In this document: positions 1 through 64,000 of the stretch, piece by piece
Position numbering within the stretch: the stretch's first letter is position 1
Layout: each line of letters opens with the position of its first letter
DNA from: a virus
Taxonomy: Duplodnaviria; Caudoviricetes
Direction: 5' to 3' (one strand)
Virus record (IMG/VR): IMGVR_UViG_2615840601_000001
DNA length: 64,000 nucleotides
Made by a program: the position numbers and the translations under genes
Notes under the pieces: model-generated
What the model saw: the letters and a program-made list of their open reading frames with translations, nothing else
Databases searched by the model: none
What the model was told of the DNA's origin: nothing

Positions 1-462
1 CTAAAGTACCGCGAGTTTCAAAAGATCGCGGCATCTTTCTTTAAGCTGAGTTCGCATCTCTTCAGGCGGGTATTTGCCCTTGTCCTCTGCGATCTTGCGA
101 TAGCATTCCATATAAACCAGCCAAAGCTTTTCCGGGCCTATTTTCACCCGTCGATTTTGAGCTTGGAATTCTGCGACCGTCACAACAACTGCTTCCATCA
201 ATTCAGCGTCTAGCGGCTTGACGGGTATTTCATCCAAATAGATCTCACCTTCACCGGTGAACAACCAATGCAGGCTCACGTTGGTAGCGCGTCTTATCTT
301 TTCGATCGCCTCGGCATCTGGCGAGCGAGTCCCCCTCTCATAGTTGGTATAGGAATCGAACTTGATCCCCACTCGTTCGCTGAATTCCACACGCGTCTCG
401 TTCCCACGCAAGAAGGTAAGCCTTTGTGAAAAGGGTGTTTTTGGCTTTGGAGGTCTACCCAT
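1..462 (-). CDS. XRE-family HTH prophage repressor (no peptidase domain)
   Basis: TRVEFSERVGIKFDSYTNYERGTRSP...VSLHWLFTGEG is a typical XRE HTH; divergent from a ner-like gene. Confidence 0.85.
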   Translation of the reverse strand: MGRPPKPKTPFSQRLTFLRGNETRVEFSERVGIKFDSYTNYERGTRSPDAEAIEKIRRATNVSLHWLFTGEGEIYLDEIPVKPLDAELMEAVVVTVAEFQAQNRRVKIGPEKLWLVYMECYRKIAEDKGKYPPEEMRTQLKERCRDLLKLAVL

Positions 463-471
463 ATTTTAAAA

Positions 472-519
472 AGGTACAAATACAATCATATTCGATTGAT
501 TAAAGTTTGTTTTGTACCT
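472..519. promoter_or_regulatory. Candidate operator region between divergent repressor and ner genes
   Basis: AT-rich intergenic stretch with inverted repeat AGGTACAAA (472-480) / TTTGTACCT (511-519) and nested CAATC/GATTG. Confidence 0.45.
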
Positions 520-611
520 ATACTCCACTTAGTTAAATAACCCAACTTAGGTCAAAAAAGACAATCGCGAGGCTCCACCCTTTTGATTGTCACAACTTCG
601 AAGGTGTGTTC

Positions 612-953
612 ATGACACGTCCACCCAAGAAGGACAAGGCTCCCGCCGATATCCTTCATTTGCTGCGGAAAATGCAACTGTCCTATGCGGCGGTGGACCG
701 CATGTTCAGCCTCTCGAAAGGAAGCGCCGTTCATGCCGCCCGCACTGCTCATGAGCCCGGTGAAAAGGCTATTTCCGAAGTGCTGGGCCTTCCTGCCAAT
801 CGCATTTGGCCAAGTCGCTACGATCCGCAGACGGGTGAACGTCTGAAACCACAGCCCTCGTCGAACAATAAGCCCAAGCGCGTTCTGCGTCACCGGCAAA
901 TCGACAAGCCTCTCTCCTCATGTGGACAGTCAAAAGGCGGAGAGGCAGCGTGA
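612..953 (+). CDS. ner: Ner/Nlp-like DNA-binding protein
   Basis: ADILHLLRK...GEKAISEVLGLPANRIWPSRY is the Ner signature; first gene of early operon. Confidence 0.88.
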   Translation: MTRPPKKDKAPADILHLLRKMQLSYAAVDRMFSLSKGSAVHAARTAHEPGEKAISEVLGLPANRIWPSRYDPQTGERLKPQPSSNNKPKRVLRHRQIDKPLSSCGQSKGGEAA

Positions 954-1155
954 AAACCCTTCTCGTAAATCCGTGCCCGTTCTTCTTGGCAAATGCGCGA
1001 TCACAGCCGCTCTCGGCCTTCACTTTCGTGTCCCTGAAGGGTGCGCCGGTCGTCCGTGATCGCCGTTTCATTCCAGCGCATTTCCCATGCCGCGCCAAGG
1101 CCAAAAGTCACTTTCGAAATAGACAGCTTTCAGTTTGCGTAAAGGAGCCCAGATC

Positions 1156-1503
1156 ATGAACCGATTGAATGAGGACGAGCTTTATGAATTGTCCTTCCGC
1201 GTTTGTATTGCGGTGGTCAAAGAGAGTTTCAATCACATTCCAGTGGAGCGGATTATTTCGCCGAACCATGGTGAGTTTGATGCCTATCTTGCCCGTCAGA
1301 TCGTGTTGCACTTGTTGGTTCACGAGTTCGGCCTTGTGCGCACTCGGATCGGCAAGTTGATTGAAGTTCGCCGCACGGCCCTCAATGCCTCAATCAGAAC
1401 CATTGATAACCGTCTCGACGATGAGGACTTCGCCGCGCAATATCGTCTATGGGCGAGCCGGGCAAAGGATCTTTATCTCGATAAACTGGCGGAGGCAGCG
1501 TGA
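1156..1503 (+). CDS. DnaA domain IV-like HTH protein
   Basis: LARQIVLHLL...TRIGKLIEVRRTALNASIRTID resembles the DnaA C-terminal ARQIAMYL...IG...DHTTV...I pattern; AAGGAG RBS upstream. Confidence 0.6.
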   Translation: MNRLNEDELYELSFRVCIAVVKESFNHIPVERIISPNHGEFDAYLARQIVLHLLVHEFGLVRTRIGKLIEVRRTALNASIRTIDNRLDDEDFAAQYRLWASRAKDLYLDKLAEAA

Positions 1504-2360
1504 TGTCTGATTTCAAGACGCTGGTAATCGCCGATATCGTTGTTCCTGAACGCCTGCGTATGGTCGACGACGATCACGCATTGGCTATTCAGGCTTCCAT
1601 TGTCCAGCATGGTCAGTTCAATCCGATCACCGTGCGGATTACGCCCAATGGCGAGCGCCCCTATACGCTGGTGGCTGGTGCGCATCGATATCGCGCGGTC
1701 GAACTTCTTGGCGAAGGCGAAGAGATCGACGCCCTTGTTGTGAAGGCGGACAAAGACGAGGCGATCATCCTCGAGATCGAAGAAAACCTCTTCCGCAATG
1801 ATCTGTCAGTCATGGACCGGGCCATCTTCGTCGAAACATATCGTGAAGCATGGGAAAAGGTGCACGGCGTCATCAATCCAAAAGGCGGTCGTCCAAAAAA
1901 CTCCGACAAGTTGTCGGAGTTTTCTGAAAGCCCTGTTGGCTTGTTGGAAGCAGAAGCCCAAAAGGGATTTTCGGCTGTTTGTGCTGATCGATTGGGGGTT
2001 TCGTCAAGGTCAATCGAGAGACTAAGCAAGATCTCGCAAAAACTTCCTAAGTCGGTGCGCAAAGCCATTGCAAACAGCCCGATTGCCGACAATCAGAGCC
2101 AGCTTTTGAAACTGGCGAAAATACCTCCTGAGAAACTGAAAAAGTTTCCCCGTGCCTTCAAAGAAACAAGTGATTTTGTAAAGTCTTTGGAGGCTCTTGA
2201 GCCACCCGCGCCAAAACCAGATCCGGTCATGCAACAACTCTCAGCGCTTATCGGTGCATGGGAGAGGGCAAAACCGGAGGCGCGGGCAAAGTTTTTGTCC
2301 CATGCGGCACTGATCGCAAGCCCTGCTGACAACCCCCAAGAGGGGCACATGTCATCATGA
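1500..2360 (+). CDS. ParB/Srx N-terminal domain protein with HTH
   Basis: GQFNPITVR, LVAGAHRYRA (GxxR motif), EIEENLFRNDLS; overlaps neighbouring genes. Confidence 0.85.
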   Translation: MMSDFKTLVIADIVVPERLRMVDDDHALAIQASIVQHGQFNPITVRITPNGERPYTLVAGAHRYRAVELLGEGEEIDALVVKADKDEAIILEIEENLFRNDLSVMDRAIFVETYREAWEKVHGVINPKGGRPKNSDKLSEFSESPVGLLEAEAQKGFSAVCADRLGVSSRSIERLSKISQKLPKSVRKAIANSPIADNQSQLLKLAKIPPEKLKKFPRAFKETSDFVKSLEALEPPAPKPDPVMQQLSALIGAWERAKPEARAKFLSHAALIASPADNPQEGHMSS

Positions 2361-2821
2361 GCAAGGACTGTCCCGATCAACTAGATTTTTTCAAAAAGCC
2401 GGTATTTGAAACGCGCTTCAAAGACGGGCCAGTCGACCTAGACCGGTTCCGTGCACGTATCAAGCGGGCCATGTCGCAGGCGATCCGTGAGAGCGGCTAT
2501 GATCGCCGGACAATTGCTTTGCGCATGGCCCAGCATCTTGGCCTTGAAAAGCTTAGCAAGACCACTCTGGACGCTTATACGGCAGAGAGCAAAGAGACCC
2601 ACGACATTAGCCTTGTGCGCTTTGCCGCCTTCGTGCGGGCAACCGATGCCACTTGGCTTTGGGATTTGATCTTGTCTCAGGATGGATTGACCATTCTTGA
2701 GGGTGAAGAGCCTCGCCTCGCTGAAATAGCCCGCCTCCAACAAGAACGCAAAAGCATCAATGCAGAGCTGCGCAAATTGCAGGTTCGCCCGGTGCAAATT
2801 GGGGACTGGAGAGCCAAGTGA
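2357..2821 (+). CDS. Conserved Mu-like early protein (DNA-binding), homolog of 40260..40718
   Basis: SKTTLDAYTAESKETHDIS matches SRDSIDAWTSEARENNNIS in prophage 2; immediately precedes MuA in both. Confidence 0.7.
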   Translation: MSKDCPDQLDFFKKPVFETRFKDGPVDLDRFRARIKRAMSQAIRESGYDRRTIALRMAQHLGLEKLSKTTLDAYTAESKETHDISLVRFAAFVRATDATWLWDLILSQDGLTILEGEEPRLAEIARLQQERKSINAELRKLQVRPVQIGDWRAK

Positions 2822-4741
2822 CGCAGAAATTCTTTACCGCCGCCGAGATAGCCGAAATGCACGGATCCAGTCTGCGCTACATTAATCAACTTGCCGCACG
2901 GCAGGGATGGCGCAAACAAACTGGAAAGGCGCAAAAACGTGCCGGTCGCGGTGGTGGGTGGGAATACCATTTGGACCTGTTGCCTGAGATTGTTCGCACT
3001 CGTTTGGCGGTGAGTTCTGAACCAGTTGAAAAGCCCAAAGATCGAAACGAGTCGTGGCAGCATTTTGAAGGGCTTTCGAAAGCCCGAAAAGAAGCCTGTG
3101 AACGCCGTTTGAAAGTGGTCGATGCCGTCGACCAGCTGATCAAAGGGGGCATGACCGAGACCGCAGCCACATCATATGCAGCCAACAAGTTCAGCGTTGC
3201 GCAGAAGCGTGAGGGCATGGCGTAATAAGACTGCGAATGTGGAACGGTCTGACCGACTGCCTGCCTTGGCTGACGGCTATAAGCCAACCGCTCAATTTTC
3301 AGAGTGCCATCCTGATGCATGGGCCGCGCTAAAGAGCGATTATTTGCGCCCAGAGAAGCCTTCTTTCTCAGCCTGCTATCGCCGCATAAAAGACGCCGCT
3401 CCTGCTCATGGATGGGAGCCAATTCCAAACGCGCAAAGCCTTCGCCGTCGCCTCAAAGATGAAGTGTCAGAAGCCGTTGTCACTCTGGCACGCAAGGGCC
3501 GTGAGAAGGCAAAGACGCTTTACCCGGCACAACGGCGAGATCGGTCCGGACTACATGCCATGCAAGCGGTCAATATGGACGGACACCGGTTCGATGTTTT
3601 CGTCAAGATGGGTGAGAATGAGGGGCCAGTCCGCGTTCACTTGATCGCTCTACAAGACCTCTATTCAGGCAAAATGGTTGCATGGCGATTGTCCCAATCT
3701 GAAAGCAAAGACGTGGTTCGTCTTGTTATCGGCGATATGGTCGAGCGGCATGGAATACCTGACAAGATTTTGCTCGATAACGGTCGCGCCTTTGCTTCCA
3801 AATGGATCAGCGGCGGGACGCCTAATCGATACCGGTTCAAGGTTCGGGATGAAGATCCTCAAGGCCTGCTAACAGCACTTGGCGTTGAGGTGGTTTGGGC
3901 AACGCCATATTCGGGGCAGTCCAAACCGATTGAACGTGCTTTTCGCGATCTCTGTGACGACATTTCCAAGCATCCGTTTTGCGCTGGTGCCTATACAGGC
4001 AATCGACCAGAAGCAAAGCCCGAGAACTATGGCGACCGTGCCGTTCCCTTCCAAGATTTTGCCGTTCATGTCGAGCGAATGATTGCAGAACATAACTCCC
4101 GGATCGGCCGCGAGAGCGGAAACGCCAAAGGCAGGAGTTTCGACCAGACATTCAGTGAGAGTCTTGCCGAACCGACCACTTTGATCAAGTGGCCTACGAA
4201 CGCGCAGCGCGCACTCTGGCTTATGGCTGGTGAGCGTATCCGCGCCCAAAAGGGTTCGGGCGAAATCCATCTGTTTGGCAACCGTTACTGGTCGCGCGAA
4301 TTGAACGCTCATGCTGGCCAGCCGGTCACGGTTCGCTTTGATCCCGATCAGCTAACAAAGCCGATGCACGTCTATGACCACAAAGACCGTCTGATCTGCG
4401 TTGCCGAATGCATCGCTGATACCGGCTTCTTTGATAGTCAAGCTGCCCGTGATCATGCCGCCAAGCGTAATGCACTGATGAAAAACATTCGCGAGGGCAA
4501 GAAGCTGCACGCTGAGCTTTCGCCTGAAACGTTGGCCGATTTGTACGGCTCACAAAAGACAATTCCCACCCCTGAGGCAGAGCCGCCCCGCTTCAAACAG
4601 TTGGCGGTTGGCAATGGCTTAAGTGTGCCCGCTGAGCGGGTTGAATGGGATGCTGAAAACGAAGCCGCTTTCTCCAAAGCCATAAACGCCTTGGAAGGGA
4701 ACGTTCTGGAATTTCCCGAGAATGGGAAGAGTGGTCGCTAG
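2818..4741 (+). pseudogene. MuA-like DDE transposase split by a frameshift near 3196-3205 (ORFs 2818..3225 and 3176..4741)
   Basis: N-part has Mu-type HTH (GRGGGWEYHLDLLPE); C-part has DDE core (NMDGH, LLDNGRAF, SKPIERAF) and Mu C-terminal domain; the prophage 2 homolog is one ORF. Confidence 0.75.
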
Positions 4742-4753
4742 TTTTGCGTTGAC

Positions 4754-4785
4754 CAAAAAAATAGGGCGGGAAGACCCGCCCAAAA
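4754..4785 (-). terminator. GC-rich hairpin between MuA and MuB; terminator-like on the minus strand
   Basis: GGGCGGG-AAGA-CCCGCCC preceded by an A-run on + (U-tract on -). Confidence 0.45.
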
Positions 4786-4808
4786 AGTAAAAGACAAAGG
4801 GAATATAG

Positions 4809-5831
4809 ATGACACAGACGCAAACCGCAAGGGACTGGGAACTCCCAACAAGTGCTCCAGAGATCGACGGCAATAGCCCCGGTCGCAGTTCCGCTGATCT
4901 TGATGAATGGAAGACCCTTGTAAGGAAGGTTTTCGATATCGCGCCCCAGAAAAACTGGACGAAAAGCGATGTTGCTCGCCGGATCGATATGGCGATGGGA
5001 ACCTTTAGCCAATGGTATTCGGGCAAGTACACGGGACGGCTGGATACCAATAACGCCAAAGTTCGGAAATGGCTGTCCTCGATAGAGGAAATGGACGAAC
5101 TGGCGTTGACGGTGCCGACAGGGCCGGACTTCGTGTTCACGCCAACGGCGCGTGAGATCATCGGAGCATTGCAGTTCGCCCAGCTCATGCCTGATTTTGT
5201 GACGGTTACCGCCGCCGCTGGAACTGGCAAAACGGCGGCTTGCCTTCACTATGCTCGCACTCGCCCTAACGTTTGGATGGTGACCGCTTCTCCGCACACA
5301 AAGACTGTCCACGGCATGCTTGTGGAGTTGGCGACGGAGCTTGATATCATCCAGCACAACCCCGCGAGACTTGTTCGGGCCATCGGTTCCCGACTGAAAA
5401 AATCGGGAGGCGGAACCCTGCTGATTGTGGACGAGGCTCAGAACCTTGTCGACGATGCCATCAATCAGCTCAGGCACTTTGTCGACAACTATCAATGCGG
5501 CCTCGCTCTGGTCGGCAACGATGAGATTTACACCCGCTTTGCAAAGCGTACCGACGGGCCATCCTTTGCGCAGCTCAAGCGCCGCATTGGCAAGCGAGTT
5601 CGTAAGAGCGAGCCCATGGCTGAGGACATTGAAATGATCTTGGACGGTTGGGGTGTCACTGATCCCGATGTTCGTCGGGTGCTTGTCGGGATTGGTCGAA
5701 AAGAGGGTGCGCTTGGGCAGATCGACAAAACCCTGAAACTCGCAACCATGACCGCGAATGGCGAAGGCAAGCCTGTGACGGCTGAGTTAGTCAAGCGCGC
5801 TTGGGCCAATCGTGATGTGGAGGGCCTTTGA
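4809..5831 (+). CDS. MuB-like AAA+ transposition ATPase
   Basis: N-terminal HTH, Walker A AAAGTGKT, Walker B LLIVDEAQ, GLALVGN; follows MuA. Confidence 0.92.
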   Translation: MTQTQTARDWELPTSAPEIDGNSPGRSSADLDEWKTLVRKVFDIAPQKNWTKSDVARRIDMAMGTFSQWYSGKYTGRLDTNNAKVRKWLSSIEEMDELALTVPTGPDFVFTPTAREIIGALQFAQLMPDFVTVTAAAGTGKTAACLHYARTRPNVWMVTASPHTKTVHGMLVELATELDIIQHNPARLVRAIGSRLKKSGGGTLLIVDEAQNLVDDAINQLRHFVDNYQCGLALVGNDEIYTRFAKRTDGPSFAQLKRRIGKRVRKSEPMAEDIEMILDGWGVTDPDVRRVLVGIGRKEGALGQIDKTLKLATMTANGEGKPVTAELVKRAWANRDVEGL

Positions 5832-5832
5832 T

Positions 5833-6159
5833 ATGCCCGCTGCTTTGAAAAGGACCTCACCCGTCACGTTTGAAATCGGCCAGATCCGCGGATTGGTCGC
5901 AGAAAACACCAATGAGCATGGGTTCTATTTGACCGTTGACCGGTCGAGGATCCTGCGTGACAGGCTGGAAGTCATTAGCCGTGCAGTTGCCAACATGGAA
6001 CGGGAGTTGGCGGTCCACCGTATCGCAGAACAAGACGCCGCTGCGGCGGGCGTTCTCGACGACTTCATTTGTGAATTGCTTGAGGAGGCTGTCGGCGAGG
6101 ATGAAATCGACACCTGCAATATCGTTTTTCCGAGCTTTGAGAAAGGAAGACAGTCATGA
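5833..6159 (+). CDS. Hypothetical early protein
   Basis: Tightly packed ORF in operon, GGAGGG RBS upstream. Confidence 0.55.
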   Translation: MPAALKRTSPVTFEIGQIRGLVAENTNEHGFYLTVDRSRILRDRLEVISRAVANMERELAVHRIAEQDAAAAGVLDDFICELLEEAVGEDEIDTCNIVFPSFEKGRQS

Positions 6160-6779
6160 CGGATCAAATCCAGATACCCGAAGGTTTCATGCTGAACGCC
6201 AAGGGAGACCTTGTCCACGAAAGCAATATCAGAGCGCAGCATTTGCTCGAAGATGAACTGGTGAACAAGCTCATAGAAAGAGCCAAACCACTAAACGAAG
6301 CACTCTCTTCATTTCGGGAGAACGCGATCAGCGAGATTGATGGGTTTGTTGATTTGCTGGTGAGCAGTTATGGCGACAAAAAAAGGGGGGGCAGAAAAGG
6401 GAATGTGACGCTCACCAGCTTTGATGGTTCCAAGCGAATTGAGTTGGTCGTTGCTGAAACGATTGGCTTCGGGCCTGAGCTGATTGCAGCAAGAGAGCTG
6501 ATTGAGGAATGTTTGCGCGAGTGGACGGAGAACGCCAATCCGCAGCTCATGACGATCGTTGAACGAGCGTTTCGCCTTAACAAGAAAGGCGAAATTACAG
6601 TTTCAAACGTGATGGAGCTGCATCAGTACGAGTTCACAGATGAGCGGTGGAGAAAGGCCATGCGGGCTATCAACGATTCCACGCGAGCCACCAGTACGAA
6701 ACGCTATGTCCGGATATCCGAACGCCGGAACCAAGATGAGAAATTCTCCTCAATTCCTCTTGATGCCGTAAATGCGTGA
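6156..6779 (+). CDS. DUF3164-family Mu-like early protein
   Basis: RGGRKGNVTLTSFDG, FGPELIAARELIEEC, WRKAMRAI; homolog of 44932..45555. Confidence 0.85.
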   Translation: MTDQIQIPEGFMLNAKGDLVHESNIRAQHLLEDELVNKLIERAKPLNEALSSFRENAISEIDGFVDLLVSSYGDKKRGGRKGNVTLTSFDGSKRIELVVAETIGFGPELIAARELIEECLREWTENANPQLMTIVERAFRLNKKGEITVSNVMELHQYEFTDERWRKAMRAINDSTRATSTKRYVRISERRNQDEKFSSIPLDAVNA

Positions 6780-6785
6780 GGTGAA

Positions 6786-7034
6786 ATGATGGAACCCAAT
6801 TTAGAACAAATGGCAGGCGACGAGATGACCCGCATCGTCGCTGACGGTGTGAAAGGGATTGTCGATCGGGCTGACGGTGCGACCGAGCAGGCGGTTTTGC
6901 TGCAATTGGTTTGTACCACCGCTTTGTTTGGTCTTTCCGAAACGCTTACACCGGCGATGGTTGCGAATTGGCTTCGAGGCTTATCGGGGACATTCGACCG
7001 GTTGAGCGCCGTTCAAAGAGGGGAGCTCAACTGA
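6786..7034 (+). CDS. Hypothetical early protein
   Basis: GAGGTG RBS, coupled to next gene by TGATG. Confidence 0.55.
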   Translation: MMEPNLEQMAGDEMTRIVADGVKGIVDRADGATEQAVLLQLVCTTALFGLSETLTPAMVANWLRGLSGTFDRLSAVQRGELN

Positions 7035-7282
7035 TGCCTCTCCTGACTGAATTGCAAATCAACTGTCTCAAGATCATGCAGCGCAGAAATGTCGCTTGTG
7101 GCGCTGAAACGTGCAGCCGTGTCTCGACCATAGCTTGGGAGCTGGGCAAGACCACCAAGCAGGCAACTGACTGCCTGTCTCGGCTGAATAGAAAGGAATT
7201 GGTGAAACGTACAGGTGTCGGGCTTTGGAGCCTGACTTCTCAAGGGCTGCAATACAAAATCGATTTGCCACCGGGTGAATGA
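7034..7282 (+). CDS. Small winged-helix protein
   Basis: LTELQINCL...STIAWELGKT...CLSRLNRKELV...GLWSLTSQG; counterpart 45567..45800. Confidence 0.6.
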   Translation: MPLLTELQINCLKIMQRRNVACGAETCSRVSTIAWELGKTTKQATDCLSRLNRKELVKRTGVGLWSLTSQGLQYKIDLPPGE

Positions 7283-7475
7283 AATGAATGCCAGACGGGA
7301 AACTCAGTCAAATGACCTTTTCGTCTGGCAAGCGCGTGCCGAAATCGAGGCACAGCGAGCGGCGCTTCAAACCCGCATTGAAAAGCAATCGAAACACTCT
7401 CACAAGCGTGTCGCTCTGGTCACTCGCATTCAGGATTTGACGACGCAGCTTTTGGAATTGGAGACAAAACGATGA
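7275..7475 (+). CDS. Hypothetical coiled-coil protein
   Basis: Overlapping ORF in operon. Confidence 0.55.
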   Translation: MNEMNARRETQSNDLFVWQARAEIEAQRAALQTRIEKQSKHSHKRVALVTRIQDLTTQLLELETKR

Positions 7476-8101
7476 GTGCAATTCCAGCAATCCACGTCGG
7501 GCTCAAGCAGTTGGGCATTGCCGAAGAAGACGCACGCGATCTCTATCAGCGACAGACCGGAAAACGCTCTTTGAAGGTCATGACCTCAAAGCAGCATGAG
7601 GCGGTCTTGGGCGAGCTGCGTAGAATGGGATTTTCCAAGACCAACGGGAAGAAAAAGCTGGAAGGCAAATTTGCTCCCAAGCTTCAAGCGCTCTGGATTG
7701 CCGCTTGGAATTTGGGGATTGTCCGCGATCGCAAAGACAGCGCCTTGTTGGCATTTGTAAAGCGGCAGACCGGGATCGATCACACGCGCTTTCTACAATA
7801 TCCTGAAGACGCCACGAAGGCGATCGAAGCGCTCAAGAGCTGGATGCGGCGGGAGGCTGGTGTTGAATGGAACGTCGAACGTTGGATGCCCGACCATATG
7901 CAAGATGCTCGGTACCAAGTCGCTATTGCTCAGGCCAGCATTCTTGCAAATAGGACCGATGGCATCTCAACAGCAAAAGGCATCCTGATCATCAATTGCG
8001 CATCCCTTTTTGGTCATAGCGATCTTGATGCCTTCGAGGCGTCTGACTGGATCGAACTGCAAAACCTTCTGGGCAAGCTGGTCCGTAGGGAGACACCATG
8101 A
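7472..8101 (+). CDS. gemA: GemA / Mu gp16 (DUF1018) family protein
   Basis: IHVGLKQLGI...RQTGKRSLKVMT...VLGELRRMGF and KAIEALKSW; position before Mor. Confidence 0.85.
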   Translation: MSAIPAIHVGLKQLGIAEEDARDLYQRQTGKRSLKVMTSKQHEAVLGELRRMGFSKTNGKKKLEGKFAPKLQALWIAAWNLGIVRDRKDSALLAFVKRQTGIDHTRFLQYPEDATKAIEALKSWMRREAGVEWNVERWMPDHMQDARYQVAIAQASILANRTDGISTAKGILIINCASLFGHSDLDAFEASDWIELQNLLGKLVRRETP

Positions 8102-8511
8102 GCAGCTCGCTTCCTATCGTATTGCAAGAGATTGCCGATATCACGGGTGACGCCATGGATGCGATCGAGCTCGCACAGAACTATGGTGGAAGCCGTGTTC
8201 AGATCCCCGCGTATGTTCAGCCTGAGGGACATTGGTTGACTGACCTGGTTGGCTTGAAAAAGGCCAAACAGATATGCGACTTCTATCGCGTGATAACGCC
8301 AGAGGGGCGTTCTATTGGCTACTACATGGATGTGCCGCTCGGCTTGAAGTCTCGGCATGAGATTATTCGCAAGCGCATTGACAGCTTGCTGGCAGAAGGC
8401 CGCTCGCACGATGTGATTGCTCGCGAGGTTGGCGTCTCTCGATTGACTGTGCTAAGAAGATCGAAGGAAAAACCACCCGACCGTGGTCAAATGGATTTGT
8501 TCAGTCATTGA
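8098..8511 (+). CDS. Mor/C-family late transcription activator
   Basis: LPIVLQEIADITG...LAQNYGGSRVQIP plus C-terminal HTH; last gene before lysis promoter. Confidence 0.85.
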   Translation: MSSSLPIVLQEIADITGDAMDAIELAQNYGGSRVQIPAYVQPEGHWLTDLVGLKKAKQICDFYRVITPEGRSIGYYMDVPLGLKSRHEIIRKRIDSLLAEGRSHDVIAREVGVSRLTVLRRSKEKPPDRGQMDLFSH

Positions 8512-8514
8512 GCT

Positions 8515-8534
8515 GGTAACATTTGTTACCGGCT
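8515..8534 (+). promoter_or_regulatory. Late-promoter activator site 1 (lysis operon)
   Basis: GGTAACATTTGTTACCGGCT dyad; related motif recurs at 16305, 21185, 26836. Confidence 0.75.
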
Positions 8535-8585
8535 TTTTTGTTGCCTTGTTGGCGCATTCTAGGTGCATCAACAGAGGTAACCTGC

Positions 8586-9185
8586 ATGCACAATCCTCCC
8601 TTCAATTCGACATCGATGCGCGAGCTTTCAAGCGTCAATCCGCTGTTGGCTGCAATCACCCTTCGCGCCGCACAGATTTGCGAGCAGCCCTTTCAGGTGA
8701 CCAACGGTATTCGGTCACTTGAGGATCAAGTCAGAAACCTAGAGCGAGGCGCGTCCAAAACGCTGGCGTCCACTCATCTGATTGGCATTGCCGACGATCT
8801 ACATGCGACGTCACCGGATGGGGCTGAGATCCTTTGGGAGCCCCTAAGTCTCTATCAGACTATCCAAATCTCCATGAAACAGGCGGCATCGGAATTTGGT
8901 GTGAAGCTGAAATGGGGTGGCGATTGGGGCTGGGACAGCGTTCATTTCCAACTCTCTACAAGCAAATACGGTCCTTCACTTGGGCTGAGTGGACAGGCCG
9001 TTGTTAATTGCCAGCGGCTTCTCAACCTCGTGTCTCCTGAACCTTTGGAAGTGGATGGCCATTTTGGCCAGATCACAGACAAGGCCGTCAGGGGTTTTCA
9101 GGCAAGCGTGAAGCTGCCCGTCACCGGCATTGTCAATTATCCCACCCTGAAAAAATTGATCCCGGCTTTTGAAAGGAGCCTCTAA
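8586..9185 (+). CDS. Endolysin: M15-type peptidase plus peptidoglycan-binding domain
   Basis: GIRSLEDQ, STHLIGIADD, KWGGDW..DSVHFQL; C-terminal VDGHFGQITDKAVRGFQ...TGIV. Confidence 0.88.
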   Translation: MHNPPFNSTSMRELSSVNPLLAAITLRAAQICEQPFQVTNGIRSLEDQVRNLERGASKTLASTHLIGIADDLHATSPDGAEILWEPLSLYQTIQISMKQAASEFGVKLKWGGDWGWDSVHFQLSTSKYGPSLGLSGQAVVNCQRLLNLVSPEPLEVDGHFGQITDKAVRGFQASVKLPVTGIVNYPTLKKLIPAFERSL

Positions 9186-9382
9186 TGAACGACGTCAAAC
9201 CCGCATTTGCATCCAAGATCAACTGGACCGCTATTCTCGGTGCCGCAGCCGGTCTTGGGACCGTATTTGGTCTCGATATTGATCCTGCTTTGCAGGCTAA
9301 AATCGTCGCGACAACCTCAGCCGTTTCGTCTGCTGCGATTGTGGTCTGGCGGACTTGGTACACCAGCAAAAAAGTGGGCTAG
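9185..9382 (+). CDS. Holin (two transmembrane segments)
   Basis: Small, hydrophobic, basic C-terminus, directly after endolysin. Confidence 0.7.
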   Translation: MNDVKPAFASKINWTAILGAAAGLGTVFGLDIDPALQAKIVATTSAVSSAAIVVWRTWYTSKKVG

Positions 9383-9648
9383 TGGTCGCTTTCTTCAAAG
9401 TTCTTTGGGCTGCCCTTCAATTGATTGCGACGGGCGCGCGTTACGCGGCGAAGCAGGAAAGCAACAAGGCTGCTCAACAGAAGCTTTTGTTGAACTTGAT
9501 CATTCGGATCACGGAGCAGATGAATGCGGCGATACAGGCGGGGCATGAATTTGATGCTGAGTTGCATGCCAATCCTGACGGGCTGCTCAATGATGACGGA
9601 TACAAGCGGCAAGCCGACAGAATTCGAGATGGCCCTAGCCAGCATTAA
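9382..9648 (+). CDS. Rz-like inner-membrane spanin
   Basis: N-terminal hydrophobic segment plus helical body; overlapped by a lipoprotein ORF. Confidence 0.6.
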   Translation: MVAFFKVLWAALQLIATGARYAAKQESNKAAQQKLLLNLIIRITEQMNAAIQAGHEFDAELHANPDGLLNDDGYKRQADRIRDGPSQH

Positions 9649-9832
9649 AACTCAAGAAAACAAGGACCGTCTGCCGTCTGTCATTTGCTCTGCCTTTGAG
9701 CCGCTGAGTTGGAGCGCAGAAGACACGAGGCAGACGGTTGTCGAGTTGAAACGGCACAATAGAAAATGGCTTCGGGTCTGTGATCCGGAGAAATATGGAA
9801 AACTTGCGAGAGGGCAAGATGACAAAAGCTAA
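9545..9832 (+). CDS. Rz1-like outer-membrane lipoprotein spanin
   Basis: Lipobox ILTGC, overlaps the 3' part of the Rz-like gene in another frame. Confidence 0.65.
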   Translation: MNLMLSCMPILTGCSMMTDTSGKPTEFEMALASIKTQENKDRLPSVICSAFEPLSWSAEDTRQTVVELKRHNRKWLRVCDPEKYGKLARGQDDKS

Positions 9833-10397
9833 AATCTCCTTATTTGAAATCATCAATTATCTTGCATGGGTTGCCTTGGTCATCCTTGTGTTTGTTCTCT
9901 ATTTTGCTTGCTTCATGATGATCATGAGCAGAGCAGAGGCTGGCGAGGCCCCCAAAATCTATCCCGGTCCATATATCGCTTACGTGACCGAAGTTGGCGT
10001 TTATGATGGCGACACAATCAACGCAGAGATCCACACCGCGCCGGGACAAATCCTCATGACCGGCCTGCGGGTGGCCGGAGTTGATACCCCCGAGATCAGG
10101 CGATCAGGTTGCCGAACGGACGCCATGAAAGCCGATGAGTTGGCGCTTGGACAGATCGCCAAAGCCTTTGTCGAAAAACGCTATCCGGTGGGAATGCAGT
10201 TTCGCGTTCGGGATCTTCAATTTGATAAATATGGTGGCCGCCATGTTGGCATTGTCGAACGCGAAACCGCGACTGGTTGGCAACGGCTCGATGATGAGTT
10301 GTTGCGCGTTCGCCCGAGAATAGCCGATCCGTATGGGATCAATAAGCCGGGTAAAGACAGCCTCAGAAAATCCAAGAGCTGGTGTGAGGGGCAATAA
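9819..10397 (+). CDS. Thermonuclease (staphylococcal nuclease family) with N-terminal membrane/signal segment
   Basis: VYDGDT, LRVAGVDTPE, DKYGGR motifs. Confidence 0.85.
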   Translation: MTKAKISLFEIINYLAWVALVILVFVLYFACFMMIMSRAEAGEAPKIYPGPYIAYVTEVGVYDGDTINAEIHTAPGQILMTGLRVAGVDTPEIRRSGCRTDAMKADELALGQIAKAFVEKRYPVGMQFRVRDLQFDKYGGRHVGIVERETATGWQRLDDELLRVRPRIADPYGINKPGKDSLRKSKSWCEGQ

Positions 10398-10723
10398 TGA
10401 CACTCCAAGAATTGTCATGGTCAATTGGGTCAGCCAGCGGCGCACTCAGCATCTTTCTTGTTGCCTTCGCCATCTGGCGGCAACCGAGCAAAGACAACTC
10501 CGACAAACTGCATGAACAAGAGCAGGAAATACAGGGCTTGGAGCGGCGCGTTGGACGGGTTGAAACGCAGCTTGAACATGTGCCTTCCAAGGATGATTTC
10601 ACGGCGTTGCAGCTTTCTCTTTCCGAACTGCGCGGCACGGTTTCCATGACTGAGGAAATTGTCAAAACGGTTCGCCGCACCACCCAAAATATCGACGATT
10701 GGCTTCGGGCCAAAGGGAGCTGA
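10397..10723 (+). CDS. DUF2730-like membrane coiled-coil protein
   Basis: TM segment then RVGRVETQLEHVPSKDDF; usual position before terminase genes. Confidence 0.7.
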   Translation: MTLQELSWSIGSASGALSIFLVAFAIWRQPSKDNSDKLHEQEQEIQGLERRVGRVETQLEHVPSKDDFTALQLSLSELRGTVSMTEEIVKTVRRTTQNIDDWLRAKGS

Positions 10724-10726
10724 ATA

Positions 10727-11029
10727 ATGTCATCCTATGCTGATTTTTCCGACTCCGTCTCTCGGTTGGTCATCCTCAAGGAGTTGGCCAATCAGGTCGA
10801 CAATCGCGCCAATACGACCATTCTCGAAATGGTTCTTGAGCAATTCGGGCAGCCTTCTACAGCCGCCTATGTTCGGAACCAATTGCGCTATCTTGAGCAG
10901 ACCGCACGAGCCGTCAAACTTGAAGACGTCGGGTCTGTGCTGGTGGCCGAACTGACGCAGACGGGACAAGACCATGTTGACCGCAAGATCGCATTGGAGG
11001 GTGTGAGACGTCCACGCCTGGGGGAATAA
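10727..11029 (+). CDS. Mu gp26-like winged-helix protein
   Basis: RLVILKEL...VRNQLRYLE...LTQTGQDHV...EGVRRP. Confidence 0.7.
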   Translation: MSSYADFSDSVSRLVILKELANQVDNRANTTILEMVLEQFGQPSTAAYVRNQLRYLEQTARAVKLEDVGSVLVAELTQTGQDHVDRKIALEGVRRPRLGE

Positions 11030-11032
11030 CCC

Positions 11033-11623
11033 ATGGCTAGAAAAGGACGCGGGCGGCTCTCGTCGATTGATCTTTGGCCCGATGAGGCCGACTACCTGAT
11101 TGAATGGGCCATCGAGGAGCTTGGAAAACATGACCGCACTCAGGTCGATATTCTTGCGGATCTCAATCAGAAAATCGACGAGCTAAACAGGTCCGGCGTA
11201 TTGGATGAACCGCTTGAACCGGTGACCTCCAGTACCTTCAATCGCTACACTTTGAGATTGGCCCGCGAGCAGCGCCGGAAGCGCGAGAACCAGTTGATTA
11301 TGAGTTCGTTGCACAAGGAACTCAATCCGCAAGATGCGGCCAAGCAAGATCAAGTCCTTATCGAGTTTCTCAAAACGCTCACATTCGAAATTCTGACCAG
11401 CTCGGGTGAAGGCAAGCTAACGCCCAAAAACGCGTTGGAGCTGTCCAACGCCCTCAAGTCTGTCATGCAGGCGGAGAATGTTTCGAACCGTCTGCGCAAG
11501 GAGATGCAAAAGGACTTCGACGCCAAGACTGAAGAAATCATCGACAAAGCTTCCAAGTCGGCAGGGCTGTCTTCAGGTCAGGTCGCACAATTGCGCCGTG
11601 ACTTCCTCGGCCTGAGAAAGTGA
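11033..11623 (+). CDS. Mu gp27-like (DUF3486) terminase small subunit
   Basis: GRGRLSSIDL, SSTFNRY; precedes large terminase. Confidence 0.8.
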   Translation: MARKGRGRLSSIDLWPDEADYLIEWAIEELGKHDRTQVDILADLNQKIDELNRSGVLDEPLEPVTSSTFNRYTLRLAREQRRKRENQLIMSSLHKELNPQDAAKQDQVLIEFLKTLTFEILTSSGEGKLTPKNALELSNALKSVMQAENVSNRLRKEMQKDFDAKTEEIIDKASKSAGLSSGQVAQLRRDFLGLRK

Positions 11624-11627
11624 GCCA

Positions 11628-13322
11628 ATGCTGACCGAACAGCAAGATCCTGATCGCGTTGCCGGTAATCCCGTCCTTGCCCGCGATGACAAGAACCTCT
11701 CTGACGACTTGCCGCGTGGCGCTGAAATTCCAAATGATCTGGATCCTTTTGCCGACGGGATTTTGATGGAGCATCAAAAGACTTGGCTTGAAGATGACAA
11801 CGATCTCAAGATTTGCGAGAAGGGCCGACGCACGGGGATCACTTTTGCAGAAGCGCTCGACGATACGCTGATCGCAGCAGCCGACGTTGCCGCTGGCGGG
11901 CAAAATGTTTTTTATATAGGCGATACCAAAGACAAGGGCCGCGAGTTTATCGGCTATGTCGCCCATTTTGCGCGGACCGTGCAAAAGGAAATGGTCGATA
12001 TCGAAGACGGTGTGTTTTTCGACATCGATGAGAATGGCAACAGCCGCGCCATTGCCACTTATGTCATTCGCTTCAAATCCGGTTTTCGTGCCGAGGCTCT
12101 ATCCTCCCGCCCCGCCAACATTCGCGGCCTTCAGGGTGTTGTCGTTATTGACGAAGCAGCGTTCCACAACGATGTGCGTGAGGTCATTGATGCGGTCAAC
12201 GCCCTGTTGATCTGGGGCGGCAAGATCCGAATAATCTCGACCCATAACGGGGTTCTGAATGCCTTTAATGAACTGATCCAAGAGGCCAAGGCAGAGCGCT
12301 CCAAGGGAAAGACCAACACCTGGTCAATTCACAAATATGCTTTTGCCGATGCCATCCGAAACGGGCTGTATAAACGTGTCTGTATGATCAAGGGCAAAGT
12401 CTGGAGCCAAGAGGCCGAGGACGAATGGGAAGCCAAGATCCGGGGCGCTTATGGGTCACGCAAAGCGTCCATGCGTCAGGAGCTGGATGCGATTGCCGCC
12501 GAGAGCGAAGGGCAGGCTCTGAGCCGCGTGCAAATCGAGCATTGTATGGTCAAGGGCATCCCGGTTGTTCGTTGGGAGCAGCCGGACAATTTCCGGGATA
12601 AGCCCGACGCCTATCGCAAGGCCACGGTCGATGCGTTTTGCGAAACCCAACTCCTGCCACATCTGCAAAAGCTCGACCCATATTTGCGGCATGTGTTGGG
12701 GCAGGATTTTGCGCGCAAGGGCGATGCCTCTTGCATCGATATCAAATCAATCAATCGCGACCTGACCCGGCAAAGCCGCCTTGGTGTCGAGTTGCGCAAT
12801 ATCCCGTTCGAAGAACAGCGCGACATTGTTTACTTCATCGTTGACCGCTTGCCTCGCTTTTCTGGCGGTGCGTGGGATGCGACCGGCAACGGTGCTTATC
12901 TCGCAGAGAAGGCCGCTCAAAAATATGGATCAAATGCCGTTGAGGTTCATTTCTCTCAAAGCTGGTACAAGGAAAACACACCTGCCTATATCGAGTCCTT
13001 TGGATCGGTTCGATCGAACCTGCTTCCGGCCGACGAGGATATCGTCAAGGACCATCAGGCGCTTGCCTATGTTGACGGCATCATCAAGGTGCCACAGGAC
13101 TTTCGCTTTAAGGGAACCGACGGGCACATGCGGCACGGTGACTATGCGCTGGCATCGATGCTGGCCTATTGGGTGAGCTTTCAGGACATTGCGGAATATA
13201 GCTATCAGTCGGTCTCGTCATTGAGCGCTGAAGGGAAATTGCATTCTGACGACGACGACAGCCCGAGGGGCACAATCTTCGGGCGGTCGTCTGTCTTTGG
13301 CAAAATGAGAGGGCTTTGGTAA
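11628..13322 (+). CDS. Mu gp28-like terminase large subunit
   Basis: EKGRRTGIT, VVIDEAAF, ISTHNG, GQDFAR, DATGNG, HGD. Confidence 0.93.
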   Translation: MLTEQQDPDRVAGNPVLARDDKNLSDDLPRGAEIPNDLDPFADGILMEHQKTWLEDDNDLKICEKGRRTGITFAEALDDTLIAAADVAAGGQNVFYIGDTKDKGREFIGYVAHFARTVQKEMVDIEDGVFFDIDENGNSRAIATYVIRFKSGFRAEALSSRPANIRGLQGVVVIDEAAFHNDVREVIDAVNALLIWGGKIRIISTHNGVLNAFNELIQEAKAERSKGKTNTWSIHKYAFADAIRNGLYKRVCMIKGKVWSQEAEDEWEAKIRGAYGSRKASMRQELDAIAAESEGQALSRVQIEHCMVKGIPVVRWEQPDNFRDKPDAYRKATVDAFCETQLLPHLQKLDPYLRHVLGQDFARKGDASCIDIKSINRDLTRQSRLGVELRNIPFEEQRDIVYFIVDRLPRFSGGAWDATGNGAYLAEKAAQKYGSNAVEVHFSQSWYKENTPAYIESFGSVRSNLLPADEDIVKDHQALAYVDGIIKVPQDFRFKGTDGHMRHGDYALASMLAYWVSFQDIAEYSYQSVSSLSAEGKLHSDDDDSPRGTIFGRSSVFGKMRGLW

Positions 13323-14854
13323 TGGCGGAACAACAGGCGGTTATTTACGACCTCTATGGCAAGCCGATGCGCGTGGAGAAAAAGGCGCTGGCGAGCGACA
13401 CGGTGCCGGTGCGCAATTTCACGTCAAAGTTCACAGAGAGCTTTTCGAGTGAGATTACGCCGCAAAGGCTCAAGCGCATTTTGGCCTCTGCCGCCAACGG
13501 ACAGCCCGACGAGTTCCTCAAAATGGCGGAACTCATGGAAGAAGAGGACGCCCATTATGCGGCCGTTCTGGGAAGTCGCAAACGGGCTGTCAGCTCAATA
13601 GAGCCCGTCATTGAACATGGCGGGGAAGGTCCAAAGGCGTCTGAGATTGGCGCCGCGGTGGAGCAGCTCATCGAGCAACCCCAGTTCTATGACATGTTGG
13701 ACGATGCACTCGACGCCTTGGGCAAGGGCTATGCTGTCATTGAACAGACTTGGAGCATCAATGGAAAGTATCTGATGCCGAGCGTGTTCACATGGCTTGA
13801 TCCACGCTTGTTCATGTTTGCCAAAGAGCAGCGCAAGACCTTGCGGCTGAAGGTTGACGGCGACGTGGACGGCGAAGAATTGATGGCCGGAAAATTCATT
13901 GTCCATATGCCACGGCTAAAATCAGGATTGCAGATCCGCACCGGGCTCGCTCGCGTTGCCGCTTGGGCCTATATGCTGAAGTCGTTCACCTTGCGCGGTT
14001 GGGCTGGTTACAATGAAGTGTTCGGCATGCCGTTACGGATTGGCAAGTACGACAAGGCGTCCAGCTATGAGGACCGGGCTACATTGTTGCGGGCGGTTGT
14101 TGGGATCGCCAATGACGCGGCGGGCATCATCGACAAGAATATGGATATCGAATTCATTTCCAACCCGTCGCGAGGTGGCGACTCTGTCTTTGAAAAATTT
14201 GCTGAGTATCTCGACAAGCAAATCTCGAAGGGCGTCCTTGGCCAAACCATGACGACCGATGATGGATCAAGCCTTGCGCAAGCCCAAGTGCACAATGAGG
14301 TGCGGATCGATATCCAGCAGTCCGACGCCCGGCAGCTTGCCGCTACGATCAACCGCGATGTGATCCGTCCCTTTGTCGATATCAACTTTGGTCAGCAAGA
14401 CCGTTATCCGAAATTCACGCTTCCGATCAGCGTGCCCGAAGACCTCAAGCTTATGTCTGAGACGCTTGAGAATTTGGTGCCGCTTGGCCTTGAGGTTAGC
14501 ATGGCAGAGGTCCGCGAACGGATCAGCTTTTCTGATCCCGACAAAAACGCCGTGCTTTTGAAGTCGCCGGGAAGCACCACGAAAGCGGAAAAGCTCAATC
14601 GCCAAGTGGCGCTGGCAAGGAAAAAACCTTCGATCGAGTTTGACGATATTGGCCTTGAGGAGCTTGATGCATGGGAAGAGCAGCTCGGCCCTATGATTGA
14701 GCCGATCCAATTGCTTGCAAAGAGCGCGGGGTCGAAAGAGGAATTTATCGCCGGGTTGGCCGAACTGGTGAGCACCATGGATGACGAAGCAATGTCTCAG
14801 GCGATTGTTGATGCGGGCCAGAAGGCGCACGCCTTTGGGGATGACAAAGGTTAG
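13322..14854 (+). CDS. Mu gp29-like portal protein (DUF935)
   Basis: EVFGMPLRIGKY, ISKGVLGQTMTT, AQVHNEVR. Confidence 0.93.
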   Translation: MAEQQAVIYDLYGKPMRVEKKALASDTVPVRNFTSKFTESFSSEITPQRLKRILASAANGQPDEFLKMAELMEEEDAHYAAVLGSRKRAVSSIEPVIEHGGEGPKASEIGAAVEQLIEQPQFYDMLDDALDALGKGYAVIEQTWSINGKYLMPSVFTWLDPRLFMFAKEQRKTLRLKVDGDVDGEELMAGKFIVHMPRLKSGLQIRTGLARVAAWAYMLKSFTLRGWAGYNEVFGMPLRIGKYDKASSYEDRATLLRAVVGIANDAAGIIDKNMDIEFISNPSRGGDSVFEKFAEYLDKQISKGVLGQTMTTDDGSSLAQAQVHNEVRIDIQQSDARQLAATINRDVIRPFVDINFGQQDRYPKFTLPISVPEDLKLMSETLENLVPLGLEVSMAEVRERISFSDPDKNAVLLKSPGSTTKAEKLNRQVALARKKPSIEFDDIGLEELDAWEEQLGPMIEPIQLLAKSAGSKEEFIAGLAELVSTMDDEAMSQAIVDAGQKAHAFGDDKG

Positions 14855-14857
14855 GCT

Positions 14858-16042
14858 GTGGCAGATTTCAGGATCCGCAATGCACCTTCCAAGGAGGTGA
14901 CCCGCTATCTAAGCGGCAAGGGCATCAAGCCCTCGTTTCATTGGCGAGATGTCAGTCCACGCGAGCATGCTTTCGCTTTCACCATCGCCAAGATGACCAA
15001 GTTGGATTTGTTGATCGACACACATGCGTCGCTCAACAAGGCTCTGACAGACGGCACGCCGTTCAAGGCATGGGCAAAAGAGATTGCACCGCACCTTGCC
15101 AAAGAGGGGTGGTGGGGCAAAAAGGAGATGATCGATCCAAAGACTGGTGAGACCATCATTGCGCAGTTGGGCAGCCCCCGAAGGCTTAAGACCATCTACT
15201 GGGCGAACACGCGCAGCGCACGCGCGGCGGGGCTTTGGGAACGTGCTCAACGCACCAAGAAAGCGTTGCCCTATTTTGCCTATCGGTTGGGGCCGTCTGA
15301 ACGCCACCGCCCCCACCATGCGTCGAAGGCCGGTGTGATCCTGCCAGTCGATGACCCGTTCTGGGATGCTTGGTTCCCACCGAACGGCTGGATGTGCAAA
15401 TGCTGGATAGAGCAGATTACGCGTTACCGGGCTAACAAGCTTGGCGGCGAGAGTGAGCGACCGGAAATCGAGATGGTTGAGGAAACCAACCCGCGAACCG
15501 GTGAGACAGTCAGCATCCCGAAAGGTGTGTCATTCGGTTGGCATGGCAACCCCGGCAAGAACCGCGCTCAAACACTGGTCGATAATCTTAATCTGAAACT
15601 GGAGAATGCCGGGGCAATCACTCCGGCCTTGCCCAAAGCCATTATCAAGGAATTTTGGCAATCAAGAGCGCCCGAGGCCTATAGCCAAATGTCAGAGCGC
15701 GTTCACTTGCCGGTGGCCTATGTGCCCAAATGGCAAGGCAAGCTTGATGGCAAGACACCTCTTGTTGTTGTTTCGTCCGATACCGTCTCAGTCAAGGTGG
15801 GCAAACACATGGCTGTTGAGGCAAGTGCGTTTGTCAACGTTCAGGACGTGTTGGAATTTGGTGAGGCCTATCAGAGAAAGGGACGACGAGACACGACGGT
15901 GTTTCATCGTGTTGATGGTGTATGGTGGGCAGTCGCTTTGCAGCGGTCCAAAGACGGATATTTCTATATCGCGACATTCTTCAGAACCAGCTCGGGCTAT
16001 GTGCAGCGGTTTCGAGATAACCATGTGTTGATTGATTTTTAG
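14858..16042 (+). CDS. MuF head morphogenesis protein with C-terminal PBECR-like nuclease extension
   Basis: AFTIAK, RLKTIYWAN, DDPFWDAWFPPNGWMCKC; extra ~150-aa C-terminal domain (VVSSDT..K..KH...FYIATFFR). Confidence 0.85.
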   Translation: MADFRIRNAPSKEVTRYLSGKGIKPSFHWRDVSPREHAFAFTIAKMTKLDLLIDTHASLNKALTDGTPFKAWAKEIAPHLAKEGWWGKKEMIDPKTGETIIAQLGSPRRLKTIYWANTRSARAAGLWERAQRTKKALPYFAYRLGPSERHRPHHASKAGVILPVDDPFWDAWFPPNGWMCKCWIEQITRYRANKLGGESERPEIEMVEETNPRTGETVSIPKGVSFGWHGNPGKNRAQTLVDNLNLKLENAGAITPALPKAIIKEFWQSRAPEAYSQMSERVHLPVAYVPKWQGKLDGKTPLVVVSSDTVSVKVGKHMAVEASAFVNVQDVLEFGEAYQRKGRRDTTVFHRVDGVWWAVALQRSKDGYFYIATFFRTSSGYVQRFRDNHVLIDF

Positions 16043-16060
16043 GGCGATAGAGCTTATGAT
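16032..16060 (+). promoter_or_regulatory. Sigma70-like promoter for a small RNA
   Basis: TTGATT (16032-37), 17 nt spacer, TATGAT (16055-60). Confidence 0.55.
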
Positions 16061-16061
16061 T

Positions 16062-16137
16062 AGGGAACCGGTCGTACAGTGGCTCGTTGCCCTCGAATGG
16101 CAAGGCGGTCTGCCAACCGCATGCGACCGGGTTTCCT
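16062..16137 (+). ncRNA. Putative structured small RNA downstream of MuF
   Basis: 15-bp closing stem (16062-76/16122-37, one bulge, two GU) enclosing hairpins TTGCC/GGCAA and GCGGT/ACCGC. Confidence 0.55.
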
Positions 16138-16304
16138 TTAAAATGAGTTTCGCCCAGATTAGCCCCCTGAGCGCCGACGCCCCTAAAATGGTATCGTCGG
16201 CCCGGTTGGACTTGGAATAGCTTTCGAAGGCCTTCAAAAGCCCTTCAAATTCGATTTCAACGGCATTCCTCCCCCTCCATTTGCAAATCGCGTCGGTTTG
16301 AGCC

Positions 16305-16324
16305 TGTAACATCTGTTACCGGCT
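16305..16324 (+). promoter_or_regulatory. Late-promoter activator site 2 (head operon)
   Basis: TGTAACATCTGTTACCGGCT followed by TTTTTG as at 8515. Confidence 0.75.
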
Positions 16325-16355
16325 TTTTTGAGCTTTGGGCTGTCAGCATTCAGGC

Positions 16356-17366
16356 ATGAACCAGACAGCTCACATATTCCGCACGCATTGTGCCCTTCAG
16401 CTCGGTGCCGACGCACAAGTTCCCGAGTGGGTCGAAGTGATCCCGGCCGGGACCATCACTGGCCGCGATGATCGTGTCTTTATCAATGATCGGCCTGAGC
16501 TGATTGTTGCCCAATTTGCAGCCGACGGCATCGACCTTATTTTTGATTACGAGCATTTGAGCGAGGTTGATCTTGAAGCCAAGAAACCTGTTCCGGCTGC
16601 TGGCTGGATCTCCGCTCTTGAAGAACGCAAGGGTGCCGTCTGGGCTCGGGTCGATTGGACGGCCAAAGCGCGTGAGATGATCGCGGCTCGTGAGTATCGA
16701 TATTTTTCTCCGGCCTTGCTGCTCGACCAAGATGCCGTGCCCGGTGTTCAAGTTCATGTCGTTGGCCTCAGCTCTGCCGGACTGGTTCACAGTCCCTTCC
16801 TTCGTTCTGCTGCGCTTAACAGCAAACAACCCACCACTCCAAAACCCGAAAACAGCGAGGTTGCCATGAAAGGTGACAAACGCGTCGCGCTTTGCCAAAA
16901 GCTCAAGCTTGCGGATGAAGCCTCCGACGACGCCGTGATCAGTGCCATTGCGGTGCTGCAAGCGGAAGCCGAGAAGGCTGCGCAGTTCGATCAATCGAAC
17001 TTCGTTCCGAAGGCTGACTATGAGCAGGTCAAGTCTAAGCTCGATACTCTGCAAGCTGGTGAGGCGGACAAGCTCAAACTTGAAGCCGAAGCCGCAGTCG
17101 ATGAAGCGATCAAGGATCAAAAGGTCGCTCCCGCATCCAAGGATTACCACCTTGAAGCATGCGCCACCCGCAAAGGGCTTGACCAGTTCAAAGCCTTGAT
17201 GGGCACCACCGGCAAGCTTGCCATTACCCAGCAGACTGATCTCGACAAGAAGACGCCCCAAGCGGGCAAGGTCGAAACTCTGTCTGTCAATCAGAAGCAG
17301 ATCGCCAAACAGATGGGGCTTTCCGATAAAGCCTATCTCGATCGCCTCAATGATAAGGAGGCTTGA
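16356..17366 (+). CDS. Mu gpI-like prohead protease with in-frame scaffold (internal GAGG-ATG at 16866)
   Basis: FDYEH, PAAGWI, VDWT..A..MI..REYRYFSP. Confidence 0.9.
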   Translation: MNQTAHIFRTHCALQLGADAQVPEWVEVIPAGTITGRDDRVFINDRPELIVAQFAADGIDLIFDYEHLSEVDLEAKKPVPAAGWISALEERKGAVWARVDWTAKAREMIAAREYRYFSPALLLDQDAVPGVQVHVVGLSSAGLVHSPFLRSAALNSKQPTTPKPENSEVAMKGDKRVALCQKLKLADEASDDAVISAIAVLQAEAEKAAQFDQSNFVPKADYEQVKSKLDTLQAGEADKLKLEAEAAVDEAIKDQKVAPASKDYHLEACATRKGLDQFKALMGTTGKLAITQQTDLDKKTPQAGKVETLSVNQKQIAKQMGLSDKAYLDRLNDKEA

Positions 17367-17368
17367 TC

Positions 17369-17773
17369 ATGTCTGAGGCCAAAAAGGTTTCCCGGCGCAA
17401 GGGCGATGATTACGCCCACCCGGTTAAAGCGGCGGTCAGCATTGGTGGTGGTCGTTTGGTTGTCATCGACGGCACCGGCTTTGCGCAGGAAGGTCACGAA
17501 GCGGCTGGCCTGACCGTTGCCGGGTTGGCGCACTCAAGTGTCGACAATTCGAAAGGTGCCGATGGTGCCAAGACCGTCTCCACCATGCGCGGCAAGGAGC
17601 TTTATCGCTTCGAGAATGACGTCGCCGATCCGGTCACGCGTGCCCACCTTAACGCGTCTTGCTACATCGTCGATAGCGAGACGGTTTCATCTTCATCCAA
17701 CACAAGCGCTCGATCCGAGGCGGGAATTGTCCGCGATCTGGACGATACCGGCGTCTGGGTTGAATTCAACTAG
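17369..17773 (+). CDS. Head decoration / capsid-associated protein
   Basis: DNSKGADG, CYIVDSETV, GVWV; lies between protease and capsid. Confidence 0.7.
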   Translation: MSEAKKVSRRKGDDYAHPVKAAVSIGGGRLVVIDGTGFAQEGHEAAGLTVAGLAHSSVDNSKGADGAKTVSTMRGKELYRFENDVADPVTRAHLNASCYIVDSETVSSSSNTSARSEAGIVRDLDDTGVWVEFN

Positions 17774-17784
17774 GAACCTGAAAC

Positions 17785-18684
17785 ATGGAAATTACTGGTG
17801 TAAACCTGAGCGACCTCGGGACGGGCTTCAGTGCTGCCTACGAAGGCGGTTTCAGCGGCGTTAAGACGAGTTATGACAAAGTCGCCGATGTCGTGCCCTC
17901 GACTGGGTCCGAGAATACCTATGCTTGGCTCAAGGACTGGCCCGCTCTTCGTGAATGGATCGGTGATCGCAAGATCAAGCAGCTTGAAGGCGAGAGTTAC
18001 CGTCTGGGCAACAAGAAATTCGAAAGCACTGTTGCGATCAATGCCGATGATATCAACGATGACAAATACGGCATTTATACTCCGCGCTTCAAAGCGATGG
18101 GTATTGCGGCCGCGCAGTGGAAAGACCGCCTTGTCTGGCCACTAATGCCTTTGGGTTTTGAAGCCGTTTGTTTTGATGGTCAAAAATTCTTTGATGCTGA
18201 CCATCCGGTGGGCAGTAAAGAAAATGGCAACTTCACCACCGTTTCAAATATGCAGGCAGGTACGGGCAATCCTTGGTTCCTGCTTGATACCAATCAGGCT
18301 TTGAAGCCTTTCATTCTTCAGATGCGCCAAGAGCCTGAATTCAACTCTCTGACCGATGGCGATACGTCTGAGCGTGTCTTTATGCGCGATGAGTATCTCT
18401 ATGGCGTCAAAGCCCGCGCCAATGGCGGGTTTGCGTTCTGGCAGACAGCTTTCGGCTCCAAGGCTGAATTGAATGCGGCGAATTATGAGGCTGCTCGCCT
18501 TGCTATGCTGTCCCTTGAAAATGATGAAGGCGATAAGCTGGGGGTTTTGCCAAATCTCTTGGTCGTTGGTCCATCCAATGAAGCGAAGGCGCGTGCGCTG
18601 ATCGCCAAAGAGCGCCTTGCGAATGGCGAAGATAACGTTTGGTACAAATCCATTGAGATCCTCGTCTCACCTTGGCTGAAATAG
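17785..18684 (+). CDS. Mu gpT-like major capsid protein
   Basis: YAWL...LREWIGDR, CFDGQKFFDADHPV, PWFLLD, LLVVGPS. Confidence 0.93.
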   Translation: MEITGVNLSDLGTGFSAAYEGGFSGVKTSYDKVADVVPSTGSENTYAWLKDWPALREWIGDRKIKQLEGESYRLGNKKFESTVAINADDINDDKYGIYTPRFKAMGIAAAQWKDRLVWPLMPLGFEAVCFDGQKFFDADHPVGSKENGNFTTVSNMQAGTGNPWFLLDTNQALKPFILQMRQEPEFNSLTDGDTSERVFMRDEYLYGVKARANGGFAFWQTAFGSKAELNAANYEAARLAMLSLENDEGDKLGVLPNLLVVGPSNEAKARALIAKERLANGEDNVWYKSIEILVSPWLK

Positions 18685-18696
18685 GAGATCAAACAG

Positions 18697-19101
18697 ATGC
18701 CAATCAAACAGATCTCCATTGTCACCTCCCGCACGCATTGGCGTGCGGGGATGCACTTTGTTCAGGGCAAGCCCAAGCTGCTTGATCTGGACAAGCTTTC
18801 CAAAGAGCAAATCAATCAGTTGAACGATGACCAAGAGCTGCTGGTTAAAGAGTTGGACGGGGTCGCCGAGCTGTCCAATGAACCATTGGCCCGACCGGAA
18901 AGTGTGGCCGAAGTGATCGCAGCCATTCAGGTGGCCGCGCTCAACATGCCATCGGCTGACTTTACCAAGGCGGGCAAGCCTCGCGTTGATGAGCTTGAAA
19001 AGGCGCTCGGCTGGAAAGCTTCATCGGATGAGATCGAGGCGGCGCTTGATCAAATGACCGACGAGCAGAAGGCGCAACTGGCGGCTCTCATTCAAGGCTG
19101 A
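18697..19101 (+). CDS. Mu gp35-like protein
   Basis: WRAGMHF, DFTKAGKPRVDELEKALG; follows capsid. Confidence 0.65.
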   Translation: MPIKQISIVTSRTHWRAGMHFVQGKPKLLDLDKLSKEQINQLNDDQELLVKELDGVAELSNEPLARPESVAEVIAAIQVAALNMPSADFTKAGKPRVDELEKALGWKASSDEIEAALDQMTDEQKAQLAALIQG

Positions 19102-19137
19102 TCAGTTCGCTATGGGTGCACTTCTCGTGCGCTTAAA

Positions 19138-19179
19138 TGGGAGGGTCGTTGCTGGTTTGGCCCTCCCACTTTTCCTTTT
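19138..19179 (+). terminator. Intrinsic terminator after head genes
   Basis: TGGGAGGG/CCCTCCCA stem followed by CTTTTCCTTTT. Confidence 0.6.
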
Positions 19180-19191
19180 CAAAGGTGCTCC

Positions 19192-19605
19192 ATGTCCTAT
19201 GCAAGTGTCGATGATTGGCTGCTCTATGAAGCCGCCCACAAAACCATTGCCGATACCGATTATGACGGCGAGGCTGACAGGGACGTGATTGAAACCGCCT
19301 TGTCTCGTGCTTCAGCCGAGATGGACGGTTGGCTTGCAAGCCGAACCGATACGCCAGTTACGGACCCAAAATCGGCACCTGTTCTGAAGCACCATTGCAC
19401 GCTTATCGCGACATATCATCTGGCCAATACAGCCAACACGGTCACGGAAGAAATCGAGACCCGTTACAAGGCTTCCCTTTCTTGGCTCAAGAGCGTGTCC
19501 GAAGGCAAAAGCAGTTTGCCCATGTCTCCCAATCTGTCCAGTTCTGGGGGCAATGCGTCGGGCATTGGCGCGACCTTTGTTTTGCCCGAACGGATTTTCA
19601 AATGA
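19192..19605 (+). CDS. Mu gp36-like head-tail connector (DUF1320)
   Basis: MSYAS, ALSRASAEMDGWL, RYKASLSWLKSVSEG. Confidence 0.85.
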   Translation: MSYASVDDWLLYEAAHKTIADTDYDGEADRDVIETALSRASAEMDGWLASRTDTPVTDPKSAPVLKHHCTLIATYHLANTANTVTEEIETRYKASLSWLKSVSEGKSSLPMSPNLSSSGGNASGIGATFVLPERIFK

Positions 19606-20102
19606 GCGGGATTGAGTTTCTGGCCTCACTGGATGCGACGCTGCCCCTGCGGGCCGCAAGCAAACTGGCCGCCTTGGATGAAGCTGAACTGCTCGATGCC
19701 GTCGGCGCGATCGGTGTTAGTCAATCGCAGCGCCGTATCAGCGACGAGCAGGCCGGGCCGAATGGCGAAGCTTGGCCCGCCCTTAATCCTGAATATGCCA
19801 AAGGCAAAAGAGGGGCTGGCGGCATCTTGGAAGGCGAGGGCGACCTAATCACATCAATGGATCACGTTGTCGGTTCTGGCGAGGTCAGTTGGGGTTCGCC
19901 TCTTGTTTATGCGGCCATTCATCATTTTGGCGGGGTGATCACGCCCAAGAATGCCGAAAAGCTTGTTTTCCAGTTAGGCGGGCGAACCATCGTCGCAGAT
20001 GCCGTCACCATCCCCGAACGGCCTTATCTCGGGATCAGCCAAGACAATGCCGCCGAGATTGAAGACACAGCCCTCATTTTTATTGCGGAGCCTTTTCAAT
20101 GA
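19602..20102 (+). CDS. Mu gpG-like virion morphogenesis protein
   Basis: GPNGEAWPAL, YAAIHHFGG, IPERPYLGIS. Confidence 0.88.
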   Translation: MSGIEFLASLDATLPLRAASKLAALDEAELLDAVGAIGVSQSQRRISDEQAGPNGEAWPALNPEYAKGKRGAGGILEGEGDLITSMDHVVGSGEVSWGSPLVYAAIHHFGGVITPKNAEKLVFQLGGRTIVADAVTIPERPYLGISQDNAAEIEDTALIFIAEPFQ

Positions 20103-20659
20103 GTGAATGGACTAAGCCAACCGGCTACAATGACGTACTGGCATCGATTGTTGCCCGGATCGAAACCTCGGGCATCTTCATGCAGGGTGCCAAGATCGAA
20201 ATGGCTCCGGGAACCTTGACGGAAGGCTGGATAGCAAAAGCCAGTATTCCCAATTCAGGTGCCGCGTTTGTGGCATTGGGAAAGCTGCTCTCGGTCAAGC
20301 GCCGGTCTGATGGCATGCAGGAGCATTTGTTGAACTTGGGCATATTTGCCGCCGCTCCTTATGGCGGCAGACTTGATCAGGCAAAGAGCCTCAATGATCT
20401 GGTGTTCAACCTTACCCGCCTTATTGAGGACAATCGCTTCGAGCTGGTTCAAGCCGGTAAACCGTCCGGCTTTTCCGGGCGCAATCTGTTTTCCCTTTCC
20501 CTTATGAAGAAGGGGTCGGCTCTTTGGGCGCTCGAGTGGAGGCAAAGTTTCATGATGTTCGATCAAGATGGCCGGCAGCTCGGTGCTCCGGTTTCAAGCC
20601 AGCTTGGCCGCGAGACTGAATGGCCAACAAGTTCGGAGCTGGCCAATGTCAGCCCTTGA
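20099..20659 (+). CDS. Mu gp37-like tail terminator protein
   Basis: RNLFS...GSALWALEWRQ; position. Confidence 0.65.
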   Translation: MSEWTKPTGYNDVLASIVARIETSGIFMQGAKIEMAPGTLTEGWIAKASIPNSGAAFVALGKLLSVKRRSDGMQEHLLNLGIFAAAPYGGRLDQAKSLNDLVFNLTRLIEDNRFELVQAGKPSGFSGRNLFSLSLMKKGSALWALEWRQSFMMFDQDGRQLGAPVSSQLGRETEWPTSSELANVSP

Positions 20660-21188
20660 TGCGCTGATTGATGAAATATCCGATCTGAAAGACTGGCGTG
20701 CTGAACAAGAACGCAAGTCCAACAACTACGTGCGCAAAGTCCGCATGAAGGAGCGCAAAGACGGCAAGGTCATCGTCGAAGACGGCTCGGGCTTTGTTAG
20801 CGGACCGGTAACCCAAGCCTCTATGACCTCAGGTGAGTGGACCATTGACGCCCCGGCTAATCCCGGTGCGCAAGGCTTTCTCATTTGCCCCGATGGTGAG
20901 ACCGAGGGCGGCGCATTCTTTCCTTGCCTGCCAAACGACAATCATCCTCATGCCAGCACTGAACAAGGGACTTTGCGGCTCAAGGGTCCAGCCGGGGCCG
21001 AGATTGAAATTGCCGGTGGGGTGGCAACGCTGAAAGGCGTCAAGGTGGTCATTGATCCCGAAACACATTTGGCCGGTAAAGGCGGACCAGCGGTCGCCCG
21101 CGTTGGCGATATGGTCGACGTAAAATTTGGATCTTCAAAGGGGCTTCACCCGATCATTCAAGGCTCTTCAAAAGTCTTTGCCAACTGA
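20646..21188 (+). CDS. Baseplate spike (gpV-like)
   Basis: P..GAQG.LICPDGE..GG and C-terminal AVARVGD...IIQGSSKVF. Confidence 0.75.
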   Translation: MSALDALIDEISDLKDWRAEQERKSNNYVRKVRMKERKDGKVIVEDGSGFVSGPVTQASMTSGEWTIDAPANPGAQGFLICPDGETEGGAFFPCLPNDNHPHASTEQGTLRLKGPAGAEIEIAGGVATLKGVKVVIDPETHLAGKGGPAVARVGDMVDVKFGSSKGLHPIIQGSSKVFAN

Positions 21189-21203
21189 TATCTGATACCG
21201 GCT
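21185..21203 (+). promoter_or_regulatory. Late-promoter activator site 3 (baseplate operon)
   Basis: CTGATATCTGATACCGGCT, identical to 26836-26854. Confidence 0.7.
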
Positions 21204-21276
21204 TTAGCCAATCACGCTCGCGCATAGTTGAGGCGACTTCAAACGCAACTCAACTGTTTCTCGAACGAGGTTTGTG

Positions 21277-21483
21277 ATGGCGACAAAAGCAAAAGATCCG
21301 GGCAAGAAAACCTACATTGTCCAGCAGCGCGGCCCGGTGCTTGATGATCAGATCAAGGAAAAGGGCTCCGAGATTGAAGCCCACCCCAATCAAGTTACCT
21401 TTTTGTTGCTCAACGGCACTCTGACCGAAAAGCCTTCTGTCGCAGATAAAGCCAAAGCAACCGCAAAAACCGCTGAGAAATAG
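21277..21483 (+). CDS. Small hypothetical virion-module protein
   Basis: GAGG RBS, Lys/Ala-rich tail. Confidence 0.55.
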   Translation: MATKAKDPGKKTYIVQQRGPVLDDQIKEKGSEIEAHPNQVTFLLLNGTLTEKPSVADKAKATAKTAEK

Positions 21484-21491
21484 GGGGCGGT

Positions 21492-21860
21492 ATGTCGGGC
21501 TATGACGCACGAACAGGCAAGCCGCTCGAGGGCGACGCACGCATTGTGCAATCCATCGGCCGACTGATTGTCACCAATGGCGATCTCGTCATGCGGCGCG
21601 ATCTGGCTTGCGCCCTGCCTGATCTTATCGATGCCCCCGGAAATGACGTGGTGAGGATGCTCTATTGCGCGGCGGTTGCCACGGCTATTCATGAAGGGGA
21701 GAGCCGAGCAAATTTGCGAACCCTGAAGGTCGTTGCCCCTGACGAGGCAAGCGACTTGAACGCCGCTTTGTTGGTCGCAGACGGTCAGAGCGTTCTTGTC
21801 CTTGATGCGGTGAGCCTTGAGACAGGAAAGGCTCTTAACTTCGGTGAGCTGGTGTCATGA
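21492..21860 (+). CDS. Baseplate wedge gpW/gp25-like
   Basis: GYDARTG, QSI..L, VMRRD....LPDLID.P. Confidence 0.85.
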   Translation: MSGYDARTGKPLEGDARIVQSIGRLIVTNGDLVMRRDLACALPDLIDAPGNDVVRMLYCAAVATAIHEGESRANLRTLKVVAPDEASDLNAALLVADGQSVLVLDAVSLETGKALNFGELVS

Positions 21861-22726
21861 GCAAGTATGATGACCTGATTGATTTGAGCAAGCTTGGCCC
21901 GCCTAAGCTGGTGGACTTGTCCGGTTATGACGCTCAGCTCTCGGCCCTGATGGCGGCATACAAGCTACGATACCCGGATTTTGAAGACGAAACGGAATTT
22001 GAGCCGGTAAAGGCTCACTTTGGCGTTGATGCTTGGCTTGCAGACAATGTACGCGACAGGATCAATGAAGCGGGCAAGGCAACGCTGCTCGCCAGCGCGG
22101 GCGGTTCAGACCTTGAGGTGATTGGTTGGAGCCGGAATGTTGAGCGCAAGGTCATTGATGAGGACGCGGGCATCTATGAGGATGACGATGACTTGCGCGA
22201 GCGCATTCACATGGCCCCGGAAAGCTGGTCGACGGCTGGGCCTCAAGGCGGATATGAATTCTGGGCGGAAACGGTTGAGGCCGTCAAAGACGCACAAGCG
22301 ATCAGCCCTTCACCGGCCGTGGTTGAAATCTATGTTGTCGGGCATGACACATCAGTCCCGGCTACGGAAGGCTTGCTGGCAGACGTAACCGCTGCAATCT
22401 CGGCAGACAACCGCCGCCCGATCGCCGATCGTGTGAGCGTTCATAGCGCGGACATCGTTCCTTATGATCTGGTTGCAACCATCAAGGTTCAATCCGGCCC
22501 CAGCCCTGACGTCATTCAAGCTGAAGCTGAAAAGGCGCTTGCCGCTTATCAGGAAAGCCGGGCCTATATCGGCAAAAGTCTGCCTGCGTCGGCACTCTAT
22601 GCGGCTTTGACGGTCGCCGGTGCTGAAGAGGTTAGCTTGTCGCCAGCAGAAGGCGTTACCGTTACGCAAACACAGATTGCGCACTGCAATTCGGTGACGA
22701 TCAATGTGGAGGTGATCAATGTATGA
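21857..22726 (+). CDS. Baseplate J-like protein
   Basis: IDLSKL..P, RINEA..ATLLA.A.GSDL, STAGP..GYEF, RPIADRV. Confidence 0.92.
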   Translation: MSKYDDLIDLSKLGPPKLVDLSGYDAQLSALMAAYKLRYPDFEDETEFEPVKAHFGVDAWLADNVRDRINEAGKATLLASAGGSDLEVIGWSRNVERKVIDEDAGIYEDDDDLRERIHMAPESWSTAGPQGGYEFWAETVEAVKDAQAISPSPAVVEIYVVGHDTSVPATEGLLADVTAAISADNRRPIADRVSVHSADIVPYDLVATIKVQSGPSPDVIQAEAEKALAAYQESRAYIGKSLPASALYAALTVAGAEEVSLSPAEGVTVTQTQIAHCNSVTINVEVINV

Positions 22727-23546
22727 CGCTTCCAAGCATTTGCCGCTTTATGCATCCGATCATGAATTGCGGGTGTCATCTGTCAGCTTTTTGATGGATG
22801 ACATCGAGGCGGCGATCATTGCCCTGTCGAAAGAAAAGAACCCGGCTGAATGCCGCGCCGAGATCCTGCCTTGGCTTGCCTATGAAGCAAGTGCCGATTT
22901 TTGGGATCCTGCATGGTTCGAAGACACACGTCGAACGGTTATCGCTGCTCAATGGGAAATCCACCGTCACAAGGGCACGCCTTACGCATTGAACTATGCG
23001 CTCGATATGGTCGGCCTTGAAAGCAATCTGGTTGAGTGGTGGCAGATGGAGCCACCCGGCGTCCCCGGTACGTTTGAGGTTACCGCTTGGTTGGCCAAGC
23101 CGGTTTATGATCGCGAGATTGATCATATCGAAAGACTGACCTCGATTGCGCATCAAGCCATAACGCGCACCAAGCCTCTGTCCCGGCATTATAGCTTGCG
23201 TTTGGCTTTGCGTTCGTGGCTTTCAATCGTTCCTCACTCGGCTTTGCAGGATCTTCAAAAGGTCAAGATCCTGCCACCCATGGCGACGGACCTCAGTAGC
23301 ACCATGAAGATGGTGATGGCGGGCTGCGCCTCGACCGGTGAATTGGTCCGGATCAAGCCAAAGCAGACCACCGCGATCTATGACGCCATGTCACTGGCCT
23401 TTGGAGGCTCGACATCGGTTGGCGAAGTGATCCGTCTTTATCCTCCAACAGCGTCCGGCCTTGAAAGCCAAGCGTCCTATCACCTTGCTATCGGGGTCCG
23501 CCCGGCCAACCCAATTGTGACCATCTTGCCGGAGGGGCATGCATGA
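22719..23546 (+). CDS. P2 gpI-like tail protein
   Basis: LPWLAYE..D.W, HRHKGT, EWWQ, KPLSRH. Confidence 0.9.
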   Translation: MYDASKHLPLYASDHELRVSSVSFLMDDIEAAIIALSKEKNPAECRAEILPWLAYEASADFWDPAWFEDTRRTVIAAQWEIHRHKGTPYALNYALDMVGLESNLVEWWQMEPPGVPGTFEVTAWLAKPVYDREIDHIERLTSIAHQAITRTKPLSRHYSLRLALRSWLSIVPHSALQDLQKVKILPPMATDLSSTMKMVMAGCASTGELVRIKPKQTTAIYDAMSLAFGGSTSVGEVIRLYPPTASGLESQASYHLAIGVRPANPIVTILPEGHA

Positions 23547-24640
23547 CGACCTACTCAACGCGCCTGACCAATGCCGGGGCGATTGCCCTCAATGAGGCAA
23601 TCACCGGCGACACCGCCATCGCCTTGGATGTGCTGGCTGTTGGCGATGCCAACGGCGCGGACTATGTGCCAGACGGCAGCGAGGCCGCCCTGATCAACGA
23701 ACAATACCGCCTACCACTGGCCTCGATCATTCCTCATCCAGTTAATGCGGATTGGTTGGTTCTGGAAGCCATTTTGCCGCCCGATGTTGGTGGCTGGTGG
23801 ATCCGTGAGGTCGGGATCTATGATGACAATGGCGACCTGTTTGCCATCGCCAATTTCCCACCAACATACAAGGCTGTGGCAGTCGACGGCGCAACGTCAA
23901 GCCTCACCATTCAGATTGTTCTTCAGGTGTCTGATAGCAATGCGCTGACCTTGTCAGTTGATGCACAGGAGGGCTATGCCACGCAGAGTTTTGTGGAGGC
24001 GGGGCTTAGCGGCAAGGCCGATAACGACCATACCCATGATGATCGTTATTACACAGAAACTGAGATAGACACCAAGCTGATAGCCAAAGCCCCAGCCTCT
24101 CATTCTCATGATAACCTTTACTATACTGAGGCCGAAATTGACGCCAAATTGGCGGGAAAGGCCGCGACCAGTCATACTCACGATGGTCGCTATTACACGG
24201 AAACAGAGATGGACAGCAAACTGGCCGGTAAAGCCGCCGCCAGTCATACTCATCCTGTCGGACAGATCAGCGGCATCAATGGTAATTTCGATCTCGCCAA
24301 TGGCCTCTTTGGTGGCAAATCACCAAGTGAGTTGACCGGAATATTTGCTTGGGTGTCTTTCAATGGTGCCTCTGGTGCTGTGCTGGGAAGCAGCGGTGTC
24401 AGTTCTGTCACCAAGAATGGCACAGGTGACTTCACAGTTAACTTCTCGGCTGCAGCGGCCTCTACGGGCTACGCAGTAGTGGCTCTTGCGGGCAGAACAG
24501 GCACAGATGGAAACATCAATGCTGCTTTGTGGCCCGGTTCTTCGAAGAGCATGTGGGGTGTTCGCCTTTCCATCCAAGTTTCGTCAAACGCGGTTCGTGA
24601 AAACACCGCGATTGTCGACGTTCTGATTATTGGCGGGTGA
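23543..24640 (+). CDS. Tail fibre protein 1 (tail-collar N-terminus, HxH repeats)
   Basis: LTNAG...AVGDANG...GGWWIREVG; three 24-aa H(T/S)HD..YYTE.E.D.KL repeats. Confidence 0.9.
   Translation: MTTYSTRLTNAGAIALNEAITGDTAIALDVLAVGDANGADYVPDGSEAALINEQYRLPLASIIPHPVNADWLVLEAILPPDVGGWWIREVGIYDDNGDLFAIANFPPTYKAVAVDGATSSLTIQIVLQVSDSNALTLSVDAQEGYATQSFVEAGLSGKADNDHTHDDRYYTETEIDTKLIAKAPASHSHDNLYYTEAEIDAKLAGKAATSHTHDGRYYTETEMDSKLAGKAAASHTHPVGQISGINGNFDLANGLFGGKSPSELTGIFAWVSFNGASGAVLGSSGVSSVTKNGTGDFTVNFSAAAASTGYAVVALAGRTGTDGNINAALWPGSSKSMWGVRLSIQVSSNAVRENTAIVDVLIIGG
24028..24253 (+). repeat. Three degenerate 72-nt tandem repeats in tail fibre 1
   Basis: HTHDDRYYTETEIDTKLIAKAPAS / HSHDNLYYTEAEIDAKLAGKAATS / HTHDGRYYTETEMDSKLAGKAAAS. 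Confidence 0.85.
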
Positions 24641-24641
24641 T

Positions 24642-25100
24642 ATGACAGAAGAATGCATCGTCTATAAAGACAACAATGGCCTGGCTCTTGTTATGCCCTC
24701 TGGTGAAGTGGCCGACGCCCTTAAGGATATTCCTACAGGTGCTACCCACCGGACTCTGGCCATTGATAACCTGCCGGAGCACCCTATTGATATTTGGGGT
24801 GAGGCATATTTGGCTACAGGCCTCATGCCTGCATTGGGCGAGCATGTGCCGCTCATCCCCCTTGCTCCTATCACTCGAAAACAGATGATTGATGTGCTGA
24901 TCGACCATAATTTGGACGAGGCGGTCGAGCCAGCTCTTGAAGCAATTGAAGATGTTACGGAGCGCAAGAAAGCCCTCAATGCCTGGCAAAACGCCACTCA
25001 GTATGAGCCAGACCATGCGCTGATATTGCAAATGAAGACCACCCTCAATCTCACCGACGAAGAATTTCAGACCATGTGGCGTGAAGCCATGGTGCTTTAA
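24642..25100 (+). CDS. Tail fibre assembly/chaperone protein 1
   Basis: Follows fibre; C-terminal half paralogous to 26378..26812. Confidence 0.7.
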   Translation: MTEECIVYKDNNGLALVMPSGEVADALKDIPTGATHRTLAIDNLPEHPIDIWGEAYLATGLMPALGEHVPLIPLAPITRKQMIDVLIDHNLDEAVEPALEAIEDVTERKKALNAWQNATQYEPDHALILQMKTTLNLTDEEFQTMWREAMVL

Positions 25101-25109
25101 CGGAGCTGA

Positions 25110-26375
25110 ATGATGACTGCCGCAACTTACTATACCCGCCTCACCAATATCGGCTCCAATGCCCTCAGCGCGGCCATTACCGGTGGCGCTTCGGTTTCTC
25201 TGACCCATCTTGCTGTGGGAGACGCCGATGGTTCTAGCTATGATCCAGACGGAACGGAAACCAATCTGGTGCACGAGACACATCGGCTCAATATCACGTC
25301 TATCACGCCAGACGTTCAGAACCCGGCTTGGCTGATTGTCGAGGCAATTCTCCCGCCTGACGTGGGTGGGTGGTGGATCCGCGAGGCAGGCCTGTTTGAC
25401 GCCAATGGGGCAATGTTCGCCATCGCCAAATATCCGCCAACCTACAAGGCCATCCTTACGGATGGCACCGCCTCGACGCTCACGATCCAGATCGTCCTGC
25501 AGGTCACCAATACCGATAGCATTCAGTTGGTGGTCAACCCTCTTGACGGCTACGCCTCCCAAAACTGGGTTATATCCTCCTATCCATGGGCCAACGAAGA
25601 AGAAGTGGTAGACGCGGCGATTGAAAAGAAGCTGGTGGATCCAAAACGTTTGGCAGCCGCATTGTCACAACTCTCCTTTGCAAGGCCTGAGGATTTAACG
25701 TCCTTGTCTGAGGCAATTGATCTTGCGTTGGAAGGCAAAGCAGCACGCAATCATAACCATGCCGGGGTTTATGCGCTGGCAGCCCATAACCACGACGGTG
25801 CCTATGCGTCGATCAATCACGCTCATGATCTTCTATATGCCGCCAAAAGCCATGGTCACCAGATCAGCGAAATCAGCGGCATCAATGGCATTTTCGATTT
25901 GGCAAATGGTTTGATCGATGGCCGGTTGCCGAGCCAATTAGGCGGGGGACCTGCCGCTTCGATTACGCACGAGATGGCCAATGGAGTTGACGGAGGCTGG
26001 CTTTACGCTGGCTCTTGGCAAGTGAGGCCCTACAACACGGAAGATGATCCATTTGGATTGATCTCACTGGCCAACAACAGCTTCACGCCAGCAGCCGACC
26101 TGTATATGAGTGGATGGGCTTCTATCAACGATACCGCTCAGACCTCCTCGCGGGTTTTTTGTGTAACAGATAATGCGGTTGTTGCCGTTGGATCAGGCGG
26201 GCATTCCAACCCGACCTATTATTGCACCTCGCACACCTTTTTCTCCGCGAAGCTTACGGCAGGAAAAACCTATCGCATCGAGATGCGTGGGGCGGAAACC
26301 TCTGTTGGCTTCGGGGTTTCCATGGTGTTGGGGCAAACTGAGCTTTATTCTCAAATCGATTTCTGGAGGCGATAA
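25110..26375 (+). CDS. Tail fibre protein 2 (paralog with a different tip)
   Basis: Same tail-collar N-terminus (EAILPPDVGGWWIRE), HNH/HxH repeats, unrelated C-terminus. Confidence 0.9.
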   Translation: MMTAATYYTRLTNIGSNALSAAITGGASVSLTHLAVGDADGSSYDPDGTETNLVHETHRLNITSITPDVQNPAWLIVEAILPPDVGGWWIREAGLFDANGAMFAIAKYPPTYKAILTDGTASTLTIQIVLQVTNTDSIQLVVNPLDGYASQNWVISSYPWANEEEVVDAAIEKKLVDPKRLAAALSQLSFARPEDLTSLSEAIDLALEGKAARNHNHAGVYALAAHNHDGAYASINHAHDLLYAAKSHGHQISEISGINGIFDLANGLIDGRLPSQLGGGPAASITHEMANGVDGGWLYAGSWQVRPYNTEDDPFGLISLANNSFTPAADLYMSGWASINDTAQTSSRVFCVTDNAVVAVGSGGHSNPTYYCTSHTFFSAKLTAGKTYRIEMRGAETSVGFGVSMVLGQTELYSQIDFWRR

Positions 26376-26377
26376 AA

Positions 26378-26812
26378 ATGGTTGTTCTGATCAACGACGA
26401 CCGCGTGATCCAACATGTTTGGAAGCATAAGACGATTAAGGATTTGGTAGAAATCCTAAACGGCACTGAAGGCTTTTCGAAAGAGAACCTACTCGAGATG
26501 GATGGCGTGCCAGGTCAGATCGTCAATGAAGATGGGTCTTTGCGTAACCCTGCACCGGGGCCGGTGCGGCTCGCTCCTATCACCCGCAAGCAGTTGATTG
26601 ATGTGCTGATCAACCATGAATTGGATGAGACGGTCGAGCCTGCTCTTGAGGCCATCGCAGATGGCAAAGAGCGCAAGAAAGCGCTGAATGCTTGGCGGAA
26701 CGCATCGATCTACAAGCCGGATCATGATCTTATCGGGCATATGAAGGCAGCTCTTGATCTTACCGAGGACCAATTCGCAGCCATGTGGCGAGAAGCCATG
26801 GTGCTTGAATAG
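26378..26812 (+). CDS. Tail fibre assembly/chaperone protein 2
   Basis: LAPITRKQLIDVLI...MWREAMVL shared with chaperone 1. Confidence 0.7.
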   Translation: MVVLINDDRVIQHVWKHKTIKDLVEILNGTEGFSKENLLEMDGVPGQIVNEDGSLRNPAPGPVRLAPITRKQLIDVLINHELDETVEPALEAIADGKERKKALNAWRNASIYKPDHDLIGHMKAALDLTEDQFAAMWREAMVLE

Positions 26813-26835
26813 GGAGCAAAAACTCATCCCTTTAC

Positions 26836-26854
26836 CTGATATCTGATACCGGCT
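26836..26854 (+). promoter_or_regulatory. Late-promoter activator site 4 (sheath/tube operon)
   Basis: CTGATATCTGATACCGGCT. Confidence 0.7.
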
Positions 26855-26861
26855 CACGGTC

Positions 26862-26905
26862 TCGCTCCTTGCGGTTAACTGGATGTAGTTAACCGCAAGG
26901 AGCGA
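26862..26905 (+). repeat. Perfect 19-bp inverted repeat covering the sheath RBS
   Basis: TCGCTCCTTGCGGTTAACT-ggatgt-AGTTAACCGCAAGGAGCGA. Confidence 0.9.
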
Positions 26906-26909
26906 AAGC

Positions 26910-28133
26910 ATGACGACGAATTATGGTCATGGCGTCTATTCCTATGACAAGACGTCAGCCCCGCCTCAAATCACAGTCGGTGAAAGCGGCGAAATCGCTA
27001 TCACCGGCACGGCCCCCGATGCCGTTGCCGAAGACTGGCCTCTCGATATTCCTGTCGATATCAATGGCGATATCACCAAAGCTGCAAGCTTGGGTGCAAC
27101 CGGCACTCTGCCTATCGCTCTGCAACAGATTTGGCGGCAGTATGGCAAGCAATCGGGCCGTATTGCGGTTATCCGCGTTGAGAAAATCGAAGACACAGCA
27201 CAACAGACAAGCGCGGTTCTGGGCAGTGAGATCGACAAGACTGGCGTCTATGCCATCCTCAAATGTCAGTCGTTGCTTGGCTTCGAGCCTGACCTCCTGA
27301 TCGCTCCCGGTTTCGCCACGGTGCCAACCGAAGGGGACGTGACGCCAGTTGCTGGTGCATTGTCTGCGATCGCAGAAAAGATCCGGAGCTTTGTCTATCT
27401 GGATACGACCAACGGAATGCTCGCCGAAGCCCATCAAAGCCGCGCTTTGGTCGGCTATGACAACGCGATGCTGGTGCACAATTTCACGAAAGAGTGGGAT
27501 AGCGCAGTTGATGCTCATGTCGCCGTTCCCGGATCTATCTTTGCGGCTGCGATGCAGTCCAAATATGATCTTGAAAAAGGGTTCTGGTGGTCTGCGTCGA
27601 ACAAGCCGGGCAACCTTGATGGGCTGTCCCAGCAGATCCAATATCGCCGGGGTGACAAAGGATCAGAGGCCAACCTGCTGAACGCCGATCAGATCTCCAC
27701 GATCATTCGCGATAAGGGCGAATACAAGCTCTGGGGTTCTCATACGCTTGATGACGCCCAGCTTCTTGGCGGCACCATTGTCGGTCGCCGTGTGTCCTAC
27801 AAGGTGTATGACGCCCTTGACGATGGCCTGCACCCTTACATTGATCAGCCAACGAGCCTGCAAGCGATTGAGGATATCTCCGCTTCGGCCCGCGAGTTCT
27901 TGCGCACGCTGGCCTCAAAGGGCGCTCTGATCGGATACGAATTTGAGCTGCCGATCGGCCTCAACACGATCTCCCAAATTCAGGCAGGTCTGTTCATCTA
28001 TCGCTTGAAATGGGTGGAAGCTGGCCCGATGCGCGAAATTCAGATCTGGGGTGTTCGCACGCCCGATCTCTATGCGGAGTTCCTTGATCAGGCGTCCGCC
28101 CTTTCATACTTCCGCGAAACGGTCGCGGGCTAA
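26910..28133 (+). CDS. Contractile tail sheath (P2 FI-like)
   Basis: HGV, GTAPDA, LIAPGF, GFWWSASN, ANLLN, LWG. Confidence 0.92.
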   Translation: MTTNYGHGVYSYDKTSAPPQITVGESGEIAITGTAPDAVAEDWPLDIPVDINGDITKAASLGATGTLPIALQQIWRQYGKQSGRIAVIRVEKIEDTAQQTSAVLGSEIDKTGVYAILKCQSLLGFEPDLLIAPGFATVPTEGDVTPVAGALSAIAEKIRSFVYLDTTNGMLAEAHQSRALVGYDNAMLVHNFTKEWDSAVDAHVAVPGSIFAAAMQSKYDLEKGFWWSASNKPGNLDGLSQQIQYRRGDKGSEANLLNADQISTIIRDKGEYKLWGSHTLDDAQLLGGTIVGRRVSYKVYDALDDGLHPYIDQPTSLQAIEDISASAREFLRTLASKGALIGYEFELPIGLNTISQIQAGLFIYRLKWVEAGPMREIQIWGVRTPDLYAEFLDQASALSYFRETVAG

Positions 28134-28145
28134 GGAGCTTCAATC

Positions 28146-28655
28146 ATGGCAATGGAAAAGATTAGCGCGCTCGATGGCTTCACCCTTTGGATTGGTGACG
28201 CGGACTATGGTGGGACGGTGACCGGGATCACGTTGCCCGGTCTACCGCGCCGCATTGAGGGACGGCGCACTGGCGGCCGCCGTGGTGTCTTGGGCGTCAA
28301 GCTTGGCCTTGAAGAAGCCAAGGCAACAATCAAGACAAAGGGGGTCTCGCAAAGTCTGATTGATGCGGTCAGCTCTGGTAAAATTGACGGCACCCGCCTG
28401 TTTGCCCGAGGCAATCTTGACGATCAGCAAGGCGGCTACACATCGGTTGTCTACGAGCTACAGGGCCGATGCACCAACCCGGACAAAATCTCGGAAGAAT
28501 GGACCGATGACGATGTCGAGGGTGAACTTGAATTCTGGCTTGTCTATTGGCGCAAAGACGTTGCGGGGGAGCGCAAGCTCGAGGTCGATCTACTCAATGA
28601 CACCATCTATCCGGACGAGGCAAACGACGCCCGTCGCGCCAACCTTGGCCGCTAA
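28146..28655 (+). CDS. Tail tube (P2 FII-like)
   Basis: ITLP.L....E..R.GG, EVDLLN, RRANLG; follows sheath. Confidence 0.85.
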   Translation: MAMEKISALDGFTLWIGDADYGGTVTGITLPGLPRRIEGRRTGGRRGVLGVKLGLEEAKATIKTKGVSQSLIDAVSSGKIDGTRLFARGNLDDQQGGYTSVVYELQGRCTNPDKISEEWTDDDVEGELEFWLVYWRKDVAGERKLEVDLLNDTIYPDEANDARRANLGR

Positions 28656-28731
28656 TGATGCCTCCTGAGCGGGCGTCTTTGAGTTGCCCGCTCTCGCCTT
28701 TCTCTTAATCAGCAACGAAAGACACCCTGTC

Positions 28732-29082
28732 ATGAAACAGCAAATTGTCACCCTGCCTCAGCCGATCAAACTCAATGGTCAGGATCAGGACAAAGTCACC
28801 ATTGTGCGCGAGCCTATTGGGCGCGAAATGGGCCAATACACGGCTTTTGATCTGATGGAAGGCAATATCAAGGCGCTTGCCTATGTGCTGCCCAAAGTCA
28901 CCAATCCTCCCTTGGCTCGCAATATGGTCCTCGACATGAGCGCCTCCAACCAGATGGCCTTGATTGCGGGGTTCAACCGTTTTTTCGATGGGATGGACGT
29001 GGATGGCTGTGTCGAGACGGTGGATACGGCTCAGACCGAGACGACGATCCCGGCGACGAAGACTTCGACCAAGCCTTCATAG
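28732..29082 (+). CDS. Tail assembly chaperone gpE-like; -1 frameshift extension to 29261
   Basis: Between tube and tape measure; T-TTT-TTC at 28980-28986; -1 frame open to 29261 with FQWSPDYIDGL motif. Confidence 0.8.
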   Translation: MKQQIVTLPQPIKLNGQDQDKVTIVREPIGREMGQYTAFDLMEGNIKALAYVLPKVTNPPLARNMVLDMSASNQMALIAGFNRFFDGMDVDGCVETVDTAQTETTIPATKTSTKPS

Positions 29083-29247
29083 ATCCTCCCAAAAAACCGG
29101 AGGACATGAACCAGATCCGGTATGAAGTCTCGGCCGCCTTTCAATGGTCCCCCGACTATATCGACGGTTTGGACTGGAGCCGCATATATGGCCACTGGAT
29201 CGACGCACGGGAGATCCTGCTAGAGCGAGAAAAGGCATTGAGGAAAA

Positions 29248-31653
29248 GTGAGCAATCTTAATGCATCAATGACGCTCTCCATTCGGGATAAATGGTCCCG
29301 TGGGGCAAAGCGGTTCCAGAAAGACATGAAGGGTCTGGAAAGCTCGTCGCGCCGGTTGCGCGGCGAGTTCAAAGGCGTTTCGAACGACACTCGAAAGATG
29401 GCTCAAGCCAGTTCGGACGCCGCCCGTAAGCAGCTCAAGCTCATTTCGAATTTCAAGCAGACGCAAAAGACGCTGGCTTCGACCAGGAGCGAGTTCGATC
29501 GCGCCAAATCAGAAGTGGCCCGGCTCAAAGAGCAAATGCAGGCGATTGGTCCTCCGGTCAAAGGCTTGGAGCAAAGGCTGAACAAAGCCAACGCCACGCT
29601 AAGCCGAACCAAGGACAAATTCAGGTCGGCCGCCCAAGCCTCTCATGCCGCAAAGAACGGTTTGCGAGAAGCGGGGATTGAGGCGAAACAACTTGCCGCC
29701 ACTGAAAAGCGGCTGTCTTCCAGCCTTGATAAAGCAACGCAGGATTTGCGCGAACAGGCGGCCGCCACGCGCAAGCTCGAGGGCGAGTACCAAAGGCTTG
29801 AGCACCGCAAACGTGCCATTGCAAAGCTGACCGATCGGGAGCGAAACCGACGAAACGATCGTGCCATGCTGGGCGGAAAGATTGCCATAGCGGGGGTTAG
29901 TTCCATGATTGCCGGGCGGCAAGTGGCGCGACCTGTGGTGTCGTCAGCCAACCAGTTTGGCAACTTCGAAGAAGCCATGGACAGCGTGGCGGCCGTTGCG
30001 CGGATCAAACAGAATAGTGGCGATTACAAAGAGCTGTTTAATCTGGCTCGCGAGCTTGGCGCGACCACCAGCTATAGCGCCATTGAAGCCGCTCAAGGCA
30101 TGAACTTTCTTGCCATGGCGGGTATGGACAAAGCATCTATCAAAGCCGCTATGGCTGATGTGCTCAATCTGGCCAAAGCCACCAAGACGGATCTTGCCGC
30201 CACGGCTGATATCTCATCCAATATTCTATCAGGCTTCGGGCTGGCCCCTGAAGAAATGAACCGGGTTGCCAACGTCCTGACCGCGACCACAACGCGGGCC
30301 AATGTTGATTTGACCATGCTGGGCGAGAGCATGAAATATGCCGCCCCTATCGCCAAGCAATTGGGCGTGAGCCTTGAAGAGACCGCCGCCATGGCCGGTC
30401 TTTTGGGGAACGTGGGTATTCAAGGCTCAATGGCCGGTACCAGCTTGCGCACGATCTACACCCGTCTTGCTGCCCCGAACAAGCGGGCGCGGTCTGCGCT
30501 CAAAGCCTTGAAGGTTGAAACGAAGGATCTGAAAGGCAACCTTCTGCCTGTGCCTGATTTGCTTTTGAAGATCGCCAAAGCCAGCGAGGGTATGGGATCG
30601 GGCAAGCGTGCCGAAATGTTTAAAGACATTGTCGGGGCGGAAGCCGGATCTGCCTTTGCCTCGCTCCTTGATGAGCAGGGATTTGAGGTCTTTGAAAAAC
30701 TCTTGAAGGATCTGAAGAACGTCAAAGGGGAAGCCGCCCGCGTCGCCACTGAAATGGGCGACAACTGGATGGGTGATAAAAAGGCGCTCGGTTCGGCTAT
30801 GGCTGAGATTGCCTTGATCTTTGGCGAGTCCCTCAACCCGGCTTTGCGCGAGGCAACCCAATGGATCACAAAGCAAACACGCGCCTTCGGTGAATGGCTC
30901 AAAGCCCACCCAAAACTGACCAGAGCAATCGCTTTCACTGTGGCCGCCCTTGCTGGCTTGCTGGTCGTGGGTGGAGGGTTCTTGACCTTCATGGGCACTT
31001 CCATCGCCCTGTTGGCTGGGTTGCGGTTTGGCCTCTTTATGCTTGGCTTGAAGGCCAAAACCGGTGCCGGAGCAATCGGTTTGGTTGGCACCGCATTGAA
31101 AGCATTGGCCCCGATCAGGTGGGCGGCCTTGTTGCCTGTTGCTGGTCTTGCCAGCGTGGTTAGCAGCATAGTCTCGATCATAGGCGGGATCGGTGCTGGT
31201 TTGGTTACGGCGACGGCTCCGGTTTGGGGTATCATCGCGGCATTGGTCGCAGCCGTCGCTGGTTTTGCCTTGGCGATCTATAATTATTGGGTGCCGATTT
31301 CGGAATTTGTCGGTGGGTTTGCTGACGTCATTGGCGATGCTTTGTCGTCAATGGTTGCCATGTCGCGCACCGTCAAGCGCCACGCAGCAAGCGCCGCCCT
31401 TGCGACCAGTATCGCGGCCGCTCCAATGGCGGCGACGGCCGCGCCATCGATATTGCCTTCTCTGGCGGCCGCAGAAGCCACCGCCGCAGGCAAGACCGAT
31501 AGAAAGATAGAGCTCAATGTATCGGTTCCGATCGGCTCTATCACGGCAAGCGACCCCAACATCGAGGCCCGTGTTCAGCAAGCCATTCACGCCGGTGTTG
31601 AAGAGGCCGTTGAACGGGCTTTGGCCCGCCTCTCTGACCGGCTCGGAGACTGA
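29248..31653 (+). CDS. Tail tape measure protein (TP901-like core)
   Basis: ARELGATTSYSA.EAAQG..FLAMAG, LGESMKYAAP, GIQGSMAGT. Confidence 0.93.
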   Translation: MSNLNASMTLSIRDKWSRGAKRFQKDMKGLESSSRRLRGEFKGVSNDTRKMAQASSDAARKQLKLISNFKQTQKTLASTRSEFDRAKSEVARLKEQMQAIGPPVKGLEQRLNKANATLSRTKDKFRSAAQASHAAKNGLREAGIEAKQLAATEKRLSSSLDKATQDLREQAAATRKLEGEYQRLEHRKRAIAKLTDRERNRRNDRAMLGGKIAIAGVSSMIAGRQVARPVVSSANQFGNFEEAMDSVAAVARIKQNSGDYKELFNLARELGATTSYSAIEAAQGMNFLAMAGMDKASIKAAMADVLNLAKATKTDLAATADISSNILSGFGLAPEEMNRVANVLTATTTRANVDLTMLGESMKYAAPIAKQLGVSLEETAAMAGLLGNVGIQGSMAGTSLRTIYTRLAAPNKRARSALKALKVETKDLKGNLLPVPDLLLKIAKASEGMGSGKRAEMFKDIVGAEAGSAFASLLDEQGFEVFEKLLKDLKNVKGEAARVATEMGDNWMGDKKALGSAMAEIALIFGESLNPALREATQWITKQTRAFGEWLKAHPKLTRAIAFTVAALAGLLVVGGGFLTFMGTSIALLAGLRFGLFMLGLKAKTGAGAIGLVGTALKALAPIRWAALLPVAGLASVVSSIVSIIGGIGAGLVTATAPVWGIIAALVAAVAGFALAIYNYWVPISEFVGGFADVIGDALSSMVAMSRTVKRHAASAALATSIAAAPMAATAAPSILPSLAAAEATAAGKTDRKIELNVSVPIGSITASDPNIEARVQQAIHAGVEEAVERALARLSDRLGD

Positions 31654-31655
31654 TT

Positions 31656-32057
31656 ATGAGACCACTTGCAGCCCTTGGTATGTTTGTTTTTGCCCCTGAC
31701 ATTGGATCATTCGAGCAGCTTGAACGGCAATGGCAGTTCACTTGGGCAAAGCCTGATCCGATCGGCTCAGCCCCGCTTAAACAATGGACTGGCCCCGGTG
31801 ACCAGACCATTCACATTCGCGGTGGGATCTGGCCAGAAATTCAGCCCGCAGGCACATGGAAGATTGAAGCCCTTGCTGAACAGGCAGGCCGGGGAAAGCC
31901 GCTTAGCTTCGTGCTTGGCAATGGCATGGTTCTTGGCCGTTGGTGCGTTGAAAGCATCTCGAAGAAGGAAAGCGAGTTCCTTTCTCATCTGCCTGCGGCC
32001 ATCGAGTTCGAAATCCAGATGAGCAAAAGCACGGGAGGTGGGCAATGGCCATTCTAG
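31656..32057 (+). CDS. P2 gpU-like tail protein
   Basis: ALGMFVF, QWTGPG.Q.I.I.G, G.G..LG.W.V. Confidence 0.88.
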   Translation: MRPLAALGMFVFAPDIGSFEQLERQWQFTWAKPDPIGSAPLKQWTGPGDQTIHIRGGIWPEIQPAGTWKIEALAEQAGRGKPLSFVLGNGMVLGRWCVESISKKESEFLSHLPAAIEFEIQMSKSTGGGQWPF

Positions 32058-32281
32058 TTCGCGCTCATGACGGCGAGCTGCTCGAGGAGCTGATCATGCG
32101 CCACTATGGCCGCCAGTCGGTGACGCTTGTTGAGCTGGTTCGGTCGCACGTCAAGAACCGCCCTTTGAACCGGCCTAACAGCCCGATCGCGCTTGATATG
32201 ACTATCGAGGTTTGGTGCCCCGATGCGCCGTTGAGTGAGACGCCGAACATCACGCCATTCAGTCAAAGTCTGGATGATTGA
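32045..32281 (+). CDS. P2 gpX-like tail protein
   Basis: DGE.L..LI.RHYG; between U and D. Confidence 0.75.
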   Translation: MAILVRAHDGELLEELIMRHYGRQSVTLVELVRSHVKNRPLNRPNSPIALDMTIEVWCPDAPLSETPNITPFSQSLDD

Positions 32282-32283
32282 GC

Positions 32284-33273
32284 ATGAACCTTTATGCCTC
32301 CATCGCCGGGAGAAATATCAGCTCCTATTTGACCAACCTTCTGGGGCAAGGCCGCTTGATGGATCTGACCATCACGGATGAAGTGAGCGGCAAGGCTGAT
32401 AAAGCTTCTTTGACTGTGGTGCGTGACGGCACGATGCAGCCGCCGCCTGAGCAGTCAGAATTGGTTTTTGCGTTGCCCGATCGGGCGGGCATGTTGCGGC
32501 CAATGGGCACCTACTATTCCGACGCGCCAAAGACTTCGGGTGCCAAGTCATCAGGCCACAAAATGAGCCTGTCCGGTACCACAGCGAACATGGCGAACAA
32601 GCTCAAGGAAAAGCGCACGGACAGCTACGACCAGAAGACTGTGAAAGACGTTGTTGGCAAGGTCGCTGGGCGGCAAGGCCTCGCCCCTGTTGTCAGCAAG
32701 GCCCTTGGCTCGATGAAGATCCCCCACAAGGATCAGGTCAATGTCAGTGACATGCACTTCCTCAAGACATGGGCGGCCGATCTGGGGGCATTCTTCAAGA
32801 TCAAAGATGGCAAGATCTTCTTTCTGGAGAACGGCAGCGCCAAGACCGCAAGCGGCGCTCCAATGTTACCGGTGAGCTGCATCGGGACCGAGATAATCTC
32901 CTATTCATGGTCTGGCGGCAAACGCGAAAAGTACAAATCCGCCAAGGCGGCTTGGCACGATCAAGCCAAATCAGAACGCATGTTTGAGACGGCTGGATCA
33001 GGCACGCCAGAGCTTTCTTTGACCAAGACTTATGCGAGCAAGGAGGAAGCCAAAAAGGCGGCGGCCTCAGCGTTGAAAGAGGCAAGCGTCAAGGATGACA
33101 AATGCACGATAACGGTGCCCGGTGACGCAAGCCTGAGAGCAGGCGGCGAGTATATTATCCCGCCGTTCATTCAGCCCGAATTGTCCGGCTCTTGGTTCAT
33201 CGCCAAGGCCATTCACAAAGTGAGTAAATCAAGCGGGTATCTGACCACGCTTTCATTGGAGAGAAAGAGATGA
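32284..33273 (+). CDS. P2 gpD-like baseplate hub / late control protein
   Basis: LTITDE.SG.AD, DQ...SD.HFL...A..LGA..KIK. Confidence 0.88.
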   Translation: MNLYASIAGRNISSYLTNLLGQGRLMDLTITDEVSGKADKASLTVVRDGTMQPPPEQSELVFALPDRAGMLRPMGTYYSDAPKTSGAKSSGHKMSLSGTTANMANKLKEKRTDSYDQKTVKDVVGKVAGRQGLAPVVSKALGSMKIPHKDQVNVSDMHFLKTWAADLGAFFKIKDGKIFFLENGSAKTASGAPMLPVSCIGTEIISYSWSGGKREKYKSAKAAWHDQAKSERMFETAGSGTPELSLTKTYASKEEAKKAAASALKEASVKDDKCTITVPGDASLRAGGEYIIPPFIQPELSGSWFIAKAIHKVSKSSGYLTTLSLERKR

Positions 33274-33416
33274 TGAAGCGCAGCAAAACTGCCGAAGCAA
33301 GGATGAGCGAAGCGGCTTTGACCATAATGATTGTCGCGCTGCTTCTTGTCTGCTCGATCCTGATCGGCGTGGGCTGGTCGGCCCTCCAGTTCATTCAATG
33401 GGTGGGCTGGGTTTGA
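33270..33416 (+). CDS. 48-aa membrane protein (below ORF-track cutoff)
   Basis: ATGA overlap with gpD stop; long hydrophobic stretch ALTIMIVALLLVCSILIGVGW. Confidence 0.5.
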   Translation: MMKRSKTAEARMSEAALTIMIVALLLVCSILIGVGWSALQFIQWVGWV

Positions 33417-33587
33417 TGGGCCAAAGGATCAAATAGCAGGCGAGAGATTAAGAGCGTTGACGCGCTCGAAAACACGGGGCCTAGATTGGCGTCAAAACCC
33501 CGCCGATGAAACAAAAGCATAACACCGCTCTCGCCAGCTCTGCCCACGCGGAATGAGCAGCGAGATCAAGTTATGTGAGTCTTCTTA

Positions 33588-33788
33588 ATGGAGTCTATCC
33601 GTTGTAGTGCCTGTCAGGCATTGCTGTTTAAAACCGAAGAAAAGGCCATCTCCGGCCGGATTGAAATCAAGTGTCGGAGATGCCGAACAATCAATCATTT
33701 GAGGCCAGCAGAGCCCGAAACTGATTGCCTAGAGCAACCAGCTATCGGAGAAAAATCTTGTGGCTCTATGTCCCACTCGAAACCCTGA
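33588..33788 (+). CDS. com: Com-family zinc-finger translational regulator
   Basis: IRCSACQALLF...IEIKCRRCRTIN; overlaps the start of the methylase as in Mu com-mom. Confidence 0.9.
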   Translation: MESIRCSACQALLFKTEEKAISGRIEIKCRRCRTINHLRPAEPETDCLEQPAIGEKSCGSMSHSKP

Positions 33789-34681
33789 AATCAATCCCTT
33801 CAACGGTCTTTCCCTCTGCTCCGGATTTGGAGGTTTGGAACTCGGCCTGCATGTCGCACAACCCGAATATCGAACTGTGTGTTATGTCGAGCAAGAAGCT
33901 TTTGCAGCGGCCACCCTCGTGGCACGGATGGAAGATCAGGCCTTGGATCACGCGCCTGTCTGGTCCAATGTTAAGTCCTTCGACGGCCGCCCGTGGCGTG
34001 GCAAAGTTCATATCCTCACTGCAGGATATCCATGTCAGCCTTTCTCAGCCTCCGGCCTTCAAAAAGGAAAGAAAGACCCCCGCCACCTTTGGCCAGAAGT
34101 GGCCCGCATTATCAGAGAATGTAGCCCCGAATGGGTCTTCTGCGAAAATGTCGAAGGACATTTGGACCGTGGATTTGACGAAGTTGCCCTCGAGCTACAA
34201 AGCATGGGCTTTACAGTCAAAGCAGGCTTGTTCTCGGCGGCTGAAGTTGGTGCGTCCCACCTCCGGCGCCGGCTCTTCATTCTGGCCCACGCCAACAACT
34301 GCGCCGAACGGCAACCGGGCCGAGTTTCGGATGTGCAGGGAGAAGGGGTTGCGGATTGTTCCGGCAATCGATCAAGCTGGCTCTCAGATTGGGATAGTCA
34401 ACTCTGCTCGCATCTGGACAACTCTTTGGATCCTGACACAAGCTCTGGGCATGGTCCCGAACGGATCGAGCCACTTCCCATATTCGCGCCAGCTCCATGT
34501 GACTTTGAGACCTGGAAGCGGATCCTCACCCGGCGAGAGGACCTACAACCTGAATTTTTCGGACTGGATGATGGGTTGGCCAATCGGATGGAGCGAACCA
34601 GGGCAGCCGGTAACGGAGTGGTCAGCTTGGCTGCTGCATATGCGTATGTCTCTCTCCGAGCTGCTTTCGAGGGTTGATTGA
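33725..34681 (+). CDS. Overlapping alternative-frame ORF, probable second methyltransferase subunit (true start uncertain)
   Basis: 318 stop-free codons with FWPTPTT and motif IX-like LNFSDWMMGWPIGW. Confidence 0.6.
   Translation: MPRATSYRRKILWLYVPLETLKSIPSTVFPSAPDLEVWNSACMSHNPNIELCVMSSKKLLQRPPSWHGWKIRPWITRLSGPMLSPSTAARGVAKFISSLQDIHVSLSQPPAFKKERKTPATFGQKWPALSENVAPNGSSAKMSKDIWTVDLTKLPSSYKAWALQSKQACSRRLKLVRPTSGAGSSFWPTPTTAPNGNRAEFRMCREKGLRIVPAIDQAGSQIGIVNSARIWTTLWILTQALGMVPNGSSHFPYSRQLHVTLRPGSGSSPGERTYNLNFSDWMMGWPIGWSEPGQPVTEWSAWLLHMRMSLSELLSRVD
33760..34677 (+). CDS. C5-cytosine DNA methyltransferase, catalytic chain (mom position)
   Basis: Motif I LCSGFGG, IV GYPCQPFS, VI ENV, VIII HLRRRLF, X AAGNGV; motif IX not evident in this frame. 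Confidence 0.9.
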   Translation: MALCPTRNPEINPFNGLSLCSGFGGLELGLHVAQPEYRTVCYVEQEAFAAATLVARMEDQALDHAPVWSNVKSFDGRPWRGKVHILTAGYPCQPFSASGLQKGKKDPRHLWPEVARIIRECSPEWVFCENVEGHLDRGFDEVALELQSMGFTVKAGLFSAAEVGASHLRRRLFILAHANNCAERQPGRVSDVQGEGVADCSGNRSSWLSDWDSQLCSHLDNSLDPDTSSGHGPERIEPLPIFAPAPCDFETWKRILTRREDLQPEFFGLDDGLANRMERTRAAGNGVVSLAAAYAYVSLRAAFEG

Positions 34682-34902
34682 TAGGCGCTTCAAGATCGGT
34701 TCGGAGGGGCTTCGAGCCGGTCGCTCTGCTTTAGCGAAAGGGTGGTTAACCTCGCTGAGGAGCTTCAATTGGCCTTCAAAAGTAGTTTAGTGCTCAGTGA
34801 AAGGCATTTTACCGCGAGCTTTAATAAGCGGCCCTCGCCGATTTTCAATTATGATTTTAGCCTTTGCTCGCCAAATTGATAGTAATGCGCATTCTAAGAA
34901 AA

Positions 34903-35676
34903 TCAGTAGTCATACCAAACTTCATATTCTCGAGAGGTAGCCGCCGAACGTGCGCCCTTGCTTAAGTTGCAACTTGAGCAAGTCAATTGTAGGTTGGTTA
35001 TGCAGTTCATCCCTCCATGTGCCAATGGAATAATATGGTCATAGTGGATCTGCGACTGTTGGCTGAACAGCTTAGTGAGGTCCGTCTGACAGAGTACGCA
35101 TCGCCCCTTGTCTCTATGAAACACGGCATTCTCTGCCCATTTTGGGATTGAAGCTCGAATTAGGTGACCTGCGTCGTTGAATGCTTCTGGCACGAACGAT
35201 GGAGCTGTTTCCAAGACGTAGCTTCTTACCATATGTCCAAATGCAGACATCGTTCCGCGATTTGAGAACAACACGTAAAAAACCTGCTTCGATATTGTCT
35301 CACACAGCTCGGTAATTAGGTCTTCTTGCTGTAGAGCGTCCAGATACTCGTAACCGTCGAATCGGCCAAACTTCGAAGGGGTAATTGATGAGTAGTCAAA
35401 GCTATTTGACTGGAGTAGATAATCGACCCAGTATTCACCTGGACTGCGCTCGGCAATTTCGGCGTCCTCAAAGATCACGCTTGAAATGAGCTCTTCCACG
35501 AAGGCATGAAAACAGGTCCACTTGGAATACCTTTGCGCTAGAGCGGCTGACGACATATCACCGAATATGTCCTCGATATTCCGAAGGTATCTGTCAGGGT
35601 GCCGTGTCACGCCGTCAACCATCTGGCAAATGAAGTAGAGATCGGTAGTCGATACCAACTGGAGCTGTGAAACCAA
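34903..35676 (-). CDS. HNH endonuclease with uncharacterised N-terminal domain (candidate defence cargo)
   Basis: VFHRDKGRCVLC...HYDHIIPLAHGGMN...NLQLTCSSCNLSKG. Confidence 0.88.
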   Translation of the reverse strand: MVSQLQLVSTTDLYFICQMVDGVTRHPDRYLRNIEDIFGDMSSAALAQRYSKWTCFHAFVEELISSVIFEDAEIAERSPGEYWVDYLLQSNSFDYSSITPSKFGRFDGYEYLDALQQEDLITELCETISKQVFYVLFSNRGTMSAFGHMVRSYVLETAPSFVPEAFNDAGHLIRASIPKWAENAVFHRDKGRCVLCQTDLTKLFSQQSQIHYDHIIPLAHGGMNCITNLQLTCSSCNLSKGARSAATSREYEVWYDY

Positions 35677-36178
35677 GTGCTTAAGCCTCCGCTGCGGCCT
35701 GAGTTAGCAAAAAAAATCGCCAATACAGTTGTGCAAATCAAATGTTACATATTCAATCGTGGAAGAAAACTACGGTTGGGCTGTGCTTAAGCCGCTGCCT
35801 GTTTGAATCGCCGTTTAGGGAATGCAGTACGGCTGTCGGGCCGAACGCTCAAGGCAAGGAGAGGTGCTGCAGCTGCACACTGCTGATCCATCCGGTGACC
35901 CAGTCTAGTTGCAGCAATGGGCTCAACTCTACTCATGTATCGCAAAATTATTGGGCCTAGAGGGCCAAACCTAATTTCAAGAGACGACACATTGCGGCCG
36001 CTCTATCCACCCACGGTAAACGTCCGGTCGCAGCCCTAGGCGGACATGCCTCAAATTCGACTTATGCACTGCGCTAACCCGAAATGGATCGCCAAGGCTT
36101 CCACTTACCGGTCGTTTTATCATATGAATGTTGTATGCGTGGCGCTAGACAGTTTTACGCACTCAAGGAGAAGACTAT

Positions 36179-37387
36179 ATGCTTAAATCGCTTGAACTCT
36201 TTGCAGGTGCAGGCGGTCTTGTTCTAGGCACTGAACTGTCAGGTTTTCGTGCTGTTGCCGCCGTTGAGCACAACCGTTGGGCATGCGAGACGCTGATGGA
36301 CAACGCAACGCGTGAATACCCGCTTGTGCGAAATCTTCGAGTGGTCCAAAGCGATGTACGCGAATTCGATCTGGCTTCCATCCCCGAAGACATCGACCTA
36401 GTTTCCGGAGGCCCTCCATGTCAGCCATTTTCAATGGGTGGCCGTGCACGAGGTTTCAACGATGATCGGGACATGTTCTCGGCATTTGCAAGGATAGTCG
36501 CAGAGACGAAACCTCGAGCCTTTATTATTGAGAACGTTCGCGGTTTGACTCGACCAGCCTTTGAGAACTATGTCTCATATATCGAGCTCCGTATGAGTAT
36601 GCCCGAAGTGTTGCAGCGCCCTGGGGAGCTATGGCCTGACCATATGCGGCGACTAGAACGTGAGCGAACCTCCACTGGCGACAAGGGTATCCAGTATTCC
36701 GTGCTGAGGGAGCTTTTCGACGCTGCAGACTTTGGAGCACCACAGCGTCGGCATCGCGTATTCTTCGTAGGGTTTCGCCAAGATCAGAATGTTCACTGGA
36801 GTTTCCCTGAAGTCACGCACTCTCAAGATGGACTTATCTATGATCAGTGGGTTAGCGGGGAATATTGGGAACGGCATGGCATTTCAAGGAAGGAACGTGG
36901 GACTGTCCCCGATCGTCTTGTTAAACGAGTTGAGGCACTTCGCGGTCGAAACGATCATATTGGCGCGCCTTGGAGAACAGTTCGAGATGCACTGCGAACT
37001 CTACCTGAACCGCACAAGGATGGCAGCGATACGCTAGGTATTGCAAACCATCGGTTTCAGCCAGGTGCACGACCGTATCCGGGCCATACTGGGTCTCCCC
37101 TTGATGCTCCCTCAAAAGCATTGAAGGCTGGAGATCATGGAGTTCCTGGAGGGGAGAACATGTTGGTTCGCCCCGATGGTTCCTGTCGTTATTTCACCGT
37201 TCGTGAAGCAGCTCGAATTCAGGGTTTCCCTGATGGATATGTCTTCCATGGAGCGTGGTCCGAAACCATGCGGCAGCTTGGGAATGCGGTGCCTGTCATG
37301 CTCGCCCAAGCGATTGCGTCTTCCGTTGCGGAGCGACTTCTCGAGGCCGATGTAGAGACGCTGTCTAAATGCCAGAGGATGCACTGA
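36179..37387 (+). CDS. Type II R-M C5-cytosine methyltransferase
   Basis: LFAGAGG, GGPPCQPFS, ENVRG, QRRHRVF, FTVREAARIQGFP, LGNAVP. Confidence 0.95.
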   Translation: MLKSLELFAGAGGLVLGTELSGFRAVAAVEHNRWACETLMDNATREYPLVRNLRVVQSDVREFDLASIPEDIDLVSGGPPCQPFSMGGRARGFNDDRDMFSAFARIVAETKPRAFIIENVRGLTRPAFENYVSYIELRMSMPEVLQRPGELWPDHMRRLERERTSTGDKGIQYSVLRELFDAADFGAPQRRHRVFFVGFRQDQNVHWSFPEVTHSQDGLIYDQWVSGEYWERHGISRKERGTVPDRLVKRVEALRGRNDHIGAPWRTVRDALRTLPEPHKDGSDTLGIANHRFQPGARPYPGHTGSPLDAPSKALKAGDHGVPGGENMLVRPDGSCRYFTVREAARIQGFPDGYVFHGAWSETMRQLGNAVPVMLAQAIASSVAERLLEADVETLSKCQRMH

Positions 37388-38046
37388 TGGCGCAGGAGGA
37401 ATCAGTAACTAGAGAGTTTGAACCTTTCGACCCACTCGCTCGTACGAACCTCGCCGCATCAGCGGCAGAAGCTCTTTTGGATACCGCGCCTGAACCGCTT
37501 AACACCTTGGTGCCCTTTTGGGGGGCAGGCGTTTACGCGATCTACTATACTGGAGACTTTCCGGCATACAGCTGGATCGCGAAGTCCAACGACAATGGTA
37601 GGTGGCTCGCGCCTCTTTATGTGGGCAAGGCTATTCCAAGTGGAGGTCGCAAAGGTAGTTCAGGACTTGAACCCCCGCGTGGAAAGTACCTGTTCAATCG
37701 GTTGAACCAACATGCCGAAAGTGTCAGGGCGGCGGAAAACCTAAATATCGAGCATTTCCATGCTCGATTCCTTGTAGTTGTTGATATTTTTATCCCTCTC
37801 ATCGAGAATCTGATGATTTCACGTTTTGCTCCTATCTGGAACAATCCTGTGGATGGCTTCGGAAATCACGATCCAGGTGCAGGGAGACGAAAAGGAATGC
37901 GCCCGCGTTGGGATGTCCTACATCCCGGTCGGCGATGGGCAGACTTATGCGGTCAACGCCCAGAGACGCAGGAAAGCATCGCTAGGGAAGTCGAGGCATT
38001 GCTCTCAGCTCGTGCAGTGCCTGATCAAAGAATGATTCAACCGTAG
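37387..38046 (+). CDS. Eco29kI-family GIY-YIG restriction endonuclease
   Basis: GAGVYAIYYTG, LYVGKA, RLNQH, E..MI....P.WN..DGFGNHDPG.GR; TGATG-coupled to methylase. Confidence 0.9.
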   Translation: MAQEESVTREFEPFDPLARTNLAASAAEALLDTAPEPLNTLVPFWGAGVYAIYYTGDFPAYSWIAKSNDNGRWLAPLYVGKAIPSGGRKGSSGLEPPRGKYLFNRLNQHAESVRAAENLNIEHFHARFLVVVDIFIPLIENLMISRFAPIWNNPVDGFGNHDPGAGRRKGMRPRWDVLHPGRRWADLCGQRPETQESIAREVEALLSARAVPDQRMIQP

Positions 38047-38206
38047 TGTGCCGCTTAAAGAAATTTCCTGTTTAGTACGACGTCAAGTGTACAAAACCAG
38101 CGCTATCGAGCAGGAGTTGCTCCTAACTTTTAGCAATTGATCTGTAGTTTGCTCTGAATGACGACAAGAGCTATGGTGACTTGCGCATCATTGCTGTCCG
38201 TTTGGC

Positions 38207-38241
38207 GCAGTGAGCAGTGAGCAGTGAGCAGTGAGCAGTGA
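38207..38241. repeat. Heptamer tandem repeat (GCAGTGA)x5
   Basis: Five exact copies, non-coding. Confidence 0.95.
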
Positions 38242-38333
38242 GGGGAGTGAGACTCCCGAAGCTCAAAAGGTCCTCAAATGACCTTCTAGACCCCTTCAAA
38301 TCGGTTTCTTGATTTGTTTCTGATTTTGAGAAG

Positions 38334-38380
38334 TGGCAAAACCGCGTGAAAAAATTGGCAAAACCGCGCGAAACGCTACA
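38334..38380 (-). repeat. Right end of prophage 1: transposase-binding repeats and terminal CA
   Basis: TGGCAAAACCGCG at 38334 and 38356 (22-bp period), ending ...CGCTACA. Confidence 0.7.
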
Positions 38381-38410
38381 GTGAAAAAAATGGCAAAATG
38401 TGGGGGGACC

Positions 38411-38550
38411 TGTCATATTGCACAGACAAAAATCCCGCGAGTTGACAGCAGGTGATTGAATTTTATTGTTAATTTAGAATTTTGTGAAAATCGCGTCTTT
38501 GCACAAGAATGAGCGAATGATCGTGAGAACGACCATTTTCTTTGCACAAT
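38411..38550 (+). repeat. Left end of prophage 2: terminal TG and TTGCACA repeats
   Basis: TGTCATATTGCACA at 38411; TCTTTGCACAA twice (TTGCACA cores at 38499 and 38542). Confidence 0.6.
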
Positions 38551-38598
38551 CGTTCGGAAATGTTCAGCCGACGATCAAAAGAACCGTGATGCATTCTT

Positions 38599-39306
38599 TC
38601 AACGAGCGAAATGGTGGCCGCACCAGACGACTTTGCCGATCAATTGGAAGCCTTCAAGCTCATCTTTTCTAATGGTCTCCTTGGGAAACAAGGGGCTTTG
38701 ATTGAGGCTAATGACTTCAATATCGCCTGAAATGGTTTTTCGCAGCCACTTGATCCTTGCTTCTCCATTAAGAACGAAAGCGAAGATGCCGTCGCTAAGC
38801 GTCTGCTTTCTTTGATCAACCATTACCAAGTCGCCATCGCTAATTTGCGGCTCCATGCTTTCGCCGTTGGCAGACATGATGAGAAGCCCTTCTGCGGTAG
38901 AACGTCCCAAGCGTCGACGCAAGAATTCTGGGGTAAAAGGGATGTGGTCCAGAACCTCAGCCTTGCCTTGATTCCAGAAGCCATTACCTGCGCTTAGCGA
39001 GGCATCATAGCGTGGTATTCCAACGTAATCGGTCAGTTTCTGCGTTTGGTGCTCACCGGGATGGACTGGATCTACACCTTCTATGAGCCATTCAATTGTA
39101 ACATTAAATAGGCGCGCAATCCTCAAGGCCTTGTCTGCGCTAGGCATTCCATCTTCTAAATAATTTCTAAGCGCCCCTACTGAGATACCGCATTTATCGG
39201 CAAATTCAGCTCGGCTCATGTCTCCCATGAGCTTTTTTAAGCGTTCCGAGAATGTGCCATTGTTCATTTTTAGCAGCAGTGGCTCGAAAGCCATCCTTTT
39301 TCCCAC
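38599..39306 (-). CDS. CI/LexA-type repressor (HTH plus S24 peptidase)
   Basis: HTH, SAG cleavage-type site, GESMEP catalytic Ser, RIKWL Lys, IGKVVW. Confidence 0.9.
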   Translation of the reverse strand: MGKRMAFEPLLLKMNNGTFSERLKKLMGDMSRAEFADKCGISVGALRNYLEDGMPSADKALRIARLFNVTIEWLIEGVDPVHPGEHQTQKLTDYVGIPRYDASLSAGNGFWNQGKAEVLDHIPFTPEFLRRRLGRSTAEGLLIMSANGESMEPQISDGDLVMVDQRKQTLSDGIFAFVLNGEARIKWLRKTISGDIEVISLNQSPLFPKETIRKDELEGFQLIGKVVWCGHHFAR

Positions 39307-39329
39307 ATGACATGGCTTTATTAAACCAT

Positions 39330-39475
39330 TGATTTAGCGGTATGAAACCTAATTGCACTTGAAATTTAGCCAAATAAAACAATGGCCAGCTATATAAAGC
39401 TTTACTACTGGCTAAATATAGCTCATTCTGTCTTCATTCGTTAATCACAGCAGGCAGCCACTAAGGCTAACTGCA
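39330..39475. promoter_or_regulatory. Divergent promoter/operator region
   Basis: Repeated TTTAGC(C/G)/GGCTAA half-sites and AGCTATAT/ATATAGCT dyad. Confidence 0.5.
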
Positions 39476-39529
39476 AGGTTCAGAAAAAAGCGGCCTGTTA
39501 CAGCAGCCCGCTTTTCACGAGGAGACATT

Positions 39530-39832
39530 ATGCCGAAGCGTAAGTGGGACAAGTATGCAATCAAAGCCGAGCTTCACCGCCAGGGCATGACCTTCACCGA
39601 GCTTGCCGCTCGGCACGGATGTCATCGCACCAATATTAGCGTGGCGCTGGATCGCCCCAACTCCACCGGCGAGAAAGCCATTTCTGAAGCCATCGGCGTA
39701 CCTGCCGAAGAGCTATGGCCTGACCGTTACCCCAAGTCTGCAACGTCTCATCGAATTTACGATAGCAGACGACACGGCCCTTGTACCAGTCAGAAGTTTG
39801 CAACTGGCGCTGACAATGAGTGTGCGGCATGA
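39530..39832 (+). CDS. ner: Ner/Nlp-like DNA-binding protein
   Basis: WD..AIKAELHRQG...GEKAISEAIGVPAEELWPDRY. Confidence 0.92.
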   Translation: MPKRKWDKYAIKAELHRQGMTFTELAARHGCHRTNISVALDRPNSTGEKAISEAIGVPAEELWPDRYPKSATSHRIYDSRRHGPCTSQKFATGADNECAA

Positions 39833-40038
39833 GCCGGGCGGTGTCAGAGCGACTGTTTGATGCTGACAAGTGGGTCGCAGCCCTGTCGCGCTTCTATCAC
39901 TGCTTTGATTATTGGCCTGATCAAAATGGTCTACGCGATCTGGCAGGATTGATTTCCCTTGTTTGCTTTCAAGCCTTTCTTGCCTTGTGCTGCTGGATCG
40001 CCAGCGGCTGGGTCATCGTCTGGAGATTGAGCGAATGA
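39829..40038 (+). CDS. Small membrane protein
   Basis: ATGA overlaps at both ends, hydrophobic C-half. Confidence 0.5.
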   Translation: MSRAVSERLFDADKWVAALSRFYHCFDYWPDQNGLRDLAGLISLVCFQAFLALCCWIASGWVIVWRLSE

Positions 40039-40244
40039 CCTCTGAAGTCATGCGGGACTTCCATTCCCTCTTTTGGAGTACGCGCGATGGTGTTCGCCTC
40101 AAGAATTGGGCGCTATCTGGCAAAGGAGCATTGAGGATCGACCTCGAGATCACCGGTGCTCATGAACTGGGGGACTTGGTTGGACAGCTGAAGTCCATCG
40201 AAGCCGTCCAAGCCCAAAGCAAACCTCCTAAATCGAAACGCTAA
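40035..40244 (+). CDS. Hypothetical early protein
   Basis: GGAG RBS, ATGA coupling. Confidence 0.5.
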   Translation: MTSEVMRDFHSLFWSTRDGVRLKNWALSGKGALRIDLEITGAHELGDLVGQLKSIEAVQAQSKPPKSKR

Positions 40245-40259
40245 AGGTCCATCTTCCAC

Positions 40260-40718
40260 ATGGCAAAAGCTCACGGCGACAAGATGACTGGTGATCTTTT
40301 GAGTTGGGAACCACCCAAGGTGGCTCCCCGCTTTGAGGAAACGCGCGTCCGGGCTTCGTCTCTCGCTCGGAAGGTCTGTCGTGTTCTGGCCGAAGCTCTC
40401 AAAGAGGATGGAAGAAGCCGCGAGGACATTGCTGCTCAGCTTTCCGCATTCCTGGGCGAGGAAATAAGCCGGGACAGCATTGATGCCTGGACCTCGGAAG
40501 CCCGCGAGAACAACAACATCTCGACCTATCGCTTTTTTGCCCTCGCCCGAATTCTTGGCAGCGCCGAAATGCTCAACGAACTACTCACCGATACCCACAT
40601 GATTGTCGTCGACCAGAAGTATCAACCCCTCATCGAGCGCGAGCTGGCTCTCGAGAAGAAAGAAGCTCTGGAACAGTTCATCGCCAGTCGCGACAAGGAA
40701 TGGAGGCTGAGCAAATGA
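40260..40718 (+). CDS. Conserved Mu-like early protein, homolog of 2357..2821
   Basis: Shared D.(W/Y)T.E..E.(H/N).IS motif, position before MuA. Confidence 0.7.
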   Translation: MAKAHGDKMTGDLLSWEPPKVAPRFEETRVRASSLARKVCRVLAEALKEDGRSREDIAAQLSAFLGEEISRDSIDAWTSEARENNNISTYRFFALARILGSAEMLNELLTDTHMIVVDQKYQPLIERELALEKKEALEQFIASRDKEWRLSK

Positions 40719-42934
40719 CTGCTATCTCCGTCGCTGATAATGGCATCTTGCGGGAGTGGTATACAGCTCGCGAACTGGCAGAGCTGAAACTAACGGGATT
40801 ACCACAGAGTGATCGCAAATCGCTCATTCGATTTGCTGAGCGCCATGATTGGCAATCCACCTCCTTGGCTCGCAAGCGGTCGGGGCGTGGCGGCGGCTGG
40901 GAATATCACATAGACTTGTTGCCAGAGGCCGCACGGTCTGAACTGCAGAAACGCATTACTCTTGAGCGACACAAGGCGGACAACTCCCTTGTGCAAAGTA
41001 AGAGGGCTATTGCGGTTCAGAACCAGCAAGCGTTTAACGCCCGTCAACGTGTCATGATGGAAGCGCGAGCCGCACTTCTCGTCGAAATCGAACGTCGCTC
41101 CATCATCAGTGGCCTGTCTCGACGGAAAGCCATCCTGCAGTTTCTTGAAGATCTCAATCTCTATCGGGCTGGTTTGCCAACCAGCGACGAACACTCCAAA
41201 GACAAAACAGATTATGCAGCCCTAAGTGAAGCTGTAGAACTTGCTGCAGAGCGCCGGAACAGCCTGTCGCTTCGCTCTGTCTATGGCTGGTTCTCAGCTC
41301 GCGACGAAGGCGGGGTGACAGCTCTGGCTCCCCAGATCAAAAAGAAGACCAAGTCGCTTGCAGAAGTTGAATGGTTTGGGGAGTTTCTGAAATTCTATGC
41401 TCGTCCCTCCAAGCCTTCCATTGCTCAGGCGTTGGGTGACTATATCGAGACGCTTGAAGACAAGAGCTTTGCCCCATCATACAAGCAGGTTCGCACCGCT
41501 CTGTGCAAGCTGGGCAATGTGGATCGTGTCCGGGGCCGCGAAGGCGCTTTGACCATAAAAGCCCGTATGGCTTATGTCAGCAGGTCAACCGAAGGCCTGA
41601 TGCCGACTTCCATCTACACCGCCGATGGCAAGACCTTTGATGCTGAAGTCGCGCACTTGCTGACCGGCCAACCCTTCCGGCCCGAAATCACCTCCGTGCT
41701 TGATGTCTTTACCCGCAGATGCGTTGGCTTCTCGGTGAGCCTCAAAGAGAATGTCATTGCGGTCTCGGATGCCTTGCGTCGTGCCAGCGTGGAACATGGC
41801 ATTCCTGCCATTTTCTATGTCGATAACGGCCCTGGCTACAGGAACAAGACCTTTGATGCCGATGCTACCGGCATGATGGGACGCCTCGGTATCTCCAAGA
41901 TGCATTCCATCGCCTACAATTCGCAGGCGCGCGGGATCATTGAGCGCTTCCACGGCAGCGTCTGGAATCCACTAGCCAAGAGTTATGTCACCTATGTCGG
42001 TCGCGACATGGACAAGGAGGCTCGCAAAAAAGCCTTTGATGTCACTCGGCGCGAAGTGAAGGAATTTGGCAGAAGCCGTATCCTCATCGAATGGGATGCG
42101 TTTCTGGCCGATTGCGAGAAGGCCGTCGAGCAATATAACGACAAGCCTCATTCAGAGTTGCCCAAGATTGCCGACCCAATCACCGGCAAAAAGAGGCATA
42201 TGTCGCCCAATGAATTCTGGCATGCTCAAACAGCCAAGGGCTTCGAGCCGGTTTCTGTGCAGCCTTACGAAATCGACGATCTATTCCGTCCTCACGAGAT
42301 CCGAACGGCCCGTCGCTGCCTGATCGAATGGAACACAAATAAATACTTCCATCAGGATCTGGAACAGTACCATGGCGACAAGGTGATCGTTGCTTATGAC
42401 ATCAAGGATGCCAGCAAGCTTTGGGTTCGCGAGATTGATGAAGTTGATGGCGAGCTGTTGCCGGGACGCTTGATCTGTGTCGCCGAGTTTGCAGGCAACG
42501 AGGAACGCTATGTTTCGGTATCCTATGAGCAAACCGCAATCGAGAAACGCGCTCGCGCCCAGAAACGTCGTCTTTCTGACAAGATGGACAAGGTCGAAGA
42601 CCAACTGCGTTCGGACCTTATGCTGGAGCTCAATCCAGCCGAAAATATCAATGTGTTGGATGGCCTTTCCAGCATTGAGCATGAGCCAGAACCAGTCGTC
42701 GAACTGATCAAGCCACAGTCCTCGGTCTCTACTGAGCCAGCCAGGCCGCGCAAGCGGATCTTTGGCTCGGATGAAGAGCTGGCTTCCTGGGTGATCGAGC
42801 ACCCTGAGGATTTAACCCCATCACGCAAAAAGGTGCTGAGTGGATGTCTCCAGCGCAGCACCTCTTTGGAACTGTTCCGCTTGAAAGGTGTCGATGTGGA
42901 AGCCCTTCGCAACGTCCTCCGCACCGCTGCCTGA
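40715..42934 (+). CDS. MuA-like DDE transposase (intact)
   Basis: GRGGGWEYHIDLLPE, YTADGK, YVDNGPGY, ARGIIERF. Confidence 0.94.
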   Translation: MTAISVADNGILREWYTARELAELKLTGLPQSDRKSLIRFAERHDWQSTSLARKRSGRGGGWEYHIDLLPEAARSELQKRITLERHKADNSLVQSKRAIAVQNQQAFNARQRVMMEARAALLVEIERRSIISGLSRRKAILQFLEDLNLYRAGLPTSDEHSKDKTDYAALSEAVELAAERRNSLSLRSVYGWFSARDEGGVTALAPQIKKKTKSLAEVEWFGEFLKFYARPSKPSIAQALGDYIETLEDKSFAPSYKQVRTALCKLGNVDRVRGREGALTIKARMAYVSRSTEGLMPTSIYTADGKTFDAEVAHLLTGQPFRPEITSVLDVFTRRCVGFSVSLKENVIAVSDALRRASVEHGIPAIFYVDNGPGYRNKTFDADATGMMGRLGISKMHSIAYNSQARGIIERFHGSVWNPLAKSYVTYVGRDMDKEARKKAFDVTRREVKEFGRSRILIEWDAFLADCEKAVEQYNDKPHSELPKIADPITGKKRHMSPNEFWHAQTAKGFEPVSVQPYEIDDLFRPHEIRTARRCLIEWNTNKYFHQDLEQYHGDKVIVAYDIKDASKLWVREIDEVDGELLPGRLICVAEFAGNEERYVSVSYEQTAIEKRARAQKRRLSDKMDKVEDQLRSDLMLELNPAENINVLDGLSSIEHEPEPVVELIKPQSSVSTEPARPRKRIFGSDEELASWVIEHPEDLTPSRKKVLSGCLQRSTSLELFRLKGVDVEALRNVLRTAA

Positions 42935-42963
42935 TAGCAAAAACTTGAATAGGAGAATACTAG

Positions 42964-43731
42964 ATGCGGAATGTCTTTGTCGAGACCAGCAATGTCTCGC
43001 GGTTCCTTTCAGCCCTCGACAGGCTCAGCCAGCGGGGAGCTGAAGAAGCCTGCCTGGTGGTGGTCGACGGTGCGCCTGGTCTTGGCAAAACCACGACATT
43101 GAAGCATTGGGTGGCCCAGACCGGGAGTGTCTATCTTCGTGCCAAAAAGGAATGGACGCCCAACTGGTTCATGACCGAGTTGCTGGAAAGTCTGCGGGTG
43201 ACGCCACCTCACGCCTTCCAAAAGAAATACAAGCTGGCCCTTGAAGAGTTGGCCAGCCGACAGGCTTCTGCCCAGATGGCCAACCGAACCTTCGGGCTGG
43301 TTATCGATGAGGCCGATCACGTATCGAGCAAGTCCCCCATTCTGGAAACCATCCGAGATATTTCCGACATGATCGAATTGCCCACCATTCTGGTCGGTAT
43401 GGGCAAGGTGAATGACAATCTCAAACGCTTCCCACAGGTCTCCTCCCGCGTTTCCCAGAAGGTGCGCTTCGAGAATTGTTCTGAGGATGATGTGTCAGCT
43501 TTGATCAGTGGGCGCTGTGAGGTGCCGGTTGCTTCTGACCTGGTCAAGTTCACCCTCAAGGCATCCGGTGGCTATAACCGGGAGATCTTAGAGGCCATCG
43601 CCAATATCGAACGCTTCGGGTTGCGCAATGAACCGGATGAGGCTGGTCTGACCATGGCCGACATGGCTGGCGAGACCTTGCTCATTGATCGTCAGCGCAA
43701 CCAGCCCATCACCATTCCGGAGGTGTTGTGA
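42964..43731 (+). CDS. MuB-like AAA+ ATPase
   Basis: GAPGLGKT, LVIDEAD, ILVGM. Confidence 0.9.
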   Translation: MRNVFVETSNVSRFLSALDRLSQRGAEEACLVVVDGAPGLGKTTTLKHWVAQTGSVYLRAKKEWTPNWFMTELLESLRVTPPHAFQKKYKLALEELASRQASAQMANRTFGLVIDEADHVSSKSPILETIRDISDMIELPTILVGMGKVNDNLKRFPQVSSRVSQKVRFENCSEDDVSALISGRCEVPVASDLVKFTLKASGGYNREILEAIANIERFGLRNEPDEAGLTMADMAGETLLIDRQRNQPITIPEVL

Positions 43732-44321
43732 TGGCTGTCGGGGACCTTTCAAATGCCGTTCTCGCCCGCTTGTCTGATGGTCAGTGCCACACGGTTGACC
43801 ATCTGGATTATGCGCTTGTCGATTTCCAGCGGCGCGAGATTGTCAAATGTGCAGGCCGCTTGATCATGCGCGGTCTGTTGGAACGCGTCGAGATTGGTTG
43901 CTATCAGCTCACCGAGGATGGCAAGCGCATTGTTGCCACCGGCGAGACGATTTCCTCTGGACCCTATCGCCCGGATCAGGGCTACTGCCGCAAGCCTCGG
44001 GATACCATGCGCCAGCGAGCGTGGACCGCCATGCGCATGTCCGGGACTTTCACTATTGGCGACATTGCCATGGCCGCAGCATCGGGAAGTGAAGTCACCC
44101 CAGAGCAGAATTTGCAGAAGTATTTCCGGGCACTGAAGCTGGCCGGTTATCTCATTGAACTGCCGATCCGCGCCAAGGGAACAGCCCTCACATCCAACGG
44201 CTTCAAGCGGTTTCGGCTGATGCGGGATACAGGCCCTACAGCGCCGGTGTTTCGGGCGAACAAGGGCTGCCTGTTTGATCACAATCTCGGTGATCGCGGA
44301 GAGGAAGTGTCATGTCACTGA
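43728..44321 (+). CDS. Tandem winged-helix early protein
   Basis: GCYQLTEDG, RQRAWTAMR, YFRALKLAGYL, DTGPTAP. Confidence 0.7.
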   Translation: MMAVGDLSNAVLARLSDGQCHTVDHLDYALVDFQRREIVKCAGRLIMRGLLERVEIGCYQLTEDGKRIVATGETISSGPYRPDQGYCRKPRDTMRQRAWTAMRMSGTFTIGDIAMAAASGSEVTPEQNLQKYFRALKLAGYLIELPIRAKGTALTSNGFKRFRLMRDTGPTAPVFRANKGCLFDHNLGDRGEEVSCH

Positions 44322-44656
44322 CAGCAAAGATCCTCCTTGAAGAAAGAGTGAGACTGCTTGGCTCGAAGAAAGCTGTGGCCGATGAGTTGGAGGTCAGCCG
44401 CACCCAGATCAGCCTCTATCTGTCCGGCAAATATGAGCAAGCCGGTGGCCGGGTTGATCGGCTGGAGGCCAAGGTCATCGCCACCTATAGCAATCGGATC
44501 CTCTGTCCTCATTTGGGGTGCGATATCACTCAGACCAGTTGCCGCGAGTGTCGCACTGGTCCGATGCCGATGTCTGACCCGGTTCAGCTCAAACACTGGA
44601 TTGCCTGCAAATCCTGTCCTCTCAATCTCACCAAGCAGGAGAGTGCCGCATGTTGA
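44312..44656 (+). CDS. HTH protein with Cys-rich C-terminus
   Basis: VADELEVSRTQISLYLSGKY; CPHLG...C..C...WIACKSCP. Confidence 0.7.
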   Translation: MSLTAKILLEERVRLLGSKKAVADELEVSRTQISLYLSGKYEQAGGRVDRLEAKVIATYSNRILCPHLGCDITQTSCRECRTGPMPMSDPVQLKHWIACKSCPLNLTKQESAAC

Positions 44657-44901
44657 GCGAAACCTTGCTTGCGATGCAGGACTGGTTTGTCGGGACCTAT
44701 AACAATGACGGCTTCTCGCCAGCAGCGGCCCAGCGCTTTGCTGATCTGCTTCATGCGCAGTCCCAAAAGGCCAAACGGCTGGAAGCAGCGCTTCTGGCTC
44801 GGACCATTCCACTCACCAGAGAGCAGCTTGACGACCCCAAAATCGCGCTCTTCCCCACCTGGCCGGAAATGGCACGAAACCACCAAAAGAACGAAGGGTG
44901 A
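44650..44901 (+). CDS. Hypothetical early protein
   Basis: AGGAG RBS, operon packing. Confidence 0.55.
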   Translation: MLSETLLAMQDWFVGTYNNDGFSPAAAQRFADLLHAQSQKAKRLEAALLARTIPLTREQLDDPKIALFPTWPEMARNHQKNEG

Positions 44902-44931
44902 ATCTCACCCGCATTTGAAGGAAACCGAACC

Positions 44932-45555
44932 ATGACAGAGCAAGTGAAGACAATCCCGGACGGCTATATGGAGAATGCCAAAGGTGCCCTGGTTCCCATC
45001 CAGACCGTCAAACCCGAACATATCGAGGAAGATGCGTTGGTGCGCGATCTGATGGCCGAAGCGGAGGATCTCAATTCCAGACTGGCAGCCTTCAAGCAAA
45101 GAGCGTTGGGCAACGTGGAAGCCTTCCGAGAACTGATCGCCGAGAAATACGGAGCCAAGCGTGGCGGCAAAAAGGGCAATGTCACCCTCAACAGCTATGA
45201 CGGCTCGCTCCAGTTGGTAGTAGCCATCTCCGAGAGCATTTCCTTTGGGCCAGAACTGGAAGCCGCCAAGGCCCTGATTGACGAATGCATCCATGACTGG
45301 AGCAAAGACGCCAATGCCAATTTGCGGGCACTGGTCGACGATGCCTTCCAGGTCGACAAACAGGGCAAGATCTCCACTGGTCGTGTCCTCGGACTGCGCC
45401 GCCTCAATATCGAAGATGAGAAATGGCTCAAGGCCATGGAGGCCATTTCCGATGCTCTGCGCGTCACCGGCTCCAAGAGCTACTTCCGAGCCTACAAGCG
45501 ACAGCAGGGAAGCGAAGAGCGCAGTCCTGTTTCTCTCGATATCGCCAGCGCGTGA
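44932..45555 (+). CDS. DUF3164-family protein
   Basis: RGGKKGNVTLNSYDG, FGPELEAAKALIDECI. Confidence 0.88.
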   Translation: MTEQVKTIPDGYMENAKGALVPIQTVKPEHIEEDALVRDLMAEAEDLNSRLAAFKQRALGNVEAFRELIAEKYGAKRGGKKGNVTLNSYDGSLQLVVAISESISFGPELEAAKALIDECIHDWSKDANANLRALVDDAFQVDKQGKISTGRVLGLRRLNIEDEKWLKAMEAISDALRVTGSKSYFRAYKRQQGSEERSPVSLDIASA

Positions 45556-45566
45556 AGGAGGGAGGG

Positions 45567-45800
45567 ATGACCAGGCTCACCGATGCTCAAAGAAAGGTGC
45601 TGCACGCCCTGCAGCATCTCATCGAACCCGAAGCTGAAAGGCATTTGGCCTCGACCTCAGCTATTGCCCGACGCGCCGGGCTTGGTGGTGTCTTCACCAG
45701 GAACGCCCTTCATCGCCTACGCAACAAGGGGCTGGTCTGTCAGCCCTGCACGGGTGAGTGGAGCCTGACCGTCGATGGAGGGCAGTATGGCTCTGCATAG
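45567..45800 (+). CDS. Small winged-helix protein
   Basis: LTDAQRKVL...SAIARRAGL...ALHRLRNKGLV...WSLT; strong RBS. Confidence 0.6.
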   Translation: MTRLTDAQRKVLHALQHLIEPEAERHLASTSAIARRAGLGGVFTRNALHRLRNKGLVCQPCTGEWSLTVDGGQYGSA

Positions 45801-46200
45801 TTCGGCAGCACTTGCGAAAATTCATATTGCAAAGAAGGATCTGGGGCTGGACGAGACCACCTACCGCTCGCTGCTGATGCGGATTACCGGCAAAGACAGT
45901 GCAGGCCAGATGTCCGAACCCCAACGCGAATCCGTCCTCGCAGAAATGCGTCGCCTTGGCTGGAAACCGAAGTCGGGGGGCAAGCACCGTCCGACCTCTT
46001 CTAAGCCCTATGTTCGGCTCATGTATGCCATCGCCAAAAACATCGACAAGACTGGCTACTGGAAGCTGCCTTACAAAGATGCCCTGCGGGCCTTTGTCAA
46101 AGCGGAAACCGGCATCGACAATCCGGAATGGTTGACCTTCGAGCAGGCCAGCCCGGTGATTGAAGCCCTCAAGACGATAGAGCGGAGGGTGGGAAGATGA
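45787..46200 (+). CDS. gemA: GemA / Mu gp16 (DUF1018) family protein
   Basis: LAKIHIAKKDLGLDETTYR, VIEALK. Confidence 0.88.
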   Translation: MALHSSAALAKIHIAKKDLGLDETTYRSLLMRITGKDSAGQMSEPQRESVLAEMRRLGWKPKSGGKHRPTSSKPYVRLMYAIAKNIDKTGYWKLPYKDALRAFVKAETGIDNPEWLTFEQASPVIEALKTIERRVGR

Positions 46201-46202
46201 GG

Positions 46203-46532
46203 TTATTGAGAAGTCCCAAGCTTGTGCTTCCCAACATATTTTTCGGTAGCGGAGCAAAGCACCTTTTTCTGCAGGTCGCTCGCCTTCTCAAGGCTCATTT
46301 TGGCAACCATGACCTGACCATCCAACTGGGCGAGCACGTCGCTTTCCCTTCCTTCAAAATAGTGAGCGACAAAGGACATCATCGCATCTGCATCAACCGC
46401 TATGCTGCATTCTTCCTGAATGGCAACAGTTTTTGCCAGAGCAGACATCTCTGTAAAAAAGGTCAAGTCGTCCATCTGCGCAAATGCGCTGGTCGGAATG
46501 ACAATAACGAGAGCGGCAAGCCATTTTTTCAT
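46203..46532 (-). CDS. Exported small protein (antisense moron)
   Basis: Signal peptide MKKWLAALVIVIPTSAFA; GAGG RBS. Confidence 0.65.
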   Translation of the reverse strand: MKKWLAALVIVIPTSAFAQMDDLTFFTEMSALAKTVAIQEECSIAVDADAMMSFVAHYFEGRESDVLAQLDGQVMVAKMSLEKASDLQKKVLCSATEKYVGKHKLGTSQ

Positions 46533-46565
46533 GATAAAAATCCTCAAACTGAAGGGAGGGTTGAG

Positions 46566-46889
46566 CTAGCGACAGGCTGCCATGCCAATAGATTGAACGC
46601 CGCCAGCCTTGTAGGCCGCGTCATCATATATGGTGATGGTCTTGAGATCTTTCGGGGCACCGACATCTGGGAAAAGCATGCAGAGATACTCGGCATATCC
46701 ATCTTTGCGGGTGCCGTCAGACGCCATCGTGACGTGCATGGCATTGACAACAGGATCTTTCCATCGTGCATCTATGACCTTCTTTTCGGATTTGATCAGT
46801 TTAAGTGCATCTTGCTGCCATTGAGCCAGCTCGGCTGCCTGCGTAGATGTGCTCAAAATCAATGCTGCGAGAATCAAAGCGATGCGCAT
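46566..46889 (-). CDS. Exported small protein (antisense moron)
   Basis: Signal peptide MRIALILAALILSTSTQA; two Cys. Confidence 0.65.
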   Translation of the reverse strand: MRIALILAALILSTSTQAAELAQWQQDALKLIKSEKKVIDARWKDPVVNAMHVTMASDGTRKDGYAEYLCMLFPDVGAPKDLKTITIYDDAAYKAGGVQSIGMAACR

Positions 46890-46978
46890 GGTGTTCTTTC
46901 CTACTCTTACAATCAGTGGAGGAACTTAACGCTAGCCATTCGCCAATTGTCAATGCCGCCCGTTGTCGGGAGGACCAT

Positions 46979-47239
46979 ATGAACAAGCCTTTGCCCGCTG
47001 ATTTCGTGACGGATCATGCGCTCGTCCGCTATCTCGAACGCGTCCTTGAGATCGATCTTGATGGGGTTCGCCAGCAGATCGCGGACGAGACTGCGACGGC
47101 CATTGCCTCCGGGGCCGTTTCCATGCGCAAGAATGGCCTGCGCTACATCTTCAAGGGCGGGAAGGTCATCACCATTTTGCTGACATCCAACGAAATGGAG
47201 CGCATCAGGCGGCTTCGGACAGGAGAGAGCCATGACTGA
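46979..47239 (+). CDS. Conserved small phage protein
   Basis: VTDHALVRYLERV...GKVITI; GGAGG RBS. Confidence 0.65.
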   Translation: MNKPLPADFVTDHALVRYLERVLEIDLDGVRQQIADETATAIASGAVSMRKNGLRYIFKGGKVITILLTSNEMERIRRLRTGESHD

Positions 47240-47630
47240 GCTTCTGACCGAGGATATGGGAATGATCGCGGATATTGTTGGGCGCGAGGTGGTTGATGAG
47301 CTGATGACCAAGCTGCCTGGCATCGAGATCAAAGTGCCTCTTCACTGGACCGAAGACAACCCGCTCTCGCGCCTTGATCGCGAGACCGCCGACCTGCTGA
47401 TCCATCAGTTCCCCGGCGACAAATTCTATGTGCCAACCCGTCTGCGCAAAGCCGACAATCGGGCCGAAGCCCTGCGCCTGCACAAAGAGGGTTTCGGCTC
47501 AATCGAGATTGCCCTCGAACTGCGTATATCAGAACGCTATGTGCGCATGCTGCTGGCGGGCAAAGCCCTGCCAAGCCGTGTCGATGAGCGACAGATGGAT
47601 ATTGAGGATTTTCTGAGGCGAGTGGGGTGA
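47232..47630 (+). CDS. Mor/C-family late transcription activator
   Basis: IADIVG...LPGIEIKVP...FPGDKFYVP plus HTH IALELRISERYVRMLL. Confidence 0.85.
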   Translation: MTELLTEDMGMIADIVGREVVDELMTKLPGIEIKVPLHWTEDNPLSRLDRETADLLIHQFPGDKFYVPTRLRKADNRAEALRLHKEGFGSIEIALELRISERYVRMLLAGKALPSRVDERQMDIEDFLRRVG

Positions 47631-47834
47631 TCAGAACAAATGACGGCTCTGAGCCCATTTTGCATATTTTTGCAAGACGCATCAACGGCAGCTTTCTGCA
47701 CGAGGTTTTATATCCTAGCCTAAGATACACTTTTATGGGGCGCATCTTAAAATTAGCTGTTCGATAAAGAAGGGTCTTAGTGTCAGGGCAAAGGGAATAA
47801 TTCGAAGGACTGGTGCTCCCACATATATGAAAGG

Positions 47835-48092
47835 TCAGGCTTCTCGTTGTCGCCTAGCAATCTTAGCCAATATCCCTAGAACAACAGAGCCAAGCACCAT
47901 ATAGAAACCCCTTGTGACCATTTCGCCCGTTGTTGCGCCATATCGGTGGTCATAGAACGCTTGGATTTGCGCTAAGGCCTGCGGGTCATCAATCGGCAGT
48001 TTAGAGCCAAGCCAAAAACCCATGCCCAAAGAAAGCATTCCAATCACAAACCCTATCCAAGCGAGCACTGAACCAATACGAGCAAAAAACAT
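47835..48092 (-). CDS. Two-TM membrane protein (AT-rich moron)
   Basis: Two hydrophobic segments, antisense, AT-rich flanks. Confidence 0.65.
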   Translation of the reverse strand: MFFARIGSVLAWIGFVIGMLSLGMGFWLGSKLPIDDPQALAQIQAFYDHRYGATTGEMVTRGFYMVLGSVVLGILAKIARRQREA

Positions 48093-48345
48093 AATCTTCT
48101 CAATTATTGTAATAACGTGATGTCTACAGTAACATATCAAAAAGAGAGTGCGAATACTACATTACAACCAAAACAATAATCAACTTCCACTTTTTGCAAA
48201 AGTCATGACTTTTGCAATGGTACTCAGAGCAGAGAATAATAAGCTTAACATGGTCCCACAAGCGGGCATTGGCGTAGCTGCAACGAAAGCCCGCTTCGTC
48301 CGCAGAGTGTGAATTCGAGACGATCCTACCAAATAGCTTTCCCCA

Positions 48346-48360
48346 GGAACACTTCCGGCG
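48346..48360 (+). promoter_or_regulatory. Late-promoter activator site (lysis), prophage 2
   Basis: GGAACACTTCCGGCG, matches 61748-61762 at 14 of 15 positions. Confidence 0.7.
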
Positions 48361-48423
48361 CTTCCCGTAATTTAAAAGCAGACAGTTGTCTCAAAATTCG
48401 TCCCGAATTTCACGAGGCCAGTC

Positions 48424-49638
48424 ATGTCTGTTGTAGCCCAGTTGCGTCGAGGCGGTGGCGAAGTCACCGATATCTCAGCCACCATTGAAGCCTTTGCCAG
48501 TCGTATCGGCTGTGAAGTCACCGTCCTTCGTGCCATTCTGGAGGTGGAAAGCGGTGGTGATGATTATGATGATCAGGGTCGCCTGATCATTCTCCCCGAA
48601 AAGCATGTCTTTAATCGCCAATTGCCAAAGAGCTTGCGCAAGAAGGCTTTGAGCTTGCACCTGTCTACAAGCAAATGGTCTCGTGCAAATTACAAAGGCC
48701 TTGGCGGCAAGGGATCCGATCAACGCTGGAACCTGATGGAAAGGTGGGTTCGGCTTGATGAGGAAGCCGCGCTCAAGTCAGCCTCCTATGCATCGTTTCA
48801 GGGAATGGGGTTTAATCACCGTCTTTGCGGCTATGCCACTGTTTCCGAGTATGTGCTGTCGCTGGCTCAATCCAGTACCCATTGCGTTGAAGCCTTCCTG
48901 TCCTTTCTTGAGTATTCCGGCCTTGCCGACGCGTTGCGCGAGAAGGATTGGGAGGGGATTGCCCGCCGTTACAATGGCTCTGGTCAGGTGGCCCATTATG
49001 CCAGCCTGATGCGCAAGGCCTATGCTCGCCTTGGTGGATCAGAAGATGGCAGGAAGAGCAAACCATCTTCGCGCTTTGCCATGCTCCGCCTCGGGTCATC
49101 GGGCTATATGGTCAAGGCCCTGCAGGAGCGTCTCTGTGACCTCGGTTATCACGTCAAGGTGGATAGCGATTTCGGTCCGGCTACTCGCCGTGCTGTTGTC
49201 GCGTTCCAGGTCGATCATGGCCTGAAGACAGACGGCCTGGTCGGCCCCAAGACACAGGCCGCTCTTGACGTCGCCGTACCGATCAACCAGCAACTCGGCA
49301 ATGGCCGGAATGGTCTGACGGTCAAATACCTTCGCAAATCCGGCTCTGACACCGTTAGAAAGGCCGATTGGCTAACGCGGCTTGGTGGTGCTGTTCTGGG
49401 CACAGGCACGCTTGCCGGTGGCCTCGATGGCGCTGATCCTGGCGGCCTGCTTGATGGTCTGGGGCAAATGACTGCGACCTTGCAGTCCCTCCGGGCACAG
49501 CTTTCGCCGATCTTTTCTTTGATCGCGGACAACAAGTGGATGGCCTTTGGCCTCATTGGTCTCGCCATCCTCTTTATCGCTCATCAGATCAAACAGCGCC
49601 GTCTGATGGACGCTCAGAACTGGAGGCATGTGGGATGA
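48424..49638 (+). CDS. Endolysin: DUF3380-type N-acetylmuramidase plus PG-binding domain and hydrophobic C-terminus
   Basis: AILEVESGG, ILPEKHVF, SASYASFQGMGFN, ARRYNG, LRLGS.G..VKALQ, DGLVGPKT. Confidence 0.9.
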   Translation: MSVVAQLRRGGGEVTDISATIEAFASRIGCEVTVLRAILEVESGGDDYDDQGRLIILPEKHVFNRQLPKSLRKKALSLHLSTSKWSRANYKGLGGKGSDQRWNLMERWVRLDEEAALKSASYASFQGMGFNHRLCGYATVSEYVLSLAQSSTHCVEAFLSFLEYSGLADALREKDWEGIARRYNGSGQVAHYASLMRKAYARLGGSEDGRKSKPSSRFAMLRLGSSGYMVKALQERLCDLGYHVKVDSDFGPATRRAVVAFQVDHGLKTDGLVGPKTQAALDVAVPINQQLGNGRNGLTVKYLRKSGSDTVRKADWLTRLGGAVLGTGTLAGGLDGADPGGLLDGLGQMTATLQSLRAQLSPIFSLIADNKWMAFGLIGLAILFIAHQIKQRRLMDAQNWRHVG

Positions 49639-50060
49639 TTGGATGGATCGTCAAACTTGGCACCAAGCTGCTTTCTCTTCTCGGCATCGATCTTGTTGAC
49701 CGGGTGTTGTCCTTTTTTGAGCGTCAGGCCGATAGCTTGACCGAACGCACCAAGATCGGCGCAAAGGTTACAATCGAAGAAATCAGGGCGGATGTCGCAA
49801 CCCGCAATGCCGCGCGCGATATCGTCATTGCGGAACAGGGCTGGTGGTTGACGGCCATGATCCGTCCGCTCTTTGCCTATCCCACCATTGCCTACTATGG
49901 CGCGGTGATTGCCGACAGCCTGTTTCACTTCAAATGGGACGTGGCGAAGTTGCCCGATCCGATAGGGGATTGGGCCGGTTGGATCGTTGGCGCTTATTTC
50001 CTCACCCGACCAATTGAGAAGGGTATCCGCTCCTATCTCTTTAACAAAGGAAAGTCCTGA
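49635..50060 (+). CDS. Membrane lysis protein (holin-like)
   Basis: IRPLFAY, several hydrophobic segments, IVGAYF.TR..EK. Confidence 0.65.
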   Translation: MIGWIVKLGTKLLSLLGIDLVDRVLSFFERQADSLTERTKIGAKVTIEEIRADVATRNAARDIVIAEQGWWLTAMIRPLFAYPTIAYYGAVIADSLFHFKWDVAKLPDPIGDWAGWIVGAYFLTRPIEKGIRSYLFNKGKS

Positions 50061-50266
50061 TGTCCGAGGAAATCCATGCGCAGCTGGGAGAGATCAAGGG
50101 GCTTCTGAAAGGGATCGACGGCAAAGTCAATGGCCTTGATCACCGCCTCGAAAAGCAGGATGAGCGCCTTCGCCTGGTCGAGAGGCGCTCCATCACCAAT
50201 TCGGTCATCACCTCCGGCGTGATCTCGATCGGTCTGGCCTTCATCAAAGACAAGATCGGGATGTGA
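50060..50266 (+). CDS. Small coiled-coil membrane protein
   Basis: LGEIKG...DERLRLVERR plus C-terminal TM. Confidence 0.6.
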   Translation: MSEEIHAQLGEIKGLLKGIDGKVNGLDHRLEKQDERLRLVERRSITNSVITSGVISIGLAFIKDKIGM

Positions 50267-50275
50267 TATCCGGCC

Positions 50276-50776
50276 ATGGCGCATAAAGACGAAAAAAGGA
50301 CCGATGCCCGCAGGGCCTATATCCGGGAGCAACAAGCCATCCCGGTCATTGCCTTGTCTATTGGCGTCTCTGAGGCCACCGTGCGCCGCTGGAAGCGGGA
50401 CGCCAAACAGAGCGGCGATAACTGGGATGTGGCGCGGGCCGCGCACATGATGGCGGGAGAAGGTCTGGAGACAGTTGTCTCCGGAGTTGTCGAACAGTTC
50501 GTCACCCTGTTCAAGGCCACCATAGAGCAATTGCAGGATGACGGCGACCTGTCGCCCGAAGAGCGGGTCAAGGCCATGGCCAGTCTTTCCGATGCCTTCA
50601 ACAAGATGGTTGCCAGCGCCGGTCGTGTCGCGCCGAAGATTTCTGAGCTGGGTGTCGCCAATGATGTCTTGCAGCGACAGGCCGAGTTCATCCGCGAGTT
50701 CTATCCCCAGCATGCCGCAGCCTTTCTGGAGATCCTTGAACCCTTCGGGGAGCGACTAGTGGAGGTCTATGGATGA
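50276..50776 (+). CDS. DUF1804-like terminase small subunit
   Basis: GVSEATVRRWKR...GDNWD.ARAA, LASLSDAF-type helix, FLEILEPFG. Confidence 0.82.
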   Translation: MAHKDEKRTDARRAYIREQQAIPVIALSIGVSEATVRRWKRDAKQSGDNWDVARAAHMMAGEGLETVVSGVVEQFVTLFKATIEQLQDDGDLSPEERVKAMASLSDAFNKMVASAGRVAPKISELGVANDVLQRQAEFIREFYPQHAAAFLEILEPFGERLVEVYG

Positions 50777-52419
50777 GCACGCCAAAGGTGCAAAAGCAGC
50801 TCAAATCAAGGGAGTTCCTCGACGGCCTCTCCGAGATGGCGGAAGCCTTCCGCCTGAAGATCGAGCTGGAAGTTGAAGCCTTCCCGATTGACCCCAAGCT
50901 GCGGGCCGAGCGGCTCAAAAAGGTGCAGGATCCGGAGACCGGTTATCGCTTCTTTGCCGAGACCTATTTCCCGCATTATCTGACCTCGGCCCCGTCGCTG
51001 CTGCATGAGCATCTCTATGACAATTTGCCCATGCTGGTCGCCACCAGGGAAGGGCAGAAGAAACTGGTCATCGCGCCACGCGGCTCGGCCAAATCCACCC
51101 ATATCAGCCTGATCTTCCCGCTCTGGTGCATTGTGCGAGGCCTCAAGCATTATATCGTCCTGATCATGGATGCGTTTGAGCAGGCCGCTGTCATGCTCGA
51201 AGCCCTGAAAGCCGAGCTTGAGGTCAATCCTCGCCTCAAATATGACTTCCCCGATGTCTTCGGGCAGGGCCGTGTCTGGCGTGAGGGCGATATCATCACC
51301 CGCAACAATGTGAAGGTGGAGGGCTTCGGCACCGGCAAGAAGATCCGAGGCCGCCGCCATGGCCCGTATCGCCCGGATCTGGCCATCCTAGATGATATCG
51401 AGAATGACGAGAATGTCGCCAGCCCCAAACAGCGCGACAAACTGGAAAGCTGGATCGCCAAGGCTGTCCTCAAGCTTGGCCCGACCGATGGCTCCATGGA
51501 TGTGCTCTATGCGGGCACCGTGTTGCATTTTGATGCGGTGATTGTTCGTTATGCCAAGAAGCCGGGCTGGGGCGTCACCGAGTTCCGCGCCGTCCTTGAA
51601 TGGCCTAACGATATGGCGCGGTGGGACGAGTGGGAAGAGATCTATCTCAATGAGGGGGAACCGGAGGCCGACGCCTTCTATTCGGCCAATAAGGCCGCGA
51701 TGGACAAGGGTGCAGAGCTCAACTGGCCTGCCAATCATACGCTGATCTATCTGATGAAAGAGCGGGCCGGTGATCATGCCGCCTTTGAATCCGAGTATCA
51801 GAACAAGCCGCTTGCGCTCGACAATCCCTTTCAGAGCATCACCTGGTGGGTGCGGGTCAATCGGGACTGGCTGTTCTTCGGCGCTGTTGATCCGTCCCTT
51901 GGTAAGAACAATCGCAATCGCGACCCGTCTGCCATCCTTGTTGGAGCCTATGACAAAGAGAGCACCATTCTCGATATTGTCGAAGCCTCCATTCGCCGAC
52001 GCGTGCCCGATCTCATCATTGATGACATTATTGCCATGCAACGGGAATACCACTGCCAGATGTGGTTTGCCGAGGTGGTCCAGTTCCAGGAGTTCCTGCG
52101 CACCGAACTGATGAAGCGGGCGGCAAAAGCCGGTCTTGCCCTGCCTGCCTATCCGGTCACGCCGATCATTGACAAGAACTTGCGCATCGAGCGGCTGCAG
52201 ATCCCGATCTCGGACGGCACCATCCGCCTTCACAAGAGCCAGCAGACCCTCATTGATCAGCTCCAGCAATGGCCCATGGCCGACCATGATGACGGGCCGG
52301 ACTGCCTTGAGATGCTCTGGAAGCATGCCATCGAAATGGCCGCTACCACCCTGACCGCCACCTCTATCACCACCGCTGCCCCAATCAGTCAGGGCGCGTT
52401 AGGAGGCTATCGATTATGA
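50773..52419 (+). CDS. Terminase large subunit
   Basis: APRGSAKST, RPDLAILDDIEND, GTVLH, AVDPSLG, HDDGPDC. Confidence 0.93.
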   Translation: MSTPKVQKQLKSREFLDGLSEMAEAFRLKIELEVEAFPIDPKLRAERLKKVQDPETGYRFFAETYFPHYLTSAPSLLHEHLYDNLPMLVATREGQKKLVIAPRGSAKSTHISLIFPLWCIVRGLKHYIVLIMDAFEQAAVMLEALKAELEVNPRLKYDFPDVFGQGRVWREGDIITRNNVKVEGFGTGKKIRGRRHGPYRPDLAILDDIENDENVASPKQRDKLESWIAKAVLKLGPTDGSMDVLYAGTVLHFDAVIVRYAKKPGWGVTEFRAVLEWPNDMARWDEWEEIYLNEGEPEADAFYSANKAAMDKGAELNWPANHTLIYLMKERAGDHAAFESEYQNKPLALDNPFQSITWWVRVNRDWLFFGAVDPSLGKNNRNRDPSAILVGAYDKESTILDIVEASIRRRVPDLIIDDIIAMQREYHCQMWFAEVVQFQEFLRTELMKRAAKAGLALPAYPVTPIIDKNLRIERLQIPISDGTIRLHKSQQTLIDQLQQWPMADHDDGPDCLEMLWKHAIEMAATTLTATSITTAAPISQGALGGYRL

Positions 52420-54035
52420 GCCGCAAATCCCGCCGAAACCGTGCTCGCCGCCGTGCCGTCCAGCAAGTGGCGCAACAGACTTCACAACAGGCCACACAGG
52501 CAAAGTTGCCCAAACAGGGTGGCCAGCTGATCGCCACGGCGCAGAATGACATCACCGTCCCCTTTTATTCGGACATCCTTGTGCCGCAGGATACGACCAT
52601 CAAGGAAAAGGGGCCACACAAGGGCCTCAAGCTCTATGACGAGGTCATGAAGGATGGTCGGGCCAAGGCCACACTTAGTAAGCGCTACAGCAAGATCACC
52701 CGGCGCGAATGGATGGTGGAGGCGGCAAGCGAGGATACAAAGGATATCGAGGCCAGGGACGGCATGGAGGAGATCCTCAATGCCCTGCCGTTTGACGCCA
52801 TTTGCAAGGAACTCTCCAAAGCCATTCTTAAGGGCTTTGCCATCTCGGAAATCGTCTGGGGCCGCAATGTGGACGGGCATGTGGTGCCGGAGAGGATCAA
52901 GACCCACGACCCAAGCCGCTTTGTCTTTGACAAGGACTGGAACCCGCGTCTTCTGGTGCCAGAGAATTCCATCGACGGGATCAAGCTGCCCGTTCGCAAG
53001 TTCATTGTCCATCGGTTCGATGCCGAAGGAAACAATCCTTACGGCATGGGGCTCGGCTCCGTCCTTTTCTGGCATGTGCTGTTCAAGCGCGAGGGCGTTT
53101 CCTTCTGGATGAAGTTCCTCGACAAGTTTGCCGCTCCCATTCCGTTCGGCAAATATGCGGTCGGCACCCCCAAGAAAGAACAGGACCAGTTGCTCAACTC
53201 ACTGATGGCGATGGTTCAGCAGGGCGCGCTTGTTGCCCCCATTGGCACAGAGGTCAGCTTTCTGGAAGCAGCCCGCTCAGGCAATGCCTCCTATGAGGAA
53301 TGGTGCCGGTTCTGGGATGAGCAGACCTCCGAGGTGGTTCTGGGCAGCACCCTGTCGACCAGCCTCAAGGGGCAAGGGTCTCGCGCTGCGTCTCAAACCC
53401 ATGCAGAAGAAACCGACAGCATTATCGATGATGATTGCGACCAGCTTTCCGATACGCTCAACCCGACCCTCATCAAATGGATCTCAGAGCAGAACTGGCC
53501 CGATGCCAACCCGCCGACCGTGTGGCGTCCGCGCCCTCGCAACGAAAGTGAAGAGGAAGACCAGAAGGCAAAACGGGCCACTCGACAGCAGTCAGAAATC
53601 CGCTCTCTTGATGCTGCCCGCAAACAGGGCTTTGAACCCAAGGATGTCCAGGACTGGCTCTCCTCTGTCTTCGACGTTGAAATGGTGCCGGTCGAGCTGA
53701 CCACACCTCAACCGGCAGAGCCAGAGGACAACGCGACATTTGCTGATGATGACAGCCCGATTGCTCATCTGATTGATCAGTTGGAAGAGCTGGCGGGACC
53801 GCAGCAACAAGCATGGCTCGATCATATCCAGGAACGCCTGTCGAAAGTGTCCAGCTTCTCGGAGGCCTCTCAGGCCTTGCTGGAGCTGTCTGGCGAACTG
53901 GAGATCGATCCAATGGGCCGGGTGATGGGCAACGCCATCGCCCTTTCTGAGATCACGGGCCGATCCGATGTCTTTGACGAGACGGGCATCTATCCTTCCG
54001 GGGCGCGTGGCTCAAAAAAAAAGACCAAAATCTAG
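52416..54035 (+). CDS. Portal protein (DUF935 / Mu gp29-like)
   Basis: NPYGMGLG, W.KFLDKF..P...GKY, SEVVLGSTL. Confidence 0.9.
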   Translation: MSRKSRRNRARRRAVQQVAQQTSQQATQAKLPKQGGQLIATAQNDITVPFYSDILVPQDTTIKEKGPHKGLKLYDEVMKDGRAKATLSKRYSKITRREWMVEAASEDTKDIEARDGMEEILNALPFDAICKELSKAILKGFAISEIVWGRNVDGHVVPERIKTHDPSRFVFDKDWNPRLLVPENSIDGIKLPVRKFIVHRFDAEGNNPYGMGLGSVLFWHVLFKREGVSFWMKFLDKFAAPIPFGKYAVGTPKKEQDQLLNSLMAMVQQGALVAPIGTEVSFLEAARSGNASYEEWCRFWDEQTSEVVLGSTLSTSLKGQGSRAASQTHAEETDSIIDDDCDQLSDTLNPTLIKWISEQNWPDANPPTVWRPRPRNESEEEDQKAKRATRQQSEIRSLDAARKQGFEPKDVQDWLSSVFDVEMVPVELTTPQPAEPEDNATFADDDSPIAHLIDQLEELAGPQQQAWLDHIQERLSKVSSFSEASQALLELSGELEIDPMGRVMGNAIALSEITGRSDVFDETGIYPSGARGSKKKTKI

Positions 54036-55303
54036 CTGCCTTTGCCGACATAGGGCCGTTTGAAGAGGCTCTGGACTTCCATCGCCAGAAGGTGCGTCTT
54101 CCGACCCGCGCCTGGTCCGATTTGCTCCATCATGGTCATGACCGGGCCTTTGTCGTGGCCGGGGCACAGAAGGATGCCATGCTGGAAGACTTCCAGATGG
54201 CCATTGATGACGCCATCGCAAAGGGCATGCCGCTCAAGGGATGGCTCGACAAGGATGATACCTATCATCCCGGCTTTCTTGATCGCTTTGACGAGATCGT
54301 CAAAAAGCACGGCTGGGATTACAAGGGCGGACGCAACTGGCGTGCCCGCGTCATCTATGAGACCAATCTCAAAACCGCCTATGCTGCCGGTCGCTACAAG
54401 CAGATGACCGATCCGGCCACGCTTAAGGCCTTTCCTTACTGGCAGTATAAGCATGCCTGGGAACGCATTCCGCTTCATCCGCGCGAAGAGCATGAAGCGT
54501 GGGATGGGCTGATCCTTCCGGCTGATGATCCATGGTGGCAGACCTATTACCCGCCCAATGGCTGGAAATGCGGCTGTGGCGTGCGGCCAGTCAGTCGGGC
54601 AAAGCTCAAACGCGTTGGTAAGGAAGGCCCCGATACCGCCCCTTCCATCCAGTACCAACAGAAACTGGATCCCGGCACAGGTGACCCAATCGACTATCCC
54701 GCTGGCGTCGATATGGGATGGGCCTATGCCCCAGGCCGGACATGGGCAGATGGACTGGTGCCAAGGGAACTGCAAAGATCAGCAGGCAGGCAAATGGAAT
54801 TGCCGGAAATGAACAATCTGCCCGCCCTATCAGGTGGTTCCAAGCCTGTGATGGCTCCACTTCTTCCTACTGGTCAAACACACGAATATTATGTGTCACA
54901 GTTCCTAGAGGCTTTTGATGCTGATCTTGATGAAGAAAAGAGCTTTCGGGACAAGGCGGGCAATATTGTTATTCTCAGCAGGAAACTATTCCAAAGGGCG
55001 GACGGTTCCAGCAAACTGAACAGCACCCGTGCTCCCGCCCTTAAGCAGCTCGCCGAAGCCATCATGGATCCAGATGAAATCTGGGTTGACTGGGAATGGC
55101 ATGATGTGAGGAAGGAATGGATACTGAAGCGCCGTTATCTGCGCTCAGCTCCCAATCTTGCCGGGTTGCTTGTGTTCGAATGGTCCCAGCATGGCTGGTC
55201 AGCGACCACAGCCTACAATGCAGCACGTGGTCGCAAGCTCAAACCAAACCACAATCAAATCAACAGCTGGCGACGGGGCCATTTGTTATGGCAGCGCAAA
55301 TAA
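54017..55303 (+). CDS. MuF protein with PBECR2-like C-terminal domain; probably entered by -1 frameshift from portal (first in-frame start GTG 54092)
   Basis: AFVVAGA, RARVIYETN, DDPWWQTYYPPNGWKCGC; C-terminal AIMDPDEIW...RRY...TTAY...RRGHLLW. Confidence 0.85.
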   Translation, partial: KKDQNLAAFADIGPFEEALDFHRQKVRLPTRAWSDLLHHGHDRAFVVAGAQKDAMLEDFQMAIDDAIAKGMPLKGWLDKDDTYHPGFLDRFDEIVKKHGWDYKGGRNWRARVIYETNLKTAYAAGRYKQMTDPATLKAFPYWQYKHAWERIPLHPREEHEAWDGLILPADDPWWQTYYPPNGWKCGCGVRPVSRAKLKRVGKEGPDTAPSIQYQQKLDPGTGDPIDYPAGVDMGWAYAPGRTWADGLVPRELQRSAGRQMELPEMNNLPALSGGSKPVMAPLLPTGQTHEYYVSQFLEAFDADLDEEKSFRDKAGNIVILSRKLFQRADGSSKLNSTRAPALKQLAEAIMDPDEIWVDWEWHDVRKEWILKRRYLRSAPNLAGLLVFEWSQHGWSATTAYNAARGRKLKPNHNQINSWRRGHLLWQRK

Positions 55304-55372
55304 AAATGGCAGCCGGTGCGAACTGCCATTTGCGCAATCGAGTGGAGACACGCACCTGTCCCCGATTGCATC
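55300..55372 (-). ncRNA. Putative kissing-loop small RNA convergent on MuF
   Basis: Two hairpins with complementary loops (GGTGCG/CGCACC); extended -10 TGCTATATT upstream on minus strand; U-tract after second hairpin. Confidence 0.6.
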
Positions 55373-55406
55373 AATGTAAATATAGCACCCCTGGAGGGCT
55401 TTTTAA

Positions 55407-55910
55407 ATGCCATTCCTCAGTTTCAGATATGACTATGCCTCCGCAGATCAGGAGATCCGCCGTCTGATCGACAAGATCGAAGACAAGGCCGCTATTCATC
55501 GTGTCATCGGCATGGCGCTCTATGATCAGACCATGGACCGGTTCGAGCGTGAAGAGAGCCCGGATGGCAACAAATGGGCACCGCTCGCCCCACTTACCCT
55601 CTCTAACCGCCGCCAGCCCAGGGGCATCTTGCGCGACAGCGGTGAGTTGATGCGCTCCATCCATTTTGAAGCCTCATCCTCCCGCACGGAGGTCGGCACC
55701 AATCTCAACCATCCAAAGGTCTGGGTCATGCAGCGCGGCGCAACGATCAAGCCGCGCCGGTTCAACTCCCTGCGCATCCCTGTCTCACGCGGGGCTGAAG
55801 GCTATGTCTTCAGCAAGGGCGTGAAGATCCCCGCACGGCCTTATATCGGTATCGGACGGCAGGATGAAGAGGTGATCCGGGAGGAGCTGGAGGGGTATTT
55901 TGGGGACTGA
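55407..55910 (+). CDS. Mu gpG-like virion morphogenesis protein
   Basis: RFEREESPDGNKWAPL, ILRDSGELMRSI, IPARPYIG. Confidence 0.9.
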   Translation: MPFLSFRYDYASADQEIRRLIDKIEDKAAIHRVIGMALYDQTMDRFEREESPDGNKWAPLAPLTLSNRRQPRGILRDSGELMRSIHFEASSSRTEVGTNLNHPKVWVMQRGATIKPRRFNSLRIPVSRGAEGYVFSKGVKIPARPYIGIGRQDEEVIREELEGYFGD

Positions 55911-56054
55911 TGATATGGTCGGAACGGCCCAGAGCCGCCGTTCGCCAAGACCCTCTCACCAAAAGCCAGCGTCCCCAAAGCAGGCATACGTGGCTGTGCT
56001 CCGGTTCAGGCTTCTTCGAAAAGCCAGCAAGCAAGTCGAGGCGTTTCAATGTTC

Positions 56055-56573
56055 TTAATAAGGCAGTTTTAAAACGAAATGAAAGAGATTCCAAAACTTG
56101 CTTTCACCCGAATAGACCCGTCCTTCGAACCATTCAGCCGCTTTATAAACGGCATTGAAGCCCGCTCGTTCGTAGATGATATTGGCTTCATCAAAGCTGA
56201 TGCATTTTGCTATTGGACTCGCTGCCCAATCATCATCTAGGCCCAATAGGGTCACGTAAATGGTGCCGTTATCATTCAATAGGGATTTTAAGCGACCGAG
56301 GAACTCCTCGAGGGAATAGGTGATATGGTGAGAAACGAGAGATGCAACGATAAGATCGTAGCGCTGAGTTGTGGTAAAATCTTCAAATCTGCTTTGAATG
56401 AAATTGATCTCTTTGTCTGAAGCCAATTCTTCAAAAACCACAGGATCAATTGCATCAACGTTATGGCCCTTATTTGCGAAATACCTCGCCATCCCTCCCT
56501 CTCTTGCACCAACATCTAGCACTCTACCTGGTTTAGGTAATTCAATTCTCTCTATAATATCGGCGCGTATCAT
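56055..56573 (-). CDS. Class I SAM-dependent methyltransferase (cargo)
   Basis: RVLDVGAREG, VDAID, YDLIV, LLNDNG.I. Confidence 0.85.
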   Translation of the reverse strand: MIRADIIERIELPKPGRVLDVGAREGGMARYFANKGHNVDAIDPVVFEELASDKEINFIQSRFEDFTTTQRYDLIVASLVSHHITYSLEEFLGRLKSLLNDNGTIYVTLLGLDDDWAASPIAKCISFDEANIIYERAGFNAVYKAAEWFEGRVYSGESKFWNLFHFVLKLPY

Positions 56574-56950
56574 ACAGGCATCTTTCTCGACTGTTTGTTA
56601 TTTGCAAGGCTGTCTCTTGCGGTGTCTTGAAGAAACCATAGCCTGTACGAGGAAAACGTCTCGAGCCAGCGTTTAGTTTTGCTAACTCACAGCTGCAAAC
56701 GGTCCTGCCACTTTTAGTGTCCAATTTGGGCTCGAACCGGACTGGTGCAGTGCATCATCATGCGACAACGCTCATCCAGGTTGGTGATTTGCAATCGCGG
56801 CCCCTTAAGAGACACTCAGCGATAAGCTGTCATACTGCGGCGCTCCCCTCCCATCCGGTCATTTGCCGCAGATGTGCAATCTCAGGGGAGATGCATATTC
56901 ACGATGCGGACTTTATGGAACTACAGCGCGGTCTGTGGCAAGATCTTGCA

Positions 56951-57673
56951 ATGATAGAATTCCGCTCCCTTTCCGATGACCATCCCGACCTCGCGCATTC
57001 CCCGCTGCTGCACGGTGCGCTCCTTACACTGCAATATGCGCAGAAGCACGGATCAATCGCTCTGACCAAATCTAAGGCCTTCAAGCGCATTTTCGTCCAT
57101 TGGGCCGTCGAGAATTTCAATTGGCCAGGCAAAAGCGCAGAAGAGATGTTCCGCTATAACAAGGTAATCAATGAATATGAGTTTCCTCCGCTCGAGATTA
57201 TCCATTTCCTGCTCATCTCCCTGCGCCTGGGACGTCACTTCAAGGGTGAGTTTCGACTGACCAAGCGGGGCATAAAACTGGCGCAATCTCCTGGCCATCT
57301 GTTTGCCGAGTTGATCCCATACTTTGTGCTTCAGATGGATCACTCTTCTTATGCACGCTTTGAAAACCGTCCCTTCGGGAAGTGGGAGGTCTGGATGAAT
57401 GTGATTAACGTCGAAGCCGATCAAGGCACGACCGAGGCTGCCTTGTTCGAAATCTTCTACGGTGAGCCGCAAGATTGGCACACTGCAGGGTGGAGAGAGA
57501 TGGCTGTGTTTTCAGCCTGTGTACTTCGTCCGCTCGAATGGGCTGGGTTGCTGGTGGAGACACGTGAAGAAGGAGGCAGCAAGCCTGTATGTCATGTGTT
57601 CAAAACCCCACTCTGGCGCAGCGCGATCAACCTTGATACCGACAACATGCTGCGGCCAATATCCGTTCAATGA
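56951..57673 (+). CDS. Hypothetical cargo protein
   Basis: 240-codon ORF from MIEFRSLSDDHPDL; no motif recognised. Confidence 0.65.
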   Translation: MIEFRSLSDDHPDLAHSPLLHGALLTLQYAQKHGSIALTKSKAFKRIFVHWAVENFNWPGKSAEEMFRYNKVINEYEFPPLEIIHFLLISLRLGRHFKGEFRLTKRGIKLAQSPGHLFAELIPYFVLQMDHSSYARFENRPFGKWEVWMNVINVEADQGTTEAALFEIFYGEPQDWHTAGWREMAVFSACVLRPLEWAGLLVETREEGGSKPVCHVFKTPLWRSAINLDTDNMLRPISVQ

Positions 57674-57863
57674 GAGATGCTTTTTCGGCTACCAAGATGT
57701 GGCGCTTTTAGCGTTTGCGGCCCCAAGCGGTCGAGTGCGATGCGTAATGATGAAAGCCGCTCATCTAGGCTTGCGTTTTGCATTCGCGGCCCAAAGCTGC
57801 CTTTCGTGCACCTCGCAATGAACGTCCGGTTTGTCAGCCGAAGCGGAAATGCTAACTTAGATG

Positions 57864-57891
57864 GGTGGCAAGCGTTCGCTCTATTGCCACC
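57864..57891 (-). terminator. Hairpin just 3' of DRT3 ncRNA
   Basis: GGTGGCAA/TTGCCACC stem with inner AGCG/CGCT; lacks a strong U-tract. Confidence 0.45.
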
Positions 57892-57920
57892 ACTTTGTGA
57901 CACTTTCGGATCGAAAAATG

Positions 57921-58044
57921 GATAGTTGGGCGTGCCTGTATGTGTGTGGTCCGCAAAAGCGTAAACTTAGAAGGAACGCAGAGGCCTAGTAATGGGTCCC
58001 GTCGCGTCCAGCTCAGATATCTCAGGCAACCGCCCACAATTATC
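57921..58044 (-). ncRNA. DRT3-associated ncRNA with ACACACA tract
   Basis: Directly after drt3b stop; 5' TGGGCG..TGCCTG pairs with 3' CAGGCA-CGCCCA; ACACACA (57941-57947) adjacent to the 3' arm. Confidence 0.8.
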
Positions 58045-59979
58045 TTAGACCGCCGAGTATACAGGCTGCAACTGCTTTCTTCTCAAAAAATGAGACGTTC
58101 TTCCGGCGTTCCAATCGACGAATGCAACGTGTTTTGCGAGCTTTTCGATATCATCGTCCGATAGGTCATCGACGCCACAAACTTCCTTTATTAAGGCCTT
58201 TCTTTTGCTAACCTTAATATAGGGACATCCTATAATATCGCTAAACATCAGGTATACCTCTGAACTAGTCCTGAGTTCTGTTTTGTTTCTACGAACCTGT
58301 TTGAGAGCCAACTTGGAGATGGTTTCGAGCGCCCTATCAACATCAACAGACGGCGATGCTTGCGCCAACAGAAAAATCATCGCAATAAATGAAAAGTACC
58401 CAATGCTTTTCCTTTTAAGCAACATGGTGCACAGCTCAATAACAGGGGGCTGGGATAAAAACAGGTCACTATTAACCGAAGCACCAAGCACAAGCAGATT
58501 ACAAATTTCTAAGGAAATGTCTTTCTCAATCTTTTCCGGTTTATAGGTAGCAACTAGCTCCGTTATCTCATAAACGAGATAGCTATCTAGCGCTTCAGCT
58601 TCTGACAATCCGATTGCAGTCTTGAAATTCTTTAAGCTCTCGAGAATTTGGAAAGATTTATAGATCGGAGCAACGCGAAAATCTGACGCCAAAGAATAGA
58701 ATAGAATTCGCAGAATGGATCTAACTCTATTAATGGCGTCAATTTTTGTTTTAGTCGTAAAACTTTCTGCCGACTTTAATACAGCTTTAACGGCCTTCCC
58801 TATCTGAAAATAGATCGAGCCGGTTACTTCGTTGAAAGTTGCATCTGTATCACGAACAACTAGCCTTAACTCTTCAAGTAGGCTTCGCATGTTGCGGCGT
58901 ATCTCTGTTTGTTCGTCCTCGTCATCAACTAACGGCCTTTTTGCTTCGGCTAGCAACCTAGTGGTAATATCTCCGATGCCTTGTTTTGCTCGGGTGATGT
59001 TGGTCACAAAAGGGCGGCGCAAATTTTCAAGTTTTCCCTCGTTCGGATACAGCTTATACTCTTCTAAACAAGTTTCTACAGCTCGATTCAGTTCGTCGAG
59101 TACAGCTTCATTCCGTGTAAAGAGGAAAAAGTCATCGACATATCTACGGAAAGTGTAATCACGCCCCTCGCGAAGGTGTTTATCCATTTTTAAGATTATA
59201 TTTCTATCAATCTTCTGAAAGATTATCTCCGCAAAGACTCGTGATATCTCGGGTCCAACAACAATTCCATTTGTTTCATTGTAATTGGACCGTTGCATCA
59301 GTGCATCGAACCGGCCCTCGAAGGTATACTTGTTTGCTTGGGCTTTAGAATAAGGTTTATCCTTCACAGCCCATGTCACTGAATGGGTATAGATGTTAAA
59401 AAAGCACTTAGTTACATCAAGCTTTCTGAGATACTGAAATCGGCTCTCTAGCCTTAGAAGTTCGTTAGAGCCATAAAACTTGTCGAGCAAATTGTATTTT
59501 TTGACTGAAAAAAAGGATGGAGCAAAATTAATATCTAAGCGTCCATCTTCCGGCGCTACATGTGCTAGTCCAAGCTTCTTCGCATTCCCTGCTTTCTTCA
59601 ATTCTTCCTTCGAAACTTCCGGCAAAACTCTGTACGGAGCTCGAAGCGAGTATCTACTTTCACTGCATTCCGAAATGATTGTATTCGAATATCCTACTAA
59701 AAAAGTTGCCATTCTGATCTGGTGAAGTGGATGAACAATACTGAGTGTATTGAAGCCTCTGGCTCCTTTGCGAATCTGGTAGCTGAAAGGAATTGTGTAA
59801 GTCTCTGGCCTCAAAGGCCTCCTGTAGTCCCCATTTAAAAACTCTTGTGCTTTAACAGAAAGCCGAGACTTTCTTAGCTCGGATACGAAGAGAAATTCGT
59901 TGGAAAAGGTGACAGGAACCTCGTATGGCAGTGTTTCAGTCAAGAGAGGTCGCAATTTCCGTGCGTGTGGTTCAAGCAT
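58045..59979 (-). CDS. drt3b: Antiviral reverse transcriptase Drt3b-like
   Basis: LTETLPYEVPVTFSN N-terminus, LDVTKCF.NIYTHS..WA, NYNETNGIVVGPEISRVFAEII, RYVDD, helical C-terminus. Confidence 0.88.
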   Translation of the reverse strand: MLEPHARKLRPLLTETLPYEVPVTFSNEFLFVSELRKSRLSVKAQEFLNGDYRRPLRPETYTIPFSYQIRKGARGFNTLSIVHPLHQIRMATFLVGYSNTIISECSESRYSLRAPYRVLPEVSKEELKKAGNAKKLGLAHVAPEDGRLDINFAPSFFSVKKYNLLDKFYGSNELLRLESRFQYLRKLDVTKCFFNIYTHSVTWAVKDKPYSKAQANKYTFEGRFDALMQRSNYNETNGIVVGPEISRVFAEIIFQKIDRNIILKMDKHLREGRDYTFRRYVDDFFLFTRNEAVLDELNRAVETCLEEYKLYPNEGKLENLRRPFVTNITRAKQGIGDITTRLLAEAKRPLVDDEDEQTEIRRNMRSLLEELRLVVRDTDATFNEVTGSIYFQIGKAVKAVLKSAESFTTKTKIDAINRVRSILRILFYSLASDFRVAPIYKSFQILESLKNFKTAIGLSEAEALDSYLVYEITELVATYKPEKIEKDISLEICNLLVLGASVNSDLFLSQPPVIELCTMLLKRKSIGYFSFIAMIFLLAQASPSVDVDRALETISKLALKQVRRNKTELRTSSEVYLMFSDIIGCPYIKVSKRKALIKEVCGVDDLSDDDIEKLAKHVAFVDWNAGRTSHFLRRKQLQPVYSAV

Positions 59980-61261
59980 TCAACCAAGCCTTTCTTATTT
60001 CGGAAACAGTGGCACGCTTGAAGCGCACGGTCATCTTGTTTGTGAACCCCTTGTAAAAAGAGAGGTTCTTTAACTCTGCCAACTGCTCTGGCGTGAACGA
60101 AGCTTGAATTTCCGTTTTGAACTGGCTGTTACCTCCCCATAAAAGGGATGATAAAAACCCATCTAACTCTTTCAGTTCGATTGGAGCAACTGAGACATTC
60201 TCAGGACCTTGCCGTCTGTATTGATACAAGCCGCATTTCCGATAATTGAAGTATATTCCGGTCCTGATTCTGGCTTTTTTCGATCCGTGAGTATGACCCG
60301 TCTTTCTAATTTCAAAATTGCTGGTGAGAAACTTCACTCGGTTTAGCAGCAAAGCAGCGTTCTTGTCTTTTTGGAATGCTTTCAAGCTAAGTATGATACG
60401 TGTCTTTCTGACTTTGATTTTGTCTTTAGATATCTTGACCAAGACTTGTCGGCTCATTCGAGCTCGAATTCCATTTGAGCATTCGAACGAATAACCGAGA
60501 TAGGTGAACGAGCTGGCTGGCTTTTTGCAAGGATTTTTGTCTGAATCTGGTATCGACTCTAGAAAAGCATCTTCCGTCTTTGAGTTCAGTTCGAAATTTG
60601 GGCTTAGGATCTCCTTGATTTTGGCAAGTGCTGGATCGACCTTTTGCGTTGAAAACAACAAAATGTCATCTGCGAAGCGAAAATATCGGTAAACCCCTTC
60701 GATCTCCATGACTTCTCGATCAAATTTACGCAGCGCAAGTTCGGCGAAGGTGGTGCTGAGGCCAAGTCCACGAGGGATGCCAGATTGTGTTCCCCCAAGT
60801 AGGCCCGACGTTTCTAGAACTCTCAGGACTGTCTTTACGTGTGAGTGTGTCTTTGTTGAACTAAGAATCTCTGCCAGTATTGCCTTTGCATCTACATTTT
60901 CGAAGAAAGATTTTATATCACACCGCAATACATAAAATGGTGAAGCGTCGAACAGAGTTTCTAAGACGCCGTTAACCACAGTGTCGCGGCTAGCCGAGCT
61001 AACACCATATTGTTTGTTCAAAGACCTCGCGGTCGCTCGTAGAGCGAGCGCACCGTGAAAGTTGTTAATCAAAAGCAGCTTTCGCCCTTTGGAAATCGGG
61101 ACCGAGCGGTGATGAAAAGTGATTGTGCCATCATCCACCTGTTCGCGTATCTGAGAAAGAAGAGCCTCGCAATCCAATGCCAAATCGACACCAAACTTCC
61201 TGGAGTCGCCGACCCGAATACAGCTTCTAAGATATTTTTCAGAAAATGGACTAATCTGCAT
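59972..61261 (-). CDS. drt3a: Antiviral reverse transcriptase Drt3a-like
   Basis: DIKSFFE, GIPRGLGLS, RFADD, FTYLGY, R.KFLTSN, GIYFNY; 8-nt overlap with second RT. Confidence 0.88.
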   Translation of the reverse strand: MQISPFSEKYLRSCIRVGDSRKFGVDLALDCEALLSQIREQVDDGTITFHHRSVPISKGRKLLLINNFHGALALRATARSLNKQYGVSSASRDTVVNGVLETLFDASPFYVLRCDIKSFFENVDAKAILAEILSSTKTHSHVKTVLRVLETSGLLGGTQSGIPRGLGLSTTFAELALRKFDREVMEIEGVYRYFRFADDILLFSTQKVDPALAKIKEILSPNFELNSKTEDAFLESIPDSDKNPCKKPASSFTYLGYSFECSNGIRARMSRQVLVKISKDKIKVRKTRIILSLKAFQKDKNAALLLNRVKFLTSNFEIRKTGHTHGSKKARIRTGIYFNYRKCGLYQYRRQGPENVSVAPIELKELDGFLSSLLWGGNSQFKTEIQASFTPEQLAELKNLSFYKGFTNKMTVRFKRATVSEIRKAWLNA

Positions 61262-61747
61262 TATTGTTTACTTCTTATCAAAAGGTTGTAAATATTTCCG
61301 ATACAATTTGATCCGCATGCAAGTTAGTTGAGCGATGTAAGCATAACAATACCAGAAATTGCACAAAAACAGCAATGTGACTAAAACTGTCTTCGGTGCA
61401 GATAGCAGCAAAAGACTGCCTCCCGCCCGACCATGACGCAGCTATCAAAGCGAGCTTAAAGTTCCCGAGAATGTCCGCTTCTGCTGGCTACCATCAGGAT
61501 TTTGCATCTGCGGGAAATGTCCGCAATCCGCCCACAGGCGTCGATCATCAAGCTTTCCGACAATTTGTCTCTGTCGCGTTTTGTACCCCCTCCCAGCCCC
61601 CACCATACCCAAAATTTCCGCGAGCCGCGTTAAAGGCGCGTTAGAAAGCCATTGAGGGCCTATTGTTGCGGTTGGGTTGCCTCTCATCTGCCGTTGGTGA
61701 TAGAAGGGCGATAGCTTCCCCCCAAAAATTGACTTCATATGCCGCCC

Positions 61748-61762
61748 GGAACAGTTCCGGCG
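61748..61762 (+). promoter_or_regulatory. Late-promoter activator site (head operon), prophage 2
   Basis: CCGGAA-CAG-TTCCGG dyad; matches 48346. Confidence 0.7.
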
Positions 61763-61818
61763 AGCGCCATCATTTTACCTGCCATGTTGCCATCAACTTG
61801 ATCCCAAGGAGATGCGGC

Positions 61819-62985
61819 GTGGCCAAGGTTGATGACAAAGACAAAACGAAGCGCATTGAGGTGTTCCGTCCGGGCACGTTTACGGCGATGGGCGGCATGG
61901 CGTTCAGTGCGTCTGCTGAAGACCTGGCTGGTCTGGCTCAGCGTTATGATCCTGACGCATATCCTGTGCCTGTTGTTGTTGGCCATCCCAAGACTGACGA
62001 TCCCGCCTATGGCTGGGTGAAGGCCTTTTCCTATGATGATGAGGCGGATCGCCTCTTTGCCGAGATCGGTGATCTGGAGCCACAGTTCGCCGATGCGGTT
62101 GCGCAGCATCGCTACAAGCGCGTCTCCATGGCTTTTTATAAACCAGGTGCAAGCTCCAATCCTGCGGGCGATGCTCTCTATCCCAAACATGTCGGGTTTC
62201 TTGGGGCTGTGGCTCCTGCTGTGCCCGGTTTGAAGCCGGTGGAATTTGCCGGTGAGGCGGATGATGTCATCGCCGTCGAGTTTGCCGATGCCGCCTTCAA
62301 GGATGTTGCCAGCATCTTTCGCCGTTTCCGTGACTGGCTGATCGCCAACGAAGGTCTGGAGACCGCAGACAATGTGCTGCCCGACTATCAGATCCGCTGG
62401 ATCGACGATGCTGGCGACCTGCCTCCCGACATTCCTTCCCCCGAATTTTCTGAAGACGAGGAACCCACCATGGCCCTGAAGCCCGCCAAATCCAAACCCG
62501 CCCAGACCGCCACTACACAACCAAGCGAAGCTGAGCTTACCTTTGCTGAGCGAGAGGCCGAGCTGAACGCCCGTCAGGCAGAGCTGGACGAGCGGGAAGC
62601 CGAACAGCGCCATGAGACCCATGTCGCCTTTGCCGAAGGCCTTGTCGATGATGGCCGCCTGCCATCGGGCAACCGGGCCAAGGTGGTGGCCCTGCTCGAT
62701 GGCGCTTCTGAGCTTGATGCGGACGAGATCGAATTTGCCGATGGCAACGAGACCAAGAAAGCCGATCTGGTCGATCTCTTGAAAGACGTGCTCAAGACCC
62801 AGCCTCCCATCATCCAGTTTGGCGAGATGGATCTGGGTGATGCACCGGACGGCAAGGAGCCTGATCCCGAGGTCATCGCCAATGAGGCGGTTGCCTTCCA
62901 GGTCTCCCAGCGTGAAGCGGGGATTGAGGTCTCCACGTCCGACGCCATTTCCCACATCCGCCAGAAGCGTGGCCTGACAGACTAA
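61819..62985 (+). CDS. Prohead protease/scaffold (internal GAGG-ATG at 62470)
   Basis: IEVFRPG, PVVVGHP..DDPAYGWV, HVGFLGA..PAV.GL; AAGGAG RBS before GTG. Confidence 0.88.
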   Translation: MAKVDDKDKTKRIEVFRPGTFTAMGGMAFSASAEDLAGLAQRYDPDAYPVPVVVGHPKTDDPAYGWVKAFSYDDEADRLFAEIGDLEPQFADAVAQHRYKRVSMAFYKPGASSNPAGDALYPKHVGFLGAVAPAVPGLKPVEFAGEADDVIAVEFADAAFKDVASIFRRFRDWLIANEGLETADNVLPDYQIRWIDDAGDLPPDIPSPEFSEDEEPTMALKPAKSKPAQTATTQPSEAELTFAEREAELNARQAELDEREAEQRHETHVAFAEGLVDDGRLPSGNRAKVVALLDGASELDADEIEFADGNETKKADLVDLLKDVLKTQPPIIQFGEMDLGDAPDGKEPDPEVIANEAVAFQVSQREAGIEVSTSDAISHIRQKRGLTD

Positions 62986-63021
62986 GCCGCACCCATTCCC
63001 CCTAATCTGGAGACGAGAACA

Positions 63022-63399
63022 ATGCAGCAGCATGTAGGGCTGATCAAGAATTTCATGGCAGAGGGGCTTATTGAGAAGCGCCGTCTGGTCACCTTCGGGT
63101 CTGAAGAAGGCAATGTTGCCAGGGCTGGCATCGGCGATGTGCTGCTTGGCACGACCGCGATCCGTGGTGCCCCTGCCGCCAATAGCCGAGTGGATGTCTG
63201 TCTCGACAATATCCGCGAAGTCGAATTTGGCGGTGTTGTCGCCTATGGCGATCCGATCACCTCTGATGCCAATGGCCGCGCCATCAAGGCGGAACCGGCA
63301 GAAGGCAGTTCGGTTCCGATCATCGGACGCGCCATGGAAGGTGCCAAGGTTGGCACCATCGGGCATGTCTTCATTCAGCCTGCCATCCTTCACGGCTAA
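63022..63399 (+). CDS. DUF2190-like head decoration protein
   Basis: VEFGGVV..GD.ITSDANGRA, IIGRAME. Confidence 0.8.
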   Translation: MQQHVGLIKNFMAEGLIEKRRLVTFGSEEGNVARAGIGDVLLGTTAIRGAPAANSRVDVCLDNIREVEFGGVVAYGDPITSDANGRAIKAEPAEGSSVPIIGRAMEGAKVGTIGHVFIQPAILHG

Positions 63400-63438
63400 G
63401 GCCGTTCATCCTTAACCCCTACTTGGAGAGGTCTCGCT

Positions 63439-64000
63439 ATGTCGACCGCTACCGACCAATTTACCGAAAGCCCGACACTTACTGCGGTCGCTATTGCCTA
63501 CCGCAATCCCGATTACGCACTGATTGCCGATGATGTTCTGCCGCGCGTTGACGTGCCTGGCATCAATTTCAAATGGCAGAGCTACAACGAAGCGGAAGCC
63601 TTCACCATTCCCGACACCAAGGTCGGTCGCCGTTCTGCACCGAACCAGGTTGAACTGGAAGGCGAAGAGAAGGATGGTTCGGTCGAGGACTTCGGGATCG
63701 ACATCCCTCTCGACAATGCCACCATCACGGAAGCCAAGCGTAACAAGTATAATCCGGAAAGCCGGGCAACCGAGCGGGCAACCAACATTATCATGCTGGA
63801 TCGTGAAGTGCGTGTTGCGAGACTGATCACCGATCCTGCCAATTATCATTCCGATCATGTTGAGGCTCTGTCCGGCACGGACCTGCTGACGGATGAAGCG
63901 TCCGATCCGATCTCTCTGGTCGAGGATCTGATGTCCACCTGTTGGCACAAGCCCAACCAGATCACCTTTGGCTTTCGTGCCTGGCGTGCCTTCCGCAAGC
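63439..64000 (+). CDS. Major capsid protein (truncated by window end)
   Basis: MSTATDQFTESPTLTAVAIAYRNPDYALIADDVLPRV...; open to window end, GGAGAGG RBS, position. Confidence 0.85.
   Translation, partial: MSTATDQFTESPTLTAVAIAYRNPDYALIADDVLPRVDVPGINFKWQSYNEAEAFTIPDTKVGRRSAPNQVELEGEEKDGSVEDFGIDIPLDNATITEAKRNKYNPESRATERATNIIMLDREVRVARLITDPANYHSDHVEALSGTDLLTDEASDPISLVEDLMSTCWHKPNQITFGFRAWRAFRK

What the first reader, a model, noticed from the sequence alone, without database searches (positions are those of the whole stretch)
33588..34681. Com-controlled cytosine methyltransferase written in two overlapping reading frames
Seen: two same-strand frames are both open for more than 900 nt. One carries motifs I-VIII and X with a featureless variable region. 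The other carries WPTP and the motif IX-like FSDWMMGWP over that same region. Established: M.EcoHK31I is a heterodimer whose motif IX chain is encoded in an alternative frame inside the main gene. Inference: a two-chain enzyme replaces mom. Com-regulated translation would have to yield both chains, and the specificity chain may be overlooked in annotation.
Basis: partly seen in the sequence, partly recalled or inferred. Interest (0 to 1): 0.7.

Follow-up and report, generated by a model that had tools for sequence, protein, structure and literature searches.

The report
Methyltransferase gene read in two frames
A prophage enzyme that methylates DNA appears to be assembled from two proteins encoded by the same DNA read in two frames; this is known from one E. 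coli enzyme, but here the overlap covers the whole gene and recurs in many phages.

Summary
Window 33760-34677 (frame A, 305 aa) and 33758-34681 (frame +1, 307 aa) are both open; the third frame has 12 stops. Frame A carries the catalytic motifs of a C5 cytosine methyltransferase and the GNGVV motif, joined by an unconserved stretch. Frame B reads that stretch as conserved WPTP and NxxFxxWMMGWPxGW motifs.

Among 80 relatives, 78 keep frame B open. Between motif I and WPTP, frame B has 0 stops in 76 genes, against 74 expected from synonymous shuffling; control genes showed 783 against 773. Codon-position variability switches B, A, B, A along the gene.

In 76 of 80 sequences frame B begins with a start codon within 5 nt of the frame-A start, followed by W-[LIT]-[YFH]-x-P. 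The same +1 overlap occurs in Paenibacillus, Mycobacterium and Acidovorax phages.

Context is the right end of a Mu-like prophage, behind a com gene.

Best reading: an M.EcoHK31I-like two-chain enzyme in mom's place, with both chains started from one Com-guarded ribosome site. Translation of frame B, the heterodimer and Com control are inferred, not shown. Verdict: a new variant of a known kind.

The parts
33588..33788 (+). com gene (66 aa zinc ribbon). It is in the third frame relative to the methyltransferase and ends 26-28 nt after the two methyltransferase start codons.
   Evidence: Pfam PF10122 Zn_ribbon_Com, E 4.5e-9, 36.1 bits against a cut-off of 22.9. Com-like ORFs lie upstream in 34 of 76 sequences, 32 of them in frame +2 relative to frame A.
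33725..33737 (+). Small RNA hairpin TTGC-CTAGA-GCAA between the com zinc-ribbon coding part and the ribosome site. Candidate Com target (inferred).
   Evidence: Found at -33 from the frame-B start. A 4-bp hairpin with at least 3 G-C pairs starts at -35..-30 in 24 of 35 relatives, against 13% of shuffles, with 11 different stem sequences. The window's own stem has only 2 G-C pairs and is not among the 24.
33747..33750 (+). Shine-Dalgarno-like GGAG, 7 nt before the frame-B TTG and 9 nt before the frame-A GTG.
   Evidence: Sequence. A purine-rich block stands at the same place in the alignment of 35 relatives.
33758..34681 (+). Frame B ORF (beta chain, 307 aa plus stop). It starts at TTG 33758 with N-terminus (M)WLYVP, continues with an unconstrained leader to about residue 135, then carries the WPTP module and a motif IX-like block.
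   Evidence: 0 stops. The start codon plus W[LIT][YFH]xP is conserved in 76 of 80 sequences. Frame-B codon signature in the first 6 codons and at motif IX. Hits phrog_1008 'DNA methyltransferase' at E 9.4e-14.
33760..34677 (+). Frame A ORF (alpha chain, 305 aa). Motif I is at 33814-33834, PCQ motif IV at 34024-34044, ENV at 34144-34152, RRRLFILAH at 34264-34290. An unconserved linker follows, then GNGVV (motif X) at 34609-34623.
   Evidence: Pfam PF00145 at E 2e-31, aa 14-180 only. Full-length homologs at 54-70% identity. No invariant or near-invariant column between H177 and P240.
34283..34300 (+). WPTPTT in frame B, overlapping the end of frame-A motif VIII. This is the start of the presumed target-recognition module.
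   Evidence: W, T and P are invariant in 37 frame-B sequences. More distant relatives carry 2-5 repeats of W[PA]TP here, while frame A reads charged low-complexity sequence.
34547..34594 (+). Motif IX-like block NLNFSDWMMGWPIGWS in frame B.
   Evidence: N, F, G, W, W are invariant in 37 sequences. Nucleotide entropy by frame-B codon position is 0.44/0.59/1.01, so the third position is the freest.
34694..34732 (+). Terminator-like hairpin and T-rich tail just after both stop codons; the end of the com-methyltransferase unit.
   Evidence: 13-pair stem, 7 G-C pairs. This is a pattern match only; 2 such sites were found in the region against 2.3 expected from shuffles.

Best explanation
The last gene of this Mu-like prophage is a C5 cytosine DNA methyltransferase made of two chains, both encoded by the same ~920 nt in two frames.

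Frame A gives alpha. It holds the AdoMet-binding and catalytic domain (motifs I-VIII), then a roughly 70-residue unconstrained linker, then the motif X helix.

Frame +1 gives beta. It starts with a conserved N-terminal peptide (M)WLYVP, continues with about 130-170 residues that are constrained only to stay free of stops, and ends with the WPTP target-recognition module and motif IX.

Both chains start at one ribosome site: GGAG, then TTG at 33758 for beta and GTG at 33760 for alpha. The site lies behind a com gene and a small conserved hairpin, so a single Com-dependent opening of that site would release both chains. Alpha and beta then associate, as in M.EcoHK31I, and methylate phage DNA late in infection, taking the protective role that Mom has in Mu.

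Shown here: both ORFs, their conservation, stop avoidance, the frame-specific selection signatures, the paired starts, the com gene and the prophage context.

Inferred: that frame B is translated from the 5' start, that the chains bind, that Com regulates them, and the biological role.
For: 1. Frame B is open in 78 of 80 relatives, while frame +2 has 6-30 stops each.

2. There are 0 frame-B stops in the N-terminal segment of 76 genes, against 73.9 expected. A whole-gene shuffle on 75 genes gave 95.3 expected. Flanking genes show no such avoidance: 783 observed against 773 expected.

3. In the stretch between motif VIII and motif X, frame A has no invariant or near-invariant residue from H177 to P240. 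Frame B has invariant W176, T178, P179, W220, G253, N264, F267, G273, W274 and W278.

4. Nucleotide variability by codon position switches along the gene (34 sequences). In the motif I-VIII segment, frame A reads 0.62/0.43/1.08. At motif IX, frame B reads 0.44/0.59/1.01. In the motif X region, frame A reads 0.71/0.72/1.06. In the first six codons, frame B reads 0.75/0.42/1.01.

5. In 76 of 80 sequences a frame-B start codon is followed by W[LIT][YFH]xP and lies within 5 nt of a frame-A start. The forms are NTGTGGCT, ATGGCGTGGCT and ATGCATGACCTGG. Where the nearest upstream frame-B stop is only 8-29 nt away, this is the first available start.

6. The same +1 overlap occurs in three other lineages. 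In Paenibacillus phage Tadhana it spans 705 nt at GC 0.49, and both CDS are annotated as methyltransferase. In Mycobacterium phage OwlsT2W it spans 552 nt. In Acidovorax phage Alfacinha1 it spans 1131 nt with ATGTGGCTCTACAT at the start.

7. M.EcoHK31I shows that such a pair works as a two-chain enzyme (passages in PMC2836561, and PMC3404938).

8. The last 171 residues of beta fold with mean pLDDT 77 on an 83-sequence alignment.

9. Com is present, a hairpin with varied stems lies upstream, and the setting is a Mu-like prophage.
Against: There is no direct evidence that frame B is translated here.

A leader of about 130-170 residues with no amino-acid-level constraint and pLDDT below 50 over residues 1-142 is an odd thing for a cell to make.

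In the Paenibacillus and Mycobacterium phages frame B has stops upstream and must start internally, so a 5' start is not general.

The beta model matches no solved fold (Foldseek best E 2.4; VIA best Z 3.1). A beta profile finds no PDB chain at E up to 10 and no relevant Pfam family. Calling its conserved block 'motif IX' therefore rests on my recalled consensus and its spacing.

Two of 80 relatives have a premature frame-B stop.

com is absent upstream in 42 of 76 relatives, so Com is not required for the dual-frame design.

The start region's fold is no more stable than shuffles (z = -0.36).

The papers read place the M.EcoHK31I target-recognition domain in alpha; my reading puts it in beta.
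Confidence: 0.75

Rival explanations
1. The enzyme is two-chain, but beta starts internally, as in M.EcoHK31I and the Paenibacillus and Mycobacterium phages. One candidate is ATG 34148, which would give a 177-aa chain. On this reading the open 5' half of frame B and the paired start are not used to make the functional beta.
For: Internal starts are forced in two other lineages. In M.EcoHK31I, internal Met codons of beta can serve as starts, and up to 67 N-terminal residues could be removed from zinc-finger-fused beta with activity kept (passages in PMC2836561). The leader shows no amino-acid-level constraint and is predicted disordered. ATG 34148 would give a chain similar in size to the 183-aa OwlsT2W beta.
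Against: No internal frame-B start is conserved. The best positions hold ATG in only 44-47% of relatives, because they depend on a synonymous T/C in frame A. This reading cannot explain 0 against 74 expected stops in the 5' half. It also cannot explain the conserved start codon plus WLYxP with a frame-B codon signature.
Confidence: 0.17
2. There is one polypeptide, made by two programmed ribosomal frameshifts: +1 after motif VIII into the WPTP/motif IX frame, then -1 back before motif X. This would restore the usual motif order of a monomeric C5 methyltransferase.
For: Reading A, then B, then A reproduces the canonical order VIII, variable region, IX, X (order recalled). A database protein, P0261, joins a frame-A N-terminus (PF00145, residues 1-148) to a frame-B-type C-terminus.
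Against: Frameshifting would not need frame A to stay open through the middle, nor frame B to stay open through the 5' half. Both are kept open in 78 of 80 relatives and 76 of 76 genes respectively, and also at GC 0.49 in a Paenibacillus phage. Frame B has its own conserved start. I saw no stop, rare-codon or homopolymer signal at the junction (inspection only). P0261 lacks motifs VIII and X and may simply be an indel or a sequencing error.
Confidence: 0.05
3. Frame B is not coding. It is open only through G+C content, codon usage and inheritance from a common ancestor, and alpha works alone.
For: For the window alone the case is weak. Synonymous shuffles leave the N segment stop-free in 6.7% of trials and the C segment in 14%. 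Several high-GC relatives have few expected stops.
Against: The family-wide counts are 0 against 73.9 expected, with controls at 783 against 773. Frame B is better conserved than frame A in the middle of the gene. A frame-B codon signature is present. The overlap persists at GC 0.49. M.EcoHK31I is a working precedent.
Confidence: 0.03

Closest known systems
M.EcoHK31I (E. coli; recognises YGGCCR), a natural alpha/beta C5 methyltransferase
   Same: The second chain is encoded on the same strand in another frame of the main gene. Alpha carries motifs I-VIII and X, beta carries motif IX, and both are needed for activity (passages in PMC2836561, and PMC3404938).
   Different: There, beta lies entirely inside alpha and the papers place the target-recognition domain in alpha. 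Here the frame-B ORF runs from 2 nt before the alpha start to 4 nt after its stop and has a conserved 5' start. Conservation places the WPTP recognition module in beta. The setting is an orphan prophage gene behind com, not a restriction-modification system. I could not compare sequences because M.EcoHK31I was not available to the tools.
Nested pairs of 'DNA-cytosine methyltransferase' CDS in Paenibacillus larvae phages (e.g. Tadhana gp54/gp55)
   Same: The frame relation is the same (+1). The alpha layout is the same (I-VIII, junk-like linker, GNAV). Beta has the same features (WGTP/WATP/WPTP, then LNPDWVECLMGFPIGWT).
   Different: Beta is 234 aa, starts internally at alpha codon 68 and ends before motif X. 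Frame B has stops upstream. There is no com. The passages I read from the genome paper (PMC6070908) list two methyltransferase genes without comment on the overlap.
M.AquI, a two-subunit C5 methyltransferase
   Same: A C5 methyltransferase split into two chains within the variable region (passage in PMC3404938).
   Different: As I recall, its subunits are separate, non-overlapping genes. Its small chain carries both IX and X, whereas here X stays with alpha.
Phage Mu com-mom module
   Same: A Com zinc-ribbon gene overlaps the start of the last late gene at the right end of a Mu-type genome. That gene modifies DNA (Mu biology recalled).
   Different: The regulated gene is a C5 cytosine methyltransferase, not Mom. 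Two start codons in two frames sit at the regulated site. The Com target is not shown.
Monomeric C5 methyltransferases (M.HhaI, M.HaeIII, Dcm)
   Same: The catalytic motifs match (PF00145 E 2e-31; FGG, PCQ, ENV, GNGV).
   Different: Only profile positions 1-164 of 324 match. The TIGR00675 score of 86.1 is below its cut-off of 100.65. The small domain and motif IX are missing from that chain.

Membership tests
C5 cytosine DNA methyltransferase (Pfam PF00145 / Dcm superfamily) | AdoMet-binding motif I (FxGxG) and the catalytic Pro-Cys of motif IV | tested here: met
   Frame A reads LCSGFGG and GYPCQPF. PF00145 scores E 2e-31 and 110 bits against a cut-off of 22. Both motifs are invariant in 23 homologs.
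C5 cytosine DNA methyltransferase (Pfam PF00145 / Dcm superfamily) | Motifs VI (ENV), VIII and X (GNxV) in the same chain | tested here: met
   E129-N130-V131, R169/R171/F173 and G284-N285-G286-V287 are invariant in frame A. Motif names are recalled.
C5 cytosine DNA methyltransferase (Pfam PF00145 / Dcm superfamily) | Variable/target-recognition region and motif IX in the same chain, giving a full-length profile match | tested here: not met
   The Pfam match stops at profile position 164 of 324. TIGR00675 scores 86.1 bits, below its cut-off of 100.65. Frame A has no conserved residue from H177 to P240.
M.EcoHK31I-type two-chain C5 methyltransferase | A second chain encoded on the same strand in an alternative frame of the main gene | tested here: met
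   The frame +1 ORF is at 33758-34681. It is open in 78 of 80 relatives, with stop avoidance of 0 against 73.9 expected.
M.EcoHK31I-type two-chain C5 methyltransferase | The small chain supplies motif IX | tested here: inconclusive
   The conserved frame-B block NPxFxExxMGWPxGW has the spacing of the recalled motif IX consensus (TPRExxRLQGFP). A frame-B profile finds no PDB chain and no methyltransferase Pfam family, and fold searches gave no match.
M.EcoHK31I-type two-chain C5 methyltransferase | The second ORF lies entirely inside the first | tested here: not met
   Frame B starts 2 nt before the alpha start and ends 4 nt after its stop. The 5' start is conserved in 76 of 80 sequences.
M.EcoHK31I-type two-chain C5 methyltransferase | Both chains required for methylation; physical heterodimer | not testable with these tools
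M.EcoHK31I-type two-chain C5 methyltransferase | Sequence homology to M.EcoHK31I alpha and beta | not testable with these tools
   The M.EcoHK31I sequence was not on hand, and the 1995 paper (PMC306636) is not held.
Mu com-mom type translational control | A Com zinc-ribbon protein gene directly upstream of, or overlapping, the regulated gene | tested here: met
   PF10122 at E 4.5e-9. com 33588-33788 overlaps both start codons. Com-like ORFs are present in 34 of 76 sequences.
Mu com-mom type translational control | An RNA hairpin bound by Com next to a structure that masks the start site | tested here: inconclusive
   A hairpin stands at -35..-30 in 24 of 35 relatives against 13% of shuffles, with 11 stem variants. 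RNAalifold gave no consensus on the unanchored alignment. The start-region fold has z = -0.36. Upstream-to-start complementarity of 6 nt or more occurs in 83% against 56% of shuffles.
Mu com-mom type translational control | The regulated gene is mom | tested here: not met
   The gene is a PF00145 methyltransferase.

The most novel reading that the evidence does not exclude
The whole ~920-nt gene is translated in two frames from two competing start codons 2-5 nt apart at one ribosome site. One mRNA segment then yields a catalytic chain whose middle is filler and a recognition chain whose first half is filler, each being the off-frame reading of the other's domain.

On this reading the design is ancient and shared by a very large set of phage and prophage C5 methyltransferases in Proteobacteria, with internal-start versions in Firmicute phages and actinophages. 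Start-codon competition sets the chain ratio. In Mu-like prophages one Com switch releases both chains. Much of what databases call 'hypothetical protein', or even 'DNA methyltransferase' (phrog_1008), would then be this second frame.
Probability: 0.5. Interest if true: 0.8.

Novelty: new variant of a known kind. Interest (0 to 1): 0.66.

Why it matters
Long same-strand overlapping genes in bacteria and phages are rare and often doubted. Here a complete overlap of about 300 codons has strong comparative support and a clear functional rationale: the two structural domains of one enzyme are written in two frames.

It gives a tractable system for three questions. How do two frames share constraint? 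The switching codon signature is directly visible. How can one ribosome site feed two frames? How can a single regulator (Com) control two chains?

There is also a practical side. Methyltransferase specificity predictions and phage annotations that use only the frame-A protein miss the chain that most likely reads the DNA sequence. No Pfam or NCBIfam model exists for that chain. At least one phage record names the second frame, rather than the catalytic frame, as the methyltransferase.

Tried and rejected

- Sequence links from frame B to known folds or families. tblastn against phages found no match. A profile against PDB found 0 hits at E up to 10. Pfam on 37 members gave only scattered chance-level hits. 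NCBIfam gave none.

- Fold of beta. The full-length model was poor (mean pLDDT 52). The C-terminal 171 residues modelled better (pLDDT 77) but matched nothing. Foldseek's best E was 2.4. The best VIA-align Z was 3.1, and those rows cover the N-terminal helix only. This is no evidence of a new fold.

- ESM Atlas: the nearest clusters are unnamed 'hypothetical protein' clusters of 114-152 aa, scoring 0.95-0.96. This is a lead only.

- RNAalifold on the start-region alignment predicted no pairs. The window's start region folds no better than shuffles. My first hairpin score did not separate real from shuffled sequences well (5.2 against 3.9). Only the position-restricted test did.

- A conserved internal frame-B start was looked for and not found.

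- Literature. I ran seven searches: 'EcoHK31I' (7 papers); cytosine methyltransferase with overlapping, reading frame and Paenibacillus; Mu-like, com, cytosine methyltransferase, mom; overlapping gene, methyltransferase, alternative reading frame, motif IX; heterodimeric, AquI; RcapMu; overprinting, DNA methyltransferase, prophage. None produced a paper describing this family-wide or whole-gene overlap. The library lacks most subscription journals and REBASE. The 1995 M.EcoHK31I paper is not held, and supplements were not available.

- One Pfam call failed because a reference contained a stop codon, and I did not repeat it.
Full report
**What is in the window**

ORF listing and direct reading confirm three overlapping same-strand ORFs:
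- com at 33588-33788;
- frame A at 33760-34677 (305 aa, GTG start);
- frame +1, which I call frame B, open from 33725 to 34681.

Over the frame-A gene, frame B has no stop and the third frame has 12 (GC 0.56).

Frame A matches Pfam DNA_methylase (PF00145) at E 2e-31, but only over aa 14-180, which is profile positions 1-164 of 324. Further on it carries GNGVV. Frame B has no Pfam hit at E up to 1. It reads WPTPTT at 34283-34300 and NLNFSDWMMGWPIGWS at 34547-34594. com matches Zn_ribbon_Com at E 4.5e-9. The motif numbers I use (I, IV, VI, VIII, IX, X) are recalled labels.

**Frame A is a real, full-length, conserved protein**

A search of 5.8 billion proteins gave 5,904 hits at E up to 0.001 among the 8,000 candidates scored. 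The best 120 are 268-340 aa, 54-70% identical to the query (leaving aside its own entry) and cover 83-100% of it. Where they carry a name it is 'DNA cytosine methyltransferase', mostly from Alphaproteobacteria such as Roseibium, Labrenzia, Agrobacterium and Rhizobium.

In an alignment of 23 of them, the N-terminal 177 residues and the last ~65 residues hold many invariant positions. Between H177 and P240 there is not one invariant or near-invariant column, and indels are frequent. The gene is therefore not a frameshifted wreck. Frame A is read through, but its middle is unconstrained as protein.

**Frame B is conserved exactly where frame A is not**

I fetched 80 related loci from species genomes. 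600 stretches matched the patterns, 520 encode a relative, and the best 80 were kept. One locus (L005) could not be delimited by my motif pattern.

In the other 79 plus the window, frame +2 has 6-30 stops per gene. Frame +1 has a premature stop in only two, L022 and L031.

Frame-B translations align well. W, T and P of WPTP, then a Q, W, G, G, and then N-P-x-F-x-E-x-x-M-G-W-P-x-G-W are invariant or nearly so in 37 sequences. In more distant relatives the insertions in this region are extra W[PA]TP repeats in frame B, while frame A reads charged low-complexity sequence.

**Stop avoidance extends over the whole gene**

The surprise is that frame B is also open across the catalytic half.

- Between motif I and WPTP I found 0 frame-B stops in 76 genes (12,061 codons). 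Shuffling synonymous codons within that segment predicts 73.9.
- An earlier whole-gene shuffle on 75 genes predicted 95.3.
- As a control I took 198 pieces of 155 codons from flanking ORFs of the same loci. They have 783 frame +1 stops against 773 expected, and only 5% of pieces have none.

The genes are related, so the counts are not independent. Even so, the contrast is large, and the control shows no general codon-context bias.

**Frame-specific selection switches along the gene**

On codon alignments of 34 close relatives I measured nucleotide entropy by codon position.

| Segment | Frame | Entropy at positions 1/2/3 | Signature |
|---|---|---|---|
| First six codons | B | 0.75/0.42/1.01 | frame B |
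| Motif I-VIII | A | 0.62/0.43/1.08 | frame A |
| WPTP-to-motif-IX stretch | B | 1.16/1.09/1.33 | weak, frame B |
| Motif IX block | B | 0.44/0.59/1.01 | frame B |
| Motif X region | A | 0.71/0.72/1.06 | frame A |

In the WPTP-to-motif-IX stretch the signal is weak, but amino-acid entropy is also lower in frame B (1.98) than in frame A (2.34).

The frame-B leader (residues 16-135) has its second position freest (0.39/1.07/0.56). That means no amino-acid-level constraint, only stop avoidance.

**Paired start codons**

In 76 of 80 sequences, frame B begins with a start codon followed by W-[LIT]-[YFH]-x-P, within 5 nt of a frame-A start. Three forms occur:
- NTGTGGCT, with TTG, ATG or GTG for frame B and then GTG for frame A, as in the window (TTG 33758, GTG 33760);
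- ATGGCGTGGCT;
- ATGCATGACCTGG.

Where the nearest upstream frame-B stop lies only 8-29 nt away, this codon is the first available start. In the window a GGAG at 33747-33750 lies 7 and 9 nt before the two starts. A purine-rich block stands at the same place in the relatives.

This explains why frame B must stay open from the 5' end.

**The design occurs in distant phages**

| Phage | Overlap | What is seen |
|---|---|---|
| Paenibacillus phage Tadhana | 705 nt, GC 0.49, third frame 15 stops | Two nested CDS both named DNA-cytosine methyltransferase. The inner one (234 aa) is in the +1 frame and carries WGTP, WATP, WPTP and LNPDWVECLMGFPIGWT. Frame B has stops upstream, so beta must start internally. 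|
| Mycobacterium phage OwlsT2W | 552 nt | gp71 (237 aa) has the same alpha layout. An unannotated 183-aa +1 ORF carries WRTPVARDYKG and NPTWLAWLMGFPVEW. |
| Acidovorax phage Alfacinha1 | 1131 nt | The CDS annotated 'cytosine-specific methyltransferase' is the frame-B type ORF (MWLYIPS...). The catalytic frame starts 2 nt later within ATGTGGCTCTACAT. |

Other database evidence:
- The window's frame B hits phrog_1008, annotated 'DNA methyltransferase', at E 9.4e-14.
- A frame-B profile finds 4,447 cluster representatives at E up to 0.001 among 1.84 billion.
- Of ten such hits scanned, nine have no Pfam family. One (P0261) is a frame-A N-terminus fused to a frame-B C-terminus.
- A word-based search found 33 frame-B-like proteins, unnamed or 'hypothetical'.
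- No NCBIfam model hits any of four beta-type ORFs.

**Precedent**

Passages in PMC2836561 and PMC3404938 state that M.EcoHK31I needs an alpha and a beta chain. Beta is encoded entirely in another frame within alpha. Alpha holds motifs I-VIII, X and the predicted recognition domain, and beta holds motif IX. The original 1995 paper was not held, and I had no M.EcoHK31I sequence to compare.

**Context and control**

The gene ends a Mu-like prophage. Its genes include a MuA-type transposase (3176-4741), the MuB-type transposition protein (4809-5831), terminase, portal, Mu F-type minor head protein, Mu-type major head protein, tail fibre and tape measure. A weak GPD baseplate hit lies at 32278-33273. 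The methyltransferase follows com, which is the place mom holds in Mu (recalled).

Com-like ORFs precede the gene in 34 of 76 sequences, 32 of them in the third frame. The other relatives lack com yet keep the two frames.

A small hairpin (33725-33737 in the window) recurs at -35..-30 in 24 of 35 relatives, against 13% of shuffles, with 11 stem variants. It is a candidate Com site. Evidence for a start-masking structure is weak.

A terminator-like hairpin follows at 34694-34722.

**Structure**

- Full-length frame B folds poorly, with residues 1-142 below pLDDT 50.
- Its last 171 residues fold at mean pLDDT 77 on an 83-sequence alignment.
- That model matches no solved chain.

The identification of frame B's block as motif IX, and of WPTP as the recognition module, therefore rests on conservation, position and recalled consensus.

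**Verdict**

The most likely mechanism is a two-chain C5 methyltransferase of the M.EcoHK31I kind (about 0.9 for two chains by whatever start). In this clade the second frame is most likely read from a start codon paired with the first (about 0.6), under a com gene in Mu-like prophages.

Rivals are an internal start for beta, a double programmed frameshift, and a non-coding frame B.

I rate it a new variant of a known kind. The whole-gene overlap with paired starts, the recognition module in beta, the link to com and the breadth across phages were not found in the literature I could search.

Noticed in passing
window 33758-33788: All three forward frames are coding here: the com tail, the frame-A start and the frame-B start. 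The com tail reads ...CGS..., which is the third-frame reading of the conserved TGTGGCTCT. Because com ends 26-28 nt after the two starts, termination-reinitiation coupling is an alternative to, or an addition to, Com binding.
   Followed up: partly
window 34903-35676 (- strand): A 257-aa protein with a C-terminal HNH nuclease domain (PF14279 E 3.6e-10, PF01844 E 1.5e-9). It lies in a lower-GC stretch (0.46-0.49) just beyond the prophage's right end and is transcribed convergently with the methyltransferase. It may be host or island DNA.
   Followed up: no
window 33270-33416 (+): A 48-aa hydrophobic ORF (MMKRSKTAEARMSEAALTIMIVALLLVCSILIGVGWSALQFIQWVGWV). Its start overlaps the stop of the GPD-like baseplate gene, and it lies between the tail genes and com. 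It looks like a small membrane protein of unknown role.
   Followed up: no
window about 1500-34750: A complete-looking Mu-like prophage: MuA-type transposase 3176-4741, MuB-type protein 4809-5831, terminase 11628-13322, portal 13316-14854, Mu F-like protein 14858-16042, major head 17785-18684, tail fibre 25110-26375 and tape measure 29248-31653. I did not map its ends or any target-site duplication.
   Followed up: partly
L082 1526-2659 (Acidovorax phage Alfacinha1 gp46): The CDS annotated 'cytosine-specific methyltransferase' is the second-frame (beta-type) ORF. The catalytic frame, starting at GTG 1528, is not annotated. phrog_1008 'DNA methyltransferase' also matches the window's frame B, not frame A.
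   Followed up: partly
P0261 (378-aa database protein): A natural or artefactual fusion. The N-terminus is a frame-A methyltransferase (PF00145, residues 1-148). It then runs straight into frame-B-type sequence (WPTA..., WATP..., LNPLFVEWLMGWPIGWT) and lacks motifs VIII and X. It may be a 1-nt indel or a sequencing error.
   Followed up: no
L022 and L031: These are the only two of 80 relatives with a frame-B stop between WPTP and the motif IX block. They may be decaying copies or assembly errors (L031 is from a metagenome bin).
   Followed up: no
L038-L080 (mostly Rhodobacterales relatives): In these, frame B starts with ATG and reads M-x-W-L-Y-L-P-P. The P-P so close to the start is a known kind of ribosome-pausing sequence (recalled), and could affect which of the two start codons following ribosomes use. 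These loci lack com and carry 2-5 W[PA]TP repeats.
   Followed up: no

Follow-up and report, generated by a model that had tools for sequence, protein, structure and literature searches.

A repeat with a 22-base core marks sites of accessory-gene swapping, including a phage-defence island in a Mu-like prophage

Described systems of gene-module exchange

Integrons consist of an IntI integrase, an attI site and cassettes bounded by attC sites, and CALIN arrays are also known. The locus analysed here, a stretch of 64,000 nucleotides from the virus record IMGVR_UViG_2615840601_000001 (the window), shares several features with them through a repeat that we call A. Small accessory-gene arrays are punctuated by a repeated site, units common to different genomes end inside a short conserved core, the site is associated with a tyrosine recombinase, and GNAT acetyltransferases and genes without known function are frequent cargo. 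Many sites have no recombinase next to them, so that action would be in trans. The differences are equally clear. There is no IntI and the recombinase is only about 210 aa long. Repeat A is a sequence-conserved site of about 190 bp without hairpin covariation and without RYYYAAC/GTTRRRY boxes, which are the consensus of integron sites. Its modules consist of 1–3 genes, can face either way and bring their own regulators, and its arrays have no platform of recombinase, attI and Pc as an anchor. An earlier note on this DNA had proposed an integron-like gene-capture route; without IntI, without attC-type covariation and with modules in both orientations that carry their own regulators, the term holds by analogy only. 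Cury et al. (2016, PMC4889954) report that 243 alpha-proteobacterial genomes had no integrons, In0 or CALIN. An integron integrase was not found in our genome either, the best score being 83 bits where 265 is the cut-off.

The pdif sites of Acinetobacter plasmids are 28 bp long, resemble the dif sites of XerC/XerD and are acted on by the housekeeping Xer proteins. As here, discrete gene modules lie between short recombinase sites and the recombinase is encoded elsewhere; the site differs here in being a 22-bp core within a larger modular repeat, A, that is paired with a dedicated small recombinase. Recombinase-in-trio (RIT) elements and other simple tyrosine-recombinase transposable elements resemble our case in that tyrosine-recombinase genes lie between long, imperfect inverted repeats. 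In PMC8138268 the RIT genes are RitA, RitB and RitC. Here a single gene for about 210 aa is found instead of three in tandem, and solo A modules are dispersed and bound gene modules.

Morons and P2/P4-type hotspots are prophage cargo and defence hotspots, with variable cargo at fixed places between conserved late genes. The same is seen in seven related Mu-like prophages, which have differing DNA after gpG (1.0–5.7 kb) and after the gene at the Mor position (0.7–3.1 kb), and the cargo here includes the defence system DRT3. In phage Mu the G–I interval holds a strong gyrase site. What differs is that the left gpG edge, in four of the seven, is a host-genome repeat tied to a recombinase; we know of no report of a hotspot edge of this kind. 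DRT3 itself (UG3 and UG8 reverse transcriptases with a non-coding RNA) is an ordinary member of its system here, with tandem Drt3a/Drt3b and a downstream non-coding region with the ACACAC motif.

Repeat A and the gpG-proximal island

Repeat A is a modular element in which a 22-bp core (CGGCCC-N3-GCNGNCATTCGCC) stands between a 5' and a 3' part. An iterated profile search converged on 24 copies in the genome (E<1e-3), and there are dozens of copies per genome across the genus. The recombinase element described below, or its modules, was matched in 18 of 20 genomes, which as members of a single genus are non-independent samples. Among 72 copies, 24 are full, 31 run from profile positions 95–110 to the 3' end, 11 have the 5' part and core, and 6 are of other form. 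Copies that are full, core plus 3' part or 5' part plus core are the pattern expected for hybrid attachment sites; the large excess of 3'-only over 5'-plus-core copies is not predicted by a simple integration model. Copies cluster in accessory-gene arrays. A 95-kb stretch of the relative G008 has 40 copies (30 on the + strand) between modules of 1–3 genes, and 53 ORFs scanned there include 6 GNAT acetyltransferases, 3 LysR regulators, SDR, AKR, APH, MTase and GmrSD genes and 17 without family. Gene calls throughout this analysis are crude and take the longest ORF. Array modules are found in either orientation and include regulators of their own. The copies are mostly downstream of genes, often between convergent ones, and also in both orientations.

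The core is the best-conserved block of the repeat and has no obvious dyad symmetry. A consensus inverted repeat within A shows no covariation (66.9% paired vs 67.0% in shuffles), RNAalifold yields no structure for A, and a search of RNA families gave no match. The core also lacks the form of a G+C-rich hairpin with a run of T after it.

In the window, the significant copies lie in the second Mu-like prophage, within a variable island (55911–61555) that has gpG on one side and the following late gene on the other (Table 1). The leftmost has the best core-matrix score of the window (25.7; nhmmer E 8.6e-4, or 0.0098 with an independent profile). The stretch 56694–56806 has six further copies in the same genome by BLAST. 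A profile built from six copies outside the window matches 56696–56817 (E 1.6e-29 genome-wide; the copy reaches E 2.1e-31 within the window) and 57719–57806 (E 3.8e-9). The former match covers one string of the earlier note's list (56717), and the latter stops where another begins (57806), at the end of the third copy.

The 260-aa product encoded between the second and third copies has no Pfam, NCBIfam or PADLOC match. Its homologues (83–92%) occur in G010, G016, G013, G004 and G007, and in G016 and G013 they adjoin the recombinase gene. Next to this unit, the region 57850–58044 is conserved with the region downstream of Drt3b at a Pseudooceanicola locus, including CCACACAC-TACAGGCACG, and its ACACAC template motif is read from GTGTGTG at about 57943–57949 on the + strand. 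In PMC13174585 the DRT3 non-coding RNA is placed downstream of DRT3b and has a conserved ACACAC loop, and 57850–58044 is probably this RNA. It fills most of the gap that holds the string at 57806, which is the only relevance of DRT3 to the present question.

Directly after the gpG stop, an A 3' module is present in our prophage and in those of G014, G013 and G018, all with differing cargo (1.0–5.7 kb). In the other three of the seven related prophages no A module was found at the gpG hotspot.

Table 1. Coordinates of features in the window; strings are those listed in the earlier note.
Feature	Position	Strand	Remarks
Core-like 22-mer, HNH/R-M gap	36028..36049	+	string 36019; not significant, matrix 9.6, nhmmer E 18–19
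A-like fragment, marginal	47635..47699	-	right after stop of Mor-position gene (47630); covers string 47639
Small hydrophobic moron, ~85 aa from second Met	47835..48140	-	hotspot between Mor-position and lysis genes
Fragment like extension of A 3' module, marginal	48279..48320	-	covers string 48278
A core (55925–55946) and degenerate 3' part	55925..55990	+	left island edge; starts 15 bp past gpG stop (55910)
SAM-dependent methyltransferase, first island module	56055..56573	-	Pfam Methyltransf_23 E 2.2e-15; PADLOC mad2 weak
A 5' part and core	56696..56828	+	core from ~56800 with 1-nt insertion; contains string 56717
Core-to-core unit, one gene (56891–57673, 260 aa)	56802..57797	+	both ends in cores
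A 5' part and core (core 57787–57808)	57719..57808	+	nhmmer E 3.8e-9 (independent profile); core matrix 24.5
DRT3 non-coding RNA, probable	57850..58044 (3' limit approximate)	-	conservation and ACACAC template motif
DRT3 defence system: Drt3b 58045–59979, Drt3a 59972–61261	58045..61261	-	PADLOC E 2.5e-160, 4.4e-97
Repeat B	61396..61533		holds strings 61396, 61469, 61503; just within right island edge

Other proposed repeat sites

The earlier note had listed ten short strings as one degenerate family at cargo-gene boundaries, all on the + strand and in both prophages. All ten strings are present at the coordinates given, on that strand, and what was observed is confirmed in part. As a family under the consensus given (TGCA-n3/4-GCA-nn-AAYGDCVG) they are not above chance. 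The consensus fits one of the ten sites, 47671, which is its sole match in the window; 100 shuffles gave none. Allowing two mismatches gives 9 matches in the window, with 47671 still the only listed site on the + strand; allowing three gives 57, and those on the + strand overlap two listed sites (47671 and 61503). Seven of these 57 fall inside the six gaps vs 1.7 expected by length, for a pattern that was itself derived from the gaps. De novo search of the six gaps (5 widths and 4 statistics, each compared with 60 dinucleotide shuffles and with 60 sets drawn from real intergenic sequence) left all ungapped motif statistics inside the null; a fraction of 0.15–1.0 of the null sets did as well as the real gaps. 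The best gapped pair, 36019 with 57821, scores 25, which is equalled in 3% of 300 shuffles of this pair alone and in 15 of 100 shuffles when all 15 pairs are considered. The sequence AACGTCCGGT occurs 6 and 3 times on the two strands genome-wide, where about 5 per strand are expected.

The list, consensus and strand assignment were largely wrong. Placement on the + strand is true of the three strong copies and not of the remainder, and occurrence in both prophages fails because every significant copy sits in the gpG-proximal island of prophage 2. The remaining sites are best explained by mixed origins. Two next to the moron are marginal fragments of A, those at the right edge belong to repeat B, and the others are accounted for by the vicinity of the DRT3 non-coding RNA or by chance.

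Sites 47639 and 48278 may be fragments of A. The former follows a gene (47232–47630) with only weak HTH matches; 47635–47699 has a core-matrix score of 12.3 on the - strand and nhmmer E of 1.1–3.1, and 47637–47699 matches short stretches in G015 (E 2e-5) and G011 (E 7e-5) that lie within or beside bona fide A copies. The latter (48279–48320, nhmmer E 3.5) is identical at 19 of 19 positions, in reverse, to genome 680927–680945 (E 0.004), 25 bp past the right module of the recombinase element, and has a 35-bp match of 97% in G017 and another match in G015, both beside A copies. The moron between them has no family in profile searches, and relatives carry different cargo of 1.2–3.1 kb at this hotspot, with just one weak A match among five of them.

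Sites 35911, 36019 and 47671 found no support in core-matrix or nhmmer searches, and the HNH/R-M gap is without support as a copy site. Around this gap, 33583–38258 has only short matches of 67–81% to G002, within the R-M genes, and the relative G017 has different DNA in its place.

Repeat B is not linked to A by nhmmer. For the part 61428–61533, which holds sites 61469 and 61503, two further copies occur in the genome (1995719–1995824, 76%, E 4e-15; 550902–550937, E 3e-4) and more in relatives, and G013 has a 35-bp match to 61498–61532 at equal distance from its own right breakpoint. The phage backbone picks up at 61556 in comparison with G014 or at 61606–61626 with other relatives. Repeat B adjoins defence genes, and in 7 of 8 copies examined it is 90–260 bp upstream of a gene and antisense to it.

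Junctions in the core and a candidate recombinase

Homology breakpoints with relatives do not follow the motif of the earlier note; at every resolvable junction they fall in the 22-bp core of repeat A that underlies it. More specifically, a contig of another organism (organism A; runs X3 and X5) matches exactly 56802–57797 with 4 differences, both ends being within cores and the flanks unlike ours on both sides. Homology to a contig of organism B stops at 57792, directly past CGGCCC, that to G010 at 57806 and that to the prophage of G014 at 55944, the last two at the 3' end of a core. G008 and G016 have in common a 4.2-kb block of three modules, identical in the aligned junction windows, in which the first identical bases are exactly the GCGGCCC of a 3'-only module, and identity stops just past CGCGGCCCTT. 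Excision joints were not seen in assembled contigs.

The earlier note was correct that there is no recombinase nearby, within the window. A tyrosine recombinase of about 210 aa is encoded 1.1 Mb away (genome 680025–680663; PF00589, E 7e-18, the catalytic-domain model covering the C-terminal ~155 residues). Inverted 82-bp A 3' modules flank the gene and form with it a unit of about 1 kb; A modules also follow a second copy with 88% identity. The gene is widespread in Alphaproteobacteria and so is its pairing with the core. Within the genus, 8 of 9 loci have A modules beside it. Among 80 loci of other genera, 30 have the exact core pattern at a fixed place past its stop, and in other alphaproteobacterial genera a core-matrix score of at least 12 is found 22–27 bp past the stop (35 bp at one locus) at 48 of 79, with a background of 0.0018 per 65-bp window. 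At loci from other orders the core is kept there and the rest of A is not detectable. The recombinase is a candidate for acting on A cores. The proposal of recombination sites or scars acting in trans is partly supported in this form, with breakpoints in the A core and a recombinase encoded elsewhere in the genome, and so in part is the interpretation of the earlier note. In our estimate the best explanation, with a probability of about 55%, is that cassettes are exchanged in trans by site-specific recombination that does not involve an integron.

The alternative that survives best, though we consider it unlikely, is that A is a genus-specific, non-coding, passive mosaic repeat comparable to the elements named BIME, RIME and NIME. 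It would have no dedicated enzyme, modules would be swapped between its copies by RecA-dependent or short-homology recombination, and the recombinase gene would be a passenger. The position of A copies downstream of genes, often convergent and in both orientations, the lack of structure or covariation, and modules with their own regulators in either orientation agree with this. Since the core is the most conserved part of the repeat, ordinary short-homology crossovers would cluster there too. However, several junctions have one flank of unrelated DNA without any A homology, and identity sets in exactly at GCGGCCC, which leaves only about 10–20 bp of shared sequence for recombination. The fixed position of the core past the recombinase stop in other orders also makes a random passenger hard to sustain.

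It is less likely still that A spreads in a MITE-like manner, the 1-kb recombinase unit being autonomous and solo or full copies its non-autonomous derivatives, found at cargo boundaries only because non-coding DNA is there. Inverted terminal modules flank the recombinase gene, some species have several copies per genome, and many metagenome contigs with the gene are just 0.7–1.2 kb, as expected if a repeated unit breaks assemblies. Left unexplained are the near-identical blocks common to genomes that start and stop inside cores and the sharp 5'-only and 3'-only forms with a common core, and terminal inverted modules are present in a minority of loci (upstream inverted cores at only 10 of 76 in other genera). 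We see a small chance that A and B are promoter, operator or terminator modules travelling with accessory genes, the recombinase-adjacent core being the terminator or operator of that gene: the upstream antisense placement of B and the frequent position of A directly past stop codons suit this, whereas the core lacks the form of a terminator hairpin, no RNA family or conserved structure was found, and breakpoints inside the core would need more than regulation to explain them. Scarcely credible is a single ten-member + strand family of attC-like integron sites in both prophages: the strings exist, one matches the consensus exactly and two align, but the sites lie on both strands and have three or more unrelated sources (A, B and chance), and integron integrase is absent.

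Some observations also count against site-specific exchange in trans, namely the three gpG hotspots without A, the single weak A match at the Mor-position hotspot of five relatives, the rarity of upstream inverted cores, and a core without obvious dyad symmetry, covariation or RNAalifold structure. On either side of the recombinase gene the cores stand in inverted orientation, so that inversion rather than excision is predicted for that unit.

A real repeated element with a 22-base core marks sites of accessory-gene swapping, including a phage-defence island. Under site-specific exchange, the gpG island would be a set of modules joined at copies of a genus-wide repeat, and the methyltransferase, the 260-aa gene and DRT3 may have come via core recombination. 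The recombinase would recombine DNA at A cores in trans; through excision and insertion, core-to-core units of 1–3 genes would be exchanged from genome to genome and reach hotspots in prophages.

Two Mu-like prophages and their cargo

The window (G000:C1:1778049-1842048 of its own genome) contains two prophages in tandem, lying end to end and 18 bp apart. Both combine MuA-/MuB-type transposition genes with Mu-type late genes and are Mu-like by this criterion. Judging from the named nearest homologues, the host genome is probably that of an alphaproteobacterium. Prophage 1 starts about 850 bp ahead of the window (window coordinate -847) and joins Mu-type transposition and head genes to a P2-type tail (matches to DDE_2, Phage-MuB_C, Mu gp27, Portal_Mu, Mu-like_Pro and gpT). 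Its right-end cargo comprises a Com-like zinc ribbon, a C5 methyltransferase, an HNH protein and an Eco29kI-type R-M pair, and its right end is an end-like repeat closing ...GCTACA at 38380. The terminal 14-mer ...CGCGAAACGCTACA is found at 38367, 82549, 82565 and 2238948 (window coordinates), on the + strand every time. In the related genome G017, about 5.2 kb of other DNA takes the place of 33583-38258. The Com-like gene overlaps the start of the C5 cytosine methyltransferase gene (33588-34677), at the position that com-mom occupies in phage Mu; by this analogy, a Com-controlled methylase may replace Mom here. A hairpin repeat (…GTAACATnTGTTACCGGCTTTTTT / CTGATATCTGATACCGGCT), probably a shared intrinsic terminator, follows the late-gene blocks of prophage 1 at 8508-8540, 16298-16330, 21185-21203 and 26836-26854, and the 7-bp unit GCAGTGA is repeated four times in tandem just inside the right end (38208-38240).

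Prophage 2 starts at 38399, where homology with five relatives sets in. Its genes (matches to Mu-transpos_C/rve, AAA_22/TniB, GemA, DUF3164, Portal_Mu, Phage_Mu_F and Phage_tail_S) are arranged in the order repressor, Ner-like, MuA, MuB, GemA, Mor-position gene (weak HTH matches only), membrane moron, muramidase, terminase, portal, MuF-PBECR2 and gpG. The MuF-like head protein (54092-55303) has a C-terminal PBECR2 (barnase/EndoU/colicin-like) nuclease domain. A 5.7-kb island of variable DNA directly follows gpG, and the late genes past it (gp36, gp37, tube, tape measure, baseplate) extend beyond the window to about 82.6 kb, beside a sequence resembling a tRNA gene by eye. The presumed scaffold/protease and major-head genes have long open frames on both strands, none with a Pfam match; synteny with Mu alone favours the + strand. 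End repeats are found at 38.3-38.6, 33.5 and 82.5 kb, the CTTTGCACA type belonging to prophage 2 and the GGCAAAACC type to prophage 1. The CTTTGCACA repeats at the left end of prophage 2, which recur inverted at 82.5 kb, are probable transposase sites. We rejected the idea that the strings of the earlier note are Mu transposase-binding sites at prophage ends, since the end repeats have other sequences.

The island encodes a SAM methyltransferase (-), a 260-aa protein without a family (+), and Drt3b and Drt3a (-). The adjacent UG3 Drt3a and UG8 Drt3b genes identify a DRT3 system (PADLOC, E 4.4e-97 and 2.5e-160, respectively). Passages of PMC13174585 describe a DRT3 ncRNA that lies downstream of Drt3b and has a conserved ACACAC loop. 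Here an ACACAC motif lies about 100 nt past the Drt3b stop, in a region strongly conserved with a DRT3 locus of Pseudooceanicola; all 9 aligned loci contain CACACAC. The region, which gave no match in Rfam, is probably the DRT3 non-coding RNA.

A repeat beneath some of the listed strings

The earlier note grouped ten strings from six cargo gaps (at 35911, 36019, 47639, 47671, 48278, 56717, 57806, 61396, 61469 and 61503) into one degenerate family with the consensus TGCA-n3/4-GCA-nn-AAYGDCVG. All ten strings are present at these positions. The consensus is not common to them: it matches exactly at one of the ten sites (47671), and with up to three mismatches on the + strand at two (47671 and 61503). 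No motif common to the six gaps stood out: four statistics at five widths were all ordinary, as compared to 60 dinucleotide shuffles and 60 length-matched sets of real intergenic DNA. It is important to note that the gaps searched for ungapped motifs were cut at ORF boundaries, so that most of the repeat copy 56696-56828 was left out. The likeness claimed between 36019 and 57821 gives a best gapped score of 25, yet this is chance level over all pairs: the score is reached in 3% of that pair's shuffles and by some pair in 15 of 100 shuffled sets, and the 10-mer common to both has the expected genome frequency. A blastn-short comparison of the gaps with the genome was at chance level, bar the prophage end repeat 38317-38380 and one 19-mer, and a repeat search within the window found no family containing the listed sites. 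With only the window to go by, the ten-member family does not exceed chance.

A different picture emerged when 61 related genomes were searched with 53000-64000: the segments 56694-56806 and 61428-61533 recur often outside any prophage. The first belongs to a repeat of about 190 bp that we call A; the second belongs to repeat B, at the right edge of the island. There are six more copies of 56694-56806 in the own genome, one of which 57736-57796 resembles. A whole-genome search with a profile of the six non-window copies only recovered 56696-56817 (E 1.6e-29) and 57719-57806 (E 3.8e-9). A profile free of window sequences also matched 55924-55990 at E 0.0098 (core score 25.7). Iterated profile search converges on 24 copies of A in the own genome. 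The profile of A covers about 187 positions, to which an extension of some 40 bp is added. A is non-coding, as reading frames differ among copies and the indel lengths are not divisible by three. Rfam gave no match in the window at gathering thresholds and, for six A repeat loci, one sub-threshold match (TLS-PK1, 19.7 bits versus 80). A plasmid collection searched with a full copy gave none.

The 72 copies in regions of four genomes fall into 24 full, 31 3'-running, 11 5'-part and 6 other forms. The 3'-running copies begin sharply at profile positions 95-110 and reach the 3' end, and the 5' parts stop at positions 100-150. What the two partial forms share is a 22-bp core, CGGCCC-N3-GCNGNCATTCGCC. 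A core matrix built from 56 distinct non-window copies marks four sites in the window (see the table) and none other above 9.1. The core at about 56800 was missed by this ungapped matrix owing to a 1-nt insertion; together with the matrix cores it gives the island three directly repeated cores, in the order gpG, core, methyltransferase, 5' part-core, 260-aa gene, 5' part-core, DRT3.

Positions of the main features (window coordinates, except where the genome is named)
Feature	Position	Strand	Remarks
Core of A	55925	+	matrix 25.7; 15 bp past gpG stop
Core of A	57787	+	matrix 24.5
Core-like site	47635	-	matrix 12.3
Core-like site	36031	+	matrix 9.6
Probable DRT3 ncRNA	roughly 57850-58044	-	downstream of Drt3b; ACACAC template motif
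B copy	61428-61533		
B copy	genome 1995719-1995824		
B copy	genome 550902-550937		
Predicted tyrosine recombinase	genome 680025-680663		212 aa; PF00589 E 7.1e-18, residues 46-198
End-like repeat inside prophage 1	33490-33521 (~33.5 kb)		upstream of Com/MTase/HNH/R-M cargo
Prophage end regions	38317-38415, 38399-38560, 82490-82580		
Presumed scaffold/protease and major-head frames	61735-63393, 63412-64416	-	
Presumed scaffold/protease and major-head frames	61663-62985, 63439-64377	+	

Regarding the individual strings, 57806 starts where the third core ends and extends in the direction of the DRT3 ncRNA. The independent A profile gave no match at E<=30-50 for 35911, 47671, 61396, 61469 and 61503. 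String 36019 matched at E 18-19 with a core score of 9.6; 35911, 36019 and 47671 are unsupported by profile or matrix. Strings 47639 (E 3.1, core score 12.3) and 48278 (E 3.5) weakly resemble parts of A on the - strand. They flank the moron, a small membrane gene at the second hotspot of prophage 2, where other cargo (1.2-3.1 kb) is found in five relatives, with breakpoints at 47612-47641 and 48298-48345. The segments 47637-47699 and 48260-48320 have short matches in G015, G011 and G017, in or beside strong A copies, and 48285-48303 is identical, in reverse, to a sequence 25 bp beyond the recombinase element. By sequence likeness the two strings are probably decayed A fragments. A search for A modules at this hotspot in five relatives gave one weak match (E 0.013).

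Strings 61396, 61469 and 61503 fall in B, just inside the right breakpoint of the island (61556 versus G014; 61606-61626 versus other relatives), and G013 keeps a 35-bp B match at equal distance from its own breakpoint. All three own-genome copies of B adjoin defence systems (DRT3, a CD-NTase pair and a patatin-cyclase operon), both non-window copies being next to CBASS-type systems. In relatives, all five copies of B are antisense to a gene 90-260 bp downstream; these genes comprise a CD-NTase pair, SIR2-HerA and three that are non-defence or unknown. Three copies have an IS1182/IS5-type transposase gene on their other side, ending 70-170 bp away. A link of B to A was dropped for lack of statistical support: the likeness is by eye only (GAATGTCCGC-type motifs about 47 bp apart, reversed), and nhmmer found none at E<=30. 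The motif GAATGKCCGC is about 3-fold over-represented genome-wide, with 76 of 85 occurrences inside ORF calls.

Junctions, arrays and a recombinase gene

The earlier note proposed to see whether cargo breakpoints fall within its motif. All resolvable junctions fall inside the core of A. Six related prophages (in G014, G018, G013, G005, G017 and G019) keep gpG and the next late gene with 1.0-5.6 kb of differing DNA between them. Homology with G014 stops at 55944, where the first core has its 3' end. A 3' module of A directly follows the gpG stop in G014 (E 3e-17), G013 (E 9e-10) and G018 (E 7e-7); none was found after gpG in G005, G017 and G019. The 260-aa gene occurs in G010 with 92% identity, and homology there runs up to 57806, where the third core has its 3' end. 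Assembled contigs of two other organisms, for which no joints were reported, agree with this. In organism A, a 7.5-kb contig matches 56802-57797 with four differences and is unlike the window past both ends, the left end lying in ...CAATCGCGG|CCC and the right end after CGGCCCAAAGC|, both inside cores; in organism B the match stops at 57792, directly after CGGCCC. G008 and G016 have a 4.2-kb, three-module block in common, with no differences in the junction windows that were aligned: identity sets in exactly from GCGGCCC, with unrelated DNA before, and stops just past CGCGGCCCTT.

The sister species G008 has a stretch of about 95 kb (G008:C1:1655001-1750000) with 40 copies of A, 30 of them in one orientation, that looks like a cassette array. 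The copies separate modules of one to three genes, which occur in both orientations and include LysR, AraC, AsnC and TetR regulators. Among 53 ORFs scanned there were six GNAT acetyltransferases, three LysR regulators and 17 without a family; others encode short-chain dehydrogenases, an aldo-keto reductase, a phosphotransferase, a methyltransferase and GmrSD. No recombinase gene adjoins this array. Of the 24 copies in the own genome, roughly half lie in two clusters, at 550-557 kb and 665-683 kb.

One weak integrase-search match sits between two inverted 3' modules of A. The gene listed in the table encodes a predicted tyrosine recombinase by its catalytic-domain match; a second copy (88% identity), probably frameshifted, is followed by A modules. 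In the genus, A modules adjoin the recombinase gene in 8 of 9 loci, and in G016 and G013 the gene's neighbour is the 260-aa gene of the island. This recombinase of about 210 aa is 74-94% identical across Hyphomicrobiales, Rhodobacterales and other orders. Its family, named in sources merely as generic integrase, is very large: 8000/8000 scored candidates were at E<=1e-10, and at least 534 of 603 candidate stretches in species-representative genomes encode a relative. Many metagenome contigs with the gene are about 1 kb long, as expected for a repeated mobile unit.

A possible cassette system of Alphaproteobacteria

We favour site-specific recombination at the core, at a probability slightly better than even (about 0.55). 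The three forms of A resemble POP', BOP' and POB' attachment sites. The recombinase would act in trans, exchanging strands at the core; core-to-core units would form circles and insert at other cores, among them the core that follows gpG. Several points speak against this reading. The cores on either side of the recombinase gene (genome 679980-680001 and 680821-680842) stand in inverted orientation, an arrangement that predicts inversion of this unit; there are three times as many 3'-only as 5'-only forms; and the core has no dyad symmetry and no hairpin covariation. Short-homology recombination would favour the best-conserved block as well, and passive homologous exchange between A copies is the strongest alternative, though we consider it unlikely. 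Among loci of other genera, 30 of 80 have the exact core pattern at one constant position past the recombinase stop, and a core matrix score >=12 is found 22-27 bp past the stop (one at 35 bp) in 48 of 79, where 0.0018 are expected per window; an inverted core lies upstream of the gene in 10 of 76. This fixed position indicates that the core is a conserved partner of the recombinase far beyond the genus with full A. Spread in the manner of a MITE is less likely still. A is non-coding and has an internal, not terminal, inverted repeat. A regulatory role is less probable again.

The integron-like capture proposed in the earlier note is a different matter. Its defining integron features were tested and not found, and A does not belong to an integron. 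The best genome match to IntI (NCBIfam TIGR02249) has 83.3 bits, where the cut-off is 265. Matches below the threshold of the integron integrase model were likewise obtained in each of 14 control genomes, and the short recombinase has 21 bits. Unlike an attC-type hairpin, the inverted repeat of A is 66.9% paired versus 67.0% in shuffled sequences, with no excess covariation (14 pairs, 32 copies), and RNAalifold found no consensus structure in A. The A arrays differ from an integron platform (intI, attI, Pc and co-oriented, mostly promoterless cassettes). Boundaries inside a short conserved core are integron-like by analogy only, and the core differs. By analogy, the A system would act as an integron does, or as Xer-dependent dif modules do; it is not an integron and is probably not a set of dif modules either. 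A limited literature search found no description of a comparable recombinase-site system. What survives of the earlier note is a real repeat beneath some of its strings, with junctions inside the core; the family, the consensus and the integron features do not. Of greater interest than the listed family is the real repeat, for which the mechanism is inferred.

Tentatively, and at somewhat less than even odds, we propose an alphaproteobacterial cassette system in which the widespread recombinase of about 210 aa and the 22-bp core excise and insert modules of one to three genes in trans, build long accessory-gene arrays in some genera and dock DRT3-type defence in temperate Mu-like phages. In passages of Cury et al. 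2016 (PMC4889954), 243 alpha-proteobacterial genomes are reported without integrons, In0 or CALIN. If our reading is true, a different recombinase/site pair with an integron-like job would bear on that report. It would also offer a concrete route for defence cargo into prophage hotspots, DRT3 standing here behind three directly repeated cores, and a partner site for the recombinase would improve the annotation of mobile DNA in marine Alphaproteobacteria.

Follow-up and report, generated by a model that had tools for sequence, protein, structure and literature searches.

A divergent DRT3 ncRNA with a probable AC-repeat template

The structured stretch at positions 57921–58044 (minus strand) of the window, which is the whole 64 000 nt stretch of viral DNA analysed, can be assigned with a probability of about 0.9 as the ncRNA of a DRT3 system in which an AC tract templates poly-(dTdG). 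The ncRNA, its ACACAC template and repeat synthesis of the telomerase type have been described before, and the element in the window is a divergent DRT3 RNA. The evidence comes from the locus and its relatives: the two neighbouring genes are identified and have kept their catalytic, gating and priming residues, and the RNA has a predicted fold, a conserved motif and a stem that covaries. The exposed AC repeat is very probably a template copied into GT-repeat DNA, a reading that draws on sequence comparison with the system characterized in Escherichia coli (EcoDRT3).

An ncRNA found downstream of drt3b and carrying a conserved 5′-ACACAC-3′ loop has been described (Wang, Yoneyama et al. 2026, PMC13174585). 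For EcoDRT3, the same source reports that poly-(dTdG) synthesis by Drt3a requires the ncRNA, dGTP and dTTP, that mutation of ACACAC abolishes both the product and defence, and that read-through into the adjoining stem-loop shortens the products. The partner protein EcoDRT3b makes untemplated poly-(dCdA), with Y666 as the priming residue and E22 and R241 as gates, and RecBCD holds the resulting duplex in check, with lambda Gam triggering immunity (PMC13174585). Deng et al. 2026, as covered in two reviews (PMC13213688, PMC13314766), came to the same conclusion on templating and described a 6:6:6 complex. An exposed CACACA motif in the ncRNAs of UG3+UG8 systems is recorded in Mestre et al. 2022 (PMC9226505). 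An earlier note on this DNA, made by a model from the sequence, had stated that DRT3 requires a downstream ncRNA and had mentioned an ACACAC template copied repeatedly into poly(GT). Both statements are in print, the former in Gao 2020 as cited in PMC9226505 and the latter for EcoDRT3 in PMC13174585 and, via the reviews, in Deng et al. 2026.

Little is added here to the mechanism, as the RNA, the template and repeat synthesis have been published. The locus adds a divergent alphaproteobacterial clade (three sequences), the RNA of which is compact at about 124 nt, and the survey adds a check on about 70 mostly metagenomic loci, at which the motif and the closing-stem topology are near-universal.

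Organization of the locus

On the minus strand, drt3a (59972–61261) is followed by drt3b (58045–59979) and then by the structured stretch of approximately 124 nt. The two genes are co-oriented and overlap by 8 nt, equal to the overlap in an E. coli locus (L100), and both reading frames are intact. The stop codon of drt3b, TAA, is at 58047–58045 and the ncRNA starts at the next base on the same strand. The 429 aa product of drt3a is a class 2 UG3 reverse transcriptase, the presumed user of the ncRNA template, and was identified as Drt3a by PADLOC (E 4.4e-97); it matches the solved E. coli protein (PDB chain 9z6y_A, ‘Drt3a’) with an E value of 2.5e-28. The 644 aa product of drt3b is a class 1 UG8 reverse transcriptase, identified by PADLOC as Drt3b (E 2.5e-160) and matching PDB chains 26cz_A (1.8e-81) and 9z6y_H (6.6e-78). 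The Pfam domain RVT_1 was found in both.

A promoter-like site (TTTACA, 18 nt, AACAAT) directly upstream of drt3a at 61263–61292 on the minus strand is a consensus match only, and is weak because four such sites were found where 5.3 are expected by chance. An ORF of 552 aa at 61735–63393 on the minus strand gives the appearance of a third gene of the operon. This ORF, which runs antisense to the genes for the head protease and the scaffold and matched no family, is probably spurious.

Conserved residues of the reverse transcriptases

By alignment, the catalytic motifs are intact in both Drt3a and Drt3b, and the priming and gating residues of Drt3b are present. Residues E22, R241, the YVDD motif and Y666 of EcoDRT3b correspond to E20, R247, Y280–D283 and Y641, respectively, when the window Drt3b is aligned to the solved chain, so that the partner proteins of the two systems have their catalytic, gating and priming residues in common. 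In an alignment of 11 homologues, R247, YVDD (Y280, D282, D283) and Y641 are invariant and E20 falls in a column containing E or D. Homologues of Drt3b from outside the clade of the window are 25–31 % identical to it.

Two differences from EcoDRT3 were seen, namely FADD for YVDD as motif C of Drt3a and N77 for R71 in Drt3b. Motif C among the related loci is YVDD in 31, FVDD in 21 and FADD in three, the FADD loci making up the clade of the window, and F is the first residue of the motif in 24 of the 55 motif-bearing homologues. N77 is found in the window and in one relative from a Pseudooceanicola genome (L001), and the other nine homologues have R at this position; a further arginine, R74, is located near N77. 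In EcoDRT3b, R71 stacks on the incoming dA and the R71A mutant retains partial activity in vitro (PMC13174585), so N77 is variation rather than a disqualifying change. Because Drt3b has kept the residues listed above, it appears built to make the strand complementary to the product of an AC template, and from this we strongly infer that 57941–57948 is the template.

Structure of the ncRNA element

The 5′ side of the closing stem is made up of GATA (58044–58041), TGGGCG (58036–58031) and TGCCTG (58028–58023), and the partner arms are CAGGCA (57938–57933), CGCCCA (57932–57927) and TATC (57924–57921). This pairing had been described in the earlier note, and the MFE fold of 57915–58050 (−39.7 kcal/mol) reproduces the three helix segments exactly, with GACCACACACAUA left single-stranded. 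The inner segments form helix P1, whose 5′ arm, UGGGCG-GU-UGCCUG (58023–58036), and 3′ arm, CAGGCA-CGCCCA (57927–57938), were found in both the MFE fold and a three-sequence consensus, with a duplex energy of −25.8 kcal/mol in the window. All 12 pairs of the inner segments are kept in L001 and in a metagenome contig (L015), with substitutions on both sides at three of the 12. GAUA/UAUC, the outer segment, is absent from the three-sequence consensus and is therefore unsupported.

The sequence ACCACACACATA occupies 57950–57939 and ends one base ahead of the 3′ arm. It includes the alternating tract CACACACA (57941–57948), with ACACAC at 57947–57942, which is unpaired in the MFE fold and lies 3 nt (AUA) ahead of the P1 3′ arm. 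The tract is thus where the earlier note had placed it, just 5′ of the 3′ arm. A small hairpin, CGC-UUUU-GCG (57952–57961), lies 4 nt (GACC) 5′ of the tract, and two of its three pairs have changed on both sides. By analogy with the stem-loop beside the EcoDRT3 template, this hairpin is a candidate template-boundary element.

The central hairpin P2 (approximately 57973–58009) has nine consensus pairs, with 100 % of cells paired and one pair changed on both sides, and its loop region, GGAyyC..UUAACAGGCCU, is conserved in the window, L001 and L015. Just inside P1, the single-stranded GAGAUAU at 58016–58022 belongs to a block of 15 successive positions without variation in the three clade members, and it may be a protein contact. 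The clade members differ by indels of 1 nt and 20 nt inside the element, making a conserved small ORF unlikely. An 8-mer, UCUAAGUU, that is present inside the ncRNA recurs about 90 nt downstream and was treated as a chance repeat.

A UUUUU run at 57914–57918, 2 nt past the end of the element, is a possible 3′-end signal. It was below the criteria of the terminator scan, which returned no terminator-like site on the minus strand at 57900–58050. A Rho-independent terminator was considered and rejected, as the stem that precedes the run closes a multi-helix structure of about 110 nt, not a short hairpin. A search of 57000–62000 with Rfam 15 found no relevant family, the only match being a chance hit to Histone3 (E 0.091).

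Taken by itself, the fold exceeds the chance expectation by a modest margin only (z = −2.09, with seven of 200 shuffles as stable or better); the weight of the evidence lies in the comparison with other loci.

Conservation of the motif downstream of drt3b

A scan of species-representative genomes yielded 14 drt3b loci and a scan of metagenomes 80 more; with the window, these 94 loci make 95 sources. Twenty-four of the 95 were dropped, either because the drt3b frame runs off the contig (10) or because the protein is shorter than 560 aa from the start of the match (14). At least 250 nt of downstream sequence was available for 68 of the 71 loci retained, most of which are metagenomic. The AC tract proved to be conserved: ACACAC is present on the coding strand within 250 nt downstream of the full-length drt3b at 66 of the 68 loci, compared with 39 of 1786 control windows of 250 nt drawn from both strands of the same loci. 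The alternating tract is 6–10 nt long across the 68 loci, with 7 nt (CACACAC) the commonest length and 8 nt in the window. The base that precedes the tract is G or C in 53 of the 68, ending the alternation.

The motif was missing in only two of the 68 loci, L003 and L043, both of which have a full-length drt3b. ACACGC-like variants were seen in L003 (4372–4770) and nothing similar in L043 (2934–3330). These could represent variant templates, relocated RNAs or decayed systems. A drt3b relative in a Yoonia plasmid record (L002), 53 % identical, looks broken: its match has an in-frame stop at the tenth codon and ends at residue 491, and ACACAC is missing downstream.

For the 55 loci with 55 nt or more between the stop codon and the motif, duplexes were computed between the first 75 nt or so around the stop and the 35 nt that follow the motif. 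The mean duplex energy was −25.7 kcal/mol, against −15.65 (sd 5.05) for permuted 3′ partners, and 35 of the 55 loci lay beyond the permuted 5th percentile. A hairpin ending 0–5 nt before the motif was found in 45 of the 55 loci and in 28 of 55 control windows, a modest enrichment. Single-sequence folds with wide flanks are noisy; of 64 loci folded in this way, 33 left every base of the motif unpaired and 41 paired no more than one of its bases, and in four other loci the closing arm was missing.

In 13 loci (L070, L072, L075, L077–L079, L081, L084, L089–L092 and L094) ACACAC is located only 26–51 nt past the drt3b stop, and most of these have no clear closing arm in single-sequence folds. They may have another RNA layout, for example with the 5′ arm in the coding region or with the body of the RNA 3′ of the template.

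Covariation and covariance models

The window RNA could be aligned only with those of L001 and L015, the three sequences showing 60–64 % identity; the corresponding Drt3b proteins are 53–54 % identical to that of the window. A closer relative (L016, 84 % identical) is a 1162 nt fragment that lacks the downstream region. Three helices with a total of 24 pairs make up the three-sequence consensus, in which 98.6 % of cells are paired and six pairs have substitutions on both sides. Sliding the 3′ partners by 1–3 columns as a control left 0–2 such pairs, and three of 500 shuffles reached the observed values, though with three related sequences such shuffle controls overstate the significance.

A covariance model of the kind envisaged in the earlier note was built from the three clade sequences (R1). 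It places the element, whose predicted limits are 57921–58044, at 57921–58042 and has this single match in the 5.11 Mb genome. The model does not generalize beyond the clade. Default searching of the 95 sources recovered only the three training sequences, and with filters off, a search of 20 other loci gave two true sites (E 0.39 and 7) among 25 mostly spurious matches. A single alignment of 29 diverse ncRNAs (MAFFT and RNAalifold) was no more informative, yielding 0 consensus pairs and aligning only the motif. As neither approach generalizes, cluster-wise alignments and the duplex permutation test were used instead, and membership of the family rests on position, motif and topology, not on a shared model.

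The cluster-wise alignments, made separately and including nine clusters other than that of the window, lend independent support. A closing helix between the region past the stop codon and the bases directly 3′ of the tract was recovered in nine of 10 clusters, with 3–21 compensatory pairs in each. The consensus of one cluster (C4) pairs part of the tract. In another cluster (C2, comprising L010 and L062) the AC tract of both sequences has a potential partner in a GUGU located some 20 nt upstream, and only two of the six template bases are unpaired in the folds; this pairing is either a fold artefact or a sequestered state of the template. Taken across the loci, there is strong comparative evidence that the motif is enclosed by a conserved, covarying structure with an adjoining stem-loop, the predicted stem-loop being modestly supported.

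Relationship to known systems

The EcoDRT3 ncRNA, like that of the window, is found directly 3′ of drt3b on the same strand. In both, an unpaired ACACAC is located in a loop beside a stem-loop, with the 3′ arm of a closing stem following at a distance of 2–3 nt (…GCACACACUAAGGG… in the E. coli locus L100 and …CCACACACAUACAGG… in the window). Beyond the motif, however, the two RNAs have no detectable sequence similarity, and the proteins match only distantly. For the RNAs, this is the pattern reported for groups 1–17 of the UG3+UG8 ncRNAs, which have a globally conserved, exposed ‘CACACA’-like motif at a variable distance from the end of UG8 and little sequence conservation between groups in the account of Mestre et al. 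2022 (PMC9226505), and the present survey shows the same. None of the E. coli genomes searched contained a near match to the window locus; E. coli drt3 loci were found by a distant search with L005 and used for comparison only. In one of them (L099, 1–4898, on the chromosome) DRT3 comes directly after psu and ogr/delta-like genes, a P4-like satellite context, and its ACACAC is 235 nt past the stop within a long closing stem.

The ncRNAs of DRT9 and DRT10 are like that of DRT3 in that a short template within a structured RNA is copied repeatedly by class 2 UG reverse transcriptases, into poly-dA in DRT9 and tandem repeats in DRT10, and the position of the DRT3 motif is described as analogous to that of the DRT9 and DRT10 templates (PMC13174585). 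They differ from DRT3 in the repeat unit, in the partner proteins (a SLATT effector in DRT10) and in having a single reverse transcriptase. Telomerase RNA works in a like manner, with a short internal template reused by slippage and a flanking helix that limits copying, and the analogy has been drawn in print. The telomerase-like repeat synthesis that the earlier note had proposed for this tract is supported as a parallel with published work. In contrast to DRT3, telomerase adds its product at chromosome ends, and DRT3 makes a second, protein-templated strand; the likeness is one of function, not of membership.

Proposed mechanism and alternative explanations

Expression of the RNA, its binding by the proteins, templating, the DNA products and the trigger are taken from the published work in E. 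coli, and on that model the window system would function as follows. The RNA would be transcribed with or just after drt3b and fold into a closed multi-helix structure, in which the 12 bp P1 would hold CACACACA between the small 5′ hairpin and the P1 3′ arm. Drt3a would bind this RNA and copy the AC tract over and over into poly-(dTdG), slipping back by dinucleotide microhomology, and the flanking CC and hairpin would set the point at which copying stops. The complementary poly-(dCdA) would be made by Drt3b with no nucleic-acid template, primed on the C-terminal Y641 and gated by E20 and R247. Annealing of the two strands would give a GT/AC duplex DNA, which would accumulate when a phage disables the end-processing nuclease of the host, leading to abortive infection.

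It is conceivable that the element is a genuine partner RNA of DRT3 in which the AC tract is a recognition or attachment site for protein, or a scaffold, and is not copied. A recognition or attachment role was proposed for the exposed ‘CACACA’ in Mestre et al. 2022 (PMC9226505), a structural role for an RNA at the centre of the 6:6:6 complex is attributed to Deng et al. by the reviews (PMC13314766, PMC13213688), and the locus itself offers nothing that separates binding from templating. The distinction is made by the EcoDRT3 experiments, where poly-(dTdG) requires the ncRNA with dGTP and dTTP and is abolished by mutations in the template (PMC13174585), and by the Drt3b of the window, which keeps the residues that specify a complementary poly-(dCdA) and would make sense only if the tract is copied. 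We therefore consider an uncopied tract very improbable.

We consider it extremely unlikely that the structure merely ends the drt3 operon, as its 3′ untranslated region or its terminator, or is a relic of decay, with a chance AC tract and a system that does not work in this host. The U5 run after the element and the modest z-score of the fold would fit, as would a foreign, low-GC cassette in a host without detectable RecC. However, chance would not account for a motif found at 66 of 68 loci and in 39 of 1786 control windows, nor for a stem that covaries, and decay is at odds with two intact reverse transcriptase frames and conserved catalytic, gating and priming residues. The terminator scan, moreover, found no minus-strand site at the element. 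A DRT3 ncRNA with a copied AC tract is thus the preferred reading.

Prophage context and the trigger

The DRT3 genes form a reverse-oriented cargo cassette in the head-gene module of a Mu-like prophage, between a Mu G-like gene (55407–55910) and the head protease gene (61663–62985; PHROG 2.6e-103). Within 56000–61500, the GC content drops to 0.41–0.45 over drt3a and drt3b, the phage genes on either side being at about 0.57, and this drop would fit horizontal transfer of the cargo in the recent past. A drt3b gene was found in only one other of the 22 genomes of the host's family, at 34 % identity, and DRT3 is absent from 20 of the 21 genomes other than that of the host.

The transposable prophage covers 38599–64000 of the window and 1–15300 of a further locus (L098). 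Its genes include those for a CI-type repressor, MuA-like, MuB-like and DUF3164 proteins, endolysin, terminase, portal, Mu F-like and Mu G-like proteins, head protease, scaffold and major head, followed by tail sheath, tape measure, baseplate and two tail-fibre genes. In Mu-like phages of Pseudomonas, anti-CRISPR genes are carried in a plasticity region near the position of this cassette, a statement supported in part by PMC4378225.

The host differs from that of EcoDRT3 in having AddAB where the E. coli host has RecBCD. No match to RecC (PF04257) was found in the host genome, which is 99.98 % complete, and an alphaproteobacterial-type AddB (TIGR02786, 1039.6 bits) is encoded at 2185918–2189025 of contig C1. 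Without detectable RecC in the host, the trigger published for RecBCD and Gam cannot operate in its literal form, and AddAB would be the obvious candidate to take the place of RecBCD. Mu Gam (PF07352) was not found in the host genome and there was no Gam-like PHROG among 14 ORFs of the early region, and the idea that DRT3 responds to the prophage's own Gam was dropped for want of a match in either.

One speculative and rather doubtful reading is that, if AddAB restrains the DRT3 duplex DNA in this host, DRT3 is here a prophage-borne guard of AddAB that fires when a superinfecting phage blocks this nuclease. The carrier phage might then have to lack gam so as not to trigger the system itself on induction, and N77 of Drt3b and the compact RNA could be adaptations of the lineage. 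Whatever the trigger, the published model was built on RecBCD and lambda Gam, and a host with AddAB only and carriage by a Mu-like prophage make the locus a natural test case for it; these are the only points that might repay follow-up.

Two further genes accompany the cassette. One (56055–56573, minus strand) encodes a SAM-dependent methyltransferase of 172 aa (Pfam Methyltransf_23, 2.2e-15). The other (56717–57673, plus strand) encodes a 318 aa protein with no Pfam, PHROG or PADLOC match, for which the nearest Atlas clusters carry Y4jL_N, a lead only. Just left of the prophage repressor, at 36179–38046 on the plus strand, genes for a cytosine-5 DNA methylase and an Eco29kI-family restriction endonuclease make up a type II restriction-modification pair at or beside the end of the prophage.
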